In this document: positions 1-64,000 of the stretch, one piece after another | Position numbering within the stretch: the first letter of the stretch is position 1 | Layout: each line of letters begins with the position of its first letter | Source: an uncultured virus (IMG/VR IMGVR_UViG_3300033066_001794) | Taxonomy: Duplodnaviria; Heunggongvirae; Uroviricota; Caudoviricetes | IMG/VR virus record: IMGVR_UViG_3300033066_001794 | DNA: 64,000 bases | Reading direction: 5' to 3' (one strand) | Translations under genes and position numbers: made by a program | The notes under the pieces: model-generated | What the model saw: the letters and a program-made list of their open reading frames with translations, nothing else | Database searches by the model: none | What the model was told of the DNA's origin: nothing

Positions 1-340
1 TTTCTTCATAGTCGGCACCATCATTTTCTATACCCCATTTTGTGCTTAAGGGATAAGTTCTTATGAATGCTTCGGCTATTTCATAGTAGTAGTCAAATGA
101 TGCAAATATAGTAGCGTTATCAATAATGTTAGTCCATGTTAAGAAGCTACAAATAAAAGCTACCTCCTTTGCATACATATTGGATATATATTGGTTTATC
201 ATCCCCTCAAGTTCGTACTCATCTGGTTCGTAGTTGTATGGTAATAAGTTTGTTTTTAGAAATTCGGATTTATCCAGACCGGACATACTATTCCAGTATT
301 CCTGAGCTTCTTTTGAATTTAGATTCATATATTTTAGTTA

Positions 341-595
341 TTAGTGGCAAGGCTGAAAGACAACATCAACTTTACAAACTATCCATCCACATTTCACACA
401 TTCTTCCCAAGTCATACTTGACCCTTCAAGAAATTTGGCTATTGCACCCTTTCGTTGAAAGTGGATAGTTTCTGTTTGTACATCGCCTTTTACATTACCG
501 ATTATCCATTTACCTTTTAAAGTAGAAAGCCCAGCCGATAACAGCTTGTTTTGTGCAATTTGGGCTGAATTGCTAACCTGAACATTTGTATCCAT
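341..595 (-). CDS. hypothetical cassette protein; starts inside attC-like site 1
   Basis: ORF track; N-terminus (AQIAQNKLLSAG) is the reverse translation of the site-1 left arm. Confidence 0.55.
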   Translation of the reverse strand: MDTNVQVSNSAQIAQNKLLSAGLSTLKGKWIIGNVKGDVQTETIHFQRKGAIAKFLEGSSMTWEECVKCGWIVCKVDVVFQPCH

Positions 596-668
596 ATTGA
601 ACTTTTATTTTAAATTGAACATTTGTACTTCTATTTCCCAAACTGCACAAAGCAAGTCATTGTAGGCA
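534..668 (+). repeat. attC-like site 1
   Basis: GATAACA..CTTGTTTTGTGCAATTTGGG ... CCCAAACTGCACAAAGCAAG..CATTGTAGGC imperfect inverted repeat (core G mutated to A). Confidence 0.7.
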
Positions 669-671
669 ATT

Positions 672-890
672 TTAGAACATCCTGCCACTTGGATAAACTT
701 TTACTTCATTCTTGCCTGTCCCATTGCAAAGACGACATCCTTTTCTGTGCGCTTGGTCAGGATAGGTAAACGGATTTGCAGAACCACTACCACCACAACG
801 AACACAAGTAACTGTGTCGTAATAAAAACTGCCTACAACATTGTGTTGCTGCAATAGCGGCTTGACGTTCTTAATTTCAGCTTTTTTCAT
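672..890 (-). CDS. small Zn-finger protein (CxxCxGxG x2); starts inside attC-like site 2
   Basis: CVRCGGSG and CRLCNGTG motifs. Confidence 0.6.
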   Translation of the reverse strand: MKKAEIKNVKPLLQQHNVVGSFYYDTVTCVRCGGSGSANPFTYPDQAHRKGCRLCNGTGKNEVKVYPSGRMF

Positions 891-966
891 ACTATTTTAC
901 TTTTGTTGTTATTTGAACTTTTGTTTTTCAAATGCCGCTACTGACAGCAACACTTCAACGTTATGT
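831..966 (+). repeat. attC-like site 2
   Basis: CTACAACA..GTGTTGCTG-CAATAGCGGC ... GCCGCTACTGACAGCAACAC..CGTTATG, with one unpaired base. Confidence 0.8.
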
Positions 967-972
967 CCCATT

Positions 973-1152
973 TTAAAGACCGAACCTACTACAACCAAAT
1001 GTAGTTTTTTCCCCATCATCATCTATTAACCAAAAATTTGACCCTTCGACATCAATGATTAGATATTCATTACCAACTTTTACATTTGGATTTCCGAATC
1101 TAAGTTGTGGCATTTCTTTTAATTCAAGTTTTTGCCCTATATATTTTTTCAT
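973..1152 (-). CDS. hypothetical 59-aa cassette protein (not in ORF track)
   Basis: Manual translation MKKYIGQKLELKEMPQLRFGNPNVKVGNEYLIIDVEG...; fills the space between sites 2 and 3. Confidence 0.55.
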   Translation of the reverse strand: MKKYIGQKLELKEMPQLRFGNPNVKVGNEYLIIDVEGSNFWLIDDDGEKTTFGCSRFGL

Positions 1153-1180
1153 AATTTAAAGATTTGTGAAGAAAAACAGC

Positions 1181-1312
1181 CCCTAACAACACCTACCCAA
1201 AATTGGCGGTGTAGTGCTAAAATGAACTGTTGTGCTTCGGTTAAACGTTTATTTAAGTTTGAAATTTTGTGCTTCGTAATCGCCAACTTCGATTAGTTGC
1301 AAAACGTTAGAG
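1181..1312 (+). repeat. attC-like site 3
   Basis: CCCTAACA..CTACCCAAAATTGGCG ... CGCCAACTTCGATTAG..CGTTAGAG. Confidence 0.8.
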
Positions 1313-1318
1313 GTAATA

Positions 1319-1735
1319 CTACTTGACTGCATACAAAGTGAACGTTATTACATATTGAAAATCATCTCCAAAATCTTCATCATCTAAATACTCGCATTGT
1401 GGATTTAACTTACCAATATATTTACCCCATTTATGCCATCTCCAACCTCCCCCCTTTCCTTTATTTTCTTTTTCTTGCCAAACAGGTGTTAATGCTAAAC
1501 AATATTTTTTATACTTCAGCCCGCTATCACATTTAGGACAAATATCATTCCTACCAATTTTAGGTTCAATTCTTACATCCACCGGTTTACCTTTTGGTAA
1601 TTTTTTCTTTTGATAAAAAGATTCCGGTAGATAAGGATTAGTAAAAGAATATCTTTTTCCCATTTGTATATATGCGTCAAGTTGTGATTTGTAGTCAGGA
1701 TTCACAGATGCATTAGATACCTCTTCATTTATCAT
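1319..1735 (-). CDS. SEC-C motif protein
   Basis: KIGRNDICPKCDSGLKYKKYC resembles the SEC-C metal-binding motif. Confidence 0.6.
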   Translation of the reverse strand: MINEEVSNASVNPDYKSQLDAYIQMGKRYSFTNPYLPESFYQKKKLPKGKPVDVRIEPKIGRNDICPKCDSGLKYKKYCLALTPVWQEKENKGKGGGWRWHKWGKYIGKLNPQCEYLDDEDFGDDFQYVITFTLYAVK

Positions 1736-1817
1736 AAATATTGGATTTTAACTGAATATTATTTCTTGAACATCTTTTTCGTCAAATGACAAATTATTAT
1801 GTAAATCTGAATTAGAA

Positions 1818-1955
1818 TTAAATAATCCTCCGAGAGTTTTCGACAAGTTTTTTAAGTTCGTCCTGAATAAAGTTTTTAAGGTCTTTATTCGATTTTACTG
1901 CAAGTATTTTTAGTTCTTGCAGTATTTCGTTTGGTATGTCAATAATCTTTTTCAT
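1818..1955 (-). CDS. 45-aa RHH/CopG-like protein (not in ORF track), paralog of 3575-3742
   Basis: MKKIIDIPNEILQELKILAVKSNKDLKNFIQDEL vs MKKLIDIPEEIVKDLKKMAIDADKDLKNFIQDHL; ATG overlaps the stop of 1955..2176. Confidence 0.6.
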   Translation of the reverse strand: MKKIIDIPNEILQELKILAVKSNKDLKNFIQDELKKLVENSRRII

Positions 1956-2176
1956 TATGCGATTTCGTGCTTAAAACCAACCCAAACACCGTCTATATTT
2001 TGACCTCTGTTTTCTAATTCTCTTTTTGCAAGTTCTTGTAAGTTTATTTCACCTTTTGCAATTTTAGAAAGTAATTCTGTAGCTGTTAAACTTAATATAA
2101 AAGCAGGGTTTAATTCGTCTTTAACTGTGCCAGCTTGTGCTTTTTCGTTCCAGTCTTTCATTTCTTTGCGTGTCAT
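1955..2176 (-). CDS. hypothetical protein
   Basis: ORF track; promoter-like region upstream. Confidence 0.6.
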   Translation of the reverse strand: MTRKEMKDWNEKAQAGTVKDELNPAFILSLTATELLSKIAKGEINLQELAKRELENRGQNIDGVWVGFKHEIA

Positions 2177-2300
2177 AATCTTATGTTTTATTTGTTATTA
2201 ATTATGAAGTAAAGATATATAATATATACTAGATATACAAGTAAAAAGCGATTTATTTTTAAATTATTTTACTTTTGATTGAATATCAAACAAATACGGC

Positions 2301-2430
2301 TTATAACACGTGGTATAAAACAGTTGGGGGTTAGTGGTATTTGGTAGTTTGTAGCCCGTATCAAACTTTTTATTGGAGGATAGTGCAACACTTCGCACTC
2401 CCAACCGATTTCATACCACCACCGTTAGCT
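2301..2430 (+). repeat. attC-like site 4
   Basis: TTATAACACGTGGTATAAAACAGTTGGG ... CCCAACCGATTTCATACCAC..CGTTAGCT. Confidence 0.85.
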
Positions 2431-2458
2431 TCAATATTTTTAACCCTCCAACGCACAG

Positions 2459-2761
2459 TTAAGACATCCATCTCATTCCACTTCCAATGTGTTTAAGTTT
2501 TCCATCTTCCATTGTAAATCTTTCTGAACTTCCTCTTCCTGAAAGCACTGCTATATTTTCGGAAGAAAACTCAAAAATATTCGGCTCTAATTCTTTAAAG
2601 TCAAGTATTGTCCAAATACCATATCTTCTGCCTTCCGAATATTTTTCATGTATCTGCTCAATCGTCAGCCCATCATGTTCTTTTTTATATTTGTCCAATA
2701 TTAGCCGAAATATGTTTTCGTTTTTCTTGGCACATTCAATGTAATTCTGTTTCAATTTCAT
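2459..2761 (-). CDS. hypothetical cassette protein
   Basis: ORF track; single ORF between sites 4 and 5. Confidence 0.65.
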   Translation of the reverse strand: MKLKQNYIECAKKNENIFRLILDKYKKEHDGLTIEQIHEKYSEGRRYGIWTILDFKELEPNIFEFSSENIAVLSGRGSSERFTMEDGKLKHIGSGMRWMS

Positions 2762-2823
2762 TTTGTTTATTTTTAGTTATTAAGGTTTATTCAGTCCTTC
2801 GCTAAAAGGGTTAAAAATACTAA

Positions 2824-2877
2824 AGCTAACACAGTATTTGCGCCATTAAAACGAGCGCAAATACCCGTCCGTTATGC
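2824..2877 (+). repeat. attC-like site 5 (short type, CATTAAAACG loop)
   Basis: AGCTAACACAGTATTTGCGC-CATTAAAACGA-GCGCAAATAC..CGTTATGC. Confidence 0.85.
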
Positions 2878-2884
2878 GTAATGG

Positions 2885-3403
2885 CTACCATCCATCCATT
2901 ACATAAGTTATCTTGCAATCGCCAACAAAACCCTTTTGATAATGTAGGCAGCCGACAGGAAATCCAAAAGCAAATCCGTGTTTACTTCCACCTCCCATAT
3001 ATACAATCTCTTTCAATCCTCCGTAGTTAATAACCATTTGCTGTATCTTATTGCTTTTGAAAGCTTTTGCAATCGGAACAAAAAACACAACGTTATCAGC
3101 AACTGAAAATGCTTTTTGAAGAAACAAATCGTAAATACTGTACGGTGGGTTTGTAATTATCCAATCTACTTTTTTATCCCACTCTAAAAAATCAATACCA
3201 TCAGTTATTTCACATCGGTATTTTTCCTCGTTCTGAAATAGGTTATAAAAAGCATTTTCACCAGCAGCAGGTTCTAATATTGAGCCTCTTGGTTTAAAAT
3301 AATCTACAATCCATTTAGCTGTTGTATTTTTTGTAAATACACTATCAGCAGCAGTTGCCTTTTCTGTTTTGTTTGGTTTTGTTGGTATTCCTTTTCTACT
3401 CAT
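2885..3403 (-). CDS. putative amino (N6-adenine/N4-cytosine) DNA methyltransferase
   Basis: SAM-binding ILEPAAGENAF and catalytic TNPPY motifs. Confidence 0.8.
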   Translation of the reverse strand: MSRKGIPTKPNKTEKATAADSVFTKNTTAKWIVDYFKPRGSILEPAAGENAFYNLFQNEEKYRCEITDGIDFLEWDKKVDWIITNPPYSIYDLFLQKAFSVADNVVFFVPIAKAFKSNKIQQMVINYGGLKEIVYMGGGSKHGFAFGFPVGCLHYQKGFVGDCKITYVMDGW

Positions 3404-3431
3404 AATTTCTTGTTATTAAACCACCACATAC

Positions 3432-3562
3432 GCATAACACGTGGTATAGTTAATTGGGGGGTTTCTGCGTTATTTATCATTATATCATTTTATTAAGTTT
3501 GTGCTCGGTCGATAGGTTGTCGGTATCTAATCCCCAACTAACCATACCACAATACGTTATGC
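3432..3562 (+). repeat. attC-like site 6
   Basis: GCATAACACGTGGTATAGTTAATTGGGG ... CCCCAACTAACCATACCAC..CGTTATGC. Confidence 0.85.
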
Positions 3563-3574
3563 CCCATTGCTACC

Positions 3575-3742
3575 TTACCGCTTCGACTTGACATTTGTGG
3601 AAGTTTTTTGTTCTTTTTTCTCCGCACGCACAAGTAAAACTAAATGGTCTTGAATGAAGTTTTTAAGGTCTTTATCTGCATCAATAGCCATCTTCTTTAA
3701 GTCTTTGACTATTTCTTCGGGTATATCAATTAGCTTTTTCAT
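3575..3742 (-). CDS. RHH/CopG-like small DNA-binding protein
   Basis: Paralog of 1818..1955; likely start at MKKLIDIP. Confidence 0.55.
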   Translation of the reverse strand: MKKLIDIPEEIVKDLKKMAIDADKDLKNFIQDHLVLLVRAEKKEQKTSTNVKSKR

Positions 3743-4161
3743 TTGCGATTGCTTCAAGTTCTTTTCTTGTTATAAAAATGGTTGTTTCTATTGGGAATGG
3801 TATATCAAACGGTCTGTATTCTCTAATTATTTTACGTTTCCCACATCTACACTCGTACACTATATCCCTTGTATTAAAAGAAACATACATACTTTTGATT
3901 GGTTTTGAGAAGCTACAAACGTGTAGCCTCTCAAATATTTTTTTAATCCAACTCATATTATCCAAATAAAAGGGTTACGGTTAATTTTGGAGTTACTTCC
4001 ACAAAGTGATTATATCTTGGGTATTCTGTAATGCTTTCAACTGCACTATCCCATTCCTGCATCGTGCATCCTGTAAATTCTAAGGTAATTTTACCTTCCA
4101 TTCCAGTCAATTCAGCTACTTTCTGAATCTTTGCGAGTTTGTTTAAAATTTGCTTTTTCAT
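3726..4161 (-). CDS. two overlapping hypothetical ORFs (3726-3965, 3958-4161)
   Basis: ORF track; coupled start/stop; TATATTTG promoter near 4184-4191. Confidence 0.55.
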
Positions 4162-4303
4162 TTCTTATCTGTTTTGTTGATACAAATATACATAGTATAT
4201 ATGATATACACAAGAAAAAAGTAAAATATTTTTACCCACCCACAAAAAAGAACAAAAAAACCTTGCTTCGATTGAAGTTTTCTGCTAAATAACCGCAACG
4301 AGT

Positions 4304-4396
4304 GCATAACACGGGTTTGGCAAAAGTGGGCATAAACATTCTGCTAAAGTTGAGCATCCTACAAGCCCACCTTCGCCAAGCCCGAAAACGTTATAA
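4304..4396 (+). repeat. attC-like site 7
   Basis: GCATAACACGGGTTTGGCAAAAGTGGGC ... GCCCACCTTCGCCAAGCCCG..CGTTATAA. Confidence 0.85.
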
Positions 4397-4402
4397 CCAA
4401 TA

Positions 4403-4669
4403 CTACTTTTGCTCTTCAATTTTAGTTTCTGTGTTAGAACTTTTAAAAAATCTATTGTATAATGTTTCATCTTTCCCACACCAGAATACAAATTCTATAA
4501 AAGTGTAGTGTCTATGTGGATGTGGATGTACACATGCTCTACCTGTTGTTTGACACCAGTGATTTGAATATAGTTCTGCTTCTCTATTAACACCACTACA
4601 TTCCGCTTTTGGTAATTTTAGATATTCTTCATATCCAAGTTTCATTTTTTCTTCAAATTTATTTTCCAT
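4403..4669 (-). CDS. hypothetical cassette protein
   Basis: ORF track; single ORF between sites 7 and 8. Confidence 0.6.
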   Translation of the reverse strand: MENKFEEKMKLGYEEYLKLPKAECSGVNREAELYSNHWCQTTGRACVHPHPHRHYTFIEFVFWCGKDETLYNRFFKSSNTETKIEEQK

Positions 4670-4735
4670 ATTTGTATTTTTTAAAAGTTCTTATTTGTGT
4701 TTCAATTTAAGTTTCTACTAATTTTACCGTACTGG

Positions 4736-4789
4736 TTATAACAGCAAGTAAACCACATTAAAACGATGGTTTACTTGCAACCGTTAGTG
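4736..4789 (+). repeat. attC-like site 8 (short type)
   Basis: TTATAACAGCAAGTAAACCA-CATTAAAACGA-TGGTTTACTTGC..CGTTAGTG. Confidence 0.85.
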
Positions 4790-4857
4790 GCAATTAAATT
4801 ATTAAAAAAGAAAAAGCCCACGCACTCTTTCAGTTTTTTCAAAACTGTGAAAAGGTT

Positions 4858-6485
4858 TTACTTACTACTTTTAAAATGTTTTATCGCATCTTTTACAGCA
4901 TCCTCATACTTTGCAAAGTATTTTTTAGATAAATACTCTTTTTTCCCTTTGTAATACCAAGTGTATTTACCTGTTGCTTCGTTTAAATCTGTATGATAAT
5001 TTTTAGGTAGTTTGTTAATTCCTAATAAATTTTTTATTCCTCTAAATTTTGCCATTTTAGTATTTATTTGATTCGTTTCATTCCATTACATTCAGGGCAT
5101 TGCCAAAGTATATCCTTCTTTGAGTTTTGGTAACTAAACTTTTCTCCGCAATCACATTTAGCAATCATATCATGTCCTGCAATATTTGGTATAATTCCAA
5201 ATTCTTTTGCTGTCCCAAGTGATATAAAACTTCCTTTACTTTTTATTAGCCCACCGCTTTTCATTTTTTTGCTTTCTCCGTAATAATACTCCAACCAATC
5301 ATTTGCTATCTCTTGTAAATCAGTAGATTCGGAATATGGATAAATCATATCTTCTTCCACAACTTGCCCTTCTTCTATTATTAACAACAACGCCTCATTA
5401 ACATCAAATTGTCTTGCATATAAAAAAGCATTTGGTAAACTATGTGTAACTAATCCTTTTTCAAATAACCCATTTTTTTCATCTCCAAAATAAATAGCAT
5501 AATATTTATTTGATTTTTCTATTGATGAATCAAATTGCATATCTATCGCTGCATTATCTCCATCAAAACTAATGTAATTCTTTTTACCTAACCCGTATAT
5601 TAAATTACCGCCAATGTATTCATCCCTAAATTTTTCAGTTATTTTTTTTGTTTGAATAGTGGCATCTTCGGGAAATGGAAATACTCTGCCTTCAAAAACC
5701 CAATATAAATCATTTACTTCTTCAAATTTTTGTGGATGATATTCCATTTCTATACTCATTCCTTTTTGCGGTAAATTTAATACCCACCCTCTTTTTGTCC
5801 CTAATGTAGTTCCTGTTTTTAAATAACCATAGGAATAATATTTTGGTTCTTTAAAATTTGTTCTACCACTTTCGCTAATAATAGTATCATCGTGGTAATC
5901 TCTTAATAAAGTTACTTTTTGATTAAATTTATGACTAAAACTATCAGCCACATAAGGAATAAATCCTTTATATTTTATTGTTAAATTGTTTTTCATTTTA
6001 TTAAAATTTAATATTTTTTCAAATTTACGATTTTTTAAGGTTATGCTCTAATATTTCATTTAGTTTATATAACATATCAGAATAAGCATCATTTACAGGA
6101 TTCCAACATTCTTCGGTATCTAATTTTGCTTTTTTTGATATTTCGTATAATTCTCTTTGTAGCAAATTTAATGCTCCAAACGAGCAGTTTTCAATATTTA
6201 TGTTTATTGTTTCATCGCCAAATTTACCAATACCTTTTTTGTATGTTATCGTAATATCATTCATTATATTATATTTTTGCGTTTAGCTTTTTTAATTTCT
6301 ATGTTCATTTTGTTTTCTAAATTCCTAATCAATACTTTTTTAGCGTATTCCATTGCATCAGTTAAAAGTAGATAGTTAATATGATAGTATCCATTACCTA
6401 TTCTAAAACTCCAGCGTGTTCCATATTGCGATTTAAAAAATACAACATCTTGTTCATTTATTTTAACTTCAATTTCTTTTGCCAT
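4858..6485 (-). CDS. four hypothetical ORFs (4858-5055, 5064-5996, 6025-6264, 6264-6485) in one cassette-like unit
   Basis: ORF track; the 310-aa ORF ends in a CxC..CxxC Zn ribbon. Confidence 0.6.
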
Positions 6486-6539
6486 CGCACCCCTCCTTTT
6501 TTTTCTTTTTTAATAATTTAACTGTAAAGGCTAAAGCCC

Positions 6540-6602
6540 CACTAACACAGGCTAAAACAACATTGCGAAAAGCAACGATTGTTTAGCCCGATACCGTTAG
6601 CT
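6540..6602 (+). repeat. attC-like site 9
   Basis: CACTAACACAGGCTAAAACAA-CATTGCGAAAAGCAACGA-TTGTTTAGCC..CGTTAGCT. Confidence 0.85.
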
Positions 6603-6603
6603 G

Positions 6604-6985
6604 CTATTTTACCGACCACTCCGAAAGTTTAGACTTGACAATTAATTTTAGTTCATCAACTTTTGACAGCGGACACCGAAAAGTAACTGTTTTAGTTTGC
6701 TCTGTGTATTTAGGTTTAGCACCCGACCCTTGCCGAGTTCCTCCACGCTTATTTTTTGCTTTTTTCAAAATATATTCTTTTATCATCATATTGTTGAAAT
6801 CCATGATGAGGTGCTACATGTCTTATTGCAATAAACTTGCCTTTGCTTCGCCACCCATATTCGTGGTCTATATCTTTAAAAAAGAAAAATGCAATTACCT
6901 TACATTCTTTTGCTTCTAATTCAGAAATAGCAGCATCAACTTTATCCCTTAATTTGCCTTTTATTTGTTCTAATTGAATTTTCAT
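6604..6985 (-). CDS. hypothetical ORF (6749-6985) plus RGGxRxGxG RHH-like ORF (6604-6804)
   Basis: RGGTRQGSGAKPKY..TKTVTFRCP motif; TATATTTG promoter at 6990-6997. Confidence 0.55.
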
Positions 6986-7083
6986 ACAGCAAATATAAAA
7001 CCTTTATTTTGATTACGCAAACTATTTCAAAGATGTTTTCAAATTATTTTCTAAAGTGCTGATAACCAACAATAAAAAACAGC

Positions 7084-7164
7084 AGCTAACAGCGGTTTTG
7101 TGCAAGCAACCCGACACACAAACCCACGCTTCGCAGCCTGACACAAAGCCGCAAAACGTTAGCA
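7084..7164 (+). repeat. attC-like site 10
   Basis: AGCTAACAGCGGTTTTGTGCAAGC ... GCCTGACACAAAGCCGC..CGTTAGCA. Confidence 0.85.
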
Positions 7165-7204
7165 AACATTAAAACGGGCTTACGCTCAAAAGCCTTCCGC
7201 ACTT

Positions 7205-7733
7205 TGCTAACACAGTATTGGAAGTAATAAAACAAAAAATGGCTCACGCACTTCATAAAATTTTTCAAATTTTTAAGAGGTTTTATTAAGGTTTATTTTA
7301 TCTAATTGTATTTTTGCCCAATCACGAAATTCATCTACTTTTTTAATTATTCCTTTTTTAAGGTCATTTTCAGAAAAGAAAATATCGGTAGAACTTATTT
7401 CAATTTGCCTTAAATGTTCCCAATTATTTATAGGTAAATTTCTTTCAAAAATATTTATTTCTTTAGCCTCTATTGTGTAAAAAACATCTCCATTCAACAT
7501 ATTTCTTATTCCCACAATAGTTCCTTTATATGGCACAAGTATCGTTCCTGTTTGATAGCTTCTATCAGAAATAAAGTGTCTTTGATTCGGGTCTCGTTCT
7601 TGTTTAAACCCAAATACTTCTTCGTTAAATTTTAATTCTTTATTCATGTTTATAGTTTAAAAAGTGTTAATACTTAGGCTCACACACGCCACATTTTTTT
7701 TGTTTTACTACTCCAATACTCGGTACGTTATTT
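7205..7733 (+). repeat. attC-like site 11, with arms separated by about 450 bp that contain a gene
   Basis: TGCTAACACAGTATTGGAAGTAATAAAACAAAAAATG ... CATTTTTTTTGTTTTACTACTCCAATACT..CGTTAT. Confidence 0.75.
7273..7647 (-). CDS. hypothetical protein nested in the attC-like loop
   Basis: ORF track, 124 aa. Confidence 0.65.
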   Translation of the reverse strand: MNKELKFNEEVFGFKQERDPNQRHFISDRSYQTGTILVPYKGTIVGIRNMLNGDVFYTIEAKEINIFERNLPINNWEHLRQIEISSTDIFFSENDLKKGIIKKVDEFRDWAKIQLDKINLNKTS

Positions 7734-7746
7734 ACAATTTTTAGTG

Positions 7747-9331
7747 CTAATCAAAAATCCACATCTCAAAATCAATAGCCCTCATTTCATCTATATTTTT
7801 AATATCATTTAAAACCTTACTCTCAAAATCTGAAATGTTTTTGTAAATGAATTTCACCCACTTATTTCCGTGCATTACACTCCTTGAATACACTATCATA
7901 CAATAGTCGCCTTCATTTAATTTCTTATCAGTTAATTCGGTAATACATTCATTTATATACGCCTTTATCTTTTCTTGTTCTTCCATAATATAATCTGTTT
8001 TAGCCGTTATGATTCATTGCTCTTCACGCTCATACGCAGATGGTGGTAATTTAATTTGTGTATTCCACTCGTCAACGTGTTCGTTAAATTTAGCTCTTAG
8101 CCCCGTATGGCTTCTTAAAAATGACAACATGCAATCTTCCCACATTTGCCAATCTTTTAGCAACGAATCGCTAACAGGAAGTTGGCGCAATGCTGAAATG
8201 TGCTTCGTAAATAAGCCTAATAAATAAGCTGCTTCTCTTTCTTCAAGCCCTTTGTTTTTGCAAAAGGTATTTAGTTCTTTAAATAGTTCTTCTGTATTCA
8301 CGTTTCTAATTTATTTTATCGTTAATAATTCGCACAACAAAAATTAATCATTATTTATTTCAAATACAACCTCAAACCATTCGTTTTTTAACTTTTCTGA
8401 AAGTTCAAATATCTGTCGTTGAAAATTAGGTGTTTTCAAATCTTCTTCTGTTGCACCTTTAAAGTCAGCAATTTGTGTTGCAAGAACTCCTTTTCCAAGT
8501 TTTTTATCAAAAATTGGAGGATTGTGTTCATCTTTTATTTTAATCGTATATTTAATTTCCATAATTTTTATTTTACATACATAAAAAATAATAAACAGCA
8601 TTAAAACGATTGTTTATCATAAGCCGTTACATGTAAGACTAAACAAGCTCAATCTCCGTGTCGAAATCATATCCGTTTTCTTCATCTAACCAACAACAAT
8701 GTGATTGATGTCCTTTAATGTTTCCGTTCCATTTTACAATAAGTCCATCATCGTATGAGTGTATTTTTACATACACATCTTTTGGAGCATCATTGCCTAT
8801 AAAGTGAAATCTTGCGCCTATTGGAGCATCTTTGAATTTCATTATTATATTTCCCATCGCACCATTAATTATTCTTTTCATTATCATAATAATCAATAAA
8901 TACTTTTTGCACAGCAACTAATGGAATAGCTGATGAATTTGGCTCACAAATACCCATTATTGCACCACCATTTTTTACGCATCTATAAACCTCACCTTGT
9001 TTCATACTTCCTTTAGTACACATTGGACAATTACATTCAGTTTATTTTTTATTATTTTCCATCGCTTTTTTATTTTTTATTAGTCAAATACTCGGAACTT
9101 TACAATCAAACAAAATTAAATTTTTATTCTATTTGAATGTTCATCACACATAAAACAAAGTGTTGGTAATCCTGCTTTCTCGCAACTACATAAGTCACTT
9201 ATTTCTTTTTTAAATTTTCGGACAATTTTATACACTTCATCCTTACTTATGTTATACTTCTGTGCAGTAAACGCAATTCCTGAGTTCAATGCAGTTTCTA
9301 AAATATCATCTTCGTAACTTATGTTTTTCAT
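7747..9331 (-). CDS. run of short hypothetical ORFs (7747-7986, 8014-8301, 8344-8601, 8639-8917, 9116-9331)
   Basis: ORF track; co-oriented, short spacers. Confidence 0.55.
8591..8632 (+). repeat. truncated short-type attC-like site (other half-sites near 8004 and 8169)
   Basis: ATAAACAG-CATTAAAACGA-TTGTTTAT..GCCGTTAC; outer left arm missing. Confidence 0.6.
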
Positions 9332-9413
9332 ATGAAAATTTAATCAATATTTGACCATTGCAAATATAATAACAAATTTAATACTAATTACATAAAAGTT
9401 GCTAACAGGATGA

Positions 9414-10583
9414 TTATTTTGATTTCTTCTTAGCTAATTTTAAATATTTATCAGTTAAGGCATCATATTCCTTGTTAACTTGCTTTAATTTCTTAGTGTT
9501 TTTTTCTTTTTTATATTTACGGATAAGCTTTTCTAGTTCCTTTCTTAAGCTTTGTAAATCGGATAGTTCTTGGGCATATTTCTCTATTTCTTCTTTTTCG
9601 GAAGATTTTTTTACTGATGAGAAGAAGTTGTTCCAAGAGTTTAGGGAGTCATTTATTTTTTGTTTTTTAATAATCCTCTTAATTTTACTTTTTTCTTTTT
9701 CAGAAATTGGTTTTTCTGATGCCTGAGATTCAGTTGGAAGTTTGTATTCAGGTTCTTCATCTCGTTCTAATTCTCCTTCAGGTTTGAATCCAAAGTCATA
9801 TACTTTTCCCATAGAAGTACAGGTGTAAATATATGTTTCCCATCTTTTTTTGGATTCATTGTACTCTGCATCTGTCATTTTAAAATAGATGTCTAAGTCT
9901 TCAGAGCCTATAGTGCTTCCGTATTCGCTTCTCATAGAGGCATTACACCAATTAACCCATTTGGCGAAGAACTTGTCGTACCCCTTTGATTCGATTGATT
10001 CTACTATCCCTGTTGGAGTATCACGGATGGTTTTTTTGAAATACTCAGTTATCCTAAATTCATGAGGATAAGGAATTATCATTGGGCTTATTACATATAG
10101 GTATGGCGATAATGTTTCAAATGGAACATCCTTTATTTCGTAATAAACATTTGGGTTTTGGAACTTAGGAAGTATGTATGGCTTAGGTCTTTTATCATCA
10201 GACTTTAGCTGTTCATACTTTTTTTGTATTATTTCTTCAGTACAATTTACACCTGCTGCCTTGCAGTCATTGAAAATCTCTCGTACTAACCTTATGAATG
10301 AAGGGTCGAAATAAGAAATAAAGTCACTTCTATTGTTTTTCCAAAGAAGTGACCTTATGAAATTGAAATTGTTTTTTGAAAACCCGCCAACTTTAGGTTT
10401 TTCCTTACTTTTTTTAGAGGATTTTCCTACCGATTTGGTTGTCGGTTTTTTTTTTACTTTACTTGAAGAAGTAGATTTAGTTTGCTCTTTGGTGTTTTTA
10501 GAAATAGGGCTTTTTTTGGCTGACTTTTTTAAGTTATCATCCTTACTATTTTGTGGTAGTATTTTCCTATTTTTCTTTGCCAT
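9414..10583 (-). CDS. hypothetical protein, Lys/Ser-rich N-terminus, coiled-coil C-terminus
   Basis: ORF track, 389 aa. Confidence 0.7.
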   Translation of the reverse strand: MAKKNRKILPQNSKDDNLKKSAKKSPISKNTKEQTKSTSSSKVKKKPTTKSVGKSSKKSKEKPKVGGFSKNNFNFIRSLLWKNNRSDFISYFDPSFIRLVREIFNDCKAAGVNCTEEIIQKKYEQLKSDDKRPKPYILPKFQNPNVYYEIKDVPFETLSPYLYVISPMIIPYPHEFRITEYFKKTIRDTPTGIVESIESKGYDKFFAKWVNWCNASMRSEYGSTIGSEDLDIYFKMTDAEYNESKKRWETYIYTCTSMGKVYDFGFKPEGELERDEEPEYKLPTESQASEKPISEKEKSKIKRIIKKQKINDSLNSWNNFFSSVKKSSEKEEIEKYAQELSDLQSLRKELEKLIRKYKKEKNTKKLKQVNKEYDALTDKYLKLAKKKSK

Positions 10584-10606
10584 TGAACATGTTCAATCCG
10601 ATAATA

Positions 10607-10909
10607 TTAATCTTCGATTGGGTTCGAATTATCGAAAGTTTGAATCATCTTCTCAACCTTTTTTTCTTCTATCTTGTACACTAATGATAATAGCTTAACG
10701 ACACTAGCATTAGCTGTTCCTTTATACCAAGTAGAATGAATAGTACCGATTGAAAGTTCAGTATCTTTTCTAATTTGTCTTTGTGTAAGATTCTGTTTAA
10801 TGCACCAAATTTTAAATTTAGTTACCCCCTGAATCTCTTTCTTCTTTTTCACTTCTGTTTCTACTGAAACAGTCTTCTTTGCTTTTTTTGCTGTTACTTT
10901 TTTTGCCAT
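10607..10909 (-). CDS. putative HTH DNA-binding protein
   Basis: LTQRQIRKDTELSIGTI resembles an XRE-type HTH. Confidence 0.5.
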   Translation of the reverse strand: MAKKVTAKKAKKTVSVETEVKKKKEIQGVTKFKIWCIKQNLTQRQIRKDTELSIGTIHSTWYKGTANASVVKLLSLVYKIEEKKVEKMIQTFDNSNPIED

Positions 10910-11018
10910 TTGTTTGAATTTAGGTAGGGACTACAAATATAGTCCTTACTTTGGTTTTTTGTTTGAAAAATTGTTCTGTTTTATTAACCTATTTTTATTG
11001 TTACTTTGTTGCGTTATG

Positions 11019-11878
11019 TTATTTTGGTTCTTTTATTTTGCGTTCTTCTAGCAGTTCAAATGCGCTTTCTAGCGTCTTTAAGCTAGTTTCTCTTCTTGAT
11101 GTCCAATCTGAGCTTAAAATCTGCCTGTACTCGCTTTCTGCAACAGATTTAAACTTACTGATTCCCATTGGCATTACATGACACCAAATGAAGGCAGCAT
11201 CAAAAAACTCGAAGGCTTTCTCTTCATTTTCAAAATATCCCTTTTCTTTCAGGGATTCCGTGAATAACTCTTCAGTAAAAAACTTGTAATTAACTGATTT
11301 ACTTCCGATTATCCACATGTACATCTCGTAAGATGCTAATTTGTAGTTGTAAAATATTCTGCTCCAATCCACTTTGCCTTATTTTAGTTAAACAATTAAT
11401 TATTGATTCATTACTCTAATCATGTCCCAATTTTCTAAGAATGAAAAAATACTTTCGTATTCAACATTTCCTCTATCATCTTCACCTACAAGGTGTATTA
11501 AAATGTTTTTATTTTTAGAATCGTTACTAATTTTAAGAACATATCTTTTGTTAGTCGAGTATCCACAAGAGCCGTTTTGTCCCTTGAAAACCGCTGTTAT
11601 TATTTTTGATTTCATGTTTTTTTTGTTTATGAGTTATTAAAATGATATTTCCCTAGTTCCATATAAGTCCAATTCATTTCCTGTTTGGTAGCAGGTCTAA
11701 TTTGGATTTCAAATCCTTTATCGGCTAAACTCTGAACATCTGATGGAGTGAATGCCTTGTAAATTTCTGCTTGATAGTATGGTTTCATTGCACCATTTGT
11801 CAAATGTCCAAACTTAGTTCCAACATTAAATAATGTAATAATATTATTTTCTTTTTTTTCTGTTTCTGCTGCTGCCAT
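11019..11878 (-). CDS. three hypothetical ORFs (11019-11372, 11400-11615, 11627-11878)
   Basis: ORF track. Confidence 0.55.
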
Positions 11879-11895
11879 TACGTTTATTTAAAATT

Positions 11896-12783
11896 TTAGT
11901 TAGTCTTTCTTCTCCCGTCAACTTTTATTTTTGGTTCATACAGGGTAGCCATTAATTCATCATAAGAGTAATCTCCTTCAATTAAACTAGATATGAATGT
12001 GAATATTTCCATTTTATCTTGACGAATAACGAGACCTTCTTTTTTGTAGTGCCTGTAAGCTTTTTTTATAGCGGAGAAGGAATTAACTTTGTCTTTTGCC
12101 TTTCCAATATCCCTCAGTGTAATTTTAGGAGCTTCTGATGTTTGTGATGAATTTGCTTTTTTGAAAGCTATTGTTTGCTCTATTGTTTCGATGGCTTTAT
12201 CATAGTTTTTTTCTTTTCTCATGACATCCATTGCAAGTGTTCCTGTTATAACATTATCTCTAACCATATTTTTTATTTTGGTAGGAGCATTGTATAACAT
12301 TTTCAGGTTAGACATGTAAGTGTTACTGAAACCTGTCTTATTTCTAATTGCTTCTTCATCCATTCCGCAATCTACTAATCTGAATACTGCATCTGCTTGT
12401 TCAACAGGATTAAGTGGTTTCCCTTCATTACAAAGAATCATTTCCATAATTCTTTTTTCTTCTGTAATTCCATTTTCTAATATGAATGGCATAAAGGTAA
12501 TATCGCCTGTTTCTTCTAATATCAGACTACAGGCTTTAAATCTTCTATGTCCATCAGTAAGATAAACCATTCCGTCTTTTTTCAAACCCTTACAGGGCAT
12601 TAAAACTCCATTCTCTTTAATTTGTTTTGCTAACAACGGAATGTCCCCCATGTCAGTTCTAACGTTCTTAGAGAATTCTTTACCATCAATTTCGATTGTA
12701 TCTTCAATCTCTCTAACTTCAGTAACAGGTACTAAAATTATTTTTTGTTCTTGTAATCCTTCCATTTTTAATTTATCAGTCAT
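11896..12783 (-). CDS. ParB/Srx-like domain protein
   Basis: NVR..LAKQIKENGVLMP..YLTDGHRRFKA motif followed by LNPVEQA and an HTH. Confidence 0.8.
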   Translation of the reverse strand: MTDKLKMEGLQEQKIILVPVTEVREIEDTIEIDGKEFSKNVRTDMGDIPLLAKQIKENGVLMPCKGLKKDGMVYLTDGHRRFKACSLILEETGDITFMPFILENGITEEKRIMEMILCNEGKPLNPVEQADAVFRLVDCGMDEEAIRNKTGFSNTYMSNLKMLYNAPTKIKNMVRDNVITGTLAMDVMRKEKNYDKAIETIEQTIAFKKANSSQTSEAPKITLRDIGKAKDKVNSFSAIKKAYRHYKKEGLVIRQDKMEIFTFISSLIEGDYSYDELMATLYEPKIKVDGRRKTN

Positions 12784-12876
12784 TATTTATATTTTTTAAA
12801 TTGCATTAAGTAGTATATAAAAGAGTTTCTTATTTAACCCATCCTCCATTTACATGTTTTTTTTTAAAATCAGACA

Positions 12877-12974
12877 TTCTTAGAGAACTCTTTACCATCA
12901 ATTTCGATTGTATCTTCAATCTCTCTAACTTCAGTAACAGGTACTAAAATTATTTTTTGTTCTTGTAATCCTTC
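12877..12974. repeat. 98-bp direct duplicate of 12665-12762 (5' part of the ParB-like gene)
   Basis: Identical except one base (GAGAATTC vs GAGAACTC). Confidence 0.9.
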
Positions 12975-13010
12975 TTGGCTCAGATACTTAAATAATACAA
13001 AAAATGTTAT

Positions 13011-14705
13011 TTAATCAATAAACTTGACTATACTAACTTTGCTTTTTGTGTTACTTACTCTAAAAGTTGAAAATGATTTTTTAATATCGCTCCAACCCCA
13101 ACGCCATCTGAGTCCGTTGTTTTTTGCTACTTTGTAAAATCCTACCCACTCCTTACAATCTTTAAAAATCTGAACATCTCCTTGCTTCAACTCAATTTTT
13201 TGTTGAGTAATTAGCACATTCATAGTGTCAGATATTGTACCTGTAATTTGTGGGTAAAATAGCCCCTTTTTGTACTTAAACATTCCTCTTCGACAAATTT
13301 CAATTGCTGCATTTGTCGCATCAAAATATTCGTACATAATATTTCCAATAAAAGATGTGTACACAGGAATTATCGGAATTAACTCGATTCCATGAGCCTT
13401 ACATCGCTTTTCAATTTGCCATTCAGTAATTTTTCTATGCCAAATATTTCTTACTTTTCTGTTTGCTTCTGATGAATTAAATGCTTCATTTTTAGCAATT
13501 CCATCAACATCTTCTTTTACAAAACAAGCTACCTTATAGTGTGAAGCTATTGAAAATAGTAACTTCCAAGCATTTTGAACTTCGTTGATTCGCTTATTAT
13601 TTTGTTTTATTGTTAGCGGATGGTCTGATGCTAAACCTAATTTTTCATTAAGTAAACTTAAATTTATTACACCTTTTTCAATGATTTTTTTAATTCCATC
13701 CTCACCTCTATCTGCCACGCAATACCCAATAAAATCAGGGTTTATATCAACTGCAATAAATCTGTTTTCTATTTTACCAAATAATTTTTTAATCTTCAAA
13801 TCGTCGTGATATTTTTTGTAAACAGCTTTTATAATTTCTGTTTTTTCAACATCAGATAATTCTTTTTCTTTGATTAATTTTACTTCTTTTCTGCGCTCTT
13901 TTTCATCAACGTAATATCCTGAAAGTACTTCATCATCAAATGAAACACAGATTTGATTAGTTGAAATTTGAAGTGTTATTGATAGTTCTTTTCTATCAAT
14001 AAAATCTTTTATTTTTAAAAATTCTTCTTTTTGTTTTTTAGAACACGAATATTTTATTTCAATTATTTTTCCTTTGAATGGCTTGTAAAATATGGTGTTA
14101 TTAGCGAAATCAAAATCAAAAAATCTATTTCCAATTTGATTAGCTTCACCTAAAATATAAAAATGAAGAATCCTGTTTTGATGAAATAATTTCGTTTGTT
14201 TATCAATGTTTGATTGATTTTCTGATAACAATAATTTTCGTTTTTCTTCGCTAATTTCTTTGTCATTTTCGATAACAAAAACATTATTGTAAAGCTTTGT
14301 TAACGCATGTAAATTTTCTTTTCCACCAAAAGTAATATCACAAGTAAGTGAGTGTTCAAGTTCTTTAATTTTATTGTAAGTCTTGAATTTTTTACGAGTA
14401 TTATTATTTGACTTATCCTTTGTTTGTAAGTCTTTCAGCGTTGATGTAAGTTCAATAATTCTTTGTTCCTTATCACTTTTATTCGTCGCTGTTTGCGCTA
14501 ATTTTGAATTAACTTCAGACTTCAAAGACCTAAATTCAATCTCAGTTAACTTGTATTTTTCCTTTAATTTTTCTTGAAATTCTTTGTTATCAATATTGTC
14601 AAAATGTTTATAAAGCTTACGAAAAGCACAGCTATAATTAACTTGTTTTTCCAAAATAAATTCAGAATCAGAACACGATTTAATATTTAAAGCTATTGTT
14701 TTCAT
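13011..14705 (-). CDS. tnpB: TnpB/Cas12f-like RuvC nuclease (likely start MKTIALN)
   Basis: RuvC-I FIAVDINP, RuvC-II FVKED, YTS..FDATNAAIEI RuvC-III; no Cys4 Zn finger. Confidence 0.75.
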   Translation of the reverse strand: MKTIALNIKSCSDSEFILEKQVNYSCAFRKLYKHFDNIDNKEFQEKLKEKYKLTEIEFRSLKSEVNSKLAQTATNKSDKEQRIIELTSTLKDLQTKDKSNNNTRKKFKTYNKIKELEHSLTCDITFGGKENLHALTKLYNNVFVIENDKEISEEKRKLLLSENQSNIDKQTKLFHQNRILHFYILGEANQIGNRFFDFDFANNTIFYKPFKGKIIEIKYSCSKKQKEEFLKIKDFIDRKELSITLQISTNQICVSFDDEVLSGYYVDEKERRKEVKLIKEKELSDVEKTEIIKAVYKKYHDDLKIKKLFGKIENRFIAVDINPDFIGYCVADRGEDGIKKIIEKGVINLSLLNEKLGLASDHPLTIKQNNKRINEVQNAWKLLFSIASHYKVACFVKEDVDGIAKNEAFNSSEANRKVRNIWHRKITEWQIEKRCKAHGIELIPIIPVYTSFIGNIMYEYFDATNAAIEICRRGMFKYKKGLFYPQITGTISDTMNVLITQQKIELKQGDVQIFKDCKEWVGFYKVAKNNGLRWRWGWSDIKKSFSTFRVSNTKSKVSIVKFID

Positions 14706-14715
14706 TTGGTAAATG

Positions 14716-14843
14716 AGCCTTCTCACAAGCAGGTTGCTATAATCATAACCTAATTGAAAAGGAGGGATTCCTGCTTGCTTGAAGGTTTATTTTAAATATT
14801 TTTTATTGTTTTCAATTTGGTTAATTATAGCGAAACAAATATA
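14716..14843 (-). promoter_or_regulatory. TATATTTG promoter plus conserved structured leader (copy A)
   Basis: AACCTTCAAGCAAGCAGGAATC...AACCTGCTTGTGAGAAGGCT; shared with 23381 and 44406. Confidence 0.85.
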
Positions 14844-14898
14844 ATACTATTTACTTTATTAAACAAGTTTATTTTACATTATTTAAAGTTCATGGTTT

Positions 14899-17800
14899 TT
14901 AATTTTCTTTTTCCACTGTTATTTTGAAACCATTATATTTTATGATAAATGGGTAAAATTCATATACGGGTATAAACGAATCATATCTATTTTCTGAAAT
15001 ATCTTTTTTATAAATTAAAATTATTGGATAGGTCGGTATATTATCAATTTTGTATTTCTCACCATTTATTTCTGCCATTAAATTACTATTAGACCCATCT
15101 TCGTTATAAGAATATGGCTTAAACTCAATAGTTTCTCCTGATGGAATAGTTACGTAAGCACTATTTCCTTTTGCTTTATAAATTTTTTTCATTTTTTAGT
15201 ATAATTTTTGACCTAATTTTTGTTCACACAATTTTATTAATTCTTTTCTAATCGGAATTATTTTTTCCTCATCAGCAACCTTATTTGTACAATCTAAAAG
15301 CATTCTCAATACACCAAAATCATACTCAGGGAACATAAATACTTTTAAAAACTCAATAGCTCCATCTAAATCATCTTTAATAATAAAGTTGTTTAAATAT
15401 CTGTATGCTACCTTCAGCCTTTCTGTTCCTGATGGATTTTCAATTGCAGGTTTAGAATGATATTCTTTAGAGGCATCTGATTTTACAATATACATGAAAA
15501 CGGATTCCATCCAAGATGAGTCAAAGCTTTTAATAGCACCGCTTTGAACTAATTCTTTAGCGTAATTCTTAGCATATTTCTCTAATGCGTCCTGCTTTTC
15601 CTTAGTTGTAATCGTAATCCCTCTTTCTTTTTCAGAATTTTCTATTTCACTATGCATAATTTGACCGTATTTTGAACTGCAAATATAACAATAAAATTGA
15701 GATTAATATCAATAATAAGTTGAATTGGCAGTATTTTTAACAATTATATTTATAATTAGATATAATTTCAAAAGAATCAGAAGTCTTTTTAAAAGGAATT
15801 CCAACCATCATAACTCCATTCTTATCTTCAGTGAAAATATAATCTTTACCAACGAACCATTCTTCTCCTTTTATGTCGTGTAAAATCAATCCTTTATTAT
15901 TTTTCAGAACAATTGGATAAGCCCAAATAGGAATCATTAGCGTTTTGTTTCTCCAATTAACAAAACCTAATTGCTCTAGTTGTTCTTTACTGAATTTAGT
16001 AAAGTCACATTTATCGAATTCAGAGGTGAGCATAATTAATGCTTCATCAATTTTATTTTTTATTGATTGAATCGGTTCATCTTGAATGTTTATAAATCCA
16101 CTGATAATTCTATTAGCAAAAATAGAAGAATATCTTTGGAATATCTTCATGTATTCTTCAGTAGAATATTCTTTAGGAAATGGAGATGAAAAGAGAGGAG
16201 TAAATAACCATTCTAATTCTTCAATAGCTTTTTGTTCTTCTATTCTATCGTCATCATCATTGGTGTCAACTTCTACTTGGTTATCCACTTTTTTATTATC
16301 TGAAACGTTATTTTTAATCTCACCTTGTTTCAGTAGATTAGTTGCTTCTTGTTCTTTAATTCTTTTAACATGGTCTAACCAACCATCAATATTTGATTGC
16401 GAAAATATTTCCATATCAGTTATTGTTAGATTAGCTTGTATAGCATTAACTAGTCCGTTAGGAGTAGGAATCGAGAATCCCAAGTTTTGAACAGAAAAAC
16501 TTAATGATAACCATACAAACTGATATGGTTCTTCTTTATCAAAACGTTCTGTTAATTCTATATTATATGTTAAGTTTTGATTTGGATTGTTTTGAATTTT
16601 GTTTATAGCACCTTGTATTAATGCGTTAATATGATTTCTTCTATCTGTTGATAGATTGTTCATAGCTAATTCAACTTTTGTATCGTTATTCATAATGCTT
16701 TTTTTTATAAAATTATTTTAATTTTTTTCTTTAGGCAAAAGACCATATTCAATTAAAAACTCACGTCTCTTCATTAGTGCGTCTTCCTGCATTTTGTTTT
16801 TTAGATTCTCTAGTCTTTCCTTTTCTTTGTCTTCGTATTCTTTTAATTTTTTTACAACATCTTTGTATTCCTGATGTATATAAATTAGCCATTCAGATGG
16901 GTTATTAAAAAAGAATTCCTTTTTAATACCATTCTCATCAGTTGTGTATATTTTAGGTCTTGGAATAGATTTTGAAATCATCAAGTAATCTTTATTACTC
17001 TCAAATACATCGCTCATCTTTTTCATGACACTTATCTTACCAACAAGAATCTCATTAATTCTAACTCCATTATAATGCTCAGTAATGCATTTTGTTTTGT
17101 TTACATACTGTTCTTGCATTATGTCTTCTTTAGATTTTTTTGATTTGAATATTTTAGAAAGCATATTTTTATAATTTATTAAATAATAAATTTAGTGATT
17201 ATTTTAGAAAAATAAAAATTAATTAGATTTCTCGGCTACTTCAAACTGCGAACGTTCTTTTTCCGTCAACCACCACCAAATTTTATCACTATTTATAGAT
17301 ACTTTAAGTGTATCGCTTCCATCAAAATCATTTTGTTCAAAATCAGAAATTTCATAATAAAAAGGTTTTCTTTCTTTACCATCAGGTGTTTCTAAAATCA
17401 TACAAGCCTGAGAAACAACGAAACTTTTTATTCTAAAAATTTGTCCTTCATATTTAATTAGCTTACCAACATATTCATTTATTTCTTTTGGATACCAAGA
17501 CCATTTTTCCTCCATACTGTCAATGAAGCTATCAATGTTTTTAAACGCTCTTTCATAAGTTCGTCCTCCACACTCATAAACTTGAATATCGTTTAAAAAT
17601 AATTTTCCCGAACATGCTTTTCTGATTTCATCCCCACTTAATCCTGAACTTTTTAAATAATTACTTTCTTCAATTACTATTTTAAATGGTAATCTATGCC
17701 CATCAAATCCATAAATGCGCTCAGGGTTTTCTTTACTTCTAGCGTAAATTGTATTATCCTGTCTTGAATGAGGAAATTCACCATGAATAAGTTCATAGTC

Positions 17801-18187
17801 TTGCCCTGAAATTTTTACATCCATCCATGCTTTTGAGTTAACTTCTTTTCCTACACCCCAATTATAGTGTTGTGGTTTTTCAGGTTCTTTTTCTTTAGAT
17901 TCTTCCCGATTAGGTCTTGGCTCTATACCATAGTACTCATCCATGATAGCTGTACCTTGTTCGCTCGAAATTTTTGTTGTCAATATTGTTTTTAATTCAG
18001 AAACTATTTCCGAGTCTTGAGATTCAACTTTTTTAACTAAATCTGATTTATCTTCAATTAAATCATGAGCATGTAAAATATTTATTAAATCAATTGCTTC
18101 AGATTTAATTAATGTGTCAGAACTAACCGCATGAATGAAATCAGCAATAATTGTTCTCTCTTCTTTTGTAAAATCTATTTTCTCCAT
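14899..18187 (-). CDS. five hypothetical ORFs (14899-15192, 15196-15657, 15737-16693, 16718-17164, 17219-18187)
   Basis: ORF track; co-oriented. Confidence 0.65.
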
Positions 18188-18211
18188 TTTTTTGTTTTTA
18201 AAGTATTAAAA

Positions 18212-18964
18212 TTATTTTCCTAAAATCATTCTTAAAACTGCTTTTGTGTTTCCTGAAAAGTCGTTGTCTAACATCCAATTTGCATAACTAGTATTTTCTA
18301 AAACTTTTTGGTTTTGGTGTTTGCCAAAATTATACAGGTAATCTCCATTTTCATTTTTAATTATTTTACCTGCTAAATCAACTCTGTTATCTAGCTTACA
18401 AAAATCGGCAATTTCATCAATTGTCTTTCCTTGTAGTTCTTCATATCTTTCTAGTTGAGCTAAGAACACTTCATAAGTTGCTAATGTATCAGCCTTACTA
18501 CTATGAGCATCTTCAAGAACTTTTCCGCAGTAAAATTTATATGCTCCAACAAGAGTACGTTGCTCCATTTTTTTGAATATGGTACAAGCGTCAATACTTC
18601 TAACGCCTATTGCAGGAAATACAATATCCGCTCTTGAAAATTCTTCGCAAAGAATAATATCATCGAATTGTCTATTATTAAATCCTCCAATATCGCAACC
18701 TTCAATAAAAGTATTTAGGCTTTTAGCGATATTTTTAAAGGTCGGACTTTTATCTACCATCTCATTTGTAATTCCATGTACATCACTAGCCTCTTTTGGA
18801 ATAGGTATTTCAGGATTAACAAGTGTAGATTTAACTTCTGTTTCACCACTAGGAAAAACCTTTAGTGCTGTTATAGAAACTATCCTATCAGTTGGTTTCA
18901 AGCCTGTCGTTTCTAAATCATATAGCACGAGTGGTCTTTCTAATTTTAATTTAAACTGCTCCAT
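18212..18964 (-). CDS. DEDDh 3'-5' exonuclease (DNA pol III epsilon-like)
   Basis: YDLETTG, GFNNRQFD, AHSSKAD; C-terminal FGKH extension. Confidence 0.9.
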   Translation of the reverse strand: MEQFKLKLERPLVLYDLETTGLKPTDRIVSITALKVFPSGETEVKSTLVNPEIPIPKEASDVHGITNEMVDKSPTFKNIAKSLNTFIEGCDIGGFNNRQFDDIILCEEFSRADIVFPAIGVRSIDACTIFKKMEQRTLVGAYKFYCGKVLEDAHSSKADTLATYEVFLAQLERYEELQGKTIDEIADFCKLDNRVDLAGKIIKNENGDYLYNFGKHQNQKVLENTSYANWMLDNDFSGNTKAVLRMILGK

Positions 18965-19138
18965 TGTTTAATTTATTTTTTATTTTTAAATTCATTCGTC
19001 AAAGAGTAAATAAGCATTTTAGCGTCATGATTATGGCATCTATCTACATAACTAAGGCTACCTAAACTTTTAAACATTTCTTCTCCTTTCTTATTAAGTT
19101 CTTTGACTATATTTAAGAGGATTGTTTCTACTTCTATT

Positions 19139-19771
19139 TTATTTTCCATAAATTTCTTTAAGAATAAGTGATAATGCTAATATAGAAACCAAAATAATAT
19201 TATACTTTCCATGAAGACTAGTGCTTGATTCAACAGCTAGTTTATGTGAATTTGTTTTTCTATATGTACTTAAATATTTTAGAGTTAAAATAAATCCAAT
19301 GATTATCAAAAATATCCCAACGTAAACAGGAATACCTATTAAGCAATGAATCATTCCGAATTTAATGTTTGACCAAATAGATTGGCTAAATTTCTCATGA
19401 CCCTGCCTAAACTTCTGTTCTTCCCAATAAGCCGATTTAGGTAATAGTAAAGCGAAAAACAAGAAAATAATTATGGTCAAGTATACCGATATATCATTTG
19501 ATTTATTTATTATTTCAATGTTAGCATTTGTCCCATCTTTATCTAATAGTGAAAACAAACTGAATTTAAGAAATTCAGGGATGTATGGGTATAATAATCC
19601 AATAGATGTAATAAGAAAAATGATAACTAGTAATGCTAAAAGCCAATCTAATGGTCTTCTTAAATAAACTAATTTATAACAATTATTGTCTTCTTTTCTT
19701 GACAAATAAAGCTCAGCAATATTTATTCCGAAAATACCAAATATCACGATGTAGTAAATGATTTCTTTCAT
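19139..19771 (-). CDS. membrane protein, possible CPBP/Abi-like metalloprotease
   Basis: Several TM segments; EEQKFR, FGMIH and late HxxYN motifs. Confidence 0.5.
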   Translation of the reverse strand: MKEIIYYIVIFGIFGINIAELYLSRKEDNNCYKLVYLRRPLDWLLALLVIIFLITSIGLLYPYIPEFLKFSLFSLLDKDGTNANIEIINKSNDISVYLTIIIFLFFALLLPKSAYWEEQKFRQGHEKFSQSIWSNIKFGMIHCLIGIPVYVGIFLIIIGFILTLKYLSTYRKTNSHKLAVESSTSLHGKYNIILVSILALSLILKEIYGK

Positions 19772-19775
19772 ATTT

Positions 19776-20054
19776 TTAATTTAAGTACTGCATTTTAACC
19801 TTTATCATGGCTGTAATTTTTTGAACCTCTTGGTGATGAGAAGGATGGAATAAGTTAAGGCTTTCTATTTCAGAAATACACTCTTCAAGTTCTATAATAC
19901 TTTTCGCAACAGAAACCCTTTTTTCTATTTTGTATAAAGAATCATATATTTCCCATGATTTCCTTCCCATCCAAAACGCAAAATATCCTAACACTATGAA
20001 TACAATAATTATCCCTAATACATTAAATAAAATTGTTTTTTCTTCTTCAGTCAT
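19776..20054 (-). CDS. hypothetical membrane protein
   Basis: N-terminal TM helix. Confidence 0.55.
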   Translation of the reverse strand: MTEEEKTILFNVLGIIIVFIVLGYFAFWMGRKSWEIYDSLYKIEKRVSVAKSIIELEECISEIESLNLFHPSHHQEVQKITAMIKVKMQYLN

Positions 20055-20057
20055 AAA

Positions 20058-21131
20058 TTAATTTTTAAAATTTGCATGTATTTTTGAAAATAATGATAGG
20101 TTATTAGGAGTCTTAGGTTTATCTGAGAAAAATTCTTCAGAACTCACTCCCGTTTTTATTTCAAAATCTTTTTCTTTTTTCTCTATGTATTCAATCAATT
20201 CATTCATTGTTTTTTTTCCTAAGTTTCTAAATTTAATTATGTGGTAAGATGTCTTTTTATAGGTGTTAAAATTAGATAATAAGCTATATAAATTGTAGTA
20301 ACCATAATCTTTCAGAACATTCAACGCTCTTACACTTATATCTTCATTATAAAGACTAATCCCTAAAAAACTAATACATTTATTTAAAATATTATATTCA
20401 TCAAAGTGAGCATCGTTTTCACTTGATTTTGGTATATTAGAATTAATAATATCTTTAAGATATTTAATTTCAATATCTTTTTGTATTATAGTTCTTTCCA
20501 ATTCACCAAAATTTAACATGTTTTTAGTAGATAGTCTCCTCTTAAATCTACTCATTGTTTTATTAAAAATCAAACGTACTCTTTTTGTAGTTAAATCAAA
20601 ATTTTGACCTATTTCATCAAATGTTTTTCTGTTAAAAAAATATTCATACACAACTTCATGCTCTCTTATCGAAATCTCATTTTTATATAAATCAATATAG
20701 TTAAGAAAGATGATTTTCATCGCTTCGTTCCCTACGAAGTAATTAACAAAATTAACATTACCATTAACATCAATTTTTCTAAAAACATCTAATTCTGATT
20801 TTCTGAACAAATAAGCACTTCCTTTTACCGATTTAAGTCTGTAGCTAGGAACTTGATTTTCTTTAACTAAATTTTTAAGGTGCTGTGCGGTTATTCCAAG
20901 ATATTCGGCAGCTTCTATTGTTGAAATAAAAGGCTCATCAATATTTTCAATGTTAAAATATTTCGAAACCTCTTCTTTACTAAATAAAATTTCACCTTCA
21001 TTGAATAAAGGTTTAGGAAAGCCTTCTGTAGTTAATAGAGACCTAGTATCTTTAATACTAAGCTTTTTACAAAGTTCTTCTGAGGAAATACTATTAAAAG
21101 TTTGATTCATCTGACCGTTAATGAAATGCAA
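20058..21131 (-). CDS. multi-domain regulator: excisionase-like HTH + sigma70 region 4-like + RNAP alpha-CTD-like
   Basis: STIEAAEYLGIT..YLFRKSELD; REHEVV..KTFDEIGQNFDLTTKRVR; ISVRALNVLK..FRNLGKKTMNEL. Confidence 0.7.
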   Translation of the reverse strand: MHFINGQMNQTFNSISSEELCKKLSIKDTRSLLTTEGFPKPLFNEGEILFSKEEVSKYFNIENIDEPFISTIEAAEYLGITAQHLKNLVKENQVPSYRLKSVKGSAYLFRKSELDVFRKIDVNGNVNFVNYFVGNEAMKIIFLNYIDLYKNEISIREHEVVYEYFFNRKTFDEIGQNFDLTTKRVRLIFNKTMSRFKRRLSTKNMLNFGELERTIIQKDIEIKYLKDIINSNIPKSSENDAHFDEYNILNKCISFLGISLYNEDISVRALNVLKDYGYYNLYSLLSNFNTYKKTSYHIIKFRNLGKKTMNELIEYIEKKEKDFEIKTGVSSEEFFSDKPKTPNNLSLFSKIHANFKN

Positions 21132-21181
21132 ATATAGTTATAATGTAATTAATAACAAAAATAAGTTATTAACAGTTTTTA

Positions 21182-21652
21182 TTATTTTTTGATTGCTACC
21201 TTTTGATATTTAGTTTTAGGAAGTTTATCCTTTGTTTTCAAAGGGACTTTTTTAGTTGGAGCTTTCTTTTTCTTTGATTTAGCTGTTGAAGTTAAAGTCT
21301 TTTTATGTTCTTTAGTTCTCTTGTATAATCGCTCCATTTTACTTGCGAAAATATCATCGAATCGCTTTTTTAGTGAATCAGAAGAGCAAAGATAAAACTG
21401 CATAATAATGATTGAAACGTCTACCATTTCTTCAACTAGATTATCTTTTCTTAATATAAGATTAGCTTGATTGTTTTTCCTTTGAGATGCAATAGGACTA
21501 CAATTTGTATATTCAGCTCTTTTTAGTTTTTGAACAGCCATTATAAGTTCGCTACATTCTTCTACGAGCATATTTCTTTGAAACTTAACTCCAAATGTTT
21601 TGAAAGCTTCTTTAGCAATCAGTTCAAATTTTTCTTGTTGTTCTTTTTTCAT
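21182..21652 (-). CDS. MazG-like nucleotide pyrophosphohydrolase
   Basis: EECSEL..EEMVDV acidic motif. Confidence 0.7.
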   Translation of the reverse strand: MKKEQQEKFELIAKEAFKTFGVKFQRNMLVEECSELIMAVQKLKRAEYTNCSPIASQRKNNQANLILRKDNLVEEMVDVSIIIMQFYLCSSDSLKKRFDDIFASKMERLYKRTKEHKKTLTSTAKSKKKKAPTKKVPLKTKDKLPKTKYQKVAIKK

Positions 21653-21671
21653 TTACTCCATTGTTTTTTTT

Positions 21672-23067
21672 CTACATTATTTTTTCCAAAAAAGCTTCTT
21701 CAACTAAAATAGCTGTTAATCCACTATCACGATAACTCTCAGGAACTATTTCTAAATCTACAAAAGTATTTATATCGTAACCTCTTTCATGTTTTATCAA
21801 AGCCATTTTTATATCCTCTTGAACTAACGCAAGGATATTTGTTGTCTGTGGTTTGAAATGAACTTTTTTTAGTTCTTCTGAGTTTTCTTCTTGAACAAAT
21901 GGGACTATGTAATCTTCAGTTCCCTTAAAATAAACTTTTTCTTCTACAATAAACATATTTTTAATTTTTGGTAAAACTAATCTTTTTTTTCTAATTCAAT
22001 TTTTTGTTTGTTTTCAAGGCTGATTTGATTTCGCTTCTTCATATCTTCAATTTTACTTACTCTATTTTGTTCGTAGAAAGCCTCTGCCTTTGGAAGTATG
22101 TCAATATATTTTTTTAATCTATCGTAGAAACCAAAATAAGCAAACTTACCGAATGATACATGTTCACCATCTTTAACTCTATTCCATTTGAAATAAAGAG
22201 TAAAATATTTACTTCTATCTAATCTCCATTTGTAGAAATTATTTTCAACTGATTTTAATGCTCTTTCGTAGTTATTTACTCTATTAACTAATGATTCAAA
22301 TTGGTCTCCATCTCCAAAATTACCATATAATTCTGTTGCTCTTTCATTAGTTAATCTGTTTTGTACAGGTAAAATTTCTCTACTTTCCATTATGCTGTTT
22401 TTTTTGCTATTTAGTTTTACTTTTAACTTCTAAAATTTTTTCTTCTATTTTGATTATTTCGTTCATCAAAACACAAACATGAATAAAGCTTGGTGTTTTT
22501 CCACCTAACAATTTTCTTTCTATAATCTGATTTTCCAAATCCTCTATAGATTCGAGTTGGAGTACTTCTTTAATTTCTTTCATTCTAATTCATTATTATT
22601 TCGTTACTAACATGAAATGTTATATGTGCAGATGGGCATGATTCACTACACTTAATAAGCATAGTCATTGGGAAGCTGTTGTTATCAATAGAACATGAAA
22701 TGATAATTGGGCTATCTAAATCAATATCTCCTTCTTCAATAAGAGAAATCATTTCTCCAATCGATACACAATCTTCCTCTTCTGATTTATCAATGTAAAC
22801 AACATCTCCTGCACTATAATGATTACTTATATTATATCCGCCATCTAAGTGAAGGCATTCGCAGTCTGTACACTTGTATACTACTGTTAATAATTCTGTA
22901 ACTTCTCCTGTTGTTGAAATAGTAATGGGAGCTTCTTTATTAGATTTAGAAAAAACTTTACTTTGTAATCCTTCAAGTAGTTCTCTTACTGTAGCGGGCT
23001 TTCCATATAATAATGACTTGTCAATAGCGGTCAGCTTATTCATAAAAATGTTTTTATTCTTCACCAT
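21672..23067 (-). CDS. hypothetical ORFs (21672-21956, 21977-22390, 22585-23067)
   Basis: ORF track. Confidence 0.55.
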
Positions 23068-23368
23068 GTTTTTCTTGTAATTGTATGTGACCGAAAAACA
23101 AAAATAAGTTCTTAGTTTTAATATTCAAATAGAACTTTAGAATAATTATTAACATTAATAAAAAATGTTCGCCAAGAAATAATTGTTAAAAACCGTGTTG
23201 ATAAAGCACTAATCTTATTTTTCAATGATTAGAATCATGTTACTACATTTGTACCGCAACCACATCATCTTTTCTAGTATTTGACCGTATAAAATCAGAT
23301 GGTTTGCCTTCGAAAGCCCCGCTCACTCCATTGCGGGGTTTTCTTTTTTTACTAATCAAATAATTTTG

Positions 23369-23487
23369 TATATTTGTAATGCATAATTGTATAACCATTA
23401 AAAATATTTTCACATTTAAACAAACCTTCAAGCAAGTAGGAATCCTTCCTTTTGGTTATGATTATGCAACCTACTTGCAAGAAGGCT
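23369..23487 (+). promoter_or_regulatory. TATATTTG promoter plus conserved structured leader (copy B)
   Basis: AACCTTCAAGCAAGTAGGAATC...AACCTACTTGCAAGAAGGCT. Confidence 0.85.
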
Positions 23488-23497
23488 ATTTTATAAA

Positions 23498-24184
23498 ATG
23501 GAAAGAATTGATGTTTTAAAAGCTAATGAGCATAAATTTTGGCTTCGTGTAAATAAACTTGGAGATAATGATTGTTGGTGTTGGAATACGTATATAAGTA
23601 AATCAGGATATGGTCAGTTTAAGTTTTGTTATTTAAGTAAATATTATCAATTTACAGCAAGTAGAGTGTCTTATGAACTTAAAGTAGGTCTAATACCTGA
23701 CGGGTTACTTGTCTGTCATAAATGCGATAATCCAAAATGTGTAAACCCAAAGCATTTGTTTTTAGGTACGCAAAAAGATAATATGGATGATAAGGTTAAT
23801 AAAAATAGACAGGCTCGTGCTGAAAACAATGGTCGTTCTAAATTAAATTGGGAAATCGTAAATGAAATTAGAAAATCATACCCTATAAATAAAAATACTT
23901 CTGAATTATCTAAAAAATATAATATTGATTCTTCAATGATAATCAATATACTAAAAGGTGAAAATTGGATTGATGAAAATTATAAACCAATACATATAGA
24001 GAAACAATTATTTAAGAAAGGACACACTATTAGTATGGTTATTTCTACGGAAAAAGTTATTGAAATAAAAAAGCTTATAAACGAAGGATTGTCTACTAAA
24101 AATATAAGCGAAATAACAGGGGTTAAGAATCAAAAAATAAAAGATATTAAAAGAGGTGTTGCATATTTTAATATTAAGTTGTAA
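23498..24184 (+). CDS. HNH homing endonuclease with C-terminal HTH repeats
   Basis: CWCW..GYG..VCHKCDNPKCVNPKHLFLGTQKDN. Confidence 0.9.
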   Translation: MERIDVLKANEHKFWLRVNKLGDNDCWCWNTYISKSGYGQFKFCYLSKYYQFTASRVSYELKVGLIPDGLLVCHKCDNPKCVNPKHLFLGTQKDNMDDKVNKNRQARAENNGRSKLNWEIVNEIRKSYPINKNTSELSKKYNIDSSMIINILKGENWIDENYKPIHIEKQLFKKGHTISMVISTEKVIEIKKLINEGLSTKNISEITGVKNQKIKDIKRGVAYFNIKL

Positions 24185-24195
24185 ATTTGTACGTA

Positions 24196-24433
24196 TTCTC
24201 GTTTTATCCTTTTGGATAATGAGTTTTTAAGGAAGGTATGTAAGACTCGGCTTTCGAATGCCGAATTCTCCACTAAATCTTTAGATTTATCCTGTTAAAA
24301 TATATGGGGATTAGCGGTTTTGATTGCATAATGGATGTAAGAATTAGAGGGTACAAAGTCTTAACTGACAATAATTTAAAACTAGCTGCTTAATCTTCCC
24401 TAGTGGGGAACATTCTCAGCCCTCGAAAGAGGT
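24196..24433 (+). ncRNA. ssrA: circularly permuted (two-piece) tmRNA
   Basis: T-arm + 3' acceptor ATTCTCC-A (to 24272) lies upstream of 5' acceptor GGGGATT (24306); G3-U70; TTGCATA/TATGTAA helix; tag 24367-24393 DNNLKLAA*; outer ends approximate. Confidence 0.85.
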
Positions 24434-24440
24434 TCAAAAG

Positions 24441-24471
24441 AAACCTGAAGCTTAATTGTTTCAGGTTTTTT
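24441..24471 (+). terminator. intrinsic terminator after tmRNA
   Basis: AAACCTGAAGC-TTAATT-GTTTCAGGTTT + T run. Confidence 0.85.
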
Positions 24472-24604
24472 GTTTATATTTGATGCATGAATAATAAGGA
24501 GAGAGACATTCTTTTAAAATCTATTTCAAAAAGAAAGAAAGTTAGTTTGAAAAGTAAAAAATCAGCTATTTCTCATTTGATTAAAATAGGAATTTTAAAT
24601 AAGA

Positions 24605-25303
24605 ATGGAGATGAATCTCCGCTATACTATTAACATGAATAAGACAGGTAAAAATATATTAATTGGTTCTTTTGCATTTGCTGCTATCTATGGTGTTTAC
24701 AAAATATTTTTCAGAAAAAAATCATATGATTCCAACTTAGAAAATCAGGAATTAGGTAATACTACAAAAAAAATCGGTAAACTTTTAATCTCAATTCCTA
24801 AATCAAAAAAAGAATCTTATCCACTTATATATGTTTTTGGAGGTATTGACTTTGCTACTCCTGAGTGGATGTTACAACAAGTACCAATTGAAATATTATC
24901 AAAAGCAATTGTTGTTTTTGCTCCATACACATCATCTTTTGAATCAGTAAAATCAGAAGCTTTAAAATATCTTTCTGATAATAATTATAACATAAGTTCT
25001 TCTTCATTGATAGGATATTCAGCGGGAGGTACAAATGTTCAAAAGTCTTATAGTAATAATTTTAAATTTGTTGGTTTAATAGACCCTTCTACAAACGAAA
25101 GGTACTTGTCTTTACCATTTAATTCAAAAACAAAAATGGTTTACAATGATTCGAATTGGGGCGGATACCCTGCAATAAAATCAGCATTACCGAAACTTGA
25201 TTCGAAGATTGAATCATCAGGAGGAGTAGCGGAAAAAGTTAAGTTAAGACATTCTGAAATTCCAAAATATTTCTTTGATAAATTTAAAAACGAAATCGTA
25301 TAA
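24605..25303 (+). CDS. membrane-anchored alpha/beta-hydrolase-like protein
   Basis: GYSAGG nucleophile elbow, IDPS, late His; N-terminal TM. Confidence 0.55.
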   Translation: MEMNLRYTINMNKTGKNILIGSFAFAAIYGVYKIFFRKKSYDSNLENQELGNTTKKIGKLLISIPKSKKESYPLIYVFGGIDFATPEWMLQQVPIEILSKAIVVFAPYTSSFESVKSEALKYLSDNNYNISSSSLIGYSAGGTNVQKSYSNNFKFVGLIDPSTNERYLSLPFNSKTKMVYNDSNWGGYPAIKSALPKLDSKIESSGGVAEKVKLRHSEIPKYFFDKFKNEIV

Positions 25304-25588
25304 ATGAAAACACTAAAGAGAGTGCCAATCGAACTTGTAGAGTTGAACGATGATGAGTTTATGCCTGAACATTTTGAATTTGGAAAAATGTACTATTCAA
25401 AAGAATATGGAGTTGCAAATCATTTGTGCCTTTGTGGATGCGGTGTAAAAGCTCCAATACCAATTAAACAAGGCGAGTGGTCTATTGATAATGAAAATGG
25501 TAAATTAACAGTGAAGCCATCATTACAACAATTGTTTGAGTGCAGAAGCCACTATATAATAACTAATGGAATAGCAAATTTCGTTTAA
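25304..25588 (+). CDS. DUF6527-like protein
   Basis: HLCLCGCG..W..LTVKPS..CRSHYIITNG pattern. Confidence 0.7.
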   Translation: MKTLKRVPIELVELNDDEFMPEHFEFGKMYYSKEYGVANHLCLCGCGVKAPIPIKQGEWSIDNENGKLTVKPSLQQLFECRSHYIITNGIANFV

Positions 25589-25624
25589 CAAACAATAATT
25601 TAATAACAGCAAAAAACAAAAACT

Positions 25625-25939
25625 ATGTATCTCTACTTAATGTTCATTGAAGCTATTTTCAGATTAATTTTCTTTGTATTACTGCTTCCATACAAAATAC
25701 TTTCTTTGATTATGCGATATACGCTAAGTATCGTGAATGTGTTGAAATACAAGGAAAAAGTACTCATTGAATTAAAATTAAATCAAGATAAAAATAGTGT
25801 TGCACGTTTTCTTTTTTATCAATCATACGATGATAAATTTGTAGCCAATTGGAGAAGCTTTAATCGAAAAAGAATCAATAGATGGATAATAAGTTTGATG
25901 GTCTATATAATTTTAATTATCAGATTTACAATGTTTTAA
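25625..25939 (+). CDS. hypothetical membrane protein
   Basis: ORF track; hydrophobic termini. Confidence 0.45.
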   Translation: MYLYLMFIEAIFRLIFFVLLLPYKILSLIMRYTLSIVNVLKYKEKVLIELKLNQDKNSVARFLFYQSYDDKFVANWRSFNRKRINRWIISLMVYIILIIRFTMF

Positions 25940-25969
25940 ATACAAAACGAAAAAATAATTGAAAATAAA

Positions 25970-26002
25970 TTTGCATTTACAAAAATAATAGTTGTATATT
26001 TG
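25970..26002 (+). promoter_or_regulatory. Bacteroidota-type promoter for tRNA operon 1
   Basis: TTTG (25970) ... TATATTTG (25995-26002). Confidence 0.75.
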
Positions 26003-26043
26003 CATCTCATTACTACATGGTGTGGTAATAAATAATAAAAATC

Positions 26044-26154
26044 ATGACACGCAGAAACATTATAGTTAGAAATATGTGGATTGAACGCACGGGCGATAAG
26101 GCGTGTATTCATGGGGCTTCTGTTTATGGTTTAATTACAATCATGGGATTATAA
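26044..26154 (+). CDS. leader peptide 1 (MTRRNIIVRNMWIERTGDKACIHGASVYGLITIMGL)
   Basis: Manual translation; between promoter and terminator; codon content matches cluster 1 tRNAs. Confidence 0.8.
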   Translation: MTRRNIIVRNMWIERTGDKACIHGASVYGLITIMGL

Positions 26155-26177
26155 TAAAAACATAAAAATACAAACGG

Positions 26178-26207
26178 AAGCCTCAACCTAAAAAGTTGGG
26201 GCTTTTT
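26178..26207 (+). terminator. attenuator terminator 1
   Basis: AAGCCTCAAC/GTTGGGGCTT + T run; alternative pairing 26113-26125 with 26172-26184. Confidence 0.85.
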
Positions 26208-26214
26208 GTTTTAC

Positions 26215-26226
26215 GTTCTTTGAAAA
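26215..26226 (+). promoter_or_regulatory. boxA-like motif (also at 27236, 27854, 28590, 39550, 39754, 41668)
   Basis: GTTCTTT(G/A)AA repeated in tRNA-operon leaders and spacers. Confidence 0.65.
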
Positions 26227-26312
26227 TATGTATTGAGCTAATAGTGTTATTCGAATTATTTGCTTTGTTTATTTTTTTTGTTAACTTTACATTTCAAATA
26301 ATTATTAAAAAA

Positions 26313-27020
26313 ATGGGTGTTAATAGAAAAATAACAATTGAGCAATCAAATTTTGCTAAAAAAATGATTAAAGAAGGATTTACGTATATGCAAATATCGG
26401 AAGAATTAAATCTTACATGGGGATTGATAAAAAATCATTTGAATAGAGAAGGATACTACTCTGAAAACTTGAAAAGGAAAATTATTGAGTGTCTAAATTG
26501 TGGAAATTCTATTAGTAATATTGATTTTATTAATGGTAAACGTGTTGTAAGAACTAAATTTTGTAATAATTCTTGTTCAGCTTCATTTTCTAATAAATTT
26601 AGAATCAGAAATAAAAAAAAAGAAAAGCCGAAATGCGTGAATTGTGAGGGTGAGTGTAAAACTAATTTTACAAAATATTGTTCTGTTATTTGTCACTCTG
26701 ATTACAGGAATAAAAAATTAATTGAAAGGATAAATAATAATGATACAGATGGATTGAGCGATGTTGTATTAAAGAGAATTATGATATTAATGTATGGTGA
26801 AAAGTGTATGAAGTGTGGTTGGAACGAAATAAATGAGACAACAAAAAAAGTTCCAATTGAACTAAATCACAAAGATGGAAATTCTAAAAATAATAATTCT
26901 CATAATGTTGAATTAATTTGCCCGAATTGTCATTCATTAACACCAAATTATAAAGCTTTAAATAAAGGTAATGGAAGACATAGTAGAAGACAAAGAGCAA
27001 GAGATGGTAAGTCATATTAG
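26313..27020 (+). CDS. HNH endonuclease with Zn-finger repeats (likely start MGVNRK)
   Basis: CMKCG..IELNHKDGNSKNNNSHNVELICPNCH. Confidence 0.85.
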   Translation: MGVNRKITIEQSNFAKKMIKEGFTYMQISEELNLTWGLIKNHLNREGYYSENLKRKIIECLNCGNSISNIDFINGKRVVRTKFCNNSCSASFSNKFRIRNKKKEKPKCVNCEGECKTNFTKYCSVICHSDYRNKKLIERINNNDTDGLSDVVLKRIMILMYGEKCMKCGWNEINETTKKVPIELNHKDGNSKNNNSHNVELICPNCHSLTPNYKALNKGNGRHSRRQRARDGKSY

Positions 27021-27091
27021 CCGTAATAGTTTAGTCGGTAAAACAATAGATTTGTAATCTATATTCGAGGGTTCGATTCCTTCTCACGGCT
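27020..27091 (+). tRNA. tRNA-Thr(TGT)
   Basis: Cloverleaf; ATAGA-TTTGTAA-TCTAT; GTTCGATTC. Confidence 0.9.
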
Positions 27092-27154
27092 CAAAAAGAT
27101 TCCTCCCCATAAAAGCAGATATAGTGCGGGGACTTGCAGCAAGGAATCTTATAT

Positions 27155-27227
27155 TGCAATATAGCTCAGGTGGTAGAGCGTTTGGTTCATATCCAAAATG
27201 TCGAAAGTTCGAATCTTTCTATTGCGA
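27155..27227 (+). tRNA. tRNA-Met(CAT), probably elongator
   Basis: TTTGG-TTCATAT-CCAAA. Confidence 0.85.
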
Positions 27228-27280
27228 CAGTTTTAGTTCTTTGAAATATTAAAAATATCATTCGGGTTTTCCTGAATTGA

Positions 27281-27591
27281 TTAGAATGAGTTACCTGTGA
27301 GTGTCATTGAGAAAAAGGGGCTTCGAGCCTTGACATGATGAAATAGAAACTCTATGAAAAAAATAAATGAATGTAGCCGAAAAACAGGACTGCTCCAAAT
27401 TTGGATGAAACTAAAATTGTCTATAACTTAGATGAGCAGAGGTTTCAGGGCGGAACAAGACCGAAAAGCGCAAAACCTTTTCTTCGTTGGAGGCTATACG
27501 ATTTTATTTTGGAAGTGGAGAAACACTTTTGGAAATCCTTCCTGTGCGGTTGGAGAAAACGCAAAGAAGCACACATGCGTTCTCATTTTTA
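27281..27591 (+). ncRNA. candidate ~310-nt structured RNA, family unknown
   Basis: Closing AGAATGAG/CTCATTTT and many nested stems; GC-richer than flanks. Confidence 0.55.
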
Positions 27592-27601
27592 AGTATTAAA
27601 T

Positions 27602-27674
27602 TGGAAATTAGCTCATTTGGTAGAGCAGCACCCTGATAAGGTGCAGGTGTCAAGTTCGAAACTTGAATTTCCAA
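27602..27674 (+). tRNA. tRNA-Ile(GAT)
   Basis: GCACC-CTGATAA-GGTGC. Confidence 0.92.
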
Positions 27675-27688
27675 CGTTAAAAATATAG

Positions 27689-27763
27689 TGCGGGATAGAG
27701 CAGGGTTAGCTCGTTGGGTTCATATCCCAAAGGTCGGGTGTTAGAGTCACCCTCCCGCTACCA
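27689..27763 (+). tRNA. tRNA-fMet(CAT)
   Basis: 1:72 mismatch, three G-C pairs in anticodon stem, encoded CCA. Confidence 0.88.
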
Positions 27764-27775
27764 ATTGAAAAAAAA

Positions 27776-27847
27776 GTATAGATGGCTGAGTGGCTAAGCA
27801 CTTCACTGTTAATGAAGGTTACAGAGGTTCGAACCCTTTTCTATACG
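27776..27847 (+). tRNA. tRNA-Asn(GTT)
   Basis: CTTCA-CTGTTAA-TGAAG. Confidence 0.9.
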
Positions 27848-27872
27848 CAAATAGTTCTTTAAAATAAAAAAT

Positions 27873-27947
27873 AGTTATGTAGTTCAGCTCGGTTAGAATG
27901 CTACCCTGTCACGGTAGAGGTCGTGGGTTCGAGTCCCATCATAACTG
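27873..27947 (+). tRNA. tRNA-Asp(GTC)
   Basis: CTACC-CTGTCAC-GGTAG. Confidence 0.93.
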
Positions 27948-27957
27948 CAAAAAAAAC

Positions 27958-28042
27958 GCAAGTGCTAATACAATGGAGAGATGGATAGACTCCAAATCTG
28001 TTGCCCGAAAGGGATGTGTAGGTTCGACTCCTGCCGCTTGTG
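27958..28042 (+). tRNA. tRNA-Trp(CCA) with long variable arm
   Basis: ATAGA-CTCCAAA-TCTGT; variable region TGCCCGAAAGGGATGT. Confidence 0.8.
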
Positions 28043-28150
28043 CAAAAGAGTGTGATTTAATAATAGGCTCAAAGCCTTGCTGAAGCGGTGTTCAGTGTAG
28101 GAAGTTAGCTTTAAATTATGCTCTTAAAATATTAATTATTAAATTTGTAA

Positions 28151-28459
28151 ATGGAGTTAGGTAAAATCGAATTTTGCAGAATAGGTCAGAAGCAAAGATG
28201 TGGCACTACAAAATGTGAATGGAAAAAAGCTTTCAATCACTATTGTTGGCTCAGAGAACCTGAAGTGAAAAAATGTGAAGGAAACATTCATAGCGAAGAA
28301 AAGAAACCATTAGTTAAAAAGAGAAAAGGAAGAGTAGTAAAAGAAGAATTAAAGTACACAGAAATAAAACCTCACAAAGAAATTAAAGAGGTTGAATTTG
28401 AAAATAAATTTAAAACAGCATCCACTGATAATTGGATTAAAAAAATAAAAACATTATGA
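28151..28459 (+). CDS. hypothetical basic protein in tRNA cluster
   Basis: ORF track. Confidence 0.55.
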   Translation: MELGKIEFCRIGQKQRCGTTKCEWKKAFNHYCWLREPEVKKCEGNIHSEEKKPLVKKRKGRVVKEELKYTEIKPHKEIKEVEFENKFKTASTDNWIKKIKTL

Positions 28460-28507
28460 AAACAAAATTAGAAAAAATGGAATCAGACGAACCTTTTGAG
28501 ATTAAAT

Positions 28508-28579
28508 GCTCGGTTCGTCTAAGAGTAAGGACGTACTCCTTTCAAGGGTAAAATACGGTGGCAGAACCCGTACCGAGTA
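28508..28579 (+). tRNA. tRNA-Glu(TTC), atypical T-loop
   Basis: TACTC-CTTTCAA-GGGTA; acceptor GCTCGGT/ACCGAGT. Confidence 0.8.
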
Positions 28580-28609
28580 CAATTATTTAGTTCTTTGAAA
28601 ATATAAAAA

Positions 28610-28774
28610 TTGGTTATTAGTAACTCAGCACCCTAAGTGCAATAATTGATAAGCTACACAAATTTTTTGTGGTTAGAATTATCCGCAACTTAGATTAGTG
28701 AAAACTAAAATAAAGCGAGGGATTAATTATGTGGGAGGCGGCATAACTCCTAGAAAGCTGAAGCTGATAACCAA
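28610..28774 (+). ncRNA. candidate ~165-nt multibranch RNA
   Basis: TTGGTTATTAG/CTGATAACCAA and TCAGC/GCTGA closing stems, four internal arms. Confidence 0.55.
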
Positions 28775-28777
28775 CAT

Positions 28778-28849
28778 GCGAAATTCGTATAGTGCTTATT
28801 ACACTTCACTTCCAATGAAGATACATCAGTTGAATTCTGATATTTCGCT
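28778..28849 (+). tRNA. tRNA-Gly(TCC)
   Basis: CTTCA-CTTCCAA-TGAAG. Confidence 0.85.
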
Positions 28850-28860
28850 CAAATAAAAAT

Positions 28861-28934
28861 GACCATGTAGCTAATGTTGGCTTTGGCACACGTCTGCAAA
28901 ACGTGAAACACCTGTTCAATTCAGGTCATGGTCT
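28861..28934 (+). tRNA. tRNA-Cys(GCA)
   Basis: CACGT-CTGCAAA-ACGTG; U73. Confidence 0.88.
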
Positions 28935-28991
28935 CGCTCGTTTGCCCGAAAGGGTTTGTGTGGAGATAGCTACGAAGCATAACAAGAACGA

Positions 28992-29061
28992 TTGGCAGTG
29001 GTGTACGTTGCACGATGGGCGCATAACCCATAGGAGATTGTGTTGAATTCCTTCCTGCTGA
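28992..29061 (+). pseudogene. degenerate tRNA-like element with CAT anticodon arm
   Basis: ATGGG-CGCATAA-CCCAT, poor T arm. Confidence 0.45.
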
Positions 29062-29090
29062 AACTTATTGATTAATAAAAAAAAGTAAAA

Positions 29091-29129
29091 ATGAACAGAA
29101 GAGTAAAATACGAATATGGTTGTTGTTAG
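29091..29129 (+). CDS. 12-aa uORF MNRRVKYEYGCC
   Basis: Paralog at 29360-29398. Confidence 0.55.
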   Translation: MNRRVKYEYGCC

Positions 29130-29150
29130 GTAAACTAACAATTATACCAA

Positions 29151-29357
29151 ATGAAAAAATCAAAAGAATTAAAAAATCTTGTTGACCCAAGAGCTTACAG
29201 ATTATTAACTACCATTGACCAAGACCCTTACAGAGAAGAGTGTTGGAGTACACATCGAGCAGGTGGTACATTTAAGTGGAAGAAAAAAAGATTATACAAA
29301 TTTCAATACAGAATGTATAGAACTTGGAAGTATAACAGAAAAACTAAATACAAGTAA
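29151..29357 (+). CDS. small basic protein (..WKYNRKTKYK)
   Basis: ORF track; C-terminus similar to 29416-29586. Confidence 0.7.
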   Translation: MKKSKELKNLVDPRAYRLLTTIDQDPYREECWSTHRAGGTFKWKKKRLYKFQYRMYRTWKYNRKTKYK

Positions 29358-29359
29358 AA

Positions 29360-29398
29360 ATGAACAGGAGATGTAAATACGAATTTGGCTGCGGTTAG
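29360..29398 (+). CDS. 12-aa uORF MNRRCKYEFGCG
   Basis: Paralog of 29091-29129 with synonymous differences. Confidence 0.55.
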   Translation: MNRRCKYEFGCG

Positions 29399-29415
29399 TT
29401 TAAAAACTAATCGAA

Positions 29416-29586
29416 ATGAAACCAAAAAAAACAATGAGTGAAACTGTTGATAGTTCAACTTTTAAAAAGGTTTATTACATGATGGTATGTGATTGTCCGA
29501 AATGTCCTCCAAATAAAGGATGTAACAAAAACAGAAAAAAGTATCAAAAGAATTGGAAAAAATTTAGAAGCACAAAATGGAAGTAA
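29416..29586 (+). CDS. 56-aa basic Cys-rich protein (not in ORF track)
   Basis: MKPKKTMSETVDSSTFKKVYYMMVCDCPKCPPNKGCN..NWKKFRSTKWK. Confidence 0.65.
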   Translation: MKPKKTMSETVDSSTFKKVYYMMVCDCPKCPPNKGCNKNRKKYQKNWKKFRSTKWK

Positions 29587-29666
29587 AAAATAAAAATAGA
29601 AAAGCGCATAGATTCAAACTATAAGCCATTAGCTAAGCTTCGCTAGTGGTGATAACCTTGAAAGCT

Positions 29667-29912
29667 ATGAAGAATTTAAGTCGTGCCTATAACAGGTACA
29701 AACAAGAAACAAAATTTAAAAGACGTGTTAAAAATTGGTTCGCTCATCCATCTTGGAATGACGAAAAAGAAATTAAGAAAGCATTAACAGGAAATGGTTA
29801 TACTTTTTTAAAAACAACAAGCAGACCTTGTAATTGTTTTATGTGCAGCGGTGATAATAAATACAAGCGCACACAGAAGAATAAAGTCATAAGAGATGCA
29901 TTGAGAGAATAA
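29667..29912 (+). CDS. small basic protein with PCxCxMC motif
   Basis: LKTTSRPCNCFMCS; likely start MKNLSRA. Confidence 0.6.
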   Translation: MKNLSRAYNRYKQETKFKRRVKNWFAHPSWNDEKEIKKALTGNGYTFLKTTSRPCNCFMCSGDNKYKRTQKNKVIRDALRE

Positions 29913-29921
29913 TATTAATTA

Positions 29922-29994
29922 GTTCCTTTAGCTCAGGGGTAGAAGCATTCGGCTCATAACCGACAGGTCACTTGTTCGATTCAAGTAGGGAACA
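29922..29994 (+). tRNA. tRNA-Ile2(CAT, lysidine type) or Met
   Basis: TCGG-CTCATAA-CCGA and acceptor resemble bacterial Ile2. Confidence 0.8.
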
Positions 29995-30086
29995 CGACTA
30001 GGTTACAAAGTGTATGAGTAAGTAACATGGGTATTGTGGTAACGTAGTATTGGCGCACATGGTTGACAATAACACTCATACATAAA

Positions 30087-30161
30087 GGGGCATTGGCTGA
30101 GATAGGCGATGGCGATTCATTTGCAATGAATAAAACGGGGATTCAAGTTCCTCATGCTCCA
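30087..30161 (+). tRNA. tRNA-Ala(TGC)
   Basis: G3-U70; ATTCA-TTTGCAA-TGAAT. Confidence 0.88.
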
Positions 30162-30171
30162 CAAAAAATAT

Positions 30172-30247
30172 TGGGATATAGCTTAGCTCGGTCTAAAGCA
30201 GTAGTATTACAAACTACCTATCGTTGGTTCAAATCCATCTATCCCAA
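30172..30247 (+). tRNA. tRNA-Val(TAC)
   Basis: GTAGT-ATTACAA-ACTAC. Confidence 0.85.
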
Positions 30248-30275
30248 CTTAAATAAAAAAAATATAAAAAAACCA

Positions 30276-30338
30276 ATGTTAGTTACTAGAAACATAAAAT
30301 CTTTATCTTCTTTTTTGCGAAAGCGAAAGAGTAAGTAA
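30276..30338 (+). CDS. 20-aa micro-ORF MLVTRNIKSLSSFLRKRKSK
   Basis: Paralog at 30447-30509; A-rich upstream. Confidence 0.5.
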   Translation: MLVTRNIKSLSSFLRKRKSK

Positions 30339-30348
30339 TTATTTATAT

Positions 30349-30425
30349 GCGTCAGTAGCTCAGTTGGTAGATGCACCTCACTTTTAATGAGGGGGTCGGG
30401 AGTTCGAGTCTCCCCTGTCGCACCA
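30349..30425 (+). tRNA. tRNA-Lys(TTT)
   Basis: CCTCA-CTTTTAA-TGAGG; encoded CCA. Confidence 0.93.
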
Positions 30426-30446
30426 CTTTTAATGTAAAAAAAATAA

Positions 30447-30509
30447 ATGTTAACTACAAGGCACATAAGAACTTTCATCACTTCTCGCAGATTGCGAAGA
30501 GGTAGATGA
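30447..30509 (+). CDS. 20-aa micro-ORF MLTTRHIRTFITSRRLRRGR
   Basis: Paralog of 30276-30338. Confidence 0.5.
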   Translation: MLTTRHIRTFITSRRLRRGR

Positions 30510-30515
30510 TTGTAT

Positions 30516-30606
30516 GTTCCCGTAGCATAAATGGATAATGCACAAAACTTCTAATTTTGCTTTCTTTTTAAGAATCATGCAGGTTCGAATCCTGTCGGGA
30601 ATTCCA
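30516..30606 (+). tRNA. tRNA-Arg(TCT) with long variable arm
   Basis: CAAAA-CTTCTAA-TTTTG; variable region CTTTCTTTTTAAGAATCAT; CCA. Confidence 0.85.
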
Positions 30607-30608
30607 AA

Positions 30609-30682
30609 CTTTCAGTAGCTCAAATGGATAGAGCATCGCACTACGAATGCGAAGGTTGAGTGTTCGAGTCATTCCTGAAAGA
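30609..30682 (+). tRNA. tRNA-Arg(ACG)
   Basis: TCGCA-CTACGAA-TGCGA. Confidence 0.9.
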
Positions 30683-30777
30683 CTTATTTTATATGTTAAT
30701 AACTTTTTTACTTGTAATATCAAAAATGTTATTATATTTGCATTCAGTCAATACGGTCAAATTAAATCAAATTATTA

Positions 30778-33700
30778 ATGAAAGTAATCACATCAGATGT
30801 AAAAGCTAAGATATTTGCTCAATACATAGGGCAAATATTTATACATAGATTTCTAACTCCTGCTGTTGTTGAGCCTAGTGACTTATTACAAGTTACATAC
30901 ACAACTTGTTCTAAAATACAAGAAGACCATTGTTTGTTTTCAGGTATTCAGGTTGTATTAAAGTCATTACAAAATATTTCTGATGAAGATGCTATTGAGG
31001 TAGCTAAATATTTGAATTGGGGGAGAGATATTATAAAAAGGAGGTTGAGTGGAGATATTAGGGAAGACCAAAATATAGATGACCTTAGACAAACATATAT
31101 TAGAGTTGGCAAAGAATCAGTCATGATTTTCTTGGGTAAATTAGTCCCTTCAGTTATTACTTCACCTTTAGAGTGTGCTAATTGCTTTAATTTTTTACAG
31201 TCAAAAGGTTACGCACTTCCATATATGGATTATTCTGTCGAAGATTTAGTTGAACTTGGTATTTATAAATTAAAATAAAAAACAAAAATCATGAGCAAAG
31301 AATTTAATGAAATCATAAAAAAGTGTTTGAACACTAAGAAAATTCCTAAATCTGAATTATTGCTAAAATATAATGAGGAAGATATTTTTCAGATTAAATC
31401 AGATAAAAAACCTAAATCTATTAAGTCAAAAAAAACTAAGTAAAAATGAGCCAAGATTTAAGAGATTTAAACCTCCATACTGATGAAAACGGAAAAGTTT
31501 GGTTAAAAGGTGAAGATGGTAAATTGCTTACTGATGAAAGAGGTAGGAACATACCTGCTAGTCAAGGTAGAAAAATAAATGATAGTAGTGGTTTTACAAC
31601 ATACGATACATCTCAAGGACATTGTGCTTTATGTGGGGATTTATATTGCAGAGGAGGATGCTTCAAATAATATGGAAAACGCAATTCAAACAAAACATAA
31701 CTTAGACTTCCAAGTTGCAGAAAGTCCTTACAGCGTTGTTGGTAAAAAACATATGCTATTCAAAGTAGGCACTTGTCATGGTCAATGGGGAGATACGGGA
31801 GATAGTTACTTCATTCTTTCTGTGATGAACGATGAAATAGGAAACGGACATTTAGATGATGTTTTCGAATGGTTTGAATACTCAGCTAAACGTGATGGTA
31901 AAAATCTATTAGTTCTTGAATGTATGAACAAAAATTTCCATACTCATTTAGTAACTAAACGTGGATTCTTAGCTTTAGATGATGAGCAAAATAATTGCAT
32001 TAAAATCTTCAATGAAGATAAATACAAAATACTACTTAAAGAAGGAAATGGATTTATTGATAAAAAAACTTTAAAAAAATGAAATACATAATCAGTTTAA
32101 TTATAATTGTTACTTTTTTTAGTTGCAATCCACATCCTGAAGGCGATTCGAATGAATATAAAAATGGAGACTTCACAATTAAAACAATTGATAGTTGTGA
32201 GTATATCGAATATGATTATGGATATGGTGAACAGAGAGTTTATTCTATAACTCACAAAGGAAATTGTAAGTTTTGTTCGAAAAGAAATAAAAAGTAAAAA
32301 TGGAAGGATTTTGTAAAGGCGATATTTGTAATCGTAATGAGTGTCAAGGTGTAATTTCCGAATACGAAAAAGAAGGAAGTTGCAGTTGCCACATTCATCC
32401 TCCATGTGGATATTGTGAAGAGCCTAATGCTTATTGTGAAACATGTGGTTGGGATGCAAAAGAAGAGCGTGATGAGTTAGATAAAAAGAGACGTGAAGTT
32501 GTAAAAAGTAATGAAGCTTACTATGAAAAACAGAATAAAGATTTTGCAGAAGCTAGAGATTTATTCTATAAAAAGTTTAGAGGAGAAATACCTGCCGAAA
32601 AATTAGAAATACGTTCTGAGTCACATACACATTTTTCAATGAAAAAAATAGGAGTTTTTCCTGTTGGCTCTGAAACTCGTGAAAGTATTCTACCTAAAGT
32701 ATTAGGTACTTTTGGAGGTAGGTTCGCTAGGTTTGATGATTATTGTTTTGAATATATTGCATACACGGATTAAAAAATAAATAATGAAAGACGAAAAAGA
32801 ATTAGTAGTATTCCCTGATGATGAAATTGCTGCAAAAAAAATGACAGTAACAGGATGGGTAAGTCGTAATGGTAGATTTTATGGCTCTGATGAACGTACT
32901 GCTCGTCATGATGGTTCTACTCATAATAAATGTGAGTGTGGGAACAAGGTAACTAAAGGTTGGACTAAATGTGATTTTTGTATAAGTAAATCGGCTGTAG
33001 AAAGATATAAAGCTTATACTTTTCAAGAGTGGGATGGTAAACAGCCTGTTTATTCTGAGAACTATAGTAAATATTTTTATAATATTGATGAGATTGATGA
33101 TTTTTGTGAAGACTCAGAAGTTGACCCAAAAGACCTTATGCTTGTAATTTGCGATTCAAATTATTTGGATAAGATTGACAGTAGTATTTGGGAGGATAAA
33201 TTACCTGAAGATGGAGATATTCCAAAAGAACTACAAGATAAACTAAATGAGTTAAATCAATTTATTAAAACTTTACCTGCTATTAGTTATTCTCCATCAA
33301 AAATTAGAACCGAGTATAAAATTGAAAATAAATAATCATGGATGATAAAGTAAAAAAAATATTAGAAAAGAAATTTGGATATGATTTCGAGAGTGATTGG
33401 TTCACAGATGAAATACTAACTTTAGTTGATGATGTTATTGAGGCTACAAAAGAATCAATAGATGAAGTGGAATTAAGTTATGAAGAAAAAGTTAGTATTT
33501 ATGAAAAAGCAAAAAGAATAGTTGCTTCTGATTTAGCTTGGAACGAAAAATTTGATATGATTTTCTCGAAAGAAATATCACGTAAAATCGATTTTGATTA
33601 TTATTATCCTGATGGCGATTATGATGAGGATGTAATAGCTTTCATGAATGGATTTGATGAGTATATGAAGAAACAAGAAATTATTAAAAATCAAATAGGA

Positions 33701-35510
33701 TAATTATGTCAAAGAAAAAATGTAAAACATTAACAATTAAAGAAAGAGAAGAAAGGCAAGCTTTTTTGGATAAATATAATGAGTTTGACAAATGGCTTAG
33801 TTCTATTGGATTTAGAGGGGGACATTATTGGAAAGAAAGTTCTACCTATCAGGATATTCACTATTCAGATTATGATAAATACATTGACTCTCTTTATTCA
33901 GTTGAACATTTTATTAATGATACAATTTTGTTTTCAGTTAGATTCATAAGAGATAGATACAAACATAAATTCATGTTTGTAGGAGGTATAGGTGCGCATT
34001 CTGAATTATATTCTTTAGAAGAAACAAAAGAATTAATTTTATCTGAAGTAAGAAAGCTTCGAGATGAAAAATTGAAAGATTTGAAAAAACTTGAAAATAT
34101 TTAAAAAATTAAATTAAAAGAAAACAAAATGGAAAAGCAATTCGGTGATTTATCACAATTCAAAGGAAGAGATGTGGAACTTTTTAGAAGTTCTGATTTA
34201 AAAAACACTGCTATTTACTTCACAGATGGAGAGTATGAATATAGAGAAAAAGCAGCCGAATATTTTGAGTTATTACGATTTGGATTAGAAGGCGGAGACC
34301 ATCAAATCTATATCAGATTCCCTAAAACTGATTATTTTGTGGAAATGATTGAAGGGGGATTTGGCTCAGGAAGAGGGGATATGATGGATGCACAAGGAAA
34401 GAATGTATGGGAAGATAAACATAAATCACCATTCAGAATATACTCACATGGTAATAATTTAATACTTTTAATTGGAAGAGATGATTGGACACCTGAATTT
34501 AACTTCATGAAAAAAGCAGCAAGTTATGACAAGGGAAATCCATTTAATAGTAATTATCCAATTGAAACGTGTTATAATATTCATCAGATAGAAGAAGCTT
34601 TATCTATGAAGTTTTTGAAAATACCTGAAGATGTTAGAAGAATTCAATATTGCTTTAAAACAAAAGATGAAAATCCTAAATACTTTTTAGTAGATTCACC
34701 TGCGTATAATGTTCGATATAACAATCATAGATTTTTTATTATTGAAAATGAAATCCCAAAAGAATTTGAAATTAAAAAGTTTACTAGATACAGAGATGGC
34801 GGAACAACTATCATTACTTTAATTGATGAAAATGGCATTGAGCATAAGTTCTTTTCTCCACAATCAATGTTTGGTAAAACACTAGTTGAAAAATGGGATG
34901 AAGAAGAATTGATTGAAGCAACAGAAGAAGAAAAACAAAAACTAGCTACTCTTCTTGAATTAGAGTTAGAACCTGTTTTATCTGAGGAGGATTAAAATGC
35001 AAAAAGAATTTGATAACGAAAACAGAAGTCGCTACTATGGTTTAAGAGTAGGTGATATTGTCGAGCAAAAAGCATTTGGAACTTCGTCTAAAGGAGAAGT
35101 TATTGGATATGGCTTCTTGGATAATAATCGTGTTTATGTTCGCTTAGAATCAGGTGAAGAAACTGATTTTATAGCTGAATGGTGTGAAATAATTAAAAAG
35201 GTAGAGGATGGAGAAGGTATTTCAGAATAACGGATGTATGTTCGTGGGCAAAAGAGTTTTCATTAACGTTTCAGATTACAATTGGCTAAAACAATTTGGA
35301 GTGACTAAAGAAAAAATATTTAACCGAAGTAGATACACTATACTGCAAGGCATAGTAACAGATTTTACAGATAGAGAACTTAAAATTCTTTTAAGAGATA
35401 ATAATGGTTTCGAAAAAGATAATCAAGAGTTTGTATTTAGTCGTGATAAATTATTAGCTTATGAGGGTTATTCTAATTTTGAAGTTTTAGGTAAATGGAT
35501 TGAAATTTAA
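30778..35510 (+). CDS. operon-like run of about 12 hypothetical phage ORFs
   Basis: ORF track (30778, 31446, 31671, 32079 lipoprotein-like, 32300, 32784, 33338, 33706, 34129, 34997, 35208); TATATTTG promoter near 30734. Confidence 0.65.
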
Positions 35511-35728
35511 AAACAAATAATAAACTAAAAACAGAAAAACAATGCGTGTAGTAGCTGAGTGGTGTACTATAATTAAAAAAGTAGAAGATAAAAACTAAAT
35601 AAAAAAAATGGGACATTTGATGATTATGTGCATTCCTTTATGTATGGCAGTTGTTTTATTGATTGCTTCATTGATAACAAACTATTGGTATAATAAAAAA
35701 ACAAATAATAAACTAAAAACAGAAAAAA

Positions 35729-36781
35729 ATGATTGATTTTACAAGAAGTGAATCCAACGAAATAGCAATACACTACGTTGGTAACAAAGGATTAGGTGAA
35801 GAGATGGTCTTCGCAAAAACACCGAATAAAATAGGTGATGAATGGGTTAAAAACACTATTTACCATTTCTTTTTTAATACATTTAAATCGGATGTTTATT
35901 TTCAATTCAGAAAGCCTGATGCGATTAAAATATACGATGTTCAATCGTATGTAAGAGATGTATTTGATGACCCATCAACTATGTTTGATAAATCTCAAAA
36001 AATAGCACAGATACTTTATGACCAAAGTAATCATCCTAAAATAAAAGGTGGTGATTTCTTTATGACGTATATCAAAGATTGCGTTGTAGATGGAGAGCTT
36101 TGCGATGCTATTGGAATCTTCAAGTCAGAGAACAAAGAAACATACTTGAAATTAAATCAAAACTTAGATAGCTTTGATTTAGAAGCAGAAAATGGAATTA
36201 ACATCAACAAGTTAGATAAAGGATGTTTAATATTCAATATTGATAGCGATAAAGGATACAAAATAAGCATCGTTGATAATAGCCATAAAATAGCTCAGGC
36301 AGCTTTGTATTGGACAGAAGATTTCTTAGGTGTGAAATTACGTGAAGATAGATTCTTTCATACAAACAACATGTTAGCCACAATTAATAATTTCTGTGAA
36401 GAAGTTTTAACTCAGGAAAACAATGTTGAGCCTGTTGACCAAATGATGATTAAAGATAGGTCACTAAACTACTTTAAAGATAAGGATAGATTTAACCTAG
36501 AAGAATTTCAAGCAGAAGTTTTATCTCAACCTGAATTAATTGATAGCTTCAAGGAATACCGAACAATTAGTGAAGAAGTTAACCATGTAAAGAATGATAT
36601 TGAAGACTTCGAAATTTCAGCAACAGCGGTAAAGAAACAAGAGAAGTATTTCAGAGGAATCATAAAATTAGATAAAAACTTCCATCTTTACATTCATGGA
36701 AGACATGACTTAGTTCAAAAAGGTTTTGATGAAGAAAAAGGAATGAAGTTTTACAAGGTGTTTTACAATAACGAAGAGTAA
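35729..36781 (+). CDS. nucleoid-associated protein (YejK/NdpA-like, Bacteroidota type)
   Basis: IHYVGNK..HPKIKGG..AIGIFKSENKE..GININKLDKGCLIFN..IKLDKNFHLYIHG. Confidence 0.85.
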   Translation: MIDFTRSESNEIAIHYVGNKGLGEEMVFAKTPNKIGDEWVKNTIYHFFFNTFKSDVYFQFRKPDAIKIYDVQSYVRDVFDDPSTMFDKSQKIAQILYDQSNHPKIKGGDFFMTYIKDCVVDGELCDAIGIFKSENKETYLKLNQNLDSFDLEAENGININKLDKGCLIFNIDSDKGYKISIVDNSHKIAQAALYWTEDFLGVKLREDRFFHTNNMLATINNFCEEVLTQENNVEPVDQMMIKDRSLNYFKDKDRFNLEEFQAEVLSQPELIDSFKEYRTISEEVNHVKNDIEDFEISATAVKKQEKYFRGIIKLDKNFHLYIHGRHDLVQKGFDEEKGMKFYKVFYNNEE

Positions 36782-36783
36782 TT

Positions 36784-38190
36784 ATGTTTCAAGTTAAAGT
36801 TTTAGATACTACATACAGGCACAATACTGTCATTATTTGTGTTCCAAAAGACCTAAAGAACCACATCGGAAGTACTGATGTGGTTTTAAAGGAAATTCAT
36901 GGACAGCTAACAATAAGAGCTGCTACTATTATGGATACTAAAACTTTGAAGATTGATAGTATGAGTAAAATAACCTTAACCTGTGATAACGCAAAAGATT
37001 ATTTAGGTGAATGGATTTTAGAGCCTGATGGAGATTTATATTGGTTTTACAGAAACACAAATAACTAAAAAATAAAAAATGGAAAGTTTTAAAATTGAAG
37101 TTGACGCAAAAGATTTAAAAGAAAAATTTAACGCTATATTAAGTAAGGTAATTGAAGATTCTCTTACTAAAGAAAAGGAAAGTATTCAGGAGTCTATAAA
37201 AACATATTTCCATAAAAGTTTTTTTAATGATAAAATAACTCAATTTGATAGAGCTTTGGATTGGCAAATAGAAAGTGTTTTCAGAGAAGGAGTAGGTAAG
37301 GCAATGGAAGAACTCAACTTCAAAGAGTTGATAGCTGAAAAAGCAAAAGAAATGCTTTCTAATAGTGATTTAATTAAAGACTTAGTTGATTCTAAAGTTA
37401 GAAGTTCATTGGGTTTGCCTAAAAAGGATTAAAATGAGTGCAGATAACGGAATATACATAGCTAAGTTTCCTGATGGATATAGAGTGATTTATACGCAGT
37501 GTATAGATAACATAGACTTCTATCCTGAAGGCACTAAACAAAGAAAAAAGGAACTTAAAAAATACTTCGGTAAAAGTAAGTTATTTGAAACAGAAGATAG
37601 TGCCTATAAAGAAGCTAAATTGATGGAAAAAGAATTCACTAAGGATGGTGACTATCTTGAATATGGAGTTTGCTATATTGGAGAGTACGAAAGTTTTAAT
37701 TGAAAATTAAATGGAAAATATTGAATTAATATTTAAACCAAAAAATGATTCCGACTACAGAGTTATATATATCGAATATCAGAATGGGATGCCACATTCT
37801 GCAATAATAGAAGATGTTTTGCATGGATATTTAAGGTCTTATGATTTTGGTTTTTTTGAAGATGACAAAAAGGATGTGTTTCACTATGATAGTGGAGGAG
37901 GTGGAGATAAAAATAAATTACAAGCTCCTAAATATCAATCTACGTATAGGGGTGGAGCATATTGGTTACACCCAACAGCTAAATTTAAAGGGCGTGTTGT
38001 AAATTGTAGAAAACTTGCAAAACCAATTGAAATAGAAACATATTGGGGTAAAAGCATAAATCCGTTTGAACATTCGGACGAAGTAAATCACTATGAATAT
38101 TGTTCTGATTGCGGCAAGAATTTTCGAGACCATTGTGAAGAGCATCAATATTATGATGAAAAAGAAAATTTAAAATATTACAATCAGTGA
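36784..38190 (+). CDS. four hypothetical ORFs
   Basis: ORF track. Confidence 0.6.
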
Positions 38191-38780
38191 AAACAGAGTT
38201 AGAAGTTTTACAAGATTTATTCGGAAAAGAAACTAATATTTTTTCATCAGAAGATGTAGTTAAGGCAATACGTGTTTTTGCCAATCAATTTAGGTGGGTT
38301 AAAACAACTTGCGGAAAATATATTGAGTTTGATGATTTTGATTACGAAGTTCTTAGACAACAAGACGTTTGGTTTGATGAACAGAGACAAGCAGTAATGG
38401 CACTTTGGATTTCAAAAGAAGGAAAAAGAGTTGTAGCTCCTGTTGCTAAATTATTACTTGAAGCAGAAGGTAAAACGGTAATTCATTATAAAGATAGGAA
38501 TCCATTAAATTTAAGAAGAGATAATCTTGAATTAATAAGCCATCAAAAAGCTCACTACAAAGAGAAAAAACAAAGAACAGCTAATGGTAATGTTCCAAGT
38601 AGTATTTATAAAGGAGTCAGTTGGAATAAGTTCGCTAACAAGTGGTCTGCGTCAATAAAATTAGACTACAAGAAAAAACATTTAGGTTATTTCCTTAGCG
38701 AAGAAGATGCTGCTAAAGCATATAATGAAGCTGCTATTGAAAATTGGGGAGTCGAATATTCAGAATTAAATGTATTGTAA
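38187..38780 (+). CDS. HNH-AP2 domain protein (HNH degenerate)
   Basis: IHYKDRNPLNLRRDNL; SIYKGVSW..W.ASI..HLGYF..EEDAAKAYN. Confidence 0.85.
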   Translation: MKTELEVLQDLFGKETNIFSSEDVVKAIRVFANQFRWVKTTCGKYIEFDDFDYEVLRQQDVWFDEQRQAVMALWISKEGKRVVAPVAKLLLEAEGKTVIHYKDRNPLNLRRDNLELISHQKAHYKEKKQRTANGNVPSSIYKGVSWNKFANKWSASIKLDYKKKHLGYFLSEEDAAKAYNEAAIENWGVEYSELNVL

Positions 38781-39321
38781 AATGAAAAAAAGAATAAAAT
38801 CATTAAAGGAATTAAAAGAATGGAATGCTAATCCAACAAAAGAATTACCAATCGTATATGAATGGTTTATGGATTGGTTTTTCAAAGATGTTTTAATGAA
38901 AGACAAATTTAAATTAGCTAAAGATGCTCATGAAACTCACGTTGAATTCTGTATGATATGTAATAATTTCACAAGAGAGCAGGCTATTGAAAGAGTAAAT
39001 AGAAATATTGATTATTATTCAAGTTACTCGGTAAAATGGGAGAATAAATTGGATAAATATTTTCCTGAAGTTAGACGTATTTTAAATTAAAAAAATAAGA
39101 TGAAAAAAGAAGACGTTAAAGAATTAAGACTTGGTTTATACCGTATTTATTGGAAGAAACAAGCAGGAGGAGGAACTTCTGTAGCCTCTATAGGCATGTT
39201 ACATGATGGGCAAAAATGGATTGCCCCTACAAATTGGACTGCAAAAGTTGGAGAGAATCCAACAGCATTCGGTAAGATTTGGGATAAAGTTAAAAAAGTA
39301 GAATTAATTTGCGTCGAATAA
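38770..39321 (+). CDS. two hypothetical ORFs
   Basis: ORF track. Confidence 0.55.
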
Positions 39322-39409
39322 TTTTATTTCGCTCATTTTCAATTTAATATGATTTTAATTAAAAATAAATTTTGCGGATAAATAAATAATCCTTTACTTT
39401 GCATCCATT

Positions 39410-39478
39410 ATGAAAAATTTATCACTACATAGTTCGTTGTATCTAAGCCCAAAAGGTTCAGGTGACTTTCTATTGTAG
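39410..39478 (+). CDS. leader peptide 2 (MKNLSLHSSLYLSPKGSGDFLL)
   Basis: Follows TTTG..TTACTTTGC promoter-like motif; codons match cluster 2 tRNAs. Confidence 0.8.
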   Translation: MKNLSLHSSLYLSPKGSGDFLL

Positions 39479-39504
39479 TTAAACATATTTGTTTACATGA
39501 TAAG

Positions 39505-39534
39505 AACCCTGAACTGAAAAGTTTGGGGTTTTTT
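39505..39534 (+). terminator. attenuator terminator 2
   Basis: AACCCTGAAC/GTTTGGGGTT + TTTT; GGTTCAGG (39455) can sequester the left arm. Confidence 0.85.
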
Positions 39535-39566
39535 GTTTTACATTAATTCGTTCTTTAAAAATATAT

Positions 39567-39654
39567 GGTGAATGTGCGTGAGTGGTCGAAACGAGTAGAT
39601 TGTGGTTCTACTGATATGTAAATATCCACGAGGGTTCAAATCCCTTCATTTACC
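39567..39654 (+). tRNA. tRNA-His(GTG) with long variable arm
   Basis: G-1/C73; GTAGA-TTGTGGT-TCTAC; GATAT-GTAA-ATATC arm. Confidence 0.85.
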
Positions 39655-39659
39655 CAAAA

Positions 39660-39743
39660 GGAGAGTAAACCTATCAGGGTAGGCGCAACCTGCTAAGTTG
39701 TCGGCTCGGTTAAACGAGTGTGGGTCACGACCACTGCTCTCCG
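39660..39743 (+). tRNA. tRNA-Ser(GCT)
   Basis: GCAAC-CTGCTAA-GTTGT; long arm; G73. Confidence 0.8.
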
Positions 39744-39769
39744 CAAAAAAAAAGTTCTTTAAATAAATT

Positions 39770-39852
39770 GGAAGGAGGCGACCATTGGTGGTCAACAAGA
39801 CTTGAAATCTTGAGCGGTCAGAAATGACAGGGTTCGATTCCTACTCTTTCCG
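39770..39852 (+). tRNA. tRNA-Ser(TGA)
   Basis: CAAGA-CTTGAAA-TCTTG; long arm; G73. Confidence 0.85.
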
Positions 39853-39860
39853 CAATAAAC

Positions 39861-39944
39861 TGAGATACGCTAGAGTTGGAGAGCTAGGTTGGTCTGTAAA
39901 ACCAATGTCTTATGACTGATTCGGTTCGATTCCGAATATCTCAA
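39861..39944 (+). tRNA. tRNA-Tyr(GTA)
   Basis: TTGGT-CTGTAAA-ACCAA. Confidence 0.88.
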
Positions 39945-39949
39945 CAAAT

Positions 39950-40032
39950 ACCCGTATGGTGGAATGGAATACACATAGGTCTTAAAAACCTACGCCCTTT
40001 GAGGATTGCAAGTTCAAGTCTTGTTACGGGTA
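39950..40032 (+). tRNA. tRNA-Leu(TAA)
   Basis: TAGGT-CTTAAAA-ACCTA. Confidence 0.9.
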
Positions 40033-40047
40033 CTAAAAAAATAAAGA

Positions 40048-40398
40048 ATGAAAACATATAGAAAAAACAGAACCCAATGTGCTAAATTATTTAGTGTAAA
40101 CGGAATTTCAATGTTAGGTTTTTTAGTTGGAGAACAGGATAACAAACAAACTTTTGAAACATTAAAAGGAGAAAGAGTAAATGTATCTACTATTAAAAAC
40201 TCAGAAGGTAAAATAGAGGATATTGGCGATGAAATAGTTGAAATAACACTTGCTTATAAAAGAGTTACAAATACAAAAACAGGGATAATAACAACAACTC
40301 CATTTGGAAATGTTATAACTAAAAATAGTGTTGGAGGTAAAATTATGCGAACTCCGAAAGATGTTTTATGTACAAATAAATTAATTAAAGTCAATTAA
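40048..40398 (+). CDS. hypothetical protein in tRNA cluster 2
   Basis: ORF track. Confidence 0.6.
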   Translation: MKTYRKNRTQCAKLFSVNGISMLGFLVGEQDNKQTFETLKGERVNVSTIKNSEGKIEDIGDEIVEITLAYKRVTNTKTGIITTTPFGNVITKNSVGGKIMRTPKDVLCTNKLIKVN

Positions 40399-40408
40399 AA
40401 AAATATAT

Positions 40409-40489
40409 GCGAGCATGGTGGAATGGCAGACACACATGATTTAGAATCATGCGCAGAAATGCATGAGGTTTCGAGTACCTCTGCTCGTA
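40409..40489 (+). tRNA. tRNA-Leu(TAG)
   Basis: CATGA-TTTAGAA-TCATG. Confidence 0.88.
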
Positions 40490-40493
40490 CTTT

Positions 40494-40964
40494 TTATTTT
40501 GAATAATATTCAAGTCTTAATTCATCAGCAATCTCATTTGCTACTTTAAATTTTTCTTGATTTTTATTTCCATTTCCGTATTCATAATGACACTCAGTAC
40601 ATTTAATCATTATGTTTCTTTCATCAAGTCGTAGAGATGGATAAGCTCCTTTAGGAAGTAGATGACTCATATAACTAACATTAAGTTCATCTCCTAGTTT
40701 TTTGTCACAGCAGTTACATATATGCTTCCGTTCGCTCCATATCTTCACAAACATTTCTCCCTCACCTGAAGCTTTTCTTTTATAAACTATTGCAGTACGT
40801 TTTAATTGCTTTTGAACTTTCTTTGGCTTGTCTTTATTTTTCTCAGCAGACTTTTTTCGTTGTTCAATTGAGTAGTGATAGCCACATAAAGGCGGTCTTT
40901 TTTTAGCTAATTGTTTTTCTTTACCATCATTACAAAACTTGCAAATACCTTTCATTATTATCAT
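40494..40964 (-). CDS. NinG/HNH-like nuclease
   Basis: CNCC..SHLLPKGAYPSLRLDERNIMIKCTECH. Confidence 0.65.
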   Translation of the reverse strand: MIIMKGICKFCNDGKEKQLAKKRPPLCGYHYSIEQRKKSAEKNKDKPKKVQKQLKRTAIVYKRKASGEGEMFVKIWSERKHICNCCDKKLGDELNVSYMSHLLPKGAYPSLRLDERNIMIKCTECHYEYGNGNKNQEKFKVANEIADELRLEYYSK

Positions 40965-41113
40965 AATGCTAATATAAGTTTTTTAATTGATATTAAGTGT
41001 CGTAAAGTATCTTTAAGTGTTTTAATTAACTTTAATCGTTTTTATTTAGTAGTAATCATTTATAATGACTAAACTTTTTTATATAGTCGTATATTTGTGA
41101 AAAACAAGTAAAA

Positions 41114-41446
41114 ATGAAAAAGACAACAGCAACAGCAAAAAAAAAAGGTTTTGTATTAACCTCTAATAAATACAAAGATGAACATGGTGAATATGCTTTT
41201 ATAGAGCCTACTGATAAGAAAAAATATTTTTATAAAAAATCAATTTTTGTCATTAAATCATTTCTTGGTAAATCAACATTTGAAGATAAAAAAGTTAAAT
41301 GTATTCATTGTGATAAAAAATTTAATCTAAGTGAATATAAGGCTGTCATTTGCTTGAATCACATTAATAGTGAAATAATAGGAAGTGAATTTATAGTTTG
41401 TAAACATTCTCCAAAATGCGATGGTAGTTTGATTGATTTTTTTTGA
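41114..41446 (+). CDS. hypothetical Zn-binding protein
   Basis: CIHCD..CKHSPKCDGSLID. Confidence 0.6.
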   Translation: MKKTTATAKKKGFVLTSNKYKDEHGEYAFIEPTDKKKYFYKKSIFVIKSFLGKSTFEDKKVKCIHCDKKFNLSEYKAVICLNHINSEIIGSEFIVCKHSPKCDGSLIDFF

Positions 41447-41505
41447 TTAAAAAAATAATTGAAAATAAATTTGGTAGATTGAAAAACATTTCTTTACTTT
41501 GCATC

Positions 41506-41598
41506 ATGAAAACAACAAACGTATACTTTCAACAATTTTTCCCTCAACAACCGCAGTTTAGATTGCGATTGTCAGGAAGTTCTTGTCCGTGTGCGTGA
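41506..41598 (+). CDS. leader peptide 3 (MKTTNVYFQQFFPQQPQFRLRLSGSSCPCA)
   Basis: Directly after TTACTTTGC promoter-like motif; F/Q/P run matches cluster 3 tRNAs. Confidence 0.8.
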   Translation: MKTTNVYFQQFFPQQPQFRLRLSGSSCPCA

Positions 41599-41623
41599 GA
41601 AAATATATCACAAACAAACAATG

Positions 41624-41653
41624 AAGACCCTGACTAATTATCAGGGTTTTTTT
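41624..41653 (+). terminator. attenuator terminator 3
   Basis: AAGACCCTGA/TCAGGGTTTT + T run; GTCAGG..TCTT (41571-41584) can pair with the left arm. Confidence 0.85.
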
Positions 41654-41686
41654 ATGTTCAAAAAATAGTTCTTTAAAATAAAATAA

Positions 41687-41762
41687 CGCAATGTACGGAA
41701 GTTTGCTTTTTCCGACCAAGTTTGGGACTTGGGAAGCGCAGGTTGAAATCCTGCCATTGCGA
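41687..41762 (+). tRNA. tRNA-Pro(TGG)
   Basis: CCAAG-TTTGGGA-CTTGG. Confidence 0.85.
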
Positions 41763-41768
41763 CAACAT

Positions 41769-41841
41769 CAGGGTATATATCAATTGGTAGATTACTCGCT
41801 TTGGATGCGAGAGGTTGTAGATTCGAGTTCTGCTACCCTGA
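41769..41841 (+). tRNA. tRNA-Pro(TGG), second divergent copy
   Basis: CTCGC-TTTGGAT-GCGAG. Confidence 0.82.
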
Positions 41842-41889
41842 CTTAGGTAATAATAATTTAACAACAAACAATAGGCTGAAAAGCCTTAT

Positions 41890-41963
41890 GTGGTGGTAGC
41901 TGAGTTGGTTCAAGCGTCAGACTGAAAATCTGAAGTAGGTCGGTTCGATTCCGACACATCACA
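41890..41963 (+). tRNA. tRNA-Phe(GAA)
   Basis: TCAGA-CTGAAAA-TCTGA. Confidence 0.9.
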
Positions 41964-42009
41964 CTTGTTTTTTTTGTATATTTGTTTTCTGAAAATAAAA
42001 TATATGAAC

Positions 42010-42082
42010 TGCCTTATAGTGTAACTGGCAACACGCTTGATTTTGATTCAAGAGACTCTACGTTCGAGCCGTAGTGAGGCAA
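42010..42082 (+). tRNA. tRNA-Gln(TTG)
   Basis: CTTGA-TTTTGAT-TCAAG; U1-A72. Confidence 0.9.
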
Positions 42083-42114
42083 CTAATTAGTAGTAAATAA
42101 CATAAATTAATTGA

Positions 42115-42417
42115 ATGAAAAAGATTTACATTAGTGGCAAAATAACAGGCTTAGAATTATGCGATGCTGAACGTTTATTTAATGAAGCTGAATCTAAATG
42201 TATAGAATTAGGATTCGTCCCTGTTAATCCAATAAAGCTAAATCATGCCCATGATAAGACTTGGTTATCCTACATGAAGGAAGATATTATTGCTATGATG
42301 GAGTGCGATGCTATATTTATGTTATCAAATTACAAAACAAGCAAAGGAGCTATGATAGAATTAGAGCTTGCCAAAGAACTTGGTTTTTCAATTTACTTTG
42401 ATGGAGATGCTAACTAA
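42115..42417 (+). CDS. DUF4406 / nucleoside deoxyribosyltransferase-like protein
   Basis: KIYISGKITG..VNP..W..YM..CDAIFML..SKGAMIE. Confidence 0.8.
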   Translation: MKKIYISGKITGLELCDAERLFNEAESKCIELGFVPVNPIKLNHAHDKTWLSYMKEDIIAMMECDAIFMLSNYKTSKGAMIELELAKELGFSIYFDGDAN

Positions 42418-42630
42418 CGAAGAATTAACCAATAGGTTAATGTGTAAAGAAGAACATTCAGTGAGTAAACCTGAATGTTACGTTTCAAGTGTAACAGGAA
42501 AGGAGTACGATTTTACTATGTACACTAATCATGGTCATGGACAAATATATAGAGGCTTCCTTGATTTGCCAATTGATGAGTATCCATTTAATATAAAATA
42601 TAAAAAGGTTGCTATTGAAACTTGGAAAAA

Positions 42631-42807
42631 TTATTTGTAAAGCTCCCAATCTGTGAGCCAATCGTAATCTCTCCTACCTATCCAAAATTCTTCTTCAGTT
42701 ACAGAAATACCATATTCAAAAACAAGCATATTATCTTTAATATACATGTACTCATAATACATGAATTTTTTATGTGTAACTTTTTTACCTTTCTTCAAGG
42801 CAACTAA
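42631..42807 (-). pseudogene. 3' part of a small gene interrupted by TnpB element 2
   Basis: LVALKKGKKVTH joins in frame to ITKAEI at 44609-44592. Confidence 0.5.
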
Positions 42808-42827
42808 GATAAAAATAACATTATAAA

Positions 42828-44399
42828 TCATACAAAGTTGTACAAAATTGTACTACTTTTTTGACTCATAAAATTACGTTCTGAAGACTTGGTTTTATCC
42901 AACTCCTGTCGGTATCTCAATCCCGACTTCTTGAAAAGTTTAAATGCCTCTACCCAAGTTGAAATATTTTTATTCTGAACATCCAAACCTAATCGGTACA
43001 TGGTGTCAAAATCGATTCCCTCAAGCTTTGGGTAGAAAAAACTTCCTCCAAGATATTTTGTGATGCCCCTTCTCGCAACTTCGATGGCAGCATTAACAGG
43101 GTCGAAAAAACCATGCTTTATATTGCCAATGAAACTGCTGTAACAGGCGTTCACCCCAATCAGTTTTATGCCGATTGTGTTACAATGTTTTTTAATTAAA
43201 TTTGTTGTTAACGTTCTGTGCCAAATGTTTAATGTTTGTCTGTTTGCCTCGTTAGCATTGTTATTCAAGAGTTCTTGCTTGAAAAATAAATCTTCAATGG
43301 CACAATTTGAAACTTTAAAATGAGCAGCAACTTTAAAAATATATTTCCAAACACAACTAATTTCATGAATACGTTTGTTGTTTTGTTTGATTTGTTTTTT
43401 ATCAGTTGAACTCAAATTTAATTTCGTGTTCAAACCTTTTAGCGAAATACATTCTTTATAAATTATTTTAAATGAATCATCCGAATCACTTAGTCTATCA
43501 ATGATTACAAAGGCAATGTATTCAGGATTCAAATCAAAAGCAATAAATCTTCCGATAATTTTACCTGCAATCATTCTTAATTCTTGCTCCTTAATCCACT
43601 TTTTATAACAATCTTTTCGTGCAGTCTTAAACTCTTTCGGAATATGTTTTAAATCTTTTTTATACTCATTTTTATCGAATGAAAAACCATTTAATTTTTC
43701 TTCATCAAATGAAATCCAAATATTATTATTATCAAGTTTAACTGAAATAGGTTGCTCACCAATCTGTTTCTGTAACTGAATTAATTGCTCATACTGATTT
43801 TTACTGCAATGAAATTCAATAGGCATTTTTACTCCATGTTTAGGTTTGAAAACAACTTTTTTATTTGTAAAATCAAAGTCAAATTTACGATTACCTTTAT
43901 TATTGGCTTCTCCTATCACCGAATAAGCTAAAATTCTATTTTCTTTAAATTGTAATTTTACTTTTTTGAGAAGTCTTTTTCTAATTCGATTATTTTTTTG
44001 ACCTTTAGTTTTATTGCTTAAAAAACTTATTTTTCTAATCAAAGCCTTAGTCCCAAAAACAATATCCTTTCCATTATTTGCTTGTAAATAAGCTATTTTT
44101 CGTATCACTTTATACTTGTGTCTTTTACTTTCAAACTCAGTAATAGCAAGCAATTCTTCTAACTTTTTTTCTTTTTTAAGTGTGTTAGTTTCAAACTGAG
44201 CAAGTTTCATTTTAACTTCAACAGTACAACTTTGGTATTCCCAACTATCAACATTAAATTTTTCACGAACTTTTTTTATGAAATTTTCATCAACACTTTG
44301 GTCAAAATTAAAATACAATTCATGAAATAATCCTGAATAATTTCGGCAATATTCCGAAACATCATATTCATTTTTTGTTTTTAATTTTAGTGTTATCAT
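42828..44399 (-). CDS. tnpB: TnpB/Cas12f-like RuvC nuclease (likely start MITLKLK)
   Basis: FIAFDLNP, CAIEDL, YSSFIGN..FDPVNAAIEV; clear paralog of 13011-14705. Confidence 0.75.
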   Translation of the reverse strand: MITLKLKTKNEYDVSEYCRNYSGLFHELYFNFDQSVDENFIKKVREKFNVDSWEYQSCTVEVKMKLAQFETNTLKKEKKLEELLAITEFESKRHKYKVIRKIAYLQANNGKDIVFGTKALIRKISFLSNKTKGQKNNRIRKRLLKKVKLQFKENRILAYSVIGEANNKGNRKFDFDFTNKKVVFKPKHGVKMPIEFHCSKNQYEQLIQLQKQIGEQPISVKLDNNNIWISFDEEKLNGFSFDKNEYKKDLKHIPKEFKTARKDCYKKWIKEQELRMIAGKIIGRFIAFDLNPEYIAFVIIDRLSDSDDSFKIIYKECISLKGLNTKLNLSSTDKKQIKQNNKRIHEISCVWKYIFKVAAHFKVSNCAIEDLFFKQELLNNNANEANRQTLNIWHRTLTTNLIKKHCNTIGIKLIGVNACYSSFIGNIKHGFFDPVNAAIEVARRGITKYLGGSFFYPKLEGIDFDTMYRLGLDVQNKNISTWVEAFKLFKKSGLRYRQELDKTKSSERNFMSQKSSTILYNFV

Positions 44400-44405
44400 A
44401 AAAAG

Positions 44406-44536
44406 AGCCTTCTTACAGATAGGTTTGCACAATCAAAAACTCATGAGAGAAGAGATTCCTATCTGCTTGAAGGTTTATTTTAAATATTTATTTTTGTGAT
44501 TTTCATGAGTTTAATTAATTGTGCATTGCAAATATA
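44406..44536 (-). promoter_or_regulatory. TATATTTG promoter plus conserved structured leader (copy C)
   Basis: AACCTTCAAGCAGATAGGAATC...AACCTATCTGTAAGAAGGCT. Confidence 0.85.
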
Positions 44537-44637
44537 TAAATAATAACTAAATTTACCAAATATTAATTAAAATATTAACTATTACTCACGATATTTCTGC
44601 TTTTGTTATTTTGTTTAATTTTTGTTTGTTCTAAAAT

Positions 44638-46558
44638 CTAATCTAAAATAAATGGCATAACTAATTGATTAGGGTCTTCAGGAACAGGTGCGTTTGGATT
44701 GTCAGGGTCATCAGGGTCGCCATCATTTCCCCAATCCCATTTTTTCCATTTAGTGCATGTGGGTTTATTTTCATTATCATAAATCCATTCCTTTGGATAT
44801 TCGGGTTCATTAACATCATAGCACATAGAAGCGCAAAGAATCATACATTGCTTCTTACCTCTTGGGTCAGGGTCACAGTGGAAACAATTCATGCAGTACT
44901 TATCAATGAACCATTCTCCTTCTGTTCCGTTGCTTGGCTTATACTTTCGCATTTTTATTTTTCAATTTAACAACAAAACAATTGAAATTACTTGCAATAA
45001 AAGTTCCTTTGCTTAAAGAAAGCGCACGTATATTAAAAACCTCTTCATCAACGTAACTCATGTCATCTACCTTTGGATATGGCATACTTTCATTCCATTC
45101 AGTACCGCACATAATTGTACCTGTCCCATCTCTCTTAATGAAGCTAATGAACTCTAATTTTTTTCCTTTTAATTTAGCCATTTTATGTTTTTTGAGTTTT
45201 CATTTGATGCTCAATAGTAATCTCTATGTACTGAAAAGTTTCAATGAACATTTCTATTTCAGCAGCAGCACGTTCTTCGAATATATCTTCTGATTCAATG
45301 ATAGATTTTTTAGATTGAATAAGATATTTGACATTAGGATAGTTTCCTTCAGGTATAACAAATGGTCTTACATGATAACCATCAAAAAAATCATATAGGT
45401 CACGTAAGTTTAAATATACTCCTCCTACTCCGTTTGTTATTAATATTGAGTATTGTTCAATAATAAATTCTGCATCAGGTATATCATATCTAGCCATAAA
45501 CCAATCTTGTAAAGCTTGGATTGAAAGAGGGTAATCTTCTTTTATTTTTAACCAATCAATAATATTCATACCATCTAATTGGTTTTCTTCGTTTTGATTT
45601 TCCGTGTTTTCCATTTCTTTTTGTTTTATTGTTTTGTCTCCTTTTAACCCTGTATATTGAAATAATTCTTCATCCAATTCGGTATCAGCATAAATCTTCT
45701 CGAATTTTTGCCTACCAATTATTTTTTCTTTAGTTGGTCTAATAATATCTTTTAATATTGAATCATTCATGATGATATTAAAATTGGTAGTATTATGTTT
45801 TTTAATTCGATTTTAAATTTATTTATTTTTTCTCTGTTGTCTCCAATCATTAAACATGTAGTGTATTCTGTCTTGAATATGATTCCTTCTTCATGTAGTT
45901 TTTTTACAATTTTATTTTCAGGATGCATAAAGTGTTTGTTTTTGCAATTAGGATTATCTAAATCTAAAATTGTTTCATACAAGTCTTTTCCGCACCACCA
46001 TTCATCATCTACTGCAACCATAATTGAGTGAGAGCCATCGTAATTCTGTTTATATTTTGTGTTTTCAATAATCATGAATTAAGTTTTAGCGATTACATTA
46101 TCTATTGCATTTTTATAATGACCTACAAATCCACCGAATTTAAAAGTATATTCAATATTTCCACATGTTTGCCTACATTTTACTGACATTGGATTTTTCT
46201 GAATAACAATAAACTCCATGTGTTCAATAGTTTCAAGGATTTGATATTGCTTTCCTATGTAGTAAAAAGATTGTTGTCCTTCTTTGAATTTAAATTTTTC
46301 ACCTAGTTTTAAATCACTAAGCTTGAATGCAAATAAAAGTACTTCAGCTTCTTTCTTTCTAACTAAAACACAATCATAACTTGGAACACTAAGTTCGTTA
46401 AAGTAAACATCAATCCCTTTTAAAACAGGAGTCAATGCTTTTAAATCAAACCACCATTGACCTGTGCCGTGATTCCACACATACTCAACTAGGAACTCCT
46501 TGTCTTTATGTAGAACCACGTCACCAATATCAATATCTTTATGTTTTTGAACTACCAT
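44638..46558 (-). CDS. five hypothetical ORFs
   Basis: ORF track; overlapping starts/stops. Confidence 0.6.
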
Positions 46559-46561
46559 TGA

Positions 46562-48010
46562 TTACATATTTTGCTTGATGCGCTCACGAATTTCAGTTAG
46601 TGTAGTTTCATGAAGGATTTTTCCATCTTTGAATATAGTTTTCAATAAACCTGTTTTTTCTTCTTCATCAGTACATTGTTCTATTGTTATGTATTCGCTT
46701 CCTTCTTTTTTTAAATACATCAATCCTTTGTGAGACTTCTTTTTACTGTCAGTAATAGGGTCTTTTTCAATTTCTCTTTTTTCGCCATTTACTTCAACAT
46801 ACGTAGCTTTAATTGCAAATCCTAAAGTATCTCTACTGTGATTACGAAGTATTCCACCTACGCCAATTACTAAATTACTTGATGCGTAACCCATTTCCTT
46901 CAATCTATCTAAAGTCCTTATGTATCTTTCTAAGTACATTCCATCTCCGTATATAATTCCTACCTTTGGATTAATTACTTTATATCCTTTTTCATTTAAT
47001 GTAGAGCCAAACTTTTCATCTAAAAGTCTTATAGCTCCTTTCCATTCATTGCTGCCTATTTCAGCAGTAGGGTCTCCACATATTATGTATTCAGGATTTC
47101 CACTATCAGGTCTGAATACAGTCTTTCCATCACGAGATAATATTTCATCTTTAAGAATATCAGCGAATTCAGTTAAAACACGATATACATTAAAAGTATC
47201 TGAAACCATACTCACTATGCCGCTTGGATATAACTTTAACATGTTTTTAAATGAAGCTAATTCATCGTCTTTTCCAAATGAACAAACTACACTATGTTCA
47301 GATGCAGGTACACTGAACATTATTGGCTCATCTATTTTTGCATGATAGTATTTTAACATAAATGGTAAAGCAGGAACGGTGTCACTACCTAAAAATGAAA
47401 GTAGATGAGCTGCACCACTTATAGCCGCACCCTCTTCACTTCCATCGCCTCTATATCCAAAATCATGTACAGTGAAGTCTTTTAAAAACATCATATCCTC
47501 CGAAACTGTCTCTTTGAAATATTTATCTACAATACTTCTGTATTTAAGGCAGCATGAAGCTACAGTTATACTATACCAAAGCTTTAAAAGAAGGCTCTCA
47601 ACATAACCAACAGCCCAATGAAAATCAGGATGTGTACTCTGTATAGTCATCAATACATTTCTAACAGGCATGATTGTCCCTTCTTCAACTGCTTTAATCT
47701 CAATTGGGAAATAACCCAATTTACATAATGCACGAATTTGATGCTCCACTGCTTCTGAATTACTACCCAAAATAGCTTTTCTATATACTAGAAACTCTTC
47801 TCCCATTTCGGGTGTAATTTTAGTAGAAAGATATTCTTTTAAATAATATTGTAATCCGAAAAATAATGTTTTATCAAAAGTTTTGTCAGTACGTGCTATT
47901 AAGTATGAATATACTTTATTACAATTAGGAACATACTGTTCCATGTGTCCCATTTTATAAACGTCTAATGCTAATAATGGGTTCTCCTTTGTGTTTGATG
48001 CTGTTTTCAT
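46562..48010 (-). CDS. nadV: nicotinamide phosphoribosyltransferase-family enzyme (Nampt/Namat-like)
   Basis: DVYKMGH, HDFGYRG, VPASEHS, SDTF, RPDSG, GIIYGDG, KDPITD. Confidence 0.92.
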   Translation of the reverse strand: MKTASNTKENPLLALDVYKMGHMEQYVPNCNKVYSYLIARTDKTFDKTLFFGLQYYLKEYLSTKITPEMGEEFLVYRKAILGSNSEAVEHQIRALCKLGYFPIEIKAVEEGTIMPVRNVLMTIQSTHPDFHWAVGYVESLLLKLWYSITVASCCLKYRSIVDKYFKETVSEDMMFLKDFTVHDFGYRGDGSEEGAAISGAAHLLSFLGSDTVPALPFMLKYYHAKIDEPIMFSVPASEHSVVCSFGKDDELASFKNMLKLYPSGIVSMVSDTFNVYRVLTEFADILKDEILSRDGKTVFRPDSGNPEYIICGDPTAEIGSNEWKGAIRLLDEKFGSTLNEKGYKVINPKVGIIYGDGMYLERYIRTLDRLKEMGYASSNLVIGVGGILRNHSRDTLGFAIKATYVEVNGEKREIEKDPITDSKKKSHKGLMYLKKEGSEYITIEQCTDEEEKTGLLKTIFKDGKILHETTLTEIRERIKQNM

Positions 48011-48038
48011 TTTTATTGATTTAGGTAAAATATTTAAT

Positions 48039-48263
48039 TCAATAATCTTCAATGAACTTAAATCTATCTTCAACTGATGCTGTAAAGATAACGATATAAG
48101 CTCCTATTTCGTATGCTTTTTTTACTAAATCTATTGTCCTGTCAATATCTTTTTTATTGTCTAAAGTATGGTATGGATAAATAGTTGAATCAAAATCAAC
48201 GGCTAAAATTATCTTTCCGTGCGTTCTCCATTCAATAAGTAATCTTTGTGAGTAAATATTCAT
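48039..48263 (-). pseudogene. truncated HAD-family fragment
   Basis: ILAVDFDSTI motif I and IFTA motif II only; 74 aa. Confidence 0.5.
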
Positions 48264-48277
48264 ATTTCTATTTTTTA

Positions 48278-49168
48278 TTAAATATCAATTAATTCAACAA
48301 TAGGGATAACCTTTACAAATTCATTATCTACTTTTCCTATTGAATCTGTAGTGTAAACTCTTTCTATTCCACTTTCTTTTAATTTTGAAATATCAGCAGA
48401 ACCTTCGTAGTGGGAAACGATTAAATATATTTTACCTGCATTTCGTTTTTTTAATTCACTTGCAAGCCCCATGAACGTTCCACCTCTGCTACAAATATCG
48501 TCCACTAGTATAACTGAACGACCTTCTAAATCAGCTTTATCAACGGAGTAAGCTAAAATCTTCCCATCGTTTAGATTACGTGCCTTGTTACATATAACAA
48601 TATCATCTTTGTATCCTAATTCAGAAGCAAGTTTGAATATCTTTTTGAAAGCACCTCCGTCAACAGAAACTAGTAAAGGATTACCTCCAATATCTTCTAG
48701 GCATGTTTTTACAAAATCAACATTGCTTATTACATGGATGTTTTTCTCTAGTAATGTAGTTGATATTTCACTATGCGGGTCAAAAACAAATATTCTGTTA
48801 AAATCACATGATTTAAGCATGTCTGTGAATACTTTTAATGAGAATGGTTCTCCTTCTACCATAACTCTATCTTGTCTTGCATAAGGGAGGTATGGAATGA
48901 ATAAACTATTGTTCTTGTATCCCATTCTAACTAGAGCATCGTTTGTTAAGAGTATTCTCATAATATCATCAGAACTATTTGCACGAGCGAATATTGTTAC
49001 TTCATTTGATGGATATGCTATATTACCATTGTCGTTTAATTTAACATGAACCTCACCCCCTAAGAAGTTAAATGTTTCTGCTGATATTGAGTGATATGTT
49101 GCGATTTCGAATCTACTTTTAGGTGTACTGAAGTCAGGAAACCCATTTAGAAATAATACTGTTTTCAT
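48278..49168 (-). CDS. prs: ribose-phosphate pyrophosphokinase-family enzyme (Prs/Adps-like)
   Basis: PYLPYARQDR, DPHS, LVDDICSRGGTF. Confidence 0.9.
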   Translation of the reverse strand: MKTVLFLNGFPDFSTPKSRFEIATYHSISAETFNFLGGEVHVKLNDNGNIAYPSNEVTIFARANSSDDIMRILLTNDALVRMGYKNNSLFIPYLPYARQDRVMVEGEPFSLKVFTDMLKSCDFNRIFVFDPHSEISTTLLEKNIHVISNVDFVKTCLEDIGGNPLLVSVDGGAFKKIFKLASELGYKDDIVICNKARNLNDGKILAYSVDKADLEGRSVILVDDICSRGGTFMGLASELKKRNAGKIYLIVSHYEGSADISKLKESGIERVYTTDSIGKVDNEFVKVIPIVELIDI

Positions 49169-49177
49169 TTTTTTAAT

Positions 49178-51696
49178 TTATTTTAGTTTATAATTAACTG
49201 TTATGTCATTAGCTGAAATAGCTTCTTGTCCAAACTTTTCAATGAATTGGTCTAACGTTAAATCACAATATTCGTCTACCCAATCAGCAATGTAATAAAG
49301 CTTTCTGATTCCATTTATTACTCCAAAAAGAATTGGGTCTTTTTCTTCTACAAAAGCTTTCTTGTCAGGGTCATAGTGTAAAATCACGTACCCGTCAAAT
49401 ACGAGTAATTTATCTGCTTCATTTTTCTTTTCTGATACCTTTTCAGGTATAACACGAGTGAAGTTCCTAATCCAAGTTAACTCAAGACCCTTCTTACATT
49501 CTTTATAGAACTTAACAACTTGTTCTTCGGTGATGATAGTTGTAAAACCTCCTGCGTACAAAATGGATTCGTACTTAGCTTCATTAACTTTTAATTGTAA
49601 TTGCTCAACTAATGCATCTTGATTCAACTGCTTTGCGTATTTTAAAGCGTTTAAGTAATCATTTGAGCGGTCTGCATATTTCTCAATATTAATGGAAGAA
49701 GCTTTTACTGCTTTAAAGAAATCCGTGATGGTCATCGTTGGCTTTTTTTCTTTATTGCCTTTTTTTAAGAAAGATTTTATTTTTTCGTAAAATGTTTTCT
49801 CTCTTCCTTGATTAACTTCATCATCATCAAAATCAGAAGATGATATGAATCTTCCTCCAACAGCCATTGGTGTTGAAATATCATCCATGTCTATAAATGA
49901 ATTACTTCCTGAGTCTGATGTTGAACCTGAAATTCCTTTTTTATTTTTGTTGTATTTTGGTAGATTATGGTCTATACGAAAATCATCAAAAATAAGTAGT
50001 CCGTTTTTGTTTCTGTTTAGCATGGTGTTTATTTTAAAAGGTTTTGAATCATGATATTAAATTCTAGTACTTCCAATAGGTAGCTATTGGGATTAATATT
50101 TTTAAGTGATTTACACTCTTTAAAAACTTCTTCAATCTGATTTATTTTTTCAGATATTATTTTCCAATTTTTGTCTAAAAACTTCAGTAAATGAAAATTA
50201 GTTCTTATTAGTGGTTCACTATCCATCAAATCAAATACACACTCGAAATCTTGATAAGTGGTTGGATGAGTTCCTTTCTGAATAATCATTATACCTGTTA
50301 GTGCGCTAATGATTGTTTCTGATGGAATATTTCTTTTGTCTCCACGAAGCCATGATATAAGACTTGAGGATAAATTCATTACTCCAATTATTTCTATTTT
50401 TTTCATTTTAAATTAATGTTATATTTTTCTTTAAAAATGCAAATTCCGTTTGAATTATTTGGAAACGAATCAGAGTTTAAACTAATTAATTTTGTTTCCC
50501 ATTTTCCATATAATTCAAGTCTTCTGCAAACTTCTTTTAGTATTTTGGTTTTAATTCCTTCAATAGTAACGTAATGATATATTTTTTCTTTTACTGAAAA
50601 TAATCCTGAAAAACTATCTGTGTTTACAGCTTTATTAATAGTTTCTATTGTGTTGTAAATATCTCTTTCTTCGGATTCATTAAACTTAACATCAATGTAC
50701 GTTGGATTGTTTCCATCAGTAAAATCATCAATAGATAGTTCTGATTTAGTTTTAGAACTTAGCCAAATACAAATTTTAATCAAAGTATTAGCATCCATAC
50801 TCAAATCACCTTTTTGGAATCTACAAAGAGTAGCTGCACTAATGTCCATTTGCTTTGCTGCCTCCCTTGAAGATATTTTTTCGGGATTAGTTAAAGCCTC
50901 CTTTACTGCTAATCTTAGTTTATTGATGAAGGAATTACTCATTATTTTATAATATCGTTTTCAATTAAGAACTCATAAATACTAATTAATCCTTCTCTGT
51001 AATCAATAGCTGAAACCTTTTTTGAAATAAGGTAATTAGAAATCTTATCTCCTTCGAATGGATTACACCAAATATCTGTGATTCCTCCTTGATTAATTTC
51101 AGGAACTTCTGATAAGTAATGTTTGTAACCAATAATCATTTGATGACCTTCGAGAGTAATTTCAAACTTAAAATGATGGTTAACTGCTACCTCAGATGTT
51201 TGTTTTGTAAACATAATCTCTGATGGCATGTATTTTATAGTGTATTCAATGCTGCTAAAATTCAAATTATAAATCCCAATATTAAGTACTCTTGATACTA
51301 TGAGTGAATCTTTTTTTGAAATAGTATGATAGAACTCTTGAAAAACTTCATAAGTGCAATAATGGTATTTATGTATAGCCTCTTTTTCTAGTTCGGAGTA
51401 ATCGGTTCTATTTCTTATTTCTAATCGCATAATAACATTTTTATTTTATTTTTTTTATCAAACATTTCAACTCTAAAATGTTTTTCTAATTTACAATCAG
51501 TTTCAATATATGCACCATACGGATAATTAGAATTAGGTTTTACGTATATGTATTTCTGTCTTATTTTTACTACATCAAAATTTAATTCATAATTAGGAAT
51601 GGTGATTATAATAAAACAATTTCCATGCTCCTCAATAAAGGAATTGTATTCATACCTAGATATTAAATCTCCATTTTTTATATCACTTAACTCCAT
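49178..51696 (-). CDS. hypothetical ORFs incl. XRE-HTH protein 50403-50942
   Basis: ORF track; SSREAAKQMDISAATLCRF. Confidence 0.6.
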
Positions 51697-52456
51697 GAAC
51701 TGAATTTAAAATAATTTTTACTTTATCAGAAAGTTCTTTTAATCCTTTTGATTTATCATTTTCAATAATGTAATCAAAGTCATTATATGAATCCAAAGCT
51801 GTTTCGCTCAGATGTTCATTTTCGTATGGTACATAATCAGGATTGTTAACTCTAATCAAGATACCACCTCTTTTTTTAATTGCCTCTGCTTCATTTGGAA
51901 ATCTAACGTCTGTTATAATCCATTTAAGAGCTGTATCAACTGTAATTGGATGTTTTGTATTGTAAGTTGATTTGTAATCTGCGAATAAAGAATTAACCCA
52001 AACATTCTCATGAAGTTGATTTCGGAATAAATCCGTGCCTATTAATTGAAGCATTTGACGGAAAGTATAATTCTTCAATCTGTGTGGCTCAAAATCAAGA
52101 TACCTGTTTGGATTAACCTTTAACATTTCTTTTCCATTAAAATATAGTAGGTAAGCCCATTCTTCACCTACTAATGAATCTTTAACTTCTGCTTTCTCTA
52201 AATCTAATATGGGAATGCCTGTAAGCAATGAAATAATTTGATTTAATTTTCCTTCAAACTTTTTTATCTCAAATCCTGAGCAGTCAGAAAACATCCATTC
52301 ATTACTTCCCCAATCACTTAGGATTTCTTCAAGTTTGTCTTCTGTGCCTTTAAGATTATCACATTCATTGATAGCCTTATGCATCATGATAAGATTACCT
52401 ATTGTGTCTTTACCGCTTCCGATTTTCCCCGACAGCCCATATAGATTTTTCTGCAT
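51683..52456 (-). CDS. deoxynucleoside monophosphate kinase
   Basis: GLSGKIGSGKDT, RQMLQLIGTD, ITDVRFPNE, HLSETALD. Confidence 0.9.
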   Translation of the reverse strand: MQKNLYGLSGKIGSGKDTIGNLIMMHKAINECDNLKGTEDKLEEILSDWGSNEWMFSDCSGFEIKKFEGKLNQIISLLTGIPILDLEKAEVKDSLVGEEWAYLLYFNGKEMLKVNPNRYLDFEPHRLKNYTFRQMLQLIGTDLFRNQLHENVWVNSLFADYKSTYNTKHPITVDTALKWIITDVRFPNEAEAIKKRGGILIRVNNPDYVPYENEHLSETALDSYNDFDYIIENDKSKGLKELSDKVKIILNSVHGVK

Positions 52457-52462
52457 AGTTGA

Positions 52463-53443
52463 TTATTTTAATGGTTCAGCAAATTCTTCAGGGAACAATT
52501 GGTGAAGGATTTTGAATGCAATTTCCTTCTCCTTGTTATAGCAGTCCATCTCAATCATTAACTCAACGCTATCGATTGTTGGGTCAATTAAAGATAAAAG
52601 GTATCTTTGCTCACATTTTGCATACTTGTTTGTTACATCAATTATTTTAGCTTGCAATTGACTTCTTTTTCCTGTTTTCTTTTGGTCATAACTTACTTTT
52701 TTAGCTATTTCTTTTTCATCCATATTGTAGATACTATCAAAAGATAATACCTTCATGTTGTCGATGTCAGACTTAGTAGCTAACTCTTGACCTTTTGCTT
52801 TTTTTGTTTCTGTTTTTGCCATTTTGCTGTTTTTTTTGGTTTGTTATTTTTAAATTATTATTCGTATTCTTTTTCTCTTTTCTTCGTTTAGTTTTTCAAC
52901 ATCTTCTGTTTTTATTTTGTTGTAAAATGAATCATTGAATAAATTATTTTTAATTTCTCTTTTTGATGGATAAAACTTAATAATAATGTCAGTATATTTA
53001 TCGATATTCATTCCAAATGATGTATGTCCATCAATCACATAAACGAAATTAAGTTCTTTTGTGTATTCCAATAGTTCGTCTTCATTGTGTTTAATATGCA
53101 TTGGAATAGAAAACGTTTGCCCAACTTTATCAGTACTTCTTATTGTTAAATAATATTCCTTTTTCATTTGAAACATTAATGAAGATTGAAATTTAGTAAC
53201 TTCAACTAAAATCGAACCTTTTGATAAAATATAATTTTGTAACATTGACATATCAGAAAAATACAAATCATTGTACAATGGATATATTTTTATACCATCT
53301 TTATCTTCAGGTATAGAATAATTCCAAAGTCTTTCATCGCCCATAAATTGAACATAAGCATCCTTATTTGTGTTATTTTCAATAACAACTCCAAAAGGTG
53401 CGTTTCCTTCAATTATTGATTTATGTTTTTCGAATAAACTCAT
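52463..53443 (-). CDS. two hypothetical ORFs
   Basis: ORF track. Confidence 0.6.
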
Positions 53444-54139
53444 TTATCTGACTAATGATTTAGGTATTTCATCTTTTTCAATAGTCTTTTTAAATCCAAT
53501 ATTTGCAGCAACATGGAACGTTATAATTCCTTCAGGCTTCATAAACCCTTCTGAAGCATAACTGCCATGAATCTTCAATTCTTCTAAAACTTCATTAATC
53601 TTTTGAGTATCAAATTGACCTCTATAAAGTTCAGGAACGAGCGAGCAAATTTCAGGGAGTACATCCTGAAACTTTTCAATTGTTGGGTCAGCATTTGGAA
53701 TTAATTTAGGCTGTGTTCCATGCAATGCCCATCTACTAACATTAAATAGTGAAAATCTTTTATCGCCTTTCTGTAATCCGTATCCTCTTTGTATACCGCT
53801 TCCCCACCATTCACCAAAATGTCTACCATCATTTAGTTCAATTAATTTTTCTGAATTTTCAAATACCCATTTTGAAAAACCATAATTGTCATCCTTTGGT
53901 GTAATCCAACGGGTTCTACTACCTGTTGCAATATGCAAATTACCATCTGAGTATATGAAAGGAATATTATCAGGTTTTTTACCTTTTTTTTGCACTGTAC
54001 CATCTTCGATTTTAATATCTTTTTCTTCATCCCAAATAAAAATTTGAGAATTAGTTCCATCTATTTTTTCAGTAATAATCATCTCTCTCGAAAGCCTAGC
54101 CATCTTAGGAAATTCTAAAAAATCTAAATTTTGTGTCAT
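53444..54139 (-). CDS. RNA ligase, Rnl2-like adenylyltransferase domain
   Basis: TEKIDGTN, SR, FGEWWG, PEGII. Confidence 0.85.
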   Translation of the reverse strand: MTQNLDFLEFPKMARLSREMIITEKIDGTNSQIFIWDEEKDIKIEDGTVQKKGKKPDNIPFIYSDGNLHIATGSRTRWITPKDDNYGFSKWVFENSEKLIELNDGRHFGEWWGSGIQRGYGLQKGDKRFSLFNVSRWALHGTQPKLIPNADPTIEKFQDVLPEICSLVPELYRGQFDTQKINEVLEELKIHGSYASEGFMKPEGIITFHVAANIGFKKTIEKDEIPKSLVR

Positions 54140-54150
54140 ATTATTTATTT

Positions 54151-55790
54151 TTAATCGTTTAAAAAATGCGGGATAAATATACCTTGATTACATCCAACTA
54201 CAGGGATTAAATCATTACTCATGATGTTTAATTCCGATTTGAATGGGTGATTTTTAAGTTTCATGTACCAATCTTTATGTGGTGAGAAATCTAATTGCTT
54301 AGTTGTATCAATTATTTCGCTTGAGTATTCGCTTCCTCCAATAAAATGCATAACCTCTTTCTTTAACTCTACTAGGCAGTGAAATCCGCCATTGGTTTTA
54401 ATGAATTTTAGGTATCCTTTATTGATAACTGATTCGATATATTTTTTTATTTCAATATAATCTTCTCCTTCTTTAATATCCACATCAATATCCATGAAGT
54501 TTTTAGTTCCATTAGAGCCTTGAATAACATCATTTGCCATTGATTTAACATTGATATTTTCTTTGTTTGACTTGATTGCCTCTAAACACTGATTAATTAA
54601 CTCAAAACAAGCCTTGTGTTGATTCTTAGGATTAAATCCAATATAAACACCTAAGTTTTTAATATCAATAGGAGTACCATTACTATCATAACCACCTTCT
54701 TCAATTTCCCATTGTTTTATAGTAGGAATGATTTTATCTTTTCTCCCAACAGTTTCTCTTCTTAGTTTATGTGCAGAAGCTATCCCGCTTTCAGGAAACC
54801 ATTTTTTACGAGCAATAAGAATAAGAAAATAACCCTCGTTAGGATTAAGTTCAGGCAGGAAGTCAACAAACTTTTGTAGTTCTTCTTCGTTATGGATTAA
54901 TTTATAGTTCATTGTATTGTTTTTTTCTTTTTTGACAATCCGTGTTTTTCTAAAAGTTTATCTCCTAATAACTCGCCTCTGTCAACCATATCCTCGTACA
55001 AAAATGACCTTCTGCATGGAACTTCTAATGGGTCGAATTCTTTCTCTTCAAAAACGTTATTAGCTTCTAAAAACATTTTTTTTAATTCATCAGGAATATC
55101 TGTTTCTTCTAATATTGCATAGTCCTGTTCAAACGGGTTTTTTCCTATGCATATAATCTTTTCTGAAACTAAAACATATTGCCCCCCTCTATATTCCAAA
55201 AATTTAATTTCAGAATTTTCAACCCATTCATCAGGAAAATCAATACGTAGCTTCTCCCTTATTTTTTTAAGGATAGCTATTTCCATAGAAATAAAAGTGT
55301 TTTTGAATGCTCCATTAGTAAAACAATTGACCGTATTTATTGCAAATATAATTACTATGTTTTTATTACGCAACAATAATAGAAGCAAAGTTATCAACAA
55401 TGATAAAAATAGTTACATTGTTTGATGTTTGAATGTTTTTCCACTTCCGAAATGATAACCTTGACCTGTTTTTAAAAGACTTACATCTCGAATATAATTT
55501 TCAATAGGTTCGTTATATGCTAAGTGTTTTTTACTCATTCCTTGCCAAATATAAATAGTTGTACAAGGGAACTTAGTGAGGCGAGACCATTTAGTTATCT
55601 CGCCCCAAAGTTCTGATGAAAATTTACCGCAGAAAGGATAAATATCTTTTCCATCCCAACCTATGCAATGAATATAATCTGTCTCCAAATTATACTCAAC
55701 AGTCATTATTTCGCATTTCTGTTGCTCATCAAACCATTGATTTACTTTATCTAAAAACTTAGTTATATTTTTTAAGATTTTCGTAATCAT
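54151..55790 (-). CDS. three hypothetical ORFs
   Basis: ORF track. Confidence 0.6.
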
Positions 55791-56260
55791 AATTCCATTG
55801 CTAATTCAGTAAGTACTTTGCCAAGCAAATTTTCACCCCAATTATCTATGTTTTGAATAGCTTCATGGTCATAAAAACCAATTCCCCAAATTCTATCGTA
55901 AGGAGATGCCTCTACTAAAACATATCCTTTATATTTCAAAAGATATTCTTTGAATTCAGGATTTTGAAGAAACTTATCTTTTAGACCTTTTTTTACTAAA
56001 TCATATTTAACATTGTCCCAAACTTTAGGATTGAAATTTTTCACTTGTCTCCCAAGTTCTTTCTGTTTTCTAGGAGATAGTTCTTTTAGTATTTTATTTG
56101 CCGTTTCATTGTCTCCAAATGTAATTGCTTTTTGATACATCATGTATTGTTCACCACAATTAAACATTATGTTGTTAGTAGTGAAATATGATTCGTGCCA
56201 ATTGCTAAACAATCCATTCCAAAAGAATTTGTATTTTATGTTTTTATGTGTTGCTTCCAT
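55787..56260 (-). CDS. NADAR (YbiA-like) family protein
   Basis: FSNW..EQYMMYQKA..LGRQV..KFLQN..VEASPYDRIWGIG..GENLLG. Confidence 0.92.
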   Translation of the reverse strand: MEATHKNIKYKFFWNGLFSNWHESYFTTNNIMFNCGEQYMMYQKAITFGDNETANKILKELSPRKQKELGRQVKNFNPKVWDNVKYDLVKKGLKDKFLQNPEFKEYLLKYKGYVLVEASPYDRIWGIGFYDHEAIQNIDNWGENLLGKVLTELAMEL

Positions 56261-56320
56261 TTTTTTTAATTCAGTTTTATTTAAATAATATCAATTATAT
56301 AATTAAATACATTTTTATAA

Positions 56321-56746
56321 TCAAAATGGTAAATCATCTTTTTGCCCATCTCCTTGATTTGTAAACTCAGTATTCTGTTGCATTCCCGAACCATTTGTAC
56401 TTGTTTGAGGGTTAGCTCCGCTTTGAGTATTTGCACTACTTTGAAACTCCCACATAGAAACACGAATTCTAATCCCTGCTCTTGGCTTACCATCTTTATC
56501 AGTCCATTGATTTACTTCGGGAGTTCCTTCTATAAGCATTTTTACTCCTTTTTTCATGTACTTTGATACGTTTGTGTCATCACGCCAAATAGAACAATCA
56601 TAGTAATAAGCGTTCTCTTGCTTGTTACCTTGTTTATCGTTGAATTTTTCGTTTACACAAACTGTAAATTGAATTACGTTACTTCCATTTACATTCTTTA
56701 CTTCAGCATCTTTTACGATGTTTCCTGTTACTGTCATTCTTCTCAT
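56321..56746 (-). CDS. ssb: single-stranded DNA-binding protein
   Basis: GNIVKDAE OB-fold pattern; C-terminal DDLPF. Confidence 0.92.
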   Translation of the reverse strand: MRRMTVTGNIVKDAEVKNVNGSNVIQFTVCVNEKFNDKQGNKQENAYYYDCSIWRDDTNVSKYMKKGVKMLIEGTPEVNQWTDKDGKPRAGIRIRVSMWEFQSSANTQSGANPQTSTNGSGMQQNTEFTNQGDGQKDDLPF

Positions 56747-56751
56747 GATTA

Positions 56752-59700
56752 CTACTTTTTATTTGTTATTATATTTACTACTTTATTTATTAATAATTTA
56801 AACCAAAACTTTTTCTTATAATCTTCCGCATAGTTAAACAACTTATTGTCAATTAAAAAATCAATAAAGGTTTGAATCTGTTTTCCGCTCAGTTTTCTTC
56901 TTAATTTTCTGTCCCTAACATGAAAATCAAAATGCCTTATTTCTGCATTTATCATTAGAGGTGGAATATTCTTATTTAAGAAAACTTCTTTTGAAATTTC
57001 AATTGTACCTTTTTCTCTATTTATACAAACAGGATTTTTAAATACATGTTTATCATATCCTAATTTATCCTGAAATTCAGTAATAAATGATGAACTTATA
57101 TGTTTTTCTTTTTCTTGCATGTTACATAAATGGTATATCTTTAATTCTTAACCACCATTCTATATGTCTTAGGTGTTCCTCACGTTCTTTTTCTTTACGC
57201 TCTCTATATCGTTTATTTATATGATTAATAAATTCATCGCTTTGGCAATATTCTTTCATTTTAGCTTTTTGCTCCTCTGTTAAAATATATGGATTTTTTT
57301 CTTCACTCATATTATGGCATATTGAAAAAGTCAGGTTCAAAAGGTTTTCCGCATTTAGAACATGAAACACATCCTCCGTTAATTTTATGTTTTTCTTGAA
57401 ATTCCACCCAAGCATCATAATCAGTTTGTGGATTAGGCATTTCACTATCTTTAAAATATTGACCTAAATGATTAAATGAAAGAATTTCTCCATTGTCATC
57501 GTGTTCGCACTTATCAGGAATCCCATCTACGAAGGCAGTGAATTTACTTCCTCCAATTTCACCTGAAATAAAAGCTGAGTGAGTATTATTCATTAATTTA
57601 AATTTAAAAGGTAAATAAATCCTGCTAAAATCACTAAATAGAAAATAAGGTGAATGAATTGAGATTTACCATGAATTTCATCTGAATATGGTTCTTTTTT
57701 TTCAATCAATATTCTTCTATACGAGTTCATAGTTTCATTTAAAGTAGCCACTATTGGATATACTAAACTCCAAATTAAAGCACAAATTAAAATTACATCC
57801 TTACTCATTTTTTAGTTTTTGTTTTTTTAGGTTTGTATTCAGGAATAGGAAAATTCAAAATGTTTTTACCAAATATTTTAAATAGTGGTACGTTAAATTC
57901 AGGTGGTATTTTTGATAAATATTTTTCATCCTGAAATGATTCAGATATTGATTTCAGTGTAGCTTTACATGCCTCATCCCATATTTTTTCTTCTTTTGTC
58001 ATAACTCCTAATCAATTAATTTGTTTAACTTCAAATCTTTAAAATATTCTCTCTCCAATAATATATTCAAACATTTAAAAGCAGCTTCGAAAGCTTCTTT
58101 TTCTGCTGTTTCACGATGAGTCCAAACTCCTTCTGATTTAAAAATTATTTTATCGCAACTATTATTCATGTATGAAACAACGTGAGCGAATCTAATCTTA
58201 CTATCAAATGAAGGTTGTATCTCAACAGATATTTGAAATTCATCAAAAAAATCAAAAAGCATTCTCTCATGCCAACGATAGTTTTCAGATATGTATCCTT
58301 CTACATCAATAAATTGCAAAGTTCCATTATCACGAACTTTTAGATTTACATCTCCGTTTTTAGCTCTTCCAACTAATTCTAGTTTTTCAAACGCTAAAGG
58401 GAATCTTTTTTTAATTTTGGTATAGTTTAAATTATCTTGCATAAATTATTTATTTTTCAGTTGTCTGATAGGTTCTTATATATTTACTTTCTAGTAAGAA
58501 GGGTACTAATTTAGCGAATCTACTTTGATTTAACCTCTGAATTTGCTCATTTTTTTTAAGTTTTTCTAAATCCTCAGCAGATGTTGAGTTTTTTATTATT
58601 TCATCTTTCGTTTTACTAAGCTTTTCAGCTCTTTCACGAGCTTTTTTAAGTTCTTCATTTTCGTTGTTATGTTCACGCCATTTGTTCTTAGCATGGTCAT
58701 CAGGAGCAAAGAACTCATTATGCTTTGAAAAGAAAGCCATTCTAAGTAATTCTTTTTCTACTCTCCAAAGTTTTACGAAGTACCTGAACTTTTCTCTTAC
58801 TTCATTAAAATCCTCTAAGTCAAGTTCTGCTTGTATAATTGATGGTAAGTTTACTATTTTAGTAAATGGATTTACACTCAATATGACGTTAGTTAAAATC
58901 AAAGCATCATCATCGTTTTTAACCTTGAATTTACGATTATTACTAGATGGGTCAACATCAATATCATTAAGTCCATGTTTTTCCATGAACTCTTTGTACA
59001 TTCTTTCGGCAGTTTCTTTTTCCCCATCGATACCTTTATCTGCAAGTGCCTTTAGCTTCTTAGCTTTGGATTTTAGCTTTTCCTTATTTATTTCGTTTGT
59101 TTCCTTTTCCATGTTATCTAAAATCACTTTCTTTAAATTTTGTTTTCTTAACTCTATCTTCTGTGGTTATTGTACTTTTACATTTTTCGCAATTCAACTT
59201 CCAAACTAAGAATCTCATGTCATATACTCCAATATGATTACAATCGGGACATTTTACGTCAACAAAGTGAACTGTTTTACCTTGTTTATTTTTAGTCTTC
59301 TCTTTATAAATTTCAAATTCATCATCACACAAAACATATTTTTCTTTGCCAAAAGAGCAAGTGTGTATTCTTGCATGGTTAATAAAAATAGGCAACTCAA
59401 AACCCTCATAAAAACCAATTCTAGTGCCTTTAAAGTTAGGAAAGGCATTCTTTTTAATTTGAATTGGCTTGTTCATGAAAACATAATATTTGTCCCATAA
59501 AAAATTATTTAATAACTCTCTTGAAGATAGATAGTTTCTTTTTAATTTCATTTCATTAAAAGAGTTACAATAATTACTATAAGTTAACTTAGGTACTCCC
59601 GCTAAATTAAAAGTTATTTCAACATCACAGTTGACTTCAGCAACTCTTTGAAAAAAGCTTTCCGTTTCCTTGTTTATAAAAACAAATAAGGTTCTATGTT

Positions 59701-60952
59701 TACTTCTTGATATTGAGAAGAAAACCTTTGACATAGTAACGTCATTATTTACACCTTCATATTTCCATCCTTTACTAGTTAAATCAACGAAAAAAGAATG
59801 TGATTTGTCTTTGTTGAAGTTATGTTTTTTAGCAACATCTTTATATGAATCTATGTTATAAATCCTATCGTTTTTAGTAGCTTTATTTATCGAATCACAT
59901 AATAACTTAATAGTAGATAATTTGATTTTCTCGTTTGAATTGAAATCCTTAATTAATATGGTGTTCCCCCATTTATCCCAAGAAGGATATTGGTCTTCAA
60001 TCTGATTAATCAGTTCTTGAAAATATTCTGTTTTTTTATCCTTTTTTGCCATTATCTAAATAAGTTTGTTTAAATCCATTTTGTTTGTTTTACTTTTTAA
60101 GCATTAATATTCTTTTCTTACTTTTCTCGATTGAAGGAACAAAATGTTGGCAGTCAGTTATATTATCTTGCATTTCATCGTAGAATGATTTAACCTTAGC
60201 TTGTACATCACCTCTGTTTCTTCCACAGAACATATTTACATTCAGTGTTGTATTTGGTAGAATAATAAATGAAAAGTAAGTTTCTGATTGAACTCTTTTT
60301 CTTTTGTTAATATCAACTATGCCTGATTGAAAAGCATAAGGGTTTGGAGTTCCCAATACCAATTCTTCATATTCAATGCCTTCCTTGTCAATATCATTTA
60401 TTTTAAATTCTTTTTGAGTTTGAGGTGGATTTTCAGAAAGCAATCTAAATAAAACAATTTCAATATATCCGACTGAAGTTATATAGTTCTTAAGCATAGT
60501 CAGATTATTATCATCTTCAGAATAATTTTGGGTATTGTTATGGATTTTTATTTTATCTGAATCAATCTTTTTTTTCTTTTTTGAATTACCAAGTAAATCA
60601 ACTATTTCTGTATTATTACTTAAATTAGAAATGGTTAAATGTATTCCACTGAATCCACTCAAATGAATGTATTCATGGTTTCCTTTGCGCATTCTAGCTA
60701 TTTGGTATGATTCAATCATTCTATTGCTTTGTTAAGTAATTTTGAAATAAATTTTAATGAATCGATGGAGTTATTTAAGTTGCCAATACAATTTGGTTTA
60801 TAATAACTAATTGTTTGACTGCAAATTAATAGTTCATCTTTTTTCATGAAGTCCATTTTTTTATCAATCTCTAATATTTTTAGTTTAATTGAAGATAATT
60901 GTTTTTCATTACCTTCAATTAATTCTAACATTTCTTGTAAGTTAACATCCAT
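56752..60952 (-). CDS. run of hypothetical ORFs incl. DUF2786-like 58450-59127
   Basis: ORF track; KLKALADKGIDGEKETA motif also in 62699-63052. Confidence 0.6.
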
Positions 60953-61482
60953 TACTTTGAATTGTTTTTATTTAAAATTGCTACTATTATCCCAAATACT
61001 CTTCCATTTAAATCACTTAATGGGTGAATCAATTGAATCTGTCTATACCATTCTAAAAGCTGTTCCTTCGGCATAACTTTTACAGGAAACATCTTTTCAG
61101 CTAAATCAGGAACATCTTCGAATTTAGGTGTATCTGAAAATTTAACATTGTGTGTTCTAAAACCTGATTTTATTCCTTTGTAATTATTAGCAGACAATAG
61201 TCTATTCTGAATGTTGAAAGCATCGGTTAATGTAAACTCTTGAAATGAATCAATTTCATTCATTATGTTAATAGTTTCAGCTATTCTATCTTCTTGAACT
61301 CCTTCTTTCTTAATGTGAGGAGCATTGATGCGTTTAGCATCTTCATGAAGATTACCTGTCCAATAGAACTTTGGTTTAAATGATGGTTCTTTAATTACTT
61401 CCATAACTTTATTCACATTTATATTTTTAGTGTAGCCACTTGTTGTTTTATCTGTAGCCATTGTTGTTTTTTTTAAATACAA
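60952..61482 (-). CDS. Fic-like protein
   Basis: IHPLSDLNGR resembles HPFxDGNGR; GFRTHNV. Confidence 0.6.
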   Translation of the reverse strand: MYLKKTTMATDKTTSGYTKNINVNKVMEVIKEPSFKPKFYWTGNLHEDAKRINAPHIKKEGVQEDRIAETINIMNEIDSFQEFTLTDAFNIQNRLLSANNYKGIKSGFRTHNVKFSDTPKFEDVPDLAEKMFPVKVMPKEQLLEWYRQIQLIHPLSDLNGRVFGIIVAILNKNNSK

Positions 61483-63052
61483 TTATTTTCAAGTTCAAAT
61501 TTTATCAATGCATGTTTTTCAGGTAACGTAGCCTCTCTTATTTCTTCAATTCCATGTTTTACACAGTGATTTAAATCACTTCTTTTATGGAATGTTTCAT
61601 AGCTATTCCAATAGTGTATATGGTCATAAAAATTGTAATTACAAGCATCATCACCTTTGTATCTCACTACTAATTGAGTCCCACCTCCGAAACTTATGAA
61701 GTAGATTTTACCTTGTTCCATTTTAATTTTTAGCTCCATTACTTTTCTTTTTGATTTGAAATACGGATAGCAACTATTAAACATCCAATTATTAAAGTTG
61801 CATAAATAACTAAATATCTACCTATCGCATCCCATTTTCTATAATCTATATCTAAAGAAGTGAATGCAGATATTCCATAAAATATACAGAAAATAATTAT
61901 AAATATTAATATGTTTAGTAATGTGTTTTTTATCTTATTTTTCATTGTTTTTGTTTATTGAATTTGATATTATTTTCTGAACTTCATTGTAGTGGCTCAT
62001 GAATTCTTCTTTTGTTATTTCTGAATACTCATCTTTATCATTATTGTTAAAGTGGTAATAATGTTCTATTTGAAAATAATTCCGTGAATTTTTATAGTAT
62101 AAAATTCTAAGTGCATCTTCACGGCAATCTTCTTTATCAACACCATAAACGTATAAACAATTTACATAGGTTTCATCATGAGGTTCTTTTTCAATAAAGC
62201 ACTTACCTATAAATTTACTAGCTTCTTCAATTCTTTCAGCATAATCTAATTTGTCTAATTTTTCACGAACTTCTGATTGTTGCAATCTTAAAGAATTTAA
62301 TTGCTCAACTAATTCTTGTCTTGTTTGTTCCATTTTTTTAAATTAAAAAGTTACTAAAATATCAATTGGTTCAAAATATTTATGAACTTTAAATTTTTCA
62401 TTAAGTTCATTTGCTAATTGAGAGTAATCATGTTCTTGGCAAATATCAATTAGTTTTCCATCTTCATCAGCACATGTATCTTGTTCGGAAACATAATCGG
62501 ATATTAACTCTTTAATTGTATCGGCATCTATTCTATAGTGCATTGGCTCTGTCATATCTACAATGTAGTATTTACCATCCTTGTAATATTTTCTTTGGTC
62601 TTCAGTTATTCTTTTGAAGGGAATTACGTTTTCACCTTCTTCTTCTACAAAGTGAGTAAACCCTCTTTCAATAGCCTGCTCTATTGTTATTGTTTCCATT
62701 ATTTACTTTTAGTTTTTTCTTTATTTTGTTTAACAATTTCTCGAACTAATTCCTTTCCTATGTTAGCTACATTTTCATTTTTAAAAAGCTTTCCTAGTCC
62801 AAATATTAACATACTAAAACCTATTGCTCTTACATCATCTTGCATAGCCTTCATGAAGTCTTCTACATTCATGCCTGCGTATTCACTGTTTTTTGAAAAC
62901 GTTGATTTTTCAAGTTCTTCTTCTGTGATGCTGTGTTTTTCTTTCCATAAATCGAGCATGCATTGAGCATTTTCTTTCTCTCCGTCTTCTCCACGAATAG
63001 CAAGTTCCCTTAATTTTAGGGCTTTTTCAATTATTTTAGTTCTGTTTTCCAA
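61473..63052 (-). CDS. five hypothetical ORFs
   Basis: ORF track. Confidence 0.55.
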
Positions 63053-63244
63053 ATTATTCTTCTGTAGAATCTACTTCTATTTCAAAATCACGGATATATA
63101 ATTTCCTACAAGCATCGCTAAATGCTTTTCTAAGATTCATTTTTAACGTAGCTATATCATCAGCATCATAGTCATGCCAATCTTTATATTCAGATTCGGG
63201 AATAGTTATTTTGATAGTTATTTCATTGTCCATAGTTTTTGCTT

Positions 63245-63682
63245 TTAATTTGAAAGATAAATGTAAGAACGATGATATTTTTCAATTCTTTCAATATCCT
63301 TCTTTCTTAATCCCTTTATACGGCTAATTTGAGAATTATGGTCTAAGTCGGCTAACTTAATTGCTGTAGCTTCTTTACTTACTGAAATAGCCTTAATATA
63401 TTCGTCATAAGGTGTATTTTCCTTATCATGAGTCAATAAATGTAACCAACCGATAATTTTATCTGAGAAGCCTTGTTTAGTAAGGAACTCAAAAGTATAC
63501 CCTTCTTCTTTACAATCTTCGCACAAATCGTGAAGTATTCCACAAATCATTACTTCTTCACCTAAATGTGAAACTTTGTTCATAACCCAAAGACAATGAA
63601 GAATATAAGGTTTCCCACCTTTATCAACTTTGTTCTCAAATGCTTTCGCTGCGATTGAAATCGCTAATCCTAGTTTGCTCAT
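63245..63682 (-). CDS. HD-domain (p)ppGpp hydrolase-like protein (small alarmone hydrolase/Mesh1-like)
   Basis: DKGGKPYILH, ILHDLCED, IKLADLDHN. Confidence 0.8.
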   Translation of the reverse strand: MSKLGLAISIAAKAFENKVDKGGKPYILHCLWVMNKVSHLGEEVMICGILHDLCEDCKEEGYTFEFLTKQGFSDKIIGWLHLLTHDKENTPYDEYIKAISVSKEATAIKLADLDHNSQISRIKGLRKKDIERIEKYHRSYIYLSN

Positions 63683-63685
63683 TGT

Positions 63686-64000
<315 letters not shown>

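Follow-up and report, generated by a model that had tools for sequence, protein, structure and literature searches.

The 64-kb stretch of phage DNA analysed here (the window) carries three nuclease genes that share the same promoter and, behind it, the same folded RNA leader of ~125 bases (Table 1). The initial annotation had placed these leaders at 14716-14831(-), 23381-23487(+), and 44406-44524(-), and all three are present there with the layout it described. Beyond the window, the closely related 170-kb phage contig G001 has two more copies, and a metagenome contig and a fragment of a distant phage have one each. The total is seven copies from four sources. Tabulating the downstream genes, as had been proposed, showed every copy (7/7) to be preceded by a TATATTTG box and followed directly by a nuclease gene with its ATG, and the link to nuclease genes is exclusive.

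Table 1. Positions of the promoter boxes, leaders, nuclease genes, and inserted segments in the window.
Feature	Position	Strand	Remark
TATATTTG promoter box (-7 type), copy 1	14836..14843	-	4-nt spacer before leader
Leader 1, 5' UTR of P0001	14706..14831	-	Covariance-model match 122.7 bits, E 1e-24
X, copy 1 (5' strand of helix P1)	14809..14831	-	22 bp with X', -21.9 kcal/mol
S2 5' arm, copy 1 (CCTTC-AA-GCAAGCAGG)	14770..14785	-	Pairing and covariation
Pyrimidine-rich L2, copy 1	14761-14769	-	Directly precedes X'
X', copy 1, inside S2 loop	14736..14760	-	Pairing with X
S2 3' arm, copy 1	14718..14733	-	Ends 12 nt upstream of ATG
P0001, putative 564-aa TnpB/Cas12-like RuvC nuclease	13011..14705	-	
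Insertion with 97-aa ORF (14899-15192), promoter, leader, and P0001	12986..15191	-	Absent from G001
TATATTTG box, copy 2	23369..23376	+	Common to permuted-tmRNA promoter of G001
Leader 2, 5' UTR of HNH gene	23381..23497	+	Covariance-model match 100.2 bits
Leader 2 parts	X 23381-23397; S2 arms 23425-23440, 23470-23485; X' 23453-23467	+	
P0002, HNH_3 homing-endonuclease-like gene	23498..24184	+	Pfam PF13392, E 8.5e-10; PHROG HNH endonuclease families
Replacement segment: leader, HNH gene, divergent 5' part of tmRNA-like gene	23377..24376	+	Stands in place of 167 nt of G001
TATATTTG box, copy 3	44529..44536	-	
Leader 3, 5' UTR of P0003	44400..44524	-	Covariance-model match 147.4 bits
Leader 3 parts	X 44503-44524; S2 arms 44458-44473, 44408-44423; X' 44427-44446	-	
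P0003, 523-aa paralogue of P0001 (38% identity)	42828..44399	-	
P0003 cassette: 56 nt, promoter, leader, ORF, 20 nt	42808..44592	-	Insertion point in codons 5-7 of a 66-aa gene

Each copy consists, in order, of the TATATTTG promoter box, 4 nt, a 5' segment (X), an A-rich linker, a hairpin (S2), 8-13 nt, and the ATG. In all copies X begins with the same G, 5 nt past the box; no other part of the motif varies as much as X. S2 is a 14-bp interrupted hairpin whose 28-36-nt loop carries a pyrimidine-rich stretch (L2) followed by X'; the A-rich linker and L2 are conserved loops. The flanking words CCTTC and GAAGG are mutually complementary and form the outer 5 bp of S2. In the window the S2 stems are CAAGCAGG/CCTGCTTG, CAAGTAGG/CCTACTTG, and CAGATAGG/CCTATCTG, reading exactly as first quoted. 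GAAGG is separated from the ATG by 12, 12, and 8 nt in the three window copies, and the distance of 6-10 nt reported previously agrees when counting begins after GGCT. The start codon lies outside any conserved helix.

Evidence for the fold comes from pairing and covariation. RNAduplex paired the 5' segment with the hairpin loop over 22, 15, and 20 bp in window copies 1-3, at -21.9, -16.2, and -25.5 kcal/mol. X' had been described as complementary to its own X, and X:X' pairing of 15-22 bp was found in 7/7 copies; in each, 0/1000 shuffles of the 5' segment reached the observed energy. Across 22 tested pairs and seven copies, 95.5% of the cells pair, and both-sided changes occur at 7 pairs (15 cells), in a small family in which the alignments behind these counts had been fitted to the model and three copies (w3, L118, and L215) are close kin. 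The covariation score was reached by 0/500 shuffles, and controls with a slid register paired at 25-40%. The stem covariation claimed for S2 holds as well, with 99% of cells paired and 5/14 pairs varying on both sides. In the GIY-YIG copy the outer stem CCUUC/GAAGG is replaced by CUCUC/GAGAG, a compensating change, indicating that the pairing itself, and not a Shine-Dalgarno-like word, is kept. Likewise, P1a pairing survives substitutions and matched insertions on both strands. On the sense strand, G:U pairs make up 7/109 P1 pairs, one of them a U:G conserved in every copy, and S2 also contains G:U cells.

The strands follow one another as X, S2a, X', S2b in 7/7 copies. In other words, the two helices are interleaved in an H-type pseudoknot topology, and both covary. 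This topology and a near-isoenergetic nested alternative both exist, in line with the original idea of a pseudoknot or a two-state switch; for the nested alternatives the computed energies are -23 to -26 versus -15 to -25 kcal/mol. Can the two helices coexist? With an L3 of 2-3 nt and an L2 of 9-13 nt, we infer that classical stacking is impossible and that the alternative stacking is tight. For both to form at once, an L2 of 9-13 nt would need to bridge a 15-22-bp helix, which is sterically tight.

A covariance model run with filters off over the 64 kb recovered exactly 3 sites (E 1e-19 to 3e-30), the next sense-strand match being at E 0.9. Sense-strand scores were 88-147 bits versus 22-32 on the antisense strand. 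Rfam 15 at gathering score found only tRNAs in the whole window and no leader family. At E up to 10, the leader regions matched only eukaryotic snoRNA and miRNA models at chance level, and the L118 and L215 leaders had no match at E 0.1. The motif is thus unassigned, as initially annotated, at gathering and permissive thresholds alike, and the model building and searching recommended at that stage yielded no Rfam family and the four additional copies. The leader is a rare and new RNA motif.

The cargos behind the seven copies comprise three TnpB/Cas12-like lineages, one HNH, and one GIY-YIG homing endonuclease, bearing out that nucleases of unrelated families share the leader. TnpB/Cas12-type proteins account for 5/7 cargos. 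A canonical 389-aa TnpB stands behind two copies (Pfam), of which the L215 copy was recognised by its identical N-terminus; one cargo is GIY-YIG+NUMOD3, and another is a truncated ORF related to 471-aa proteins with PF07282/PF01385. The TnpB-like label given to P0001 and P0003 stood up: their RuvC fold and D..E..D triad place them with moderate confidence in the TnpB/Cas12 superfamily. The triad residues D320, E398, and D462 are invariant in 5/5 sequences, and the top Foldseek matches were Cas12k, Cas12f, Cas12g, and RuvC (E 3e-8 to 1e-3). The structure model used had a mean pLDDT of 66.9 and the global TM was about 0.25, so that the fold support is moderate. A Pfam search of the two proteins for OrfB_IS605 and the zinc-ribbon TNB domain gave no match, no CxxC zinc ribbon stands between 'YTS' and RuvC-III, and their sole family-model match is TIGR01766 (E 6e-4 and 1e-3, below its cut-off). 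These weak matches are in line with the TnpB-like label, as are IS607-type serine recombinase genes directly upstream of 2/5 relatives.

The predominance of TnpB/Cas12-type cargos, RNA-guided in known systems, and the variability of X suggest that the leader could be an RNA cofactor of the nuclease, a guide or scaffold encoded 5' in the manner of an omega RNA with X as its targeting segment. This reading is hardly probable. X is complementary to its own X' and not to the flanks, and the longest match that any X has to other DNA of the window or of G001 runs to 11-14 nt. HNH_3 and GIY-YIG endonucleases use protein to recognise DNA. At the 3' end of the canonical TnpB of G001, the usual place of an omega RNA, there are about 220 nt of non-coding DNA. 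Furthermore, the upstream DNA at 5/5 IMG/VR loci with P0001 relatives lacks the leader, and a covariance-model search of 3 of the 4 records holding them found none, which argues that the leader is dispensable for nuclease function as such. The HNH-AP2 gene at 38187-38780 and its G001 orthologue are also without a leader. These absences count against the regulatory reading proposed below as well.

Comparison with G001 and with a natural empty-site contig shows promoter, leader, and nuclease ORF to be inserted together, as cassettes with conserved genes on either side. Flanks are 90-96% identical to G001 where G001 lacks or replaces the cassette. Counting four cassettes in all, the flanks are 87-96% identical in nucleotide sequence, and the other phage either lacks the cassette or has different DNA in its place, as with free-standing homing-endonuclease genes that are present or absent between conserved flanks in close relatives. 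G001 joins 73603/73607 where the P0001 insertion would sit. For the P0003 cassette, a metagenome contig provides a natural empty site in which 42807 and 44593 are joined through a C, and G001 carries the uninterrupted junction sequence. L118 and L215 have leader and TnpB in common, with unrelated upstream DNA.

An alternative, put forward in the initial annotation as a mobilisation signal, is that the leader acts at the DNA level and lets nuclease cargos be mobilised or swapped. It might mark an end used in recombination or transposition, or a site related to homing, with the inverted repeats acting in single-stranded DNA. Every inserted cassette has its leader at the left end, homology with G001 at site 2 stops exactly at the promoter box, which fits recombination in shared promoter and leader DNA, and within one genome leaders of unrelated cargos are 72-83% alike. 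However, the cassette borders at four sites lie 24-98 nt upstream of the box and not at the leader, and no matching right-end repeat was found. The sense-strand G:U pairs and the strong strand asymmetry of the model scores also speak against a DNA signal, as does the S2 loop of 28-36 nt, which is unlike IS200/IS605 end hairpins. HNH, GIY-YIG, and TnpB genes differ in their mobility routes; HNH and GIY-YIG genes home via double-strand-break repair, with no end signal needed (PMC13565253). Taken together, the mobilisation signal is poorly supported and quite improbable.

The remaining evidence concerns transcription and translation. The TATATTTG box with its 4-nt spacer precedes all 7 copies; the same word is a common intergenic promoter-like word throughout this phage. 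A Shine-Dalgarno-like word occurs in 11/99 window genes, 3 of the 11 being leader genes, and GAAGG lies within the S2 3' arm in 6/7 copies. Typical starts in this phage are A-rich and unstructured; in the leader genes a helix followed by a U-rich spacer precedes the start. The phage lineage is small and looks Bacteroidota-type, its members being large, AT-rich, tRNA-rich phages nearly without Shine-Dalgarno sites. Textbook sequestration of the ribosome-binding site is not directly transferable here because the start codon is outside the conserved helix and Shine-Dalgarno sites are hardly used.

Judging by position, expression control is the most likely role of the leader. We propose, with a probability of roughly 0.55, that it is a portable 5' UTR acting in cis to limit or gate translation or processing of the nuclease message. 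It would be the untranslated leader of self-contained promoter-leader-nuclease cassettes in variable genome slots, with transcription probably starting at the first G of X. S2 would keep positions from about -9 to -30 relative to the start codon in helical form, and the 5'-terminal X would form 15-22 bp with X' in the S2 loop, either locking the pseudoknot or, in a two-state switch, competing with the invariant AAUC:GAUU extension of S2. As a likely effect, a potentially self-damaging nuclease would be kept low or restricted to a time window. Release might come from a factor acting on the long X:X'(+S2) duplex, with RNase III-type cleavage as the favoured guess.

A rather unlikely alternative is that the leader is mainly a 5'-terminal stabiliser or processing element and translation is not the controlled step. 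Its first nucleotides could be paired to counter free-5'-end decay, or it could be a cleaved-off small RNA or a small self-cleaving ribozyme. X is paired from the presumed transcript nucleotide +1 in 7/7 copies, the conserved A-rich linker and pyrimidine-rich L2 would fit a compact tertiary fold, and the strand order is presumably that of nested pseudoknot ribozymes. Against this, a simple stabiliser would leave S2, the conserved loops, and the exclusive nuclease link superfluous; no ribozyme or small-RNA family in Rfam matches the leader even at E up to 10; and the three window copies have no terminator between leader and ORF. Within the regulatory reading, a bolder version is conceivable but doubtful, in which the leader is a portable 'licence' RNA for selfish nucleases. 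Such a self-contained, pseudoknotted riboregulator would be swapped among cassettes, could represent a new class of ribozyme or a sensor controlled by some phage or host factor, and would make any nuclease cargo conditional on cell state. Late infection or co-infection by a competitor phage are examples of such a state.

Selfish nucleases influence how phage genomes become mosaic and how phages compete, and to our knowledge a detailed understanding of how their toxicity is controlled exists for no more than a few T4 genes. One RNA module common to RNA-guided TnpB/Cas12-like and protein-guided HNH and GIY-YIG nucleases indicates a common, transferable control device. The hosts apparently initiate translation without Shine-Dalgarno pairing, and the rules of control there are poorly known. 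Because the motif is small, covaries strongly, and comes with natural compensatory variants, it is directly testable by reporters. If it proves to be a portable limiter of nuclease expression, it could become a tool in Bacteroidota-type hosts.

How does the leader compare with known systems? Phage leaders processed or modulated by RNase III include the lambda N leader, the alternative structures of lambda cIII, and the T7 processing sites, in which a long imperfect 5' duplex can adopt conformations of similar energy and its cleavage or binding alters translation. The present leader has a similar long duplex and similar-energy alternatives; it is unrelated to them in sequence and family, and a role of RNase III here is an inference only. 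The T4 gene 32 mRNA has a 5'-end pseudoknot followed by an A/U-rich tract, a translational operator bound by its own product. The likeness is that a phage mRNA begins with a pseudoknot, but here the products belong to unrelated families, making autoregulation by the cargo unlikely.

Omega RNAs (of TnpB; IscB/HEARO) are likewise pseudoknotted structured RNAs tied to TnpB-type genes in mobile elements, whereas this leader matches no Rfam model. In TnpB systems the omega RNA is 3'-terminal and has a flank-derived guide, whereas the leader lies 5' of the ORF without a flank-derived segment; identity with it was rejected on this position and on X having no match to flanking or other DNA longer than 14 nt. 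The IscB omega RNA is 5' but IscB-specific, whereas the leader also precedes HNH and GIY-YIG genes; identity was rejected here too, as 0/7 cargos are IscB (RRXRR+HNH) and the IscB-like gene of G001 (L269:12880-14217) gave no covariance-model match.

The closest parallels are the RNA structures that limit translation of the T4 homing endonucleases I-TevI/II/III, segB, and mobE, and the seg43(25) hairpin just upstream of its RBS (PMC2988022). Both cases concern selfish nuclease genes of phages in which a stable RNA structure immediately precedes the start codon, presumably to restrain or time nuclease synthesis (PMC2988022). The T4 hairpins are gene-specific and sequester a Shine-Dalgarno site, whereas here one 125-nt motif spans five protein families in a phage that hardly uses such sites, and a second long helix links the 5' end to the hairpin loop. 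The T4 hairpins are also bypassed by a late promoter inside the hairpin, whose transcripts cannot fold. A T4-type internal late promoter was not found here, as the only conserved box lies upstream of X and both S2 arms in 7/7 copies. The leader is a new variant that stands alongside the T4 homing-endonuclease leader structures.

The initial annotation described a structured 5' leader at three sites of the window, copies w1, w2 and w3, and its layout is borne out by direct reading and by alignment. Each of these copies starts with TATATTTG and 4 nt, after which a variable segment X begins with GC. X is followed by an A-rich linker whose end reads TTTAAA(A/C)(T)AAAC, and then by CCTTC-AA-G-CAnnnAGG, AATC with a pyrimidine-rich run, the segment X', AA(A) and CCTnnnTG-n-nA-GAAGG. 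CT, 6-10 nt and the ATG complete the layout. The stem proposed earlier exists, but its extent was understated: the flanking CCTTC and GAAGG are also complementary, which makes the stem a 14-bp hairpin (S2) with an outer helix of 5 bp, a 2x2 purine loop and an inner helix of 9 bp. X' lies within the S2 loop (28-36 nt). Its complementarity to X, likewise claimed earlier, is present over 22, 15 and 20 bp in w1, w2 and w3, with energies of -21.9, -16.2 and -25.5 kcal/mol; for each window copy, shuffling the 5' segment 1000 times never gave an energy as low as that of the real X:X' helix (P1). The motif was said to be unassigned, and a search of Rfam indeed gave no family match.

Four additional copies came from exact-pattern scans combined with two covariance models (CMs), R1 and R2. 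With filters off, a CM search of the window returned its three copies only. A CM search of the window together with the related phage contig G001 and the metagenome contig carrying copy L215 (235 kb) returned six copies, all other matches being the same loci on the reverse strand. Pattern scans of viral collections gave one genuine leader among 2 loci, one that was already known among 6 loci, and three, one of them new, among 5 loci; in a further scan with at least 116 loci, GGAATC occurred in 4 of the 116 listed, and none of these was a leader. A metagenome scan gave one genuine leader among 71 loci, and a scan of GTDB genomes none among 21. The leader motif is rare. A blastn search of INPHARED with the P0001 region found no match, and a protein search for close relatives, with the G001 TnpB and one conserved window protein as queries, returned G001 alone. 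Among the sequencing runs listed for the stretch there was none of RNA, and contigs from the runs covered the leader in fragments only.

Leader copies and other features of the window and of related sequences (P1a, a part of helix P1).
Feature	Sequence	Position (strand)	Gene that follows, or remark	P1a 5' strand	P1a 3' strand
Leader w1	window	14716-14831 (-)	P0001 (13011-14705)	GCUAUAAUU	GAUUAUAGC
Leader w2	window	23381-23487 (+)	P0002, HNH_3	GCAUAAUU	GAUUAUGC
Leader w3	window	44406-44524 (-)	P0003 (42828-44399)	GCACAAUU	GAUUGUGC
Leader L118 (copy 4)	G001	125627-125759	canonical TnpB	GCGCAAUU	GAUUGCGC
Leader L264 (GIY-YIG copy)	G001	26401-26531	GIY-YIG + NUMOD3; diverged copy, 48.5 bits with R1, 102 bits with R2	GCGUAAAAUU	GAUUUUACGC
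Leader L215	1.7-kb metagenome contig		N-terminus same as G001 canonical TnpB		
Leader L282	50-kb phage fragment G005	start of fragment	ORF cut by contig end; 87.7 bits	GCGUAAUU	GAUUACGC
Site 1 segment	window	12986-15191	97-aa ORF, promoter, leader, P0001		
Site 3 segment	window	42811-44634			
GIY-YIG cassette	G001	26359-27276			
HNH_3+AP2 gene	window	38187-38780 (+)			
IscB-like gene	G001	12880-14217 (L269, +)	RRXRR (Pfam, E 3e-56) plus HNH		
ParB-like gene, intact	window	11896-12783			
Direct repeat	window	12662-12762, 12874-12974	101 nt, 98% identity		
Permuted (two-piece) tmRNA	window	24223-24393 (+)	40.8 bits, below gathering		
Permuted (two-piece) tmRNA	G001	64716-65002 (L272:4716-5002, -)	tag GEVKLAA*; Rfam tmRNA_permuted 52.2 bits, above gathering		
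tRNA genes	window	27020-42083	25 in + strand clusters		
Methyltransferase genes	G001	~77.8-115.6 kb (L272:17818 to L274:15643)	18 in succession		
12-nt complement of w1 X	window	14631-14642	within P0001 coding region		

Evidence that the leader is conserved as a structure comes from covariation. A model-fitted alignment of 22 pairs (8 in P1a, 14 in S2), which comprises n=7 sequences, includes the close kin w3, L118 and L215 and leans to the model's S2, has 95.5% of its cells paired and two-sided changes in 7 pairs (15 cells). Its covariation score was 0.325 compared with 0.162 +/- 0.026 in shuffles, 0/500 of which were as high. Slid controls were 25-40% paired, with at most two covarying pairs. 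Unpaired P1a cells are confined to the w1 and L264 rows, because matched extra base pairs shift both against the fixed columns of the alignment. When the sequences are read copy by copy, P1a shows compensation by substitutions and length changes alike, and in the distal half of P1 pairing is kept although the sequences are unrelated in at least four groups. In the GIY-YIG copy, (G)CUCUC(U)/(A)GAGAG(C) replaces CCUUC/GAAGG, which is invariant in the others, and the inner S2 stem reads GAAAUAGG/CCUAUUUC. Among the sequences compared, GAAGG has become GAGAG with compensation in the other arm, which indicates that selection acts on pairing and not on a Shine-Dalgarno word. G:U pairs make up 7/109 pairs of P1, one U:G per copy, with more G:U cells in S2, and the CM score is much lower on the antisense than on the sense strand; the structure is thus one of the sense RNA. 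Two further proposals for the loop L2 lack covariation and were rejected, namely anti-Shine-Dalgarno mimicry (CCUCC, in three copies only) and a pyrimidine-purine triplex with the 3' arm of S2.

With its strands in the sequence X, S2a, X', S2b (S2a and S2b being the arms of S2), the leader has the topology of a pseudoknot. The fold may be a lock, in which P1 and S2 form together, or a switch, in which they are alternatives. As computed nested alternatives, S2 with its invariant AAUC:GAUU extension (-23 to -26 kcal/mol) and X:X' alone (-15 to -25 kcal/mol) are similar. The GAUU of X' has two possible partners, AAUU in X or AAUC after S2a, and as all three words are invariant, the leader has what a switch requires. 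If the helices coexist, the short loop L3 (2-3 nt) would force X:X' to stack on the loop end of S2, and the pyrimidine-rich L2 (9-13 nt) would have to span the whole X:X' helix, a tight fit. Such a fold would form a rod of ~35 bp.

All seven copies precede nuclease genes (7/7). The TnpB/Cas12-like P0001 and P0003 share 38% identity; neither matched Pfam, and their TIGR01766 matches were weak. The D/E/D triad is invariant in their family, the best fold matches are Cas12k/f/g and RuvC (model pLDDT 66.9), and MerR-HTH+Resolvase genes adjoin 2/5 relatives in an IS607-like arrangement. Aligned with one TnpB sequence by hhalign, the P0001 family matched at the V-P-Y-T-S motif alone (E 0.08), and this alignment was discarded as a test. 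A profile search of PDB sequences found nothing, and PF27229, present in the protein atlas on <60% of the cluster members, is a lead only. Of the TnpB features, the 'P-x-Y-T/S-S' motif and RuvC-III are retained by P0001 and P0003 and their relatives, and the CxxC zinc ribbon between them is missing. Any omega-like RNA of P0003 would need to sit inside the ORF, at its 3' end, because the cassette ends 20 nt past the stop codon. The truncated L282 ORF has 19 longer relatives (~470 aa), 17 of them with PF07282 and 6 of these 17 also with PF01385.

The leader is not universal among nuclease genes. It is absent at the HNH_3+AP2 gene and its G001 orthologue, at the IscB-like gene of G001 (CM search), and at 5/5 IMG/VR loci with P0001 relatives, where the CM search covered 3/4 records. 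The HNH_3+AP2 gene overlaps its neighbours, lacks a separate promoter as well as the leader, and is 91% conserved in G001, so that it may be a nuclease that has been domesticated.

G001 is a close syntenic relative of the window phage, matching 66/99 window proteins, mostly at 75-98% identity. The site 1 segment is missing in G001, where the flanking genes are 6 nt apart. Site 2 carries leader, HNH gene and 192 nt in place of 167 nt of G001, and on the left the homology to G001 is restored precisely at TATATTTG. The site 3 segment stands in place of 340 nt with another small ORF. On a metagenome contig, position 42807 is joined through a single C to 44593, and a 66-aa gene again reads as in G001; this junction sets the limits of a 1785-nt cassette, from 56 nt before the promoter box to 20 nt past the stop codon. 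The GIY-YIG cassette reaches from 27 nt ahead of its box to 7 nt past the stop, and the matching window slot holds an HD-domain ORF. L118 and L215 have DNA in common that begins 24 nt ahead of the box, and none upstream of that point. By these site-by-site comparisons, the unit gained and lost is promoter, leader and nuclease ORF. No right-end element common to the cassettes was found. The alternative that the leader is a signal at the DNA level is weakened by where the cassettes begin and end, by the strand asymmetry and by the missing right-end partner.

Further features were noted in the window and in G001. Beside the P0001 insertion, the ParB-like gene's original 5' end persists as a truncated fragment, and the intact gene has a new start from a 111-nt novel segment and the duplicate (the direct repeat); in G001 this gene lies 6 nt after its upstream neighbour. 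The leader and HNH cassette sits between the tmRNA gene and its TATATTTG promoter. The window tmRNA, missed by ARAGORN, which called the G001 gene as permuted, is a divergent allele in its 5' two-thirds, as expected if the HNH enzyme targets the G001-type allele. The window tRNA genes were called by ARAGORN, 19 of them reaching the Rfam gathering score. The DNA methyltransferase run of G001 (16 N6_N4_Mtase, one MT-A70, one Dam) is followed by a phage-integrase-family gene.

A Shine-Dalgarno-like word precedes 11/99 window genes, and most starts have A-rich, unstructured sequence just upstream. The -7 promoter consensus of Bacteroidota is TAnnTTTG, with transcription starting a few nucleotides downstream. 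Given this consensus and the frequent TATATTTG boxes before window genes, X would be the 5' end of the transcript if the host belongs, as presumed, to the Bacteroidota. A second recurrent leader word, (A)ACGGTCAAAT, lies 5-12 nt after TATATTTGCA boxes at the promoters 30733(+), 55350(-), 21136(-), 15687(-) and 9368(-), shortened to GGTCAAAT at the last. An operator, or a 5'-UTR motif belonging to a different class of genes, is a possible identity for this word.

What is the role of the X:X' helix? It is long, free in sequence, conserved in length and placed at the 5' terminus, which suggests that it serves a step recognising duplexes. The preferred guess is that RNase III-type cleavage of X:X' would sever S2a from S2b. 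Alternatively, X:X' may do no more than stabilise the fold or the mRNA. Since the cargos are unrelated, it is unlikely that the cargo protein regulates its own synthesis. A guide-RNA reading fails on two counts: X matches only X', and enzymes of the HNH and GIY-YIG types do not require RNA. The 12-nt segment within P0001 that exactly complements the start of w1 X has no counterpart at other copies and is therefore probably a chance match. A leader peptide was rejected, as the upstream AUGs in X' vary in frame and length and are absent from the GIY-YIG copy, and so was an intrinsic terminator after S2, whose U-run is inconsistent among copies.

A leader common to nuclease cassettes is not described in the literature compared; the supplementary motif catalogue of PMC10690425, which lies outside that comparison, may list the motif. 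In phage T4, according to passages of PMC2988022, leader hairpins of endonuclease genes place structure before the start and lower translation. Against the A-rich, unstructured starts usual in this phage, a stable helix over about -9 to -30 with a U-rich spacer after it should reduce initiation. The leader would act much as the leader structures of T4 endonuclease genes do, by the same logic and with a different implementation, and it belongs to none of the described families.

Follow-up and report, generated by a model that had tools for sequence, protein, structure and literature searches.

Each of the three tRNA clusters encoded by the 64,000-nucleotide stretch of uncultured Caudoviricetes DNA analysed here (the window) is preceded by a short leader ORF whose codons list the tRNAs of the cluster that follows. 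Besides this anatomy, a match between leader codons and tRNAs, covariation of this match across phages and a specific complementarity between ORF tail and terminator were observed. It is quite probable that each cluster represents an operon under ribosome-mediated (leader-peptide) transcription attenuation that senses its own product.

Leader ORFs, terminators and tRNA clusters of the window

In total, 25 tRNAs were called by ARAGORN, arranged in three clusters (27020-30683, 39568-40490 and 41687-42083) located, as all features described for the window, on the plus strand. Cluster 1 (27020..30683) comprises tRNAs for Thr, Met, Ile, Met, Asn, Asp, Trp, Glu, Gly, Cys, Met, Ala, Val, Lys, Arg(tct) and Arg(acg). 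Among these, the divergent tRNA-Glu(ttc) at 28507-28580 was seen by ARAGORN at a relaxed threshold only; it had been foretold by the Glu codon of leader 1 and was then located. Cluster 2 (39568..40490) encodes tRNAs for His, Ser(gct), Ser(tga), Tyr, Leu(taa) and Leu(tag), and cluster 3 (41687..42083) encodes Pro(tgg) twice, Phe and Gln. Small protein ORFs are scattered among the tRNAs of cluster 1, and three extra boxA-like motifs were found at 27236, 27854 and 28590. Internal promoters are possible in this operon. A 235-aa ORF (26313..27020) lies between attenuator 1 and the first tRNA of cluster 1. An HNH-like Cys/His motif was read by eye in its product, for which a Pfam match was absent. 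A similarly wide gap is present in the relative G001 (terminator end at 767, first tRNA start at 1583).

One common layout upstream of all three clusters had been described in the initial annotation and is borne out by the positions of ORFs, terminators and motifs: a promoter-like module is followed by a short ORF, an antiterminator over the 3' part of this ORF, a strong intrinsic terminator and the motif GTTCTTTRAAAW. Promoter-like module 1 (25956..26006) contains the shared TAATTGAAAATAAATT, TTTG, a 21 nt spacer and TATATTTG, then CATC, and its region is similar to intergenic promoter regions of Cellulophaga, Riemerella and Tenacibaculum phages. Module 2 (39356..39405) reads TAATTAAAAATAAATT ... 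TTTACTTTGCATC, and module 3 (41456..41505) ends in TTTGCATC; because the ATG of leader 3 follows directly after TTTGCATC, its 5' UTR appears to be very short or absent. The sequence TAATTRAAAATAAATT was found at the three leaders only, and a promoter pattern scan, which is without statistical power, returned 8 sites vs 7.5 expected.

Leader ORF 1 (26044..26154; 36 codons) encodes the peptide MTRRNIIVRNMWIERTGDKACI-HGASVYGLITIMGL, and its sensor run, codons 2-22 (26047-26109), is limited to the amino acids T, R, N, I, V, M, W, E, G, D, K, A and C. Leader ORF 2 (39410..39478; 22 codons; MKN-LSLHSSLYLS-PKGSGDFLL) features the sensor run LSLHSSLYLS at codons 4-13 (39419-39448), in which all codons are readable by the six cluster 2 tRNAs, none of which is left without a codon. 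Leader ORF 3 (41506..41598; 30 codons; MKTTNVY-FQQFFPQQPQF-RLRLSGSSCPCA) harbours the run FQQFFPQQPQF at codons 8-18 (41527-41559). The match and partition of leader codons by cluster, as claimed in the initial annotation, were thus recovered: the 20 amino acids are divided 13, 4 and 3 among the leader runs, identical to their division among the clusters (a tally that takes in the divergent tRNA-Glu called at the relaxed ARAGORN threshold). In-set runs extend over 21, 10 and 11 codons for leaders 1, 2 and 3, covering 13/13, 4/4 and 3/3 of the own-cluster amino acids, with P(run) values of 1.5e-3, 1.7e-6 and 6e-10 against the composition of the window's ORFs. When every leader was compared with every cluster, other-cluster runs reached at most 5 codons.

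The best three plus-strand terminator-like sites within 25000-43000 are exactly 26176-26206, 39502-39533 and 41623-41651, one before each cluster. Including their T tracts, the intrinsic terminators extend over 26176..26214 (12-pair stem; hairpin -15.0 kcal/mol), 39502..39541 (14-pair stem) and 41623..41659 (11-pair stem). The antiterminator 5' strand of leader 1 (26112..26128, codons 23-29) is predicted to pair with 26168-26185, including the terminator 5' arm, in a duplex of -16.3 kcal/mol (z -5.4 vs shuffles). Corresponding strands are predicted for leader 2 (39455..39466; GGTTCAGGTGAC; pairing with the terminator 5' arm; z -2.6 vs shuffles) and leader 3 (41571..41586; GTCAGGAAGTTCTTGT; pairing with the terminator GAAGACCCTGA(C)), the simple duplex test alone being not significant for the latter (z -0.26). 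Over the candidate leaders, this test gave z values above -2 in 15 of 37 cases. Across the automatically detected, non-redundant leaders of all phages, the ORF tail is predicted to pair with its own terminator arm at -10.98 kcal/mol, vs -7.25 kcal/mol with other arms, a result reached by none of 100,000 permutations.

The motif GTTCTTTRAAAW was found 3' of every terminator, namely at 26215..26226 (GTTCTTTGAAAA), 39550..39561 (GTTCTTTAAAAA) and 41668..41679 (GTTCTTTAAAAT), and the window holds 7 copies vs 0.39 expected. Its occurrence after each terminator agrees with the initial annotation, whereas the name 'boxA-like' derives from resemblance only. As in rrn-type boxA/Nus antitermination, a GTTCTTTRAAA motif is located at the start of a long RNA operon that is not translated, just past its promoter-proximal part, and is repeated inside it. 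In contrast to the rrn element, the phage motif is a putative one; three genomes of Bacteroidota or Ignavibacteriota yielded four 16S start motifs, and the exact phage motif was seen neither beside these nor on the same contigs. In Flavobacterium rivuli, the motif was beside tRNA genes in 0 of the 21 occurrences examined.

Leader codon content in other phages

Covariation of leader codons with tRNA content, as anticipated from the initial annotation, was present in phages with different tRNA groupings. The same layout with different partitions was detected in GenBank record LR756501.1 as well as in uncultured phages unrelated to that of the window. Among these other leaders, QSRFQVVFFVQQVQ precedes tRNAs for Gln, Phe, Arg and Val, LSLCLCLLL precedes five Leu tRNAs and a Cys tRNA, WSSRRRSSSR precedes three Ser, three Arg and a Trp tRNA, and QQQQQQ precedes two Gln tRNAs. 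Moreover, GGYPCAADADYGCGTGM is followed by tRNAs for Asp, Gly, Tyr, Met, Pro and Ala, and KNTNRNMVVTAKATTKGGRNN by those for Thr, Lys, Asn, Arg, Val, Ala, Met and Gly. Leaders of 42 codons featuring all 20 amino acids precede 22-28 tRNAs (P about 0.003 each).

In the close relative G001, the cluster 2-type leader reads SLHSYLSLY, vs LSLHSSLYLS in the window, so that composition is kept and order changed; furthermore, its cluster 1 includes a normal tRNA-Glu, and the corresponding leader contains two Glu codons. Each of six leaders of the phage G002 tracks its own cluster. In-set runs are imperfect: codon 13 of G001 leader 1 encodes Ser, and several G002 leaders include a stray Ser, Ile or Lys. 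Phage tRNAs without a leader also exist, as seen for suppressor tRNAs in G002. In a 'Lys' leader, the presence of Ile codons led to two tRNAs overlooked by ARAGORN, the first being Ile(gat) as called by ARAGORN at a relaxed threshold, and the second featuring the anticodon loop TAT, as read by eye from the sequence.

Leader codons were compared with clusters by permutation for 29 non-redundant, automatically detected leaders, and the association postulated for the window extended to this sample: in-set codons amounted to 325 of 794, vs 168.7±15.3 with permuted pairings, and 0 of 100,000 permutations reached the observed value. The same test minus the window gave 300 of 744 in-set codons vs 159.5±14.7. 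An amino acid was represented in the leader in 158 of 161 cases when the cluster has its tRNA vs 272 of 466 cases otherwise (Mantel-Haenszel odds ratio 39.7, p 1e-20). At the isoacceptor level (Leu, Ser and Arg), support was modest, with 125 of 166 vs 111.5 expected (p 0.008).

Proposed mechanism and alternative explanations

In the proposed mechanism, a strong promoter of the Bacteroidota type would drive transcription, and the leader ORF would be engaged by a ribosome. If all sensor codons are decoded fast, the ribosome would advance through the 3' part of the ORF as far as the stop codon, which lies 18-32 nt short of the terminator, and would there cover or unwind the antiterminator strand, upon which the terminator hairpin could form and the polymerase would halt before the tRNA genes. 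Scarcity of any one listed aminoacyl-tRNA would stall the ribosome within the run, the downstream ORF segment would pair with the terminator 5' arm, and the polymerase would read through. It would then meet the boxA-like motif, at which a Nus-type antitermination complex would probably be loaded for transcription of the long, untranslated array. The tRNA pool would thereby be under negative feedback, a shortage of any one tRNA of the operon being enough to open the switch (OR logic). Since stalling reports charged tRNA, amino-acid starvation would open the switch too, although extra tRNA would then be of no help. We infer that the leaders are translated and that ribosomes stall on them, and likewise in which direction the switch operates in vivo and what the boxA-like motif does.

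For leaders 2 and 3, the predicted minimum-energy fold consists of a 1:2 hairpin plus the terminator, with a 2:3 antiterminator as the alternative; in the full-length fold of leader 2, the sensor codons hold the antiterminator strand (1:2 hairpin). The minimum-energy fold of leader 1 is the antiterminated form, and a clear 1:2 anti-antiterminator is missing. The codon-matched attenuation claimed in the initial annotation is strongly supported by the anatomy, the within-genome partition and the cross-phage tracking; transcription only when a tRNA is missing and host anticodon nucleases as the trigger are putative elements of that claim.

Shine-Dalgarno sequences are absent at the leader ORFs, which would be consistent with untranslated ORFs, the codon runs acting as RNA (e.g., by T-box-like anticodon pairing) or representing compositional by-products, and the terminator being a constitutive attenuator or the end of an upstream unit. 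However, such absence is expected in Bacteroidota, as stated in PMC9723704, and this reading is very improbable: cluster-tracking candidates across lineages mostly show an ATG in A-rich context, a stop codon 18-32 nt before the terminator and a match confined to one reading frame, and each terminator is preceded by its own promoter-like module, not by an upstream gene. Moreover, an Rfam search of the window yielded no T-box match at E up to 1 and no leader family at gathering score (best Thr_leader, 27.6 bits vs 55, at 26129-26210). Leaders could also be translated as general sensors of translation capacity in the style of whiB7 or ermC, with any ribosome slowdown opening the terminator and codon content being secondary. 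The known uORF attenuators of whiB7 and ermC likewise tie a short ORF to a terminator or structure switch and report ribosome slowing, and leaders with all 20 amino acids do precede complete tRNA sets. In contrast to these systems, phage leader codons are specific to the downstream tRNAs and differ between operons of one genome; a general sensor is improbable, as it does not account for differences between leaders inside a genome or for the tracking of own clusters seen in the window, among the six G002 leaders and in the permutation test.

Within codon-matched attenuation, the switch might mainly serve as a counter-defence sensor that responds to cleavage of listed tRNAs by host anticodon nucleases or similar tRNA-targeting defences, providing replacements on demand. 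Defences that cleave tRNAs and rescue by phage tRNAs are documented in PMC11464382 and PMC12409363. The listing of every tRNA identity of an operon, often by single codons (the 158 of 161 cases given above), fits detection of the loss of one species better than amino-acid starvation. Nevertheless, this specialization is rather doubtful: no sequence feature connects the leaders with nucleases, and the same circuit would also yield plain homeostasis or economy, or offset host tRNA decay during infection.

Relation to known attenuators and significance

Known leader-peptide attenuators include trpL, hisL, pheL and leuL as well as the multivalent thrL (Thr, Ile) and ilvL (Leu, Val, Ile), and aminoacyl-tRNA synthetase genes are controlled by attenuators such as the pheM leader of pheST or, in Firmicutes, by T-box leaders. 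To our knowledge, all described leader-peptide attenuators regulate genes for amino-acid biosynthesis or aminoacyl-tRNA synthetases. Leader peptides of hisS are described in PMC2965389, and signs of leader-peptide attenuation at amino-acid operons of flavobacteria are mentioned in PMC9723704.

The phage leaders share with amino-acid operon attenuators the short ORF with regulatory codons, the antiterminator overlapping it and the intrinsic terminator and, in leaders 2 and 3, the 1:2/2:3/3:4 logic. Unlike these, they are phage-borne, are followed by a boxA-like motif, fall outside Rfam families and cover as many as 13 or even 20 amino acids, often by one codon each. The new respect is that the downstream genes are tRNAs, so that the sensed molecule would be the operon's own product. 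Attenuators of pheST and other synthetase genes and T-box leaders likewise place translation-apparatus genes under control of the charging or availability of a given tRNA, but they regulate protein genes in response to one amino acid, whereas phage leaders are proposed to respond to several or all tRNA identities via the translating ribosome. The T-box, moreover, reads uncharged tRNA directly and ribosome-free. Full-text literature searches found no description of codon-matched attenuation of phage tRNA arrays, in agreement with the novelty claimed in the initial annotation.

The regulation of phage tRNA genes, and the reason for their presence in phages, are open questions, for which the leader listing offers a concrete, testable circuit from tRNA supply to tRNA transcription. 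The proposed attenuation would bring RNA genes under leader-peptide control, with leaders for as many as 20 amino acids, and connects with current work on tRNA-targeting defences. Leaders predicted tRNAs overlooked by standard tools and are thus of value for annotation; they may also be used as reporters, representing compact natural sensors of individual tRNA availability. Tentatively, a self-updating modular controller of the decoding pool may exist in several unrelated phage lineages, with every tRNA operon gated by a leader listing its tRNAs, codons co-edited when tRNAs are gained, lost or moved, and tRNAs lost by the host, including those destroyed by anticodon nucleases, sensed in real time and exactly those replaced. 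If this holds true, these would be the first tRNA genes regulated by attenuation and the first direct product feedback on tRNA transcription, and the leaders would constitute a readable record of the tRNAs that each phage treats as limiting.

tRNA clusters and leader ORFs of the window

In total, 25 tRNA genes were predicted in the window by means of ARAGORN, all located on the + strand and arranged in three clusters; 21 of them were confirmed outright by the Rfam tRNA model. Cluster 1 (27020-30683, +) comprises tRNAs for Thr, Met, Ile, Asn, Asp, Trp, Gly, Cys, Ala, Val, Lys and Arg, cluster 2 (39568-40490, +) those for His, Ser, Tyr and Leu, and cluster 3 (41687-42083, +) those for Pro, Phe and Gln. 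A short leader ORF precedes each cluster. Leader 1 (26044-26154, +) contains the run MTRRNIIVRNMWIERTGDKACI followed by HGASVYGLITIMGL, leader 2 (39410-39478, +) reads MKN, LSLHSSLYLS and PKGSGDFLL, and leader 3 (41506-41598, +) encodes MKTTNVY, the run FQQFFPQQPQF and RLRLSGSSCPCA. The runs of in-set codons, i.e., codons for amino acids carried by tRNAs of the leader's own cluster, extend over 21, 10 and 11 codons, with probabilities of 1.5e-3, 1.7e-6 and 6e-10, respectively, given the amino acid frequencies in the 59 long ORFs of the window. Each run includes every amino acid of its own cluster's set, and wrong-cluster runs comprise at most five codons. Furthermore, all run codons of leader 2 are readable under strict wobble by one of the six cluster tRNAs, all of which are used.

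Glu was the sole amino acid of leader 1 lacking a cluster tRNA at the ARAGORN default. At a relaxed ARAGORN threshold, a divergent tRNA-Glu(ttc), non-canonical in its T arm, was identified at 28507-28580, having been missed by the default settings and by the Rfam tRNA model (E up to 1). In a close relative's contig (G001, 169.7 kb), a normal tRNA-Glu(ttc) occupies the same position, between Trp and Gly. The three clusters therefore split the 20 amino acids 13/4/3, and the leader runs split them identically. Hence, the partitioning of leader codons among operons claimed in the initial annotation was borne out, for leader 1 with the divergent tRNA-Glu included.

Several further features were noted in and around the clusters. 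The tRNAs for Trp (27958-28043, 86 nt), Arg(tct) (30516-30606, 91 nt) and His (39568-39655, 88 nt) are long and may harbor insertions, introns or long extra arms; tRNA-His of G001 measures 73 nt. If the His tRNA is counted as long, cluster 2 consists solely of long tRNAs (Leu, Ser, Tyr, His). The gap from attenuator 1 to the first tRNA, which is comparably wide in G001, holds a 235-aa ORF (26313-27020) with Cys/His motifs that appear HNH-like by eye and no Pfam match at 1e-3; another protein, HNH_3/AP2, is encoded at 38187-38780. Cluster 1 also contains small, very basic ORFs (28151-28459, 29151-29357, 29416-29586 and 29646-29912), two of which were searched against Pfam and gave no matches. 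Two such ORFs are preceded, at about 29090 and 29358, by elements that resemble each other and measure roughly 60 nt (AAATGAACAG.AG...AATACGAAT.TGG). The G+C-richer, structured-looking stretches between tRNAs at 27250-27600 and 28935-29060, for which Rfam gave no match at E up to 1, may represent novel small RNAs or tRNA remnants. Elsewhere in the window, Pfam matches were obtained for a protein with HTH_17, Sigma70_r4 and RNA_pol_A_CTD (20058-21131, -), NAMPT-like (46562-48073, -) and PRPP-synthetase-like (48278-49168, -) proteins of NAD salvage, and a homologue of the 37-kD nucleoid-associated protein (35729-36781, +).

Regulatory elements and predicted RNA switch

All three clusters share a common layout consisting of an AT-rich block, a promoter-like element, the short ORF, a strong intrinsic terminator and the motif GTTCTTTRAAAW. 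Within the 64 kb, the AT-rich block TAATTRAAAATAAATT is present only at the three leaders, and the promoter-like element before each of them reads TTTG...TTTGCATC. The Bacteroidota promoter pattern was not enriched in the window (8 occurrences vs. 7.5 expected), a count that is uninformative on internal promoters. The upstream block is similar to intergenic regions of Cellulophaga, Riemerella, Tenacibaculum and Elizabethkingia phages, and because of this likeness and a G+C content of 30%, a host among the Flavobacteriia would fit. The intrinsic terminators (26176-26206, 39502-39533 and 41623-41651, all +) are the three top + strand terminator-like sites of the whole 18-kb region. The identical layout that had been described ahead of each cluster was thus recovered with 25 tRNAs, three leader ORFs and the top three terminators.

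The motif GTTCTTTRAAAW occurs seven times in the window vs. 0.39 expected, three copies following the terminators, three more lying inside cluster 1 and one in an unrelated - strand ORF. It is similar to the bacterial boxA consensus and would sensibly load a Nus-type complex on polymerases that have passed the checkpoint. Comparison with rRNA leaders of three Bacteroidota or Ignavibacteriota genomes provided no support for boxA identity, and in Flavobacterium rivuli none of the 21 motif occurrences examined was found next to tRNA genes.

The 5' UTR of leader 1 harbors a small hairpin in which a mini-ORF of four codons (ATG GTG TGG TAA, 26017-26028), conserved in G001, is embedded. Moreover, contigs of three public runs lack a stretch (40965-41451) with a 110-aa ORF (41114-41446). 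The resulting junction borders directly on the beginning of the promoter module of leader 3, so that this module acts as a unit of its own.

In the minimum-energy folds predicted for the full-length leaders 2 and 3, the sensor codons pair with the 3' part of the ORF in a hairpin, and the terminator is formed as well. When the terminator's 3' arm was withheld, the 3' part of the ORF was predicted to pair with the terminator's 5' arm (GGTTCAGG with CCTGAACC and GTCAGG with CCTGAC, respectively). These predicted alternatives correspond to the classical 1:2, 2:3, 3:4 arrangement. In leader 1, a long predicted antiterminator (26112-26128 with 26168-26185) is preferred even in the full-length fold, so that this leader may be open unless translated.

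Codon-matched leaders at tRNA operons of other phages

Related loci were retrieved via the DUF4406 neighbor gene and via DNA patterns derived from the terminator/boxA junction. The neighbor gene yielded 30 loci, only one of which has shared tRNA clusters. The leaders of G001 (MKRRNIIVENMWSENTGDKACT..., MKNTSLHSYLSLYPKQ... and MKITNTYTQQFFPQQPQF...) agree with those of the window in composition and differ in order, with one Ser out of set. The pattern TTTTTGTTTT...GTTCTTTRAAAW was found in at least 120 stretches; among the matches listed, at least 47 are followed within 1.2 kb by a + strand tRNA. These represent 34 distinct upstream regions, and a qualifying ORF is present in 33. A loose pattern scan was discarded as mostly chance (downstream tRNAs at only 4 of 118 loci returned). 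Genome contigs were scanned separately for a host counterpart; among the 120 matches listed there, three had a downstream tRNA and none the leader-ORF layout.

The jumbo phage G002 (372 kb) encodes six leaders, namely QSRFQVVFFVQQVQ before Gln, Phe, Arg(acg), Val and Arg; LSLCLCLLL before five Leu and Cys; NIHINTNTHKHNTT before two Asn, two His and three Thr; VIIKKSISIKIKK before four Lys; GGYPCAADADYGCGTGM before Asp, Gly, two Tyr, Met, four Pro and Ala; and WSSRRRSSSR before three Ser, Arg(tct, cct) and Trp. Ile codons in the 'Lys' leader predicted Ile tRNAs, and Rfam tRNA matches missed by the ARAGORN default directly follow the Lys genes; the first is Ile(gat) at a relaxed ARAGORN threshold, the second has TAT in the anticodon loop as read by eye from the sequence. 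Arg codons also track isoacceptors in this phage, with CGC and CGT before Arg(acg) and AGA and AGG before Arg(tct/cct). ARAGORN additionally predicted G002 tRNAs with TTA and CTA anticodons, i.e., ochre and amber suppressors (reverse-complement coordinates 3795-3867 in locus L161, and 4092-4166 and 5177-5250 in locus L163), which hints at stop-codon recoding. One CTA tRNA directly follows a promoter-like element without a leader ORF.

Phage contig G004 features IINIFEFNVIED before Asp, Glu, Ile, Phe and Ile(tat), and KNTNRNMVVTAKATTKGGRNN before Thr, Lys, Asn, Arg, Val, Ala, Met and Gly. At further loci, for example, QQQQQQ stands ahead of two tRNA-Gln, YYYEE ahead of Glu and Tyr, and LLHTLLLDRQGLLRRL ahead of Leu, Arg and Leu. 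Sets of 22-28 tRNAs in G003, G005 and a third group (L333/L356) lie behind 40-42-codon leaders with sigma-70-like promoters; all 20 amino acids are present in the G003, G005 and L356 leaders, an outcome with a probability of about 0.003 for 41 random codons. In LR756501.1 (GenBank), an uncultured 735-kb phage which presumably originates from the huge-phage paper, MLQTSKHSKHFSSSSKWF... and a terminator precede Trp, two His, Phe, Lys and Ser. Locus L134 (625 nt) contains two tRNA-Met genes after a Bacteroidota-type promoter, a hairpin with a T tract and the same GTTCTTTAAAAT motif; a convincing codon-matched leader was not found there, and the locus may represent a leaderless variant of the module. 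When the leader regions were compared by blastn with 50,697 phage records, no cultured phage with the window's leaders was found, the matches being confined to Flavobacteriia phage promoter-like sequences, tRNAs and the uncultured LR756501/LR756503.

For statistical evaluation, the window and all long-enough loci were screened uniformly for terminators that have a tRNA within 1.3 kb and are preceded by an ATG ORF whose end lies 5-45 nt away, resulting in 65 candidates, several false-looking ones retained. Omitting four without an assigned tRNA left 61, and collapsing leaders more than 60% alike removed 25 of these, window leader 1 included, leaving 36. In the 29 leaders with sets of up to 12 amino acids, 325 of 794 codons (whole ORF minus Met1) were in-set, as compared to 168.7±15.3 for permuted leader-cluster pairings (maximum 238 in 100,000); omitting the window gave 300/744 vs. 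159.5±14.7. This permutation, a check named in the initial annotation, came out in favor of its claim. Stratified by amino acid (33 leaders, Met excluded), the leader included the amino acid in 158 of 161 cases with the cognate tRNA in the cluster and in 272 of 466 without it (odds ratio 39.7, p 1e-20). Leaders really 'list' the tRNAs of their own operon. The isoacceptor match for Leu, Ser and Arg gave a modest signal (125/166 vs. 111.5 expected, p 0.008), blurred by truncated loci and missed tRNAs.

The distance from stop codon to terminator stem is 21-24 nt in the window and 18-32 nt in most of the candidates elsewhere that track their own cluster. Pairing of the last 48 nt of the ORF with its own terminator arm had a mean predicted energy of -10.98 kcal/mol vs. 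-7.25 with other leaders' arms, a value reached by none of 100,000 permutations; the own arm ranked first in 11 of 36 leaders and among the top three in 22. Compared with shuffles, antiterminator pairing had z below -2 in 21 of 37, with z near 0 for false-looking candidates.

Proposed attenuation of tRNA operons

Ribosome-mediated attenuation, in which the operon's own products would serve as signal, is the reading best supported by the sequence data. Fast decoding of the listed codons would let the ribosome cover the antiterminator strand, and the terminator would form; at a hungry codon, the ribosome would stall upstream, the antiterminator would form and polymerase would enter the tRNA genes. 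Chance ORFs are rejected as an explanation by the permutation test and the run probabilities. A conserved functional peptide is likewise rejected, since codon order changes between G001 and the window while composition is kept. The nearest known systems are leader-peptide attenuators of amino acid operons, especially the multivalent thr and ilv leaders, as well as attenuators and T-boxes of aaRS genes. Unlike these, the window's system would regulate tRNAs, has a broader codon list, is phage-borne and includes a boxA-like motif. A T-box was rejected in the absence of an Rfam T-box match, and Rfam assigned the window leaders to no family (Thr_leader 27.6 bits vs. a gathering score of 55). In flavobacteria, signs of leader-peptide attenuation at amino acid operons and translation without Shine-Dalgarno sequences have been noted (PMC9723704). 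No description of tRNA-gene attenuation, in phages or otherwise, was found in the full-text literature searched; in term searches, tRNA genes went unmentioned in the Naville and Gautheret survey, and 'attenuat-', 'leader peptide' and 'terminator' were all absent from the huge-phage paper.

Regarding the trigger, the initial annotation pointed to host anticodon nucleases, a speculative link that is plausible because defence systems that cleave tRNAs, and rescue by phage-encoded tRNAs, are on record (PMC11464382, PMC12409363). Simple homeostasis, or making up for the decay of host tRNAs, would fit equally well. Codon-matched attenuation as originally proposed is supported in architecture and logic, with regard to layout, matching, covariation and ORF-tail pairing; its function is unproven and its trigger speculative. 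The predicted tracking of tRNA content by leader codons extends to phages with other groupings (G002 and G004 leaders; 158/161 cases across 33 leaders), and this cross-phage covariation makes the general claim of codon-matched leaders at phage tRNA operons a strong one. The window represents an especially clean case, in which three operons of one genome partition all 20 amino acids.

Follow-up and report, generated by a model that had tools for sequence, protein, structure and literature searches.

Organization of the locus

The window, that is, the whole 64,000-nucleotide stretch of DNA analysed here, comes from a large, uncultured, AT-rich phage whose expression signals are of Bacteroidota type. 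The window carries three paralogous modules, each consisting of a promoter-like site, a short leader ORF and a terminator, and each placed ahead of its own group of tRNA genes (Table 1). The leader ORF L1, with its start ATG at 26044 and its stop codon at 26152-26154, belongs to the first of them. There the elements follow one another in the classical order: the promoter-like site comes first, then the ORF of 36 codons, then an antiterminator and the terminator that overlaps it.

An upstream block, GAAAATAAATTTG ... TTTGCATC, is common to module 1, L2 and L3. The promoter-like sites fit the Bacteroidota -33/-7 consensus, and it is by this match that a putative promoter is placed directly upstream of the leader. 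Shine-Dalgarno sequences are absent at the leader ORFs, and just one of the 79 long ORFs has one. L2 and L3 are possibly leaderless, as they begin 0-4 nt past the promoter-like motif. The hairpin at the predicted 5' end of the L1 leader RNA contains a mini-ORF, ATG GTG TGG TAA. In every module the leader ORF is separated from the tRNA genes by an intrinsic terminator with a T-run (hairpins 26176-26206, 39502-39533 and 41623-41651), and the motif that follows the first two is found as a variant behind the L3 terminator.

Cluster 1 comprises tRNAs for Thr, Met, Ile-GAT, Met (initiator-like), Asn, Asp and Trp, followed by a Glu-like gene and then by Gly, Cys, Met, Ala, Val, Lys, Arg-TCT and Arg-ACG. 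The HNH ORF that separates it from the terminator is probably an insertion, since metagenome contigs from two studies depart from the window at 26225, directly past the module, one of them entering tRNA-like sequence. No terminator was found downstream of cluster 1 in a scan of the window, so the unit controlled by module 1 may extend into protein genes.

Table 1. Features of the three leader modules and their tRNA clusters
Feature	Position	Strand	Basis or remarks
Module 1 promoter-like site (TTTG, 21 nt, TATATTTG)	25970..26002	+	Pattern match
8-bp hairpin, predicted 5' end of leader RNA	26010..26028	+	Fold; also in G002
Leader ORF L1, 36 codons plus stop	26044..26154	+	Peptide MTRRNIIVRNMWIERTGDKACIHGASVYGLITIMGL
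L1 sensor codons 2-21	26047..26106	+	With the ATG, 13/13 cluster 1 amino acids, Glu included
Hairpin within the L1 ORF, codons 13-23, GC-rich codons	26082..26111	+	Fold
Antiterminator 5' arm, L1 codons 24-28	26113..26125	+	Fold
Antiterminator 3' arm, overlapping terminator 5' arm	26172..26184	+	Fold
Intrinsic terminator hairpin (12 pairs, 7-nt loop) plus T-run	26176..26212	+	Hairpin 26176-26206
Motif CGTTCTTTGAAAATAT after each terminator	26214..26229	+	Repeats at 39549, and at 28589 with one mismatch
HNH endonuclease ORF, separating the terminator from the tRNA genes	26313..27020	+	PHROGs matches
tRNA cluster 1	27020..30683	+	ARAGORN, Rfam
tRNA-Glu(UUC)-like cloverleaf, odd T-loop	28508..28580	+	Fold; uncalled by ARAGORN or Rfam
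Module 2 promoter-like site	39361..39405	+	Shared upstream block
Leader ORF L2	39410..39478	+	Peptide MKNLSLHSSLYLSPKGSGDFLL; antiterminator arm in 39455-39471
Module 2 terminator	39502..39540	+	Hairpin plus T-run
tRNA cluster 2: His, Ser-GCT, Ser-TGA, Tyr, Leu-TAA, Leu-TAG	39568..40490	+	ARAGORN
Module 3 promoter-like site	41461..41505	+	Shared upstream block
Leader ORF L3	41506..41598	+	Peptide MKTTNVYFQQFFPQQPQFRLRLSGSSCPCA; antiterminator arm in 41572-41582
Module 3 terminator	41623..41657	+	Hairpin plus T-run
tRNA cluster 3: Pro, Pro, Phe, Gln	41687..42083	+	ARAGORN

Proposed sensor codons of L1

The first 21 codons of L1 translate to MTRRNIIVRNMWIERTGDKAC, and their amino acids are exclusively those of tRNA cluster 1. 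The first-pass annotation had listed these codons, and its list reads exactly as given from 26044; its claim that no L, S, H, Y, F, P or Q codon appears before codon 23 is equally correct, codon 22 being ATT and codon 23 CAT (His), the earliest amino acid of clusters 2 and 3. The further claim that the codons cover every tRNA species of cluster 1 holds for amino acids, at 13 of 13, with Glu having to be added by way of an uncalled gene. The GAA codon of L1 is without a called tRNA in the window, and this stray codon is accounted for by the tRNA-Glu(UUC)-like gene that the callers missed, which aligns with a called tRNA-Glu(ttc) at the equal place in the cluster of the close relative G002. As for the proposed match of both Ile types to Ile-GAT and Ile2, ATT and ATA are indeed both present; 'Ile2' is an assumption, the three CAT tRNAs all being labelled Met by ARAGORN, and the one at 27689 is initiator-like by sequence reading, with a GGG/CCC anticodon stem and a 1:72 mismatch.

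For 20 given codons, the probability of lying entirely within a 13-amino-acid set while also covering its 12 non-Met members is 2.3e-6, with a cut at codon 21 that was picked post hoc with the data already in view. Measured over the whole ORF, the enrichment of L1 for its own tRNA set is modest (30/35, P=0.015). Its own-set run of 21 has P=1.6e-3 and the coverage of 13/13 amino acids P=0.01. In run length L1 is no outlier among the six frames of the window (26 vs 25 and 24 elsewhere).

Strict wobble makes 18/20 codons cognate in L1, where GTT and GGC are served only if Val-TAC and Gly-TCC, both U34 tRNAs, read all four third-position bases, and 10/10 and 10/11 in L2 and L3, with 83-87% predicted by codon usage alone. 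Unlike at the amino-acid level, the match between leaders and tRNAs at the codon level is no better than the general codon usage of the phage would give (86% expected).

The hairpin that folds within the L1 ORF could possibly act as a pause hairpin. By reading of the folds, its outer pair is A-U in the window and G-C in G002.

Antiterminator and terminator

The 13-bp pairing of 26113-26125 with 26172-26184, already pointed out in the first pass, is confirmed, and each arm is unique in the sequence: GGGGCTTCTGTTT has its single occurrence at 26113 and AAACGGAAGCCTC at 26172. Two of the 13 pairs are G-U, and an extra U-A pair brings the helix to 14 bp. This helix is part of the minimum free energy (MFE) fold of the whole leader, at -46.6 kcal/mol when folded from 26010 and -40.6 from the ATG; the terminator tail by itself folds at -15.8 kcal/mol. 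The L1 duplex (-21.8 kcal/mol vs -9.5 +/- 2.0) was reached in 0/1000 dinucleotide shuffles of the upstream part, and the corresponding duplexes of L2 and L3 were matched by 14/1000 and 46/1000 shuffles. For all three leaders, folds and shuffles point to an antiterminator that is mutually exclusive with the terminator.

When a ribosome is represented as a mask with its A site on codons 1-20 of L1, the MFE structure is the antiterminator without the terminator, and with the A site on codons 21-31 it contains the terminator. Masking codons 32-37 (stop included) makes the antiterminator the MFE structure again, so that termination under fast translation would have to be explained by kinetics or steric effects. 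From the antiterminator 5' arm to the stop codon the distance is 27 nt; codons 18-21 are so close to this arm that a ribosome stalled there would mask part of it. Without any ribosome, L1 folds as the read-through form. L2 and L3 have the terminator in their MFE structure under nearly every mask, and the antiterminator is seen only in the fold preceding emergence of the 3' arm, where it is absent even then from the L3 of G002. Equilibrium folding with ribosome masks reproduced no switch for L2, L3 or G1_c.

Modules 2 and 3

The other two leaders of the window are written in different amino acids. L2 carries the run LSLHSSLYLS ahead of tRNAs for His, Ser, Ser, Tyr, Leu and Leu, and L3 carries FQQFFPQQPQF ahead of Pro, Pro, Phe and Gln. 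Over the whole ORF, own-set codons make up 13/21 of L2 (P=4.9e-5) and 12/29 of L3 (P=3.3e-5), and all six cross pairings of L1, L2 and L3 with the tRNA sets of the other modules give P>0.3. The run of ten H/S/Y/L residues in L2 comes second in the window, exceeded by a stretch of 11 residues elsewhere that consists of Tyr and Leu alone. Together, the three leaders partition all 20 amino acids just as the three tRNA groups do.

Relatives and survey

All three modules are preserved in G002. Its L1 has kept length and frame across 15 codon differences, with 9/36 residues replaced and six synonymous changes; within codons 2-21 there are four replacements, three in-set (K, E, N) and one out-of-set (S). 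The antiterminator shows one compensatory pair change, from T-A to G-C. In the L2 of G002 the frame past the sensor differs, yet the RNA arm GGTTCAGG is retained. Four DNA runs examined all carried the G002-like allele and hence provide no independent covariation, and peptide-level patterns for L3 and L1 matched G002 alone.

A different phage contig, G001 (L017/L110), was the sole useful lead among 119 stretches listed in a promoter-pattern scan of viral contigs. Its tRNAs are partitioned otherwise, and its leaders track that partition. The leader MKNNFTHTWQPTTQCPFGICEGLCICIKK, ahead of Pro, Cys, Thr, Phe, Trp, Gln, His and Arg, matches its own set in 16/28 codons (P=1.7e-4), with a run of 13; the leader MKNNKLYSSLSYLLQSKSRDYIV stands ahead of Leu, Leu, Ser and Ser (P=2e-3), and a third, ahead of Lys, Val, Arg, Asn, Met, Gly, Glu, Asp and Ile, has a run of 10 (P=0.03). 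One of the G001 leaders is unenriched across its whole length (P=0.33), and the third has three Tyr codons, a tRNA-Tyr not being found in the 12 kb examined. Here again all six cross pairings give P>0.3. Neither the window nor G001 has a close relative among GenBank phages. Words shared by the tRNAs of the window and of G001 measured 7-18 nt, too short for search patterns. A metagenome scan returned one incomplete locus, L133, with the leader MVRNTKHSKHFSSSSKWFTTIGVEMKLLCL before His and Tyr and a contig end too near to judge.

A blind survey covered 80 further viral loci, located through the HNH family, and took in 56 unique small ORFs that end at most 110 nt before a terminator preceding tRNAs. 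Five of these 56 fit the tRNA set behind them at P<1e-3, compared with 1.0% when decoy sets are used (31/3006), and five matching ORFs were reached in 0/2000 permutations. Pairing of a terminator arm with the ORF, tried on MFE folds as a discriminator of matching ORFs, was rejected because 6/9 matching and 17/41 non-matching ORFs do not separate.

Proposed mechanism and alternative readings

Each leader is written in the amino acids of its downstream tRNAs, which suggests that each tRNA group is probably made mainly when those codons are read slowly. The leaders are therefore likely to be ribosome-mediated attenuators that raise tRNA transcription upon slow decoding of their own-set codons. 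For L1, the first-pass annotation had proposed as much, and anatomy, leader-tRNA match, relatives and survey all support it, with the function itself proposed from sequence. What was obtained directly is the sequence anatomy, the leader-tRNA match statistics and the conservation in relatives; translation of the leader ORFs, the transcription start, the switch and its direction are what we infer.

Transcription of module 1 would begin at the promoter-like site near 26002, and the ORF would be translated as the RNA polymerase advances. If all 13 classes are decoded quickly, the ribosome would cover 26113-26125 and enter the loop; with the antiterminator 5' arm covered, 26172-26187 would pair locally with 26193-26206, and transcription would stop at the T-run. 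A ribosome held up anywhere between codon 2 and about codon 20 by the shortage of an aminoacyl-tRNA would instead leave the arm free to pair with 26172-26184. Once formed, the antiterminator would preclude the terminator, and the polymerase would go on to transcribe the HNH ORF and tRNA cluster 1. With the phage tRNAs so made, the leader would be decoded faster and the module would close again, in a closed loop that ties tRNA supply to demand and would act separately on three codon groups.

The same attenuator hardware could answer to another signal, namely general translation capacity or host amino-acid starvation, turning the tRNA clusters on late or under stress. To a stalled ribosome a missing amino acid and a missing tRNA are alike, L1 comes near to a general probe in sampling 13 amino acids, and its ribosome-free form is the read-through one. 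Such a signal, however, needs neither three disjoint leaders matched to their own tRNA sets nor the re-partitioning seen in G001; all 12 cross pairings are unenriched, and extra tRNA gives no relief from amino-acid starvation. This reading is considered unlikely.

Very unlikely is that the ORFs are chance frames, the promoter and terminator yielding a short non-coding RNA or a constitutive end and the tRNAs being transcribed from elsewhere. The missing Shine-Dalgarno sequences would agree with this, although long ORFs of the window hardly ever have one, and so would the run length of L1, which is not unique in the window. In simple scans, moreover, promoter-like sites are no commoner than in shuffled sequence, and terminator-like sites do not differ significantly from it in number (9 vs 6.8 +/- 2.4). 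Against chance stand the P/F/Q run of L3, whose 11 residues are the window maximum (the second-longest such run among the 128,000 codon positions of the six frames has 6), own-set P values of 1e-4 to 1e-5 with null cross pairings, the preserved length and frame of L1 in G002, and the survey permutations.

Peptides active in their own right, with a composition unconnected to regulation, would explain why the ORFs are conserved in G002. They fit poorly with an L1 that has more residues replaced than synonymous changes, with an L2 whose C-terminal frame differs while its RNA arm is kept, and with leader compositions that track tRNA sets, and are thus extremely unlikely. Direct reading of tRNAs by base pairing, without translation, is hardly credible: T-box leaders likewise couple tRNA status to the choice between antiterminator and terminator, but neither the T-box nor any other riboswitch family gives a match, whether at the threshold or below it, one short RNA would need to read up to 13 tRNA classes, and the signal is periodic in the codons of a single frame.

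Implications of the proposed ribosome-mediated attenuation of tRNA genes

From a comparison of the window and G001 partitions, the proposed sensor may be rewritten when tRNA genes move between sub-operons. There is roughly an even chance that phages of Bacteroidota-type hosts use a modular, closed-loop control of tRNAs in which each sub-operon has a translated 'codon test strip', rewritten upon tRNA gene moves, that gauges the decoding speed of the very codons served by its tRNAs; it would also detect host defences cutting or depleting particular tRNAs and respond by supplying the corresponding set.

On the question of why phages have tRNA genes and how they express them, the regulatory sequence here would itself name the measured quantity. 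The arrangement suggests tRNA synthesis governed by demand, in the way known for amino-acid operons and for one synthetase. For tRNA genes, a search of the openly accessible literature found no published account of leader-peptide attenuation, and the terms 'tRNA gene' and 'tRNA operon' have no occurrence in PMC2965389. If true, the proposal would offer a sequence-readable marker for tRNA operon boundaries in uncultured phages, a natural sensor for codon-specific decoding speed, a testable connection to host defences targeting tRNA, and a case of leader-peptide attenuation operating with Bacteroidota-type signals, without Shine-Dalgarno sequences.

Comparison with known systems

The attenuators of enterobacteria (thr, ilv; trp, his, leu, pheA) have a leader ORF rich in the sensed codons, and the position of the ribosome on it decides between antiterminator and terminator. 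Like the thr and ilv leaders, the modules described here have a short ORF rich in the presumed sensed codons, an antiterminator opposed to an intrinsic terminator, and more than one amino acid. A weak, sub-threshold match to the Rfam Thr_leader (RF00506) covers 26129-26210 at 27.6 bits vs a gathering threshold of 55, and Phe_leader (RF01859) matches below threshold as well (20.6 bits vs 55). Unlike in the enterobacterial operons, the downstream genes are an HNH ORF and phage tRNA genes rather than genes for synthesis or import of the sensed amino acid. A single leader holds as many as 13 amino acids, most of them at just one or two codons, in place of runs of one or two amino acids, and the leaders are without a clear anti-antiterminator (1:2) pairing; the L1 stop codon lies well past the 5' arm, and the signals are of Bacteroidota type, without Shine-Dalgarno sequences.

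Control of the decoding machinery by such a leader is known from pheST of Escherichia coli, where a leader-peptide attenuator controls phenylalanyl-tRNA synthetase. The modules would resemble it in placing a component of the decoding machinery under a leader-peptide attenuator, but pheST is cellular, controls a synthetase and senses one amino acid. T-box riboswitches bind one uncharged tRNA directly and do not need the ribosome. Their covariance model has no match in the window (Rfam); the proposed likeness is that tRNA status sets the choice between antiterminator and terminator before genes of the translation apparatus.

In mycobacteria, leaderless short ORFs with poly-Cys are reported to be cysteine-responsive attenuators (bioRxiv 10.1101/834739). 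They sense one amino acid and precede cellular operons, not tRNA genes, in contrast to the modules of this phage; what they would have in common with them is a sensor ORF placed right at the transcript's 5' end or close to it, L2 and L3 being possibly leaderless too.

Three leader modules and their tRNA groups

The arrangement found ahead of tRNA group 1, an upstream block (GAAAATAAATTTG ... TTTGCATC) followed by a short ORF, a terminator and the motif GTTCTTTRAAAATA, is repeated before tRNA groups 2 and 3. The division of amino acids among the three leader ORFs, L1, L2 and L3, mirrors the division among the three groups, which ARAGORN calls as 25 tRNA genes, all on the plus strand (see table). 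Against background amino-acid frequencies from 41 long ORFs of the window, each whole ORF is enriched in its own set (L1 30/35, P=0.015; L2 13/21, P=4.9e-5; L3 12/29, P=3.3e-5), and none of the six cross pairings with the other modules' sets is (P>0.3 each).

Counted over six frames, no P/F/Q run in the window exceeds the 11 residues found in L3, the next being 6, and the 10 consecutive H/S/Y/L residues of L2 are surpassed only by an 11-long stretch made up solely of Tyr and Leu. The L1 run of 26, with Glu and four in-frame pre-ATG codons counted, is longest only narrowly, and because runs of 25 and 24 occur elsewhere, L1 alone is unremarkable by run length. What is unusual about L1 is its coverage: the chance that 20 given codons stay in the set and cover all 12 non-Met members is 2.3e-6, for a cut at codon 21 picked after seeing the data. 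By strict wobble, the sensor codons (the set-matched codons of each leader ORF) are cognate in 18/20 cases in L1, 10/10 in L2 and 10/11 in L3; since phage codon usage alone would yield 83-87%, the signal lies in the amino-acid classes, not in codon choice.

These data bear on two other explanations. The main one accepts equal hardware that would respond to starvation or to the overall capacity for translation; the leaders are disjoint and set-matched, which makes this unlikely. That the leader ORFs are chance frames fits the data poorly and is considerably less probable.

Features of the window (motif copies comprise (C/A)GTTCTTTRAAAATA)
Feature	Position	Strand	Description
tmRNA-like match (RF04321, permuted)	24223-24393	+	40.8 bits, gathering score 47, E=5.8e-7
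Strong terminator	24438-24471		behind tmRNA-like match
Promoter-like site	25970-26002		TTTG-N21-TATATTTG, before L1
Mini-ORF	26017-26028		ATG GTG TGG TAA
L1	ATG 26044, stop 26152-26154		MTRRNIIVRNMWIERTGDKACIHGASVYGLITIMGL, 36 codons
In-ORF hairpin	26082-26111		GC-rich codons
Antiterminator 5' arm	26113-26125		GGGGCTTCTGTTT
Antiterminator 3' arm	26172-26184		AAACGGAAGCCTC
Terminator-like hairpin and T-run	26176-26206		
Motif copies	26214-26229, 28589-28604, 39549-39564, about 41664-41680		behind the three terminators and the Glu-like tRNA
HNH ORF	26313-27020		between L1 attenuator and tRNAs
tRNA group 1	27020-30683	+	Thr, Met, Ile-GAT, Met, Asn, Asp, Trp, Gly, Cys, Met, Ala, Val, Lys, Arg-TCT, Arg-ACG
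CAT tRNA	27689-27763	+	one of three
tRNA-Trp	27958-28043	+	86 nt
tRNA-Glu-like	28508-28580		between Trp and Gly tRNAs
tRNA-Arg-TCT	30516-30606	+	91 nt
L2	39410-39478		MKNLSLHSSLYLSPKGSGDFLL, before group 2
tRNA group 2	39568-40490	+	His, Ser-GCT, Ser-TGA, Tyr, Leu-TAA, Leu-TAG
tRNA-His	39568-39655	+	88 nt
L3	41506-41598		MKTTNVYFQQFFPQQPQFRLRLSGSSCPCA, before group 3
tRNA group 3	41687-42083	+	Pro, Pro, Phe, Gln
Nicotinamide phosphoribosyltransferase and ribose-phosphate pyrophosphokinase genes	46562-49168	-	adjacent

Anatomy and folding of the L1 leader

The sequence of 26044-26226 recorded in the first-pass annotation matched exactly on re-reading. Codons 1-21 of L1 comprise T, R, N, I, V, M, W, E, G, D, K, A and C, and the first codon outside this class set is codon 23 (CAT), as had been claimed. 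The further claim that codons 1-21 match cluster 1 holds for amino-acid classes, with GAA fitting only via the uncalled tRNA-Glu-like gene. The proposed antiterminator was recovered as well: both arms are unique and pair over 13 bp including two G-U (14 bp with a flanking U-A), and the 13-bp helix is present in the minimum-free-energy (MFE) fold of the leader. The 5' arm of the terminator-like hairpin overlaps the antiterminator 3' arm. The second hairpin, inside the ORF, may be a pause site. A mini-ORF lies within the 5'-terminal hairpin of the leader and is kept in G002, a closely related viral contig.

The L1 antiterminator duplex reaches -21.8 kcal/mol, against -9.5 +/- 2.0 when the upstream part is shuffled, and 0/1000 shuffles attain the energy of the actual duplex. 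The corresponding counts per 1000 are 14 for L2, 46 for L3 and 0 for the L1 of G002, and 7, 141 and 4 for leaders G1_a, G1_b and G1_c of G001, a different phage contig with another tRNA grouping. When leaders were folded to the point before the terminator 3' arm emerges, the terminator 5' arm paired with the ORF segment just 3' of the sensor codons in 8 of 9, the L3 of G002 being the sole one in which this pairing was absent.

MFE folds were also computed under a 28-nt ribosome mask placed by A-site codon. In this model L1 folds without the terminator at codons 1-20 and with it at codons 21-31, which is the expected direction. With the A site on codons 32-37 (the last being the stop) the fold is again that of the antiterminator, since the stop is 27 nt past the arm, so that termination under fast translation would rest on kinetics or on a ribosome in the 46-nt loop. 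At equilibrium, L2 and L3 prefer the terminator under nearly all masks.

Conservation in relatives

All three modules are present in G002 (169.7 kb; loci L126, L131, L132). Its L1, MKRRNIIVENMWSENTGDKACTQGASVYCLITTMGV, has the length and frame of the window L1, with 9/36 residues replaced and 6 synonymous changes. Four replacements fall within codons 2-21; K, E and N keep to the cluster-1 set, and S lies outside it. A T-A pair of the antiterminator is G-C in G002, as is one outer A-U pair of the in-ORF hairpin; as single events, these paired changes are weak evidence. In L2 the frame 3' of the sensor differs between the two, and the arm GGTTCAGG is kept.

Four metagenome runs from four studies all carry a G002-like allele. 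Contigs from two of these runs depart from the window at 26225, and one continues into what resembles the beginning of a tRNA gene; it therefore seems that the HNH ORF was inserted between the attenuator and the tRNAs. The departure point lies just 3' of the motif (C/A)GTTCTTTRAAAATA, which may serve for processing or mark where recombination took place.

G001 (71.7 kb; L017, L120) has words of at most 18 nt in common with the window tRNAs and groups its tRNAs differently. Its leader MKNNFTHTWQPTTQCPFGICEGLCICIKK, followed by a terminator and an HNH ORF, stands before Pro, Cys, Thr, Phe, Trp, Gln, His and Arg-ACG (run 13; 16/28, P=1.7e-4). The leader MQSLNIIAMVKGNIEDRNSIGFVLSFCK precedes Lys, Val, Arg-TCT, Asn, Met, Gly, Glu, Asp, one tRNA without an assigned type, and Ile (run 10, P=0.03; whole ORF P=0.33), and MKNNKLYSSLSYLLQSKSRDYIV precedes Leu, Leu, Ser and Ser (P=2e-3); a tRNA-Tyr matching the three Tyr codons of the latter was not found in 12 kb of G001. 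No pairing of these leaders with each other's tRNA sets is enriched. That the leaders track a partition unlike the window's means that the match is no accident of one lineage. Ahead of the first of these leaders, and behind the promoter-like site that it shares with them, lie two other tiny ORFs, MACGCGKPKPKPKK and a hydrophobic 25-mer; the three overlap (L120 1296-1480), the leader coming last, with its ATG overlapping the stop of the preceding ORF.

Blind survey of viral loci

The HNH family of the window ORF led to 80 further viral loci (L136-L215), 78 of which hold tRNA genes. By reading of the list, the family very often adjoins tRNA-Thr(TGT), in the window too, and is possibly a homing endonuclease targeting that gene. 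Terminator-like hairpins at most 1300 nt before a same-strand tRNA numbered 99, and ATG ORFs of 12-70 codons ending at most 110 nt before the hairpin gave 56 unique ORFs in 33 loci, each scored against the tRNAs between its terminator and the next. Five of the 56 reach P<1e-3 against their own set, compared with 31/3006 (1.0%) against other loci's sets, and 0/2000 permutations reached 5 matches. The best cases are MKNIRTNTATVATTTTAPVGGRPVRLRSGVLYLI, before Pro, Ala, Thr, Gly, Val and Arg tRNAs (P=3e-10), and MRYNRNIMVMAIVVAAAIIAEDVLT, before Val, Ile and Ala tRNAs (P=8e-5). Predicted pairing of terminator arm and ORF did not separate matching (6/9) from non-matching (17/41) survey ORFs, so this structural criterion is weak in its present crude form.

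The phage and its translation genes

With a G+C content of 26-34%, the window is taken to be a piece of a large uncultured phage; no close relative was found among GenBank phages. Its genes, by PHROGs, include HNH endonucleases, a ParB-like protein, and a nicotinamide phosphoribosyltransferase and a ribose-phosphate pyrophosphokinase, which form an NAD salvage pair frequent in large phages. A Shine-Dalgarno-like word stands upstream of just 1/79 ORFs of at least 100 aa. This scarcity and the promoter-like site are both in line with Bacteroidota expression signals and suggest a host from that phylum.

Neither ARAGORN nor Rfam calls a tRNA-Glu in the window. The Glu-like segment folds as a cloverleaf with UUC at the anticodon position (z=-2.1) and aligns with a tRNA-Glu(ttc) called at the equivalent cluster place in G002 (L126 2601-2676, minus strand), the stem differences being paired changes. 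Its T-loop is atypical (GGCAGAA against the usual TTCGA type), which may be why the callers missed it. Counting this candidate, L1 codons 1-21 would all belong to cluster 1 and the phage tRNAs would serve all 20 amino acids.

The tRNAs for Trp, Arg-TCT and His are unusually long for their class; tRNA-Arg-TCT has a long extra stretch 3' of the anticodon arm, and Rfam makes no tRNA call for tRNA-Trp, giving a weak tRNA-Sec match only. The tabulated CAT tRNA, with GGG/CCC in the anticodon stem, a 1:72 mismatch and an encoded CCA end, looks like an initiator; the remaining two may comprise elongator Met and Ile2. ARAGORN calls a tmRNA in G002 (L126 7591-7877) at the place matching the sub-threshold tmRNA hit, and the phage may carry its own tmRNA beside its tRNA genes.

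Proposed mechanism and comparison with known systems

Observed anatomy, match statistics and conservation in relatives support, by computation, the original reading of L1 as an attenuator. Transcription would start ahead of a translated leader ORF, and slow decoding of its codon set would open the module, so that tRNAs are made and the module closes again, in a negative feedback; the switch and its sign are predicted. Functional peptides encoded by the small ORFs fit the data poorly and seem highly improbable, and direct sensing of tRNA by the RNA, also a poor fit, is the least probable of all.

Rfam searches of the window gave no T-box match, and that identity was rejected. Thr_leader (27.6 bits) and Phe_leader (20.6 bits) both scored below the threshold of 55, giving no membership in an Rfam leader family. 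In their proposed mode of action the modules resemble the pheST leader and the multivalent attenuators with leader peptides known from amino-acid operons. A full-text literature search, PMC2965389 included, found no description of a leader-peptide attenuator controlling tRNA genes. As far as this search extends, the modules appear to be a variant on the leader-peptide control known from amino-acid operons, with tRNA genes as new targets, and the window is a clear case because its three modules split the full amino-acid set among them.

Follow-up and report, generated by a model that had tools for sequence, protein, structure and literature searches.

A probable leader-peptide attenuator in front of a viral tRNA operon, and leaders of similar design in other phages

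The third of three tRNA units in a 64,000-nt stretch of DNA from an uncultured virus (hereafter the window, meaning the whole stretch) comprises a short leader of Phe, Gln and Pro codons, a terminator and a cluster of Pro-Pro-Phe-Gln tRNA genes. We consider this unit 3 to be a ribosome-mediated transcription attenuator gating the tRNA operon, with a probability of about 0.85, and the phage probably makes these tRNAs mainly when ribosomes read their codons slowly. An attenuator had been proposed here in a first-pass annotation of the sequence; the proposal finds support in the anatomy of the unit, in a relative, and in a comparison across families that covers many independent leaders.

Organization and conservation of the Phe/Gln/Pro unit

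All features of unit 3 lie on the + strand. The leader ORF (41506..41598) has 30 codons with the stop at 41596-41598, and its length and stop are the same in relative G001, the IMG/VR record behind locus L160 (169,658 bp, 82% complete by CheckV). Codons 8-18 (41527..41559) form the putative sensor, TTT CAA CAA TTT TTC CCT CAA CAA CCG CAG TTT, which is the run named in the first-pass annotation and is in frame with the ATG at 41506. No longer Phe/Gln/Pro run exists in the six frames of the window, the runner-up having six codons; about 5e-5 runs of at least 11 are expected in the window, and the longest in 100 dinucleotide shuffles did not exceed eight. As had also been claimed, the run of 11 precedes a Pro-Pro-Phe-Gln cluster, ARAGORN calling 3′ of the leader tRNA-Pro(TGG) (41687..41763, also with Rfam), a further tRNA-Pro(TGG) (41769..41842), tRNA-Phe(GAA) (41890..41964) and tRNA-Gln(TTG) (42010..42083). 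The Pro codons of the sensor are CCT and CCG, an exact match to the TGG anticodon being CCA; CCG is rare in the window (0.07). The first tRNA-Pro is atypical, with a long D-stem of six pairs, an altered T-loop and an Rfam score of 47 bits; it is missing at the corresponding place in G001 and unchanged in one contig of run X3.

The predicted Bacteroidota-type promoter consists of TTTG at 41470..41473, which we take to be the -33 element and which is identical in the relative, and of TACTTTGC at 41495..41502, a conserved -7-type box. The latter has the form TAnnTTGY, or may be a degenerate TAnnTTTG, the canonical TAnnTTTG being one base longer. TTTG at 41498-41501 is followed by CATC and then by the ATG, in agreement with the 4-nt spacing noted earlier. 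In the accessible text of PMC9723704, the TAnnTTTG and TAnnTTGY (SM5) boxes of Flavobacterium psychrophilum lie at -12 to -5 and 5.5% of the mRNAs are leaderless; a box at that distance would place the start of unit 3 on the A of the ATG or at most one base away from it. Read as SM5, TACTTTGC gives a +1 at 41507; with the G at -5, the +1 becomes 41506, the A of the ATG. The purine-start rule favours 41506, and a leaderless unit-3 leader is plausible. Such an arrangement does not appear to be general for this class of leaders: in 25 of the 59 families described below a TAnnTTTG box occurs within 80 nt of the leader ATG, the spacing being 16-62 nt in 23 of these and 4-5 nt in two.

GTCAGG at 41571 had been proposed to pair with CCTGAC of the terminator. 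Both hexamers are present, at 41571..41576 and 41629..41634, the former beginning about 11-12 nt past the last sensor codon; their pairing stands as a prediction of the folding models, in which GTCAGG is the 5′ strand of the antiterminator core and CCTGAC both its 3′ strand and the 5′ arm of the terminator. The intrinsic terminator (41623..41653), identified by folding and by a terminator scan that places it at 41623-41651, has a stem formed by CCCTGA (41628-41633) and TCAGGG (41641-41646), followed by seven T (41647-41653). A 1:2 (protector/pause) hairpin of -11.3 kcal/mol is predicted at 41542..41576. Downstream of the terminator lies GTTCTTTAAA (41668..41677), presumably a boxA-like motif; this motif is present in nine copies in the window, seven of them inside the three tRNA operons. 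For the region 41503-41690 the predicted fold beats 199 of 200 shuffled versions (z -3.17), and the duplex between leader and terminator arm, assessed for unit 3 alone, is modest (z -1.8, p 0.045).

The window and G001 are approximately 90% identical, in blocks of 77-99% of which the longest are 83-93%, and all three units are kept. Thirteen of the 93 bases of the unit-3 ORF differ, only one of them, synonymous, among the 36 of codons 9-20; Phe8 of the sensor is lost in G001 and the remaining 10 of 11 residues are kept. A CGA/CAG change shifts a mismatch in the 1:2 hairpin with similar energy (-11.8 kcal/mol in G001). GTCAGG:CCTGAC does not vary between the two full sequences compared and hence has no direct support from compensatory changes. 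Contigs of two further runs span the leader with six and four letters different; among the differences listed none falls in the sensor or GTCAGG, and a one-base loss at 41597 keeps a stop codon. GenBank phages yielded no close relative, matches being single-tRNA- or promoter-sized only. A pattern for the anticodon arm of the atypical tRNA-Pro matched 14 loci, none homologous to unit 3; a peptide pattern requiring TTC before a Pro codon, and missing G001, matched 19 loci, at none of which the motif precedes a tRNA cluster; and a strict unit-3 pattern matched no metagenome contig.

Three units in one genome and their predicted switch

ARAGORN finds 25 tRNA genes in the window, in three clusters, with a 26th (Glu, 28507) at a lower threshold only. 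Each cluster is preceded by a promoter-like box, a short ORF, a terminator and GTTCTTTRAA. Unit 2 (39410..39533, +) consists of a 22-codon Leu/Ser/His/Tyr leader (39410-39478) and a terminator (39502-39533), followed by tRNA genes for His, Ser, Ser, Tyr, Leu and Leu (39568-40490). Unit 1 (26044..26210, +) has a 36-codon leader (26044-26154), a terminator from 26180 and 16 tRNA genes (27020-30683, Glu 28507 included) for the 13 amino acids outside clusters 2 and 3. The 20 amino acids are divided among the three units, no amino acid being common to two clusters. Over codons 5-18, leader 1 matches its own cluster at 14 of 14 residues and the others at none, leader 2 at 10 of 14 (three and one for the others) and leader 3 at 11 of 14 (two and one). 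The boxes of units 2 (39399-39406) and 3 (41495-41502) are of the SM5-like TAnnTTGY type and that of unit 1 is a canonical TAnnTTTG, which may reflect different promoter classes or timing. An HNH-endonuclease ORF (26313-27020) sits between terminator 1 and the first tRNA gene and would therefore also be under the unit 1 attenuator.

Folding was modelled with the RNA masked under the ribosome, codon by codon, using either the full terminator or nascent RNA before the 3′ arm emerges. For the full RNA, placing the A site at codons 11-15, 17 and 18 makes the antiterminator, in which GTCAGG:CCTGAC stacks on an inner helix, the minimum-energy fold, and the terminator is the best fold for every ribosome position outside codons 11-18. 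Terminator probability falls from 0.98 no lower than 0.57-0.82 in the stalled states, the predicted equilibrium switch being modest. The two states are less than 1 kcal/mol apart, and the switch must therefore rest on folding order. In the nascent RNA the terminator 5′ arm is almost fully sequestered (about 1.0) with the ribosome at positions as far as codon 18, and the value is down to 0.02-0.15 once codon 20 or 21 is reached; this arm switch is seen in both the window and the relative with three footprint lengths, and units 1 and 2 likewise switch at the end of their cognate runs. When no ribosome is present the nascent arm is held at 0.94 in the window, 0.25 in the relative and about 0.7 in units 1 and 2; given the difference between 0.94 and 0.25, the protector hairpin is not a robust prediction and the default state is uncertain. 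The hairpin forms in the full-length fold and in the relative and is absent from the nascent fold of the window.

We propose the following cycle, whose switching steps are those predicted by folding. Transcription by host RNA polymerase would begin on the ATG or immediately beside it, and the leader would be translated by a ribosome. With no ribosome over the sensor, the 1:2 hairpin may hold GTCAGG. When Phe, Gln and Pro are decoded fast, the ribosome would pass codon 18 and cover GTCAGG, the terminator would form and an RNA of approximately 145 nt would be released. If decoding of any of the three is slow, the ribosome would sit on the sensor, GTCAGG would pair with CCTGAC and transcription would continue past the boxA-like motif into the tRNA genes. 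The newly made tRNAs would then relieve the stall and close the loop.

Leaders of similar design in other viruses

IMG/VR was scanned for the terminator tail plus boxA-like motif, a search which is blind to ORFs and in which counts are those among the matches listed. Among the matches listed, 93 of 119 and 8 of 40 such viral loci have a tRNA gene no more than 400 nt away. Two extra patterns, one of which presupposes leader-terminator pairing, also supplied loci. The leader was defined as the longest ATG ORF of 14-50 codons whose end falls 40-70 nt ahead of the U tract; clusters had at least three tRNA genes, and terminators less than 250 nt from a locus end were excluded. Among the matches listed, redundant copies included, this rule finds an ORF for 118 of 122 terminator-gated clusters; four have none by the rule, and some of the automatic picks match poorly. 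The same rule finds an ORF at 23 of 152 and 38 of 172 control terminators.

When the matches listed are grouped into 59 rough families, residues 5-22 of the leader match their own cluster at 0.595 compared to 0.316 for shuffled pairs, the maximum in 20,000 pairing shuffles being 0.377. Restricted to the ORF-blind loci, one per locus and with the phage family of the window excluded, the match is 0.583 versus 0.315 (at least 38 families), a value reached in none of 20,000 shuffles, and 28 of 38 families among the matches listed exceed the 90th percentile of foreign leaders. The signal is confined to one reading frame (0.529, 0.231 and 0.213 for frames 0, 1 and 2 in 31 small clusters); clusters cut by a locus end reduce the match. 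The peptides of different families are not related in sequence, and it is their composition and position that track the cluster and the duplex.

The duplex between the leader and the terminator arm beats the shuffle mean in 43 of 45 families, with p≤0.05 in 29; the window contributes two of the rows. Across 48 small-cluster families, the share of cognate codons is 0.63-0.74 at 13 to 5 codons before the duplex, 0.50 at four and three codons, and near background (0.17-0.36) from two codons on. The cognate match thus stops about one ribosome footprint before the terminator-pairing segment, which is the gap that a stalled ribosome would need. Of the 278 cognate codons counted, wobble reading accounts for 133 (95.7 expected), exact reading for 105 (123.3) and four-way wobble for 20 (35.2), with 20 unread (23.7). 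This suggests that leaders are matched to clusters by amino acid and may favour wobble codons such as CCG; RNA pairing may be a further influence on codon choice. Other Pro/Gln/Phe units, with unrelated leaders, are found at L004 (P,P,H,Q), L327 and L025. Attenuated clusters at L003, L019 and L140 include tRNAs with TTA or CTA anticodons, which are possible suppressor tRNAs. Among the matches listed for bacterial genomes, the terminator and boxA-like motif lie within 400 nt of a tRNA gene in 3 of 120 loci; these matches are mostly noise and so do not prove absence from chromosomes. At two bacterial loci, L198 and L296, the two elements immediately precede Leu tRNA genes, and the rule finds no leader ORF.

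The single cultured phage examined, Cellulophaga phage phi4:1 (KC821632.1; host Cellulophaga baltica), has two such units with the same geometry. The first (L357 5340-5470; about 87040-87195 of KC821632.1), which is unannotated, consists of TAnnTTTG, 4 nt, an ATG at 87065, a 22-codon leader and a terminator; the leader has 11 straight Q/R/L/H/E/P codons and is followed by P, E, Q, H, L, L and R tRNAs. The second (L357 6300-6444; about 87975-88169 of KC821632.1) lies inside the annotated hypothetical gp075 and has a second copy of the promoter, a GTG-started leader (88025) and a terminator; its leader encodes Thr/Lys/Gly/Ile/Val/Asp/Ala/Arg and precedes the remaining tRNA genes. Both units switch at the end of the cognate run in the ribosome-mask model. 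Since phi4:1 is cultured, the attenuation idea can be tested at the bench.

These data bear on three other explanations of unit 3. If the leader were a general sensor of translation stress, of the erm/antibiotic type or a timer of host shut-off, any slowing or absence of ribosomes would open the terminator and codon identity would be secondary. The predicted antitermination of ribosome-free nascent RNA (0.94 in the window, about 0.7 in units 1 and 2) would suit such a sensor, as would unit 1, which with its 13 amino acids is nearly general; however, three differently coded leaders would be needless, and leaders match their own cluster only, in one frame, in dozens of unrelated families, so that we regard this explanation as very unlikely. 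A little less credible again is bypass of the terminator by proteins, either Nus factors at the boxA-like motif or a phage antiterminator, the ORF encoding a trans-acting peptide or being a translation-coupled shield against Rho, with no switch. The small equilibrium switch and the boxA-like motif found after all three terminators are congruent with bypass, but the motif is 3′ of the U tract and, from the way boxA acts, too late to prevent termination there; nor would bypass account for peptides that are unrelated across families and yet follow cluster and duplex in composition and position.

The remaining explanation, a chance ORF in an AT-rich leader before a constitutive terminator, is largely refuted and retains next to no probability. 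Although short ORFs do precede 15-22% of control terminators, the length of the run is far beyond that in shuffles, the ORF is conserved in the relative, and the cross-family match was not attained in any of the 20,000 shuffles.

Known attenuators, the trigger and the genome setting

The trpL, hisL and pheL attenuators, as described in the accessible part of PMC1183508, combine a short ORF carrying regulatory codons with alternative antiterminator and terminator structures, slow decoding leading to read-through. Unit 3 resembles these amino-acid operon leaders in having a short 5′ ORF whose regulatory codons are cognate to the downstream function, an intrinsic terminator between the leader and the controlled genes and a predicted antiterminator that would be exclusive with the terminator and free only with a ribosome on the regulatory codons. 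It differs in being viral and in gating four tRNAs rather than biosynthetic or synthetase genes. Multivalent leaders such as thrL and ilvL are known; unlike in biosynthetic leaders, it is the set of tRNA genes in the operon that brings together three amino acids from unrelated pathways in unit 3. Rfam detects no Phe, His, Trp, Leu or Thr leader family and no T-box in unit 3, either at the gathering score or among 16 matches up to E 10. Judged by its sequence, unit 3 therefore has the anatomy of the class and would work like trpL, hisL and pheL, being neither a member of a named leader family nor a T-box.

The E. coli pheM-pheST operon has a synthetase leader peptide. Attenuators before aminoacyl-tRNA synthetase genes, including hisS paralogues, are treated in PMC2965389, in the accessible text of which the word "phage" does not occur. 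Synthetase leaders and T-boxes likewise control the supply of charged tRNA; unit 3 gates the tRNA genes themselves. The leaderless polycysteine sORF attenuators of mycobacteria (10.1101/834739) also have the sensor ORF at the extreme 5′ end of the RNA, as predicted for unit 3 and unit A of phi4:1; they free a downstream ribosome-binding site and are translational, whereas in unit 3 an intrinsic terminator precedes non-coding genes. Hints of attenuation by leader peptides upstream of amino-acid operons in F. psychrophilum, in the available portion of PMC9723704, make it appear that the host group is able to use this mechanism. Titles, the beginnings of abstracts and full-text searches covering few subscription papers gave no account of leader-peptide control of tRNA genes.

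What the switch would respond to is decoding speed, so that a lost tRNA and a shortage of its amino acid would look alike to it; extra tRNA would cure the former and not the latter. The accessible parts of PMC10264068 and PMC11555353 document both that host tRNAs are depleted upon infection and that phage tRNAs relieve this; T5-like tRNA-Tyr acts there against retron-Eco7, and phage tRNA-Lys against PrrC. As in those phages, replacement of depleted host tRNAs is the likely purpose of the tRNAs of unit 3. The supply in those phages is ascribed, in the same portions, to a strong promoter, whereas that of unit 3 appears conditional and cluster-specific; "attenuat" occurs nowhere in the main text of either paper. 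We lean towards loss, shortage or damage of host tRNA as the trigger that was selected, dilution or undercharging in starved hosts being a more tentative candidate.

It is an evenly balanced question whether a modular tRNA-supply homeostat exists in many phages of Bacteroidota-type hosts, in which the amino acids would be shared out among leader/operon modules, the phage's ribosome traffic would detect cut or depleted host tRNA and only the matching set would be transcribed. If they do, it would be a sensing, inducible, all-RNA counter-defence, for example against anticodon nucleases, and leaders would be rewritten each time a tRNA gene changed operon. The reason why phages have tRNA genes has been an open question for more than 50 years (PMC10264068). 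tRNA genes switched on by slow reading of their own codons would point to on-demand replacement instead of fixed codon compensation, and the leader would name the tRNAs which the phage monitors, offering a direct test. Leader-peptide attenuation would be extended from enzymes to tRNA genes and to viruses, by an element that is common, being found in at least 38 unrelated leader families and in one cultured phage with a known host. Such leaders could be used as reporters of tRNA damage in Bacteroidota.

The window has a G+C content of approximately 30% and is dense in short ORFs. It is most likely part of a large phage, since G001 (169,658 bp) aligns with it over many blocks. Fourteen of 19 proteins scanned, a subset of the ORFs, had PHROG matches, including NAMPT, PRPP kinase, RNA ligase, SSB, HNH nucleases and dNMP kinase; no capsid or terminase gene was named among the 19. 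It is the promoter boxes only that suggest a Bacteroidota host, a similarity search with NAMPT giving matches of about 43% to Gordonia and other phages that are uninformative on this point.

Cluster 1 contains two 20-codon ORFs (30276-30338 and 30447-30509) with Lys/Arg-rich tails directly before tRNA-Lys and tRNA-Arg, with no terminator noticed before the tRNA; in G001 they are identical and conserved at 18 of 20 residues, respectively, and they are possibly a second layer of ribosome-dependent control. It also contains near-identical 12-codon ORFs (29091-29129 and 29360-29398) with Cys-containing tails, each just before a small basic ORF. Two related long ORFs on the - strand, 42828-44432 (534 aa) and 13011-14726 (571 aa), look by eye like IS200/IS605-type TnpB or transposase-associated proteins; the former had no PHROG match and is faced by a Bacteroidota-type promoter at 44527-44560. 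Further - strand genes near the tRNA operons encode a NAMPT and PRPP-kinase pair (46562-49168), an RNA ligase (53444-54139) and a protein that by eye is NADAR-like (55787-56260), a set with a possible role in NAD and RNA-repair counter-defence.
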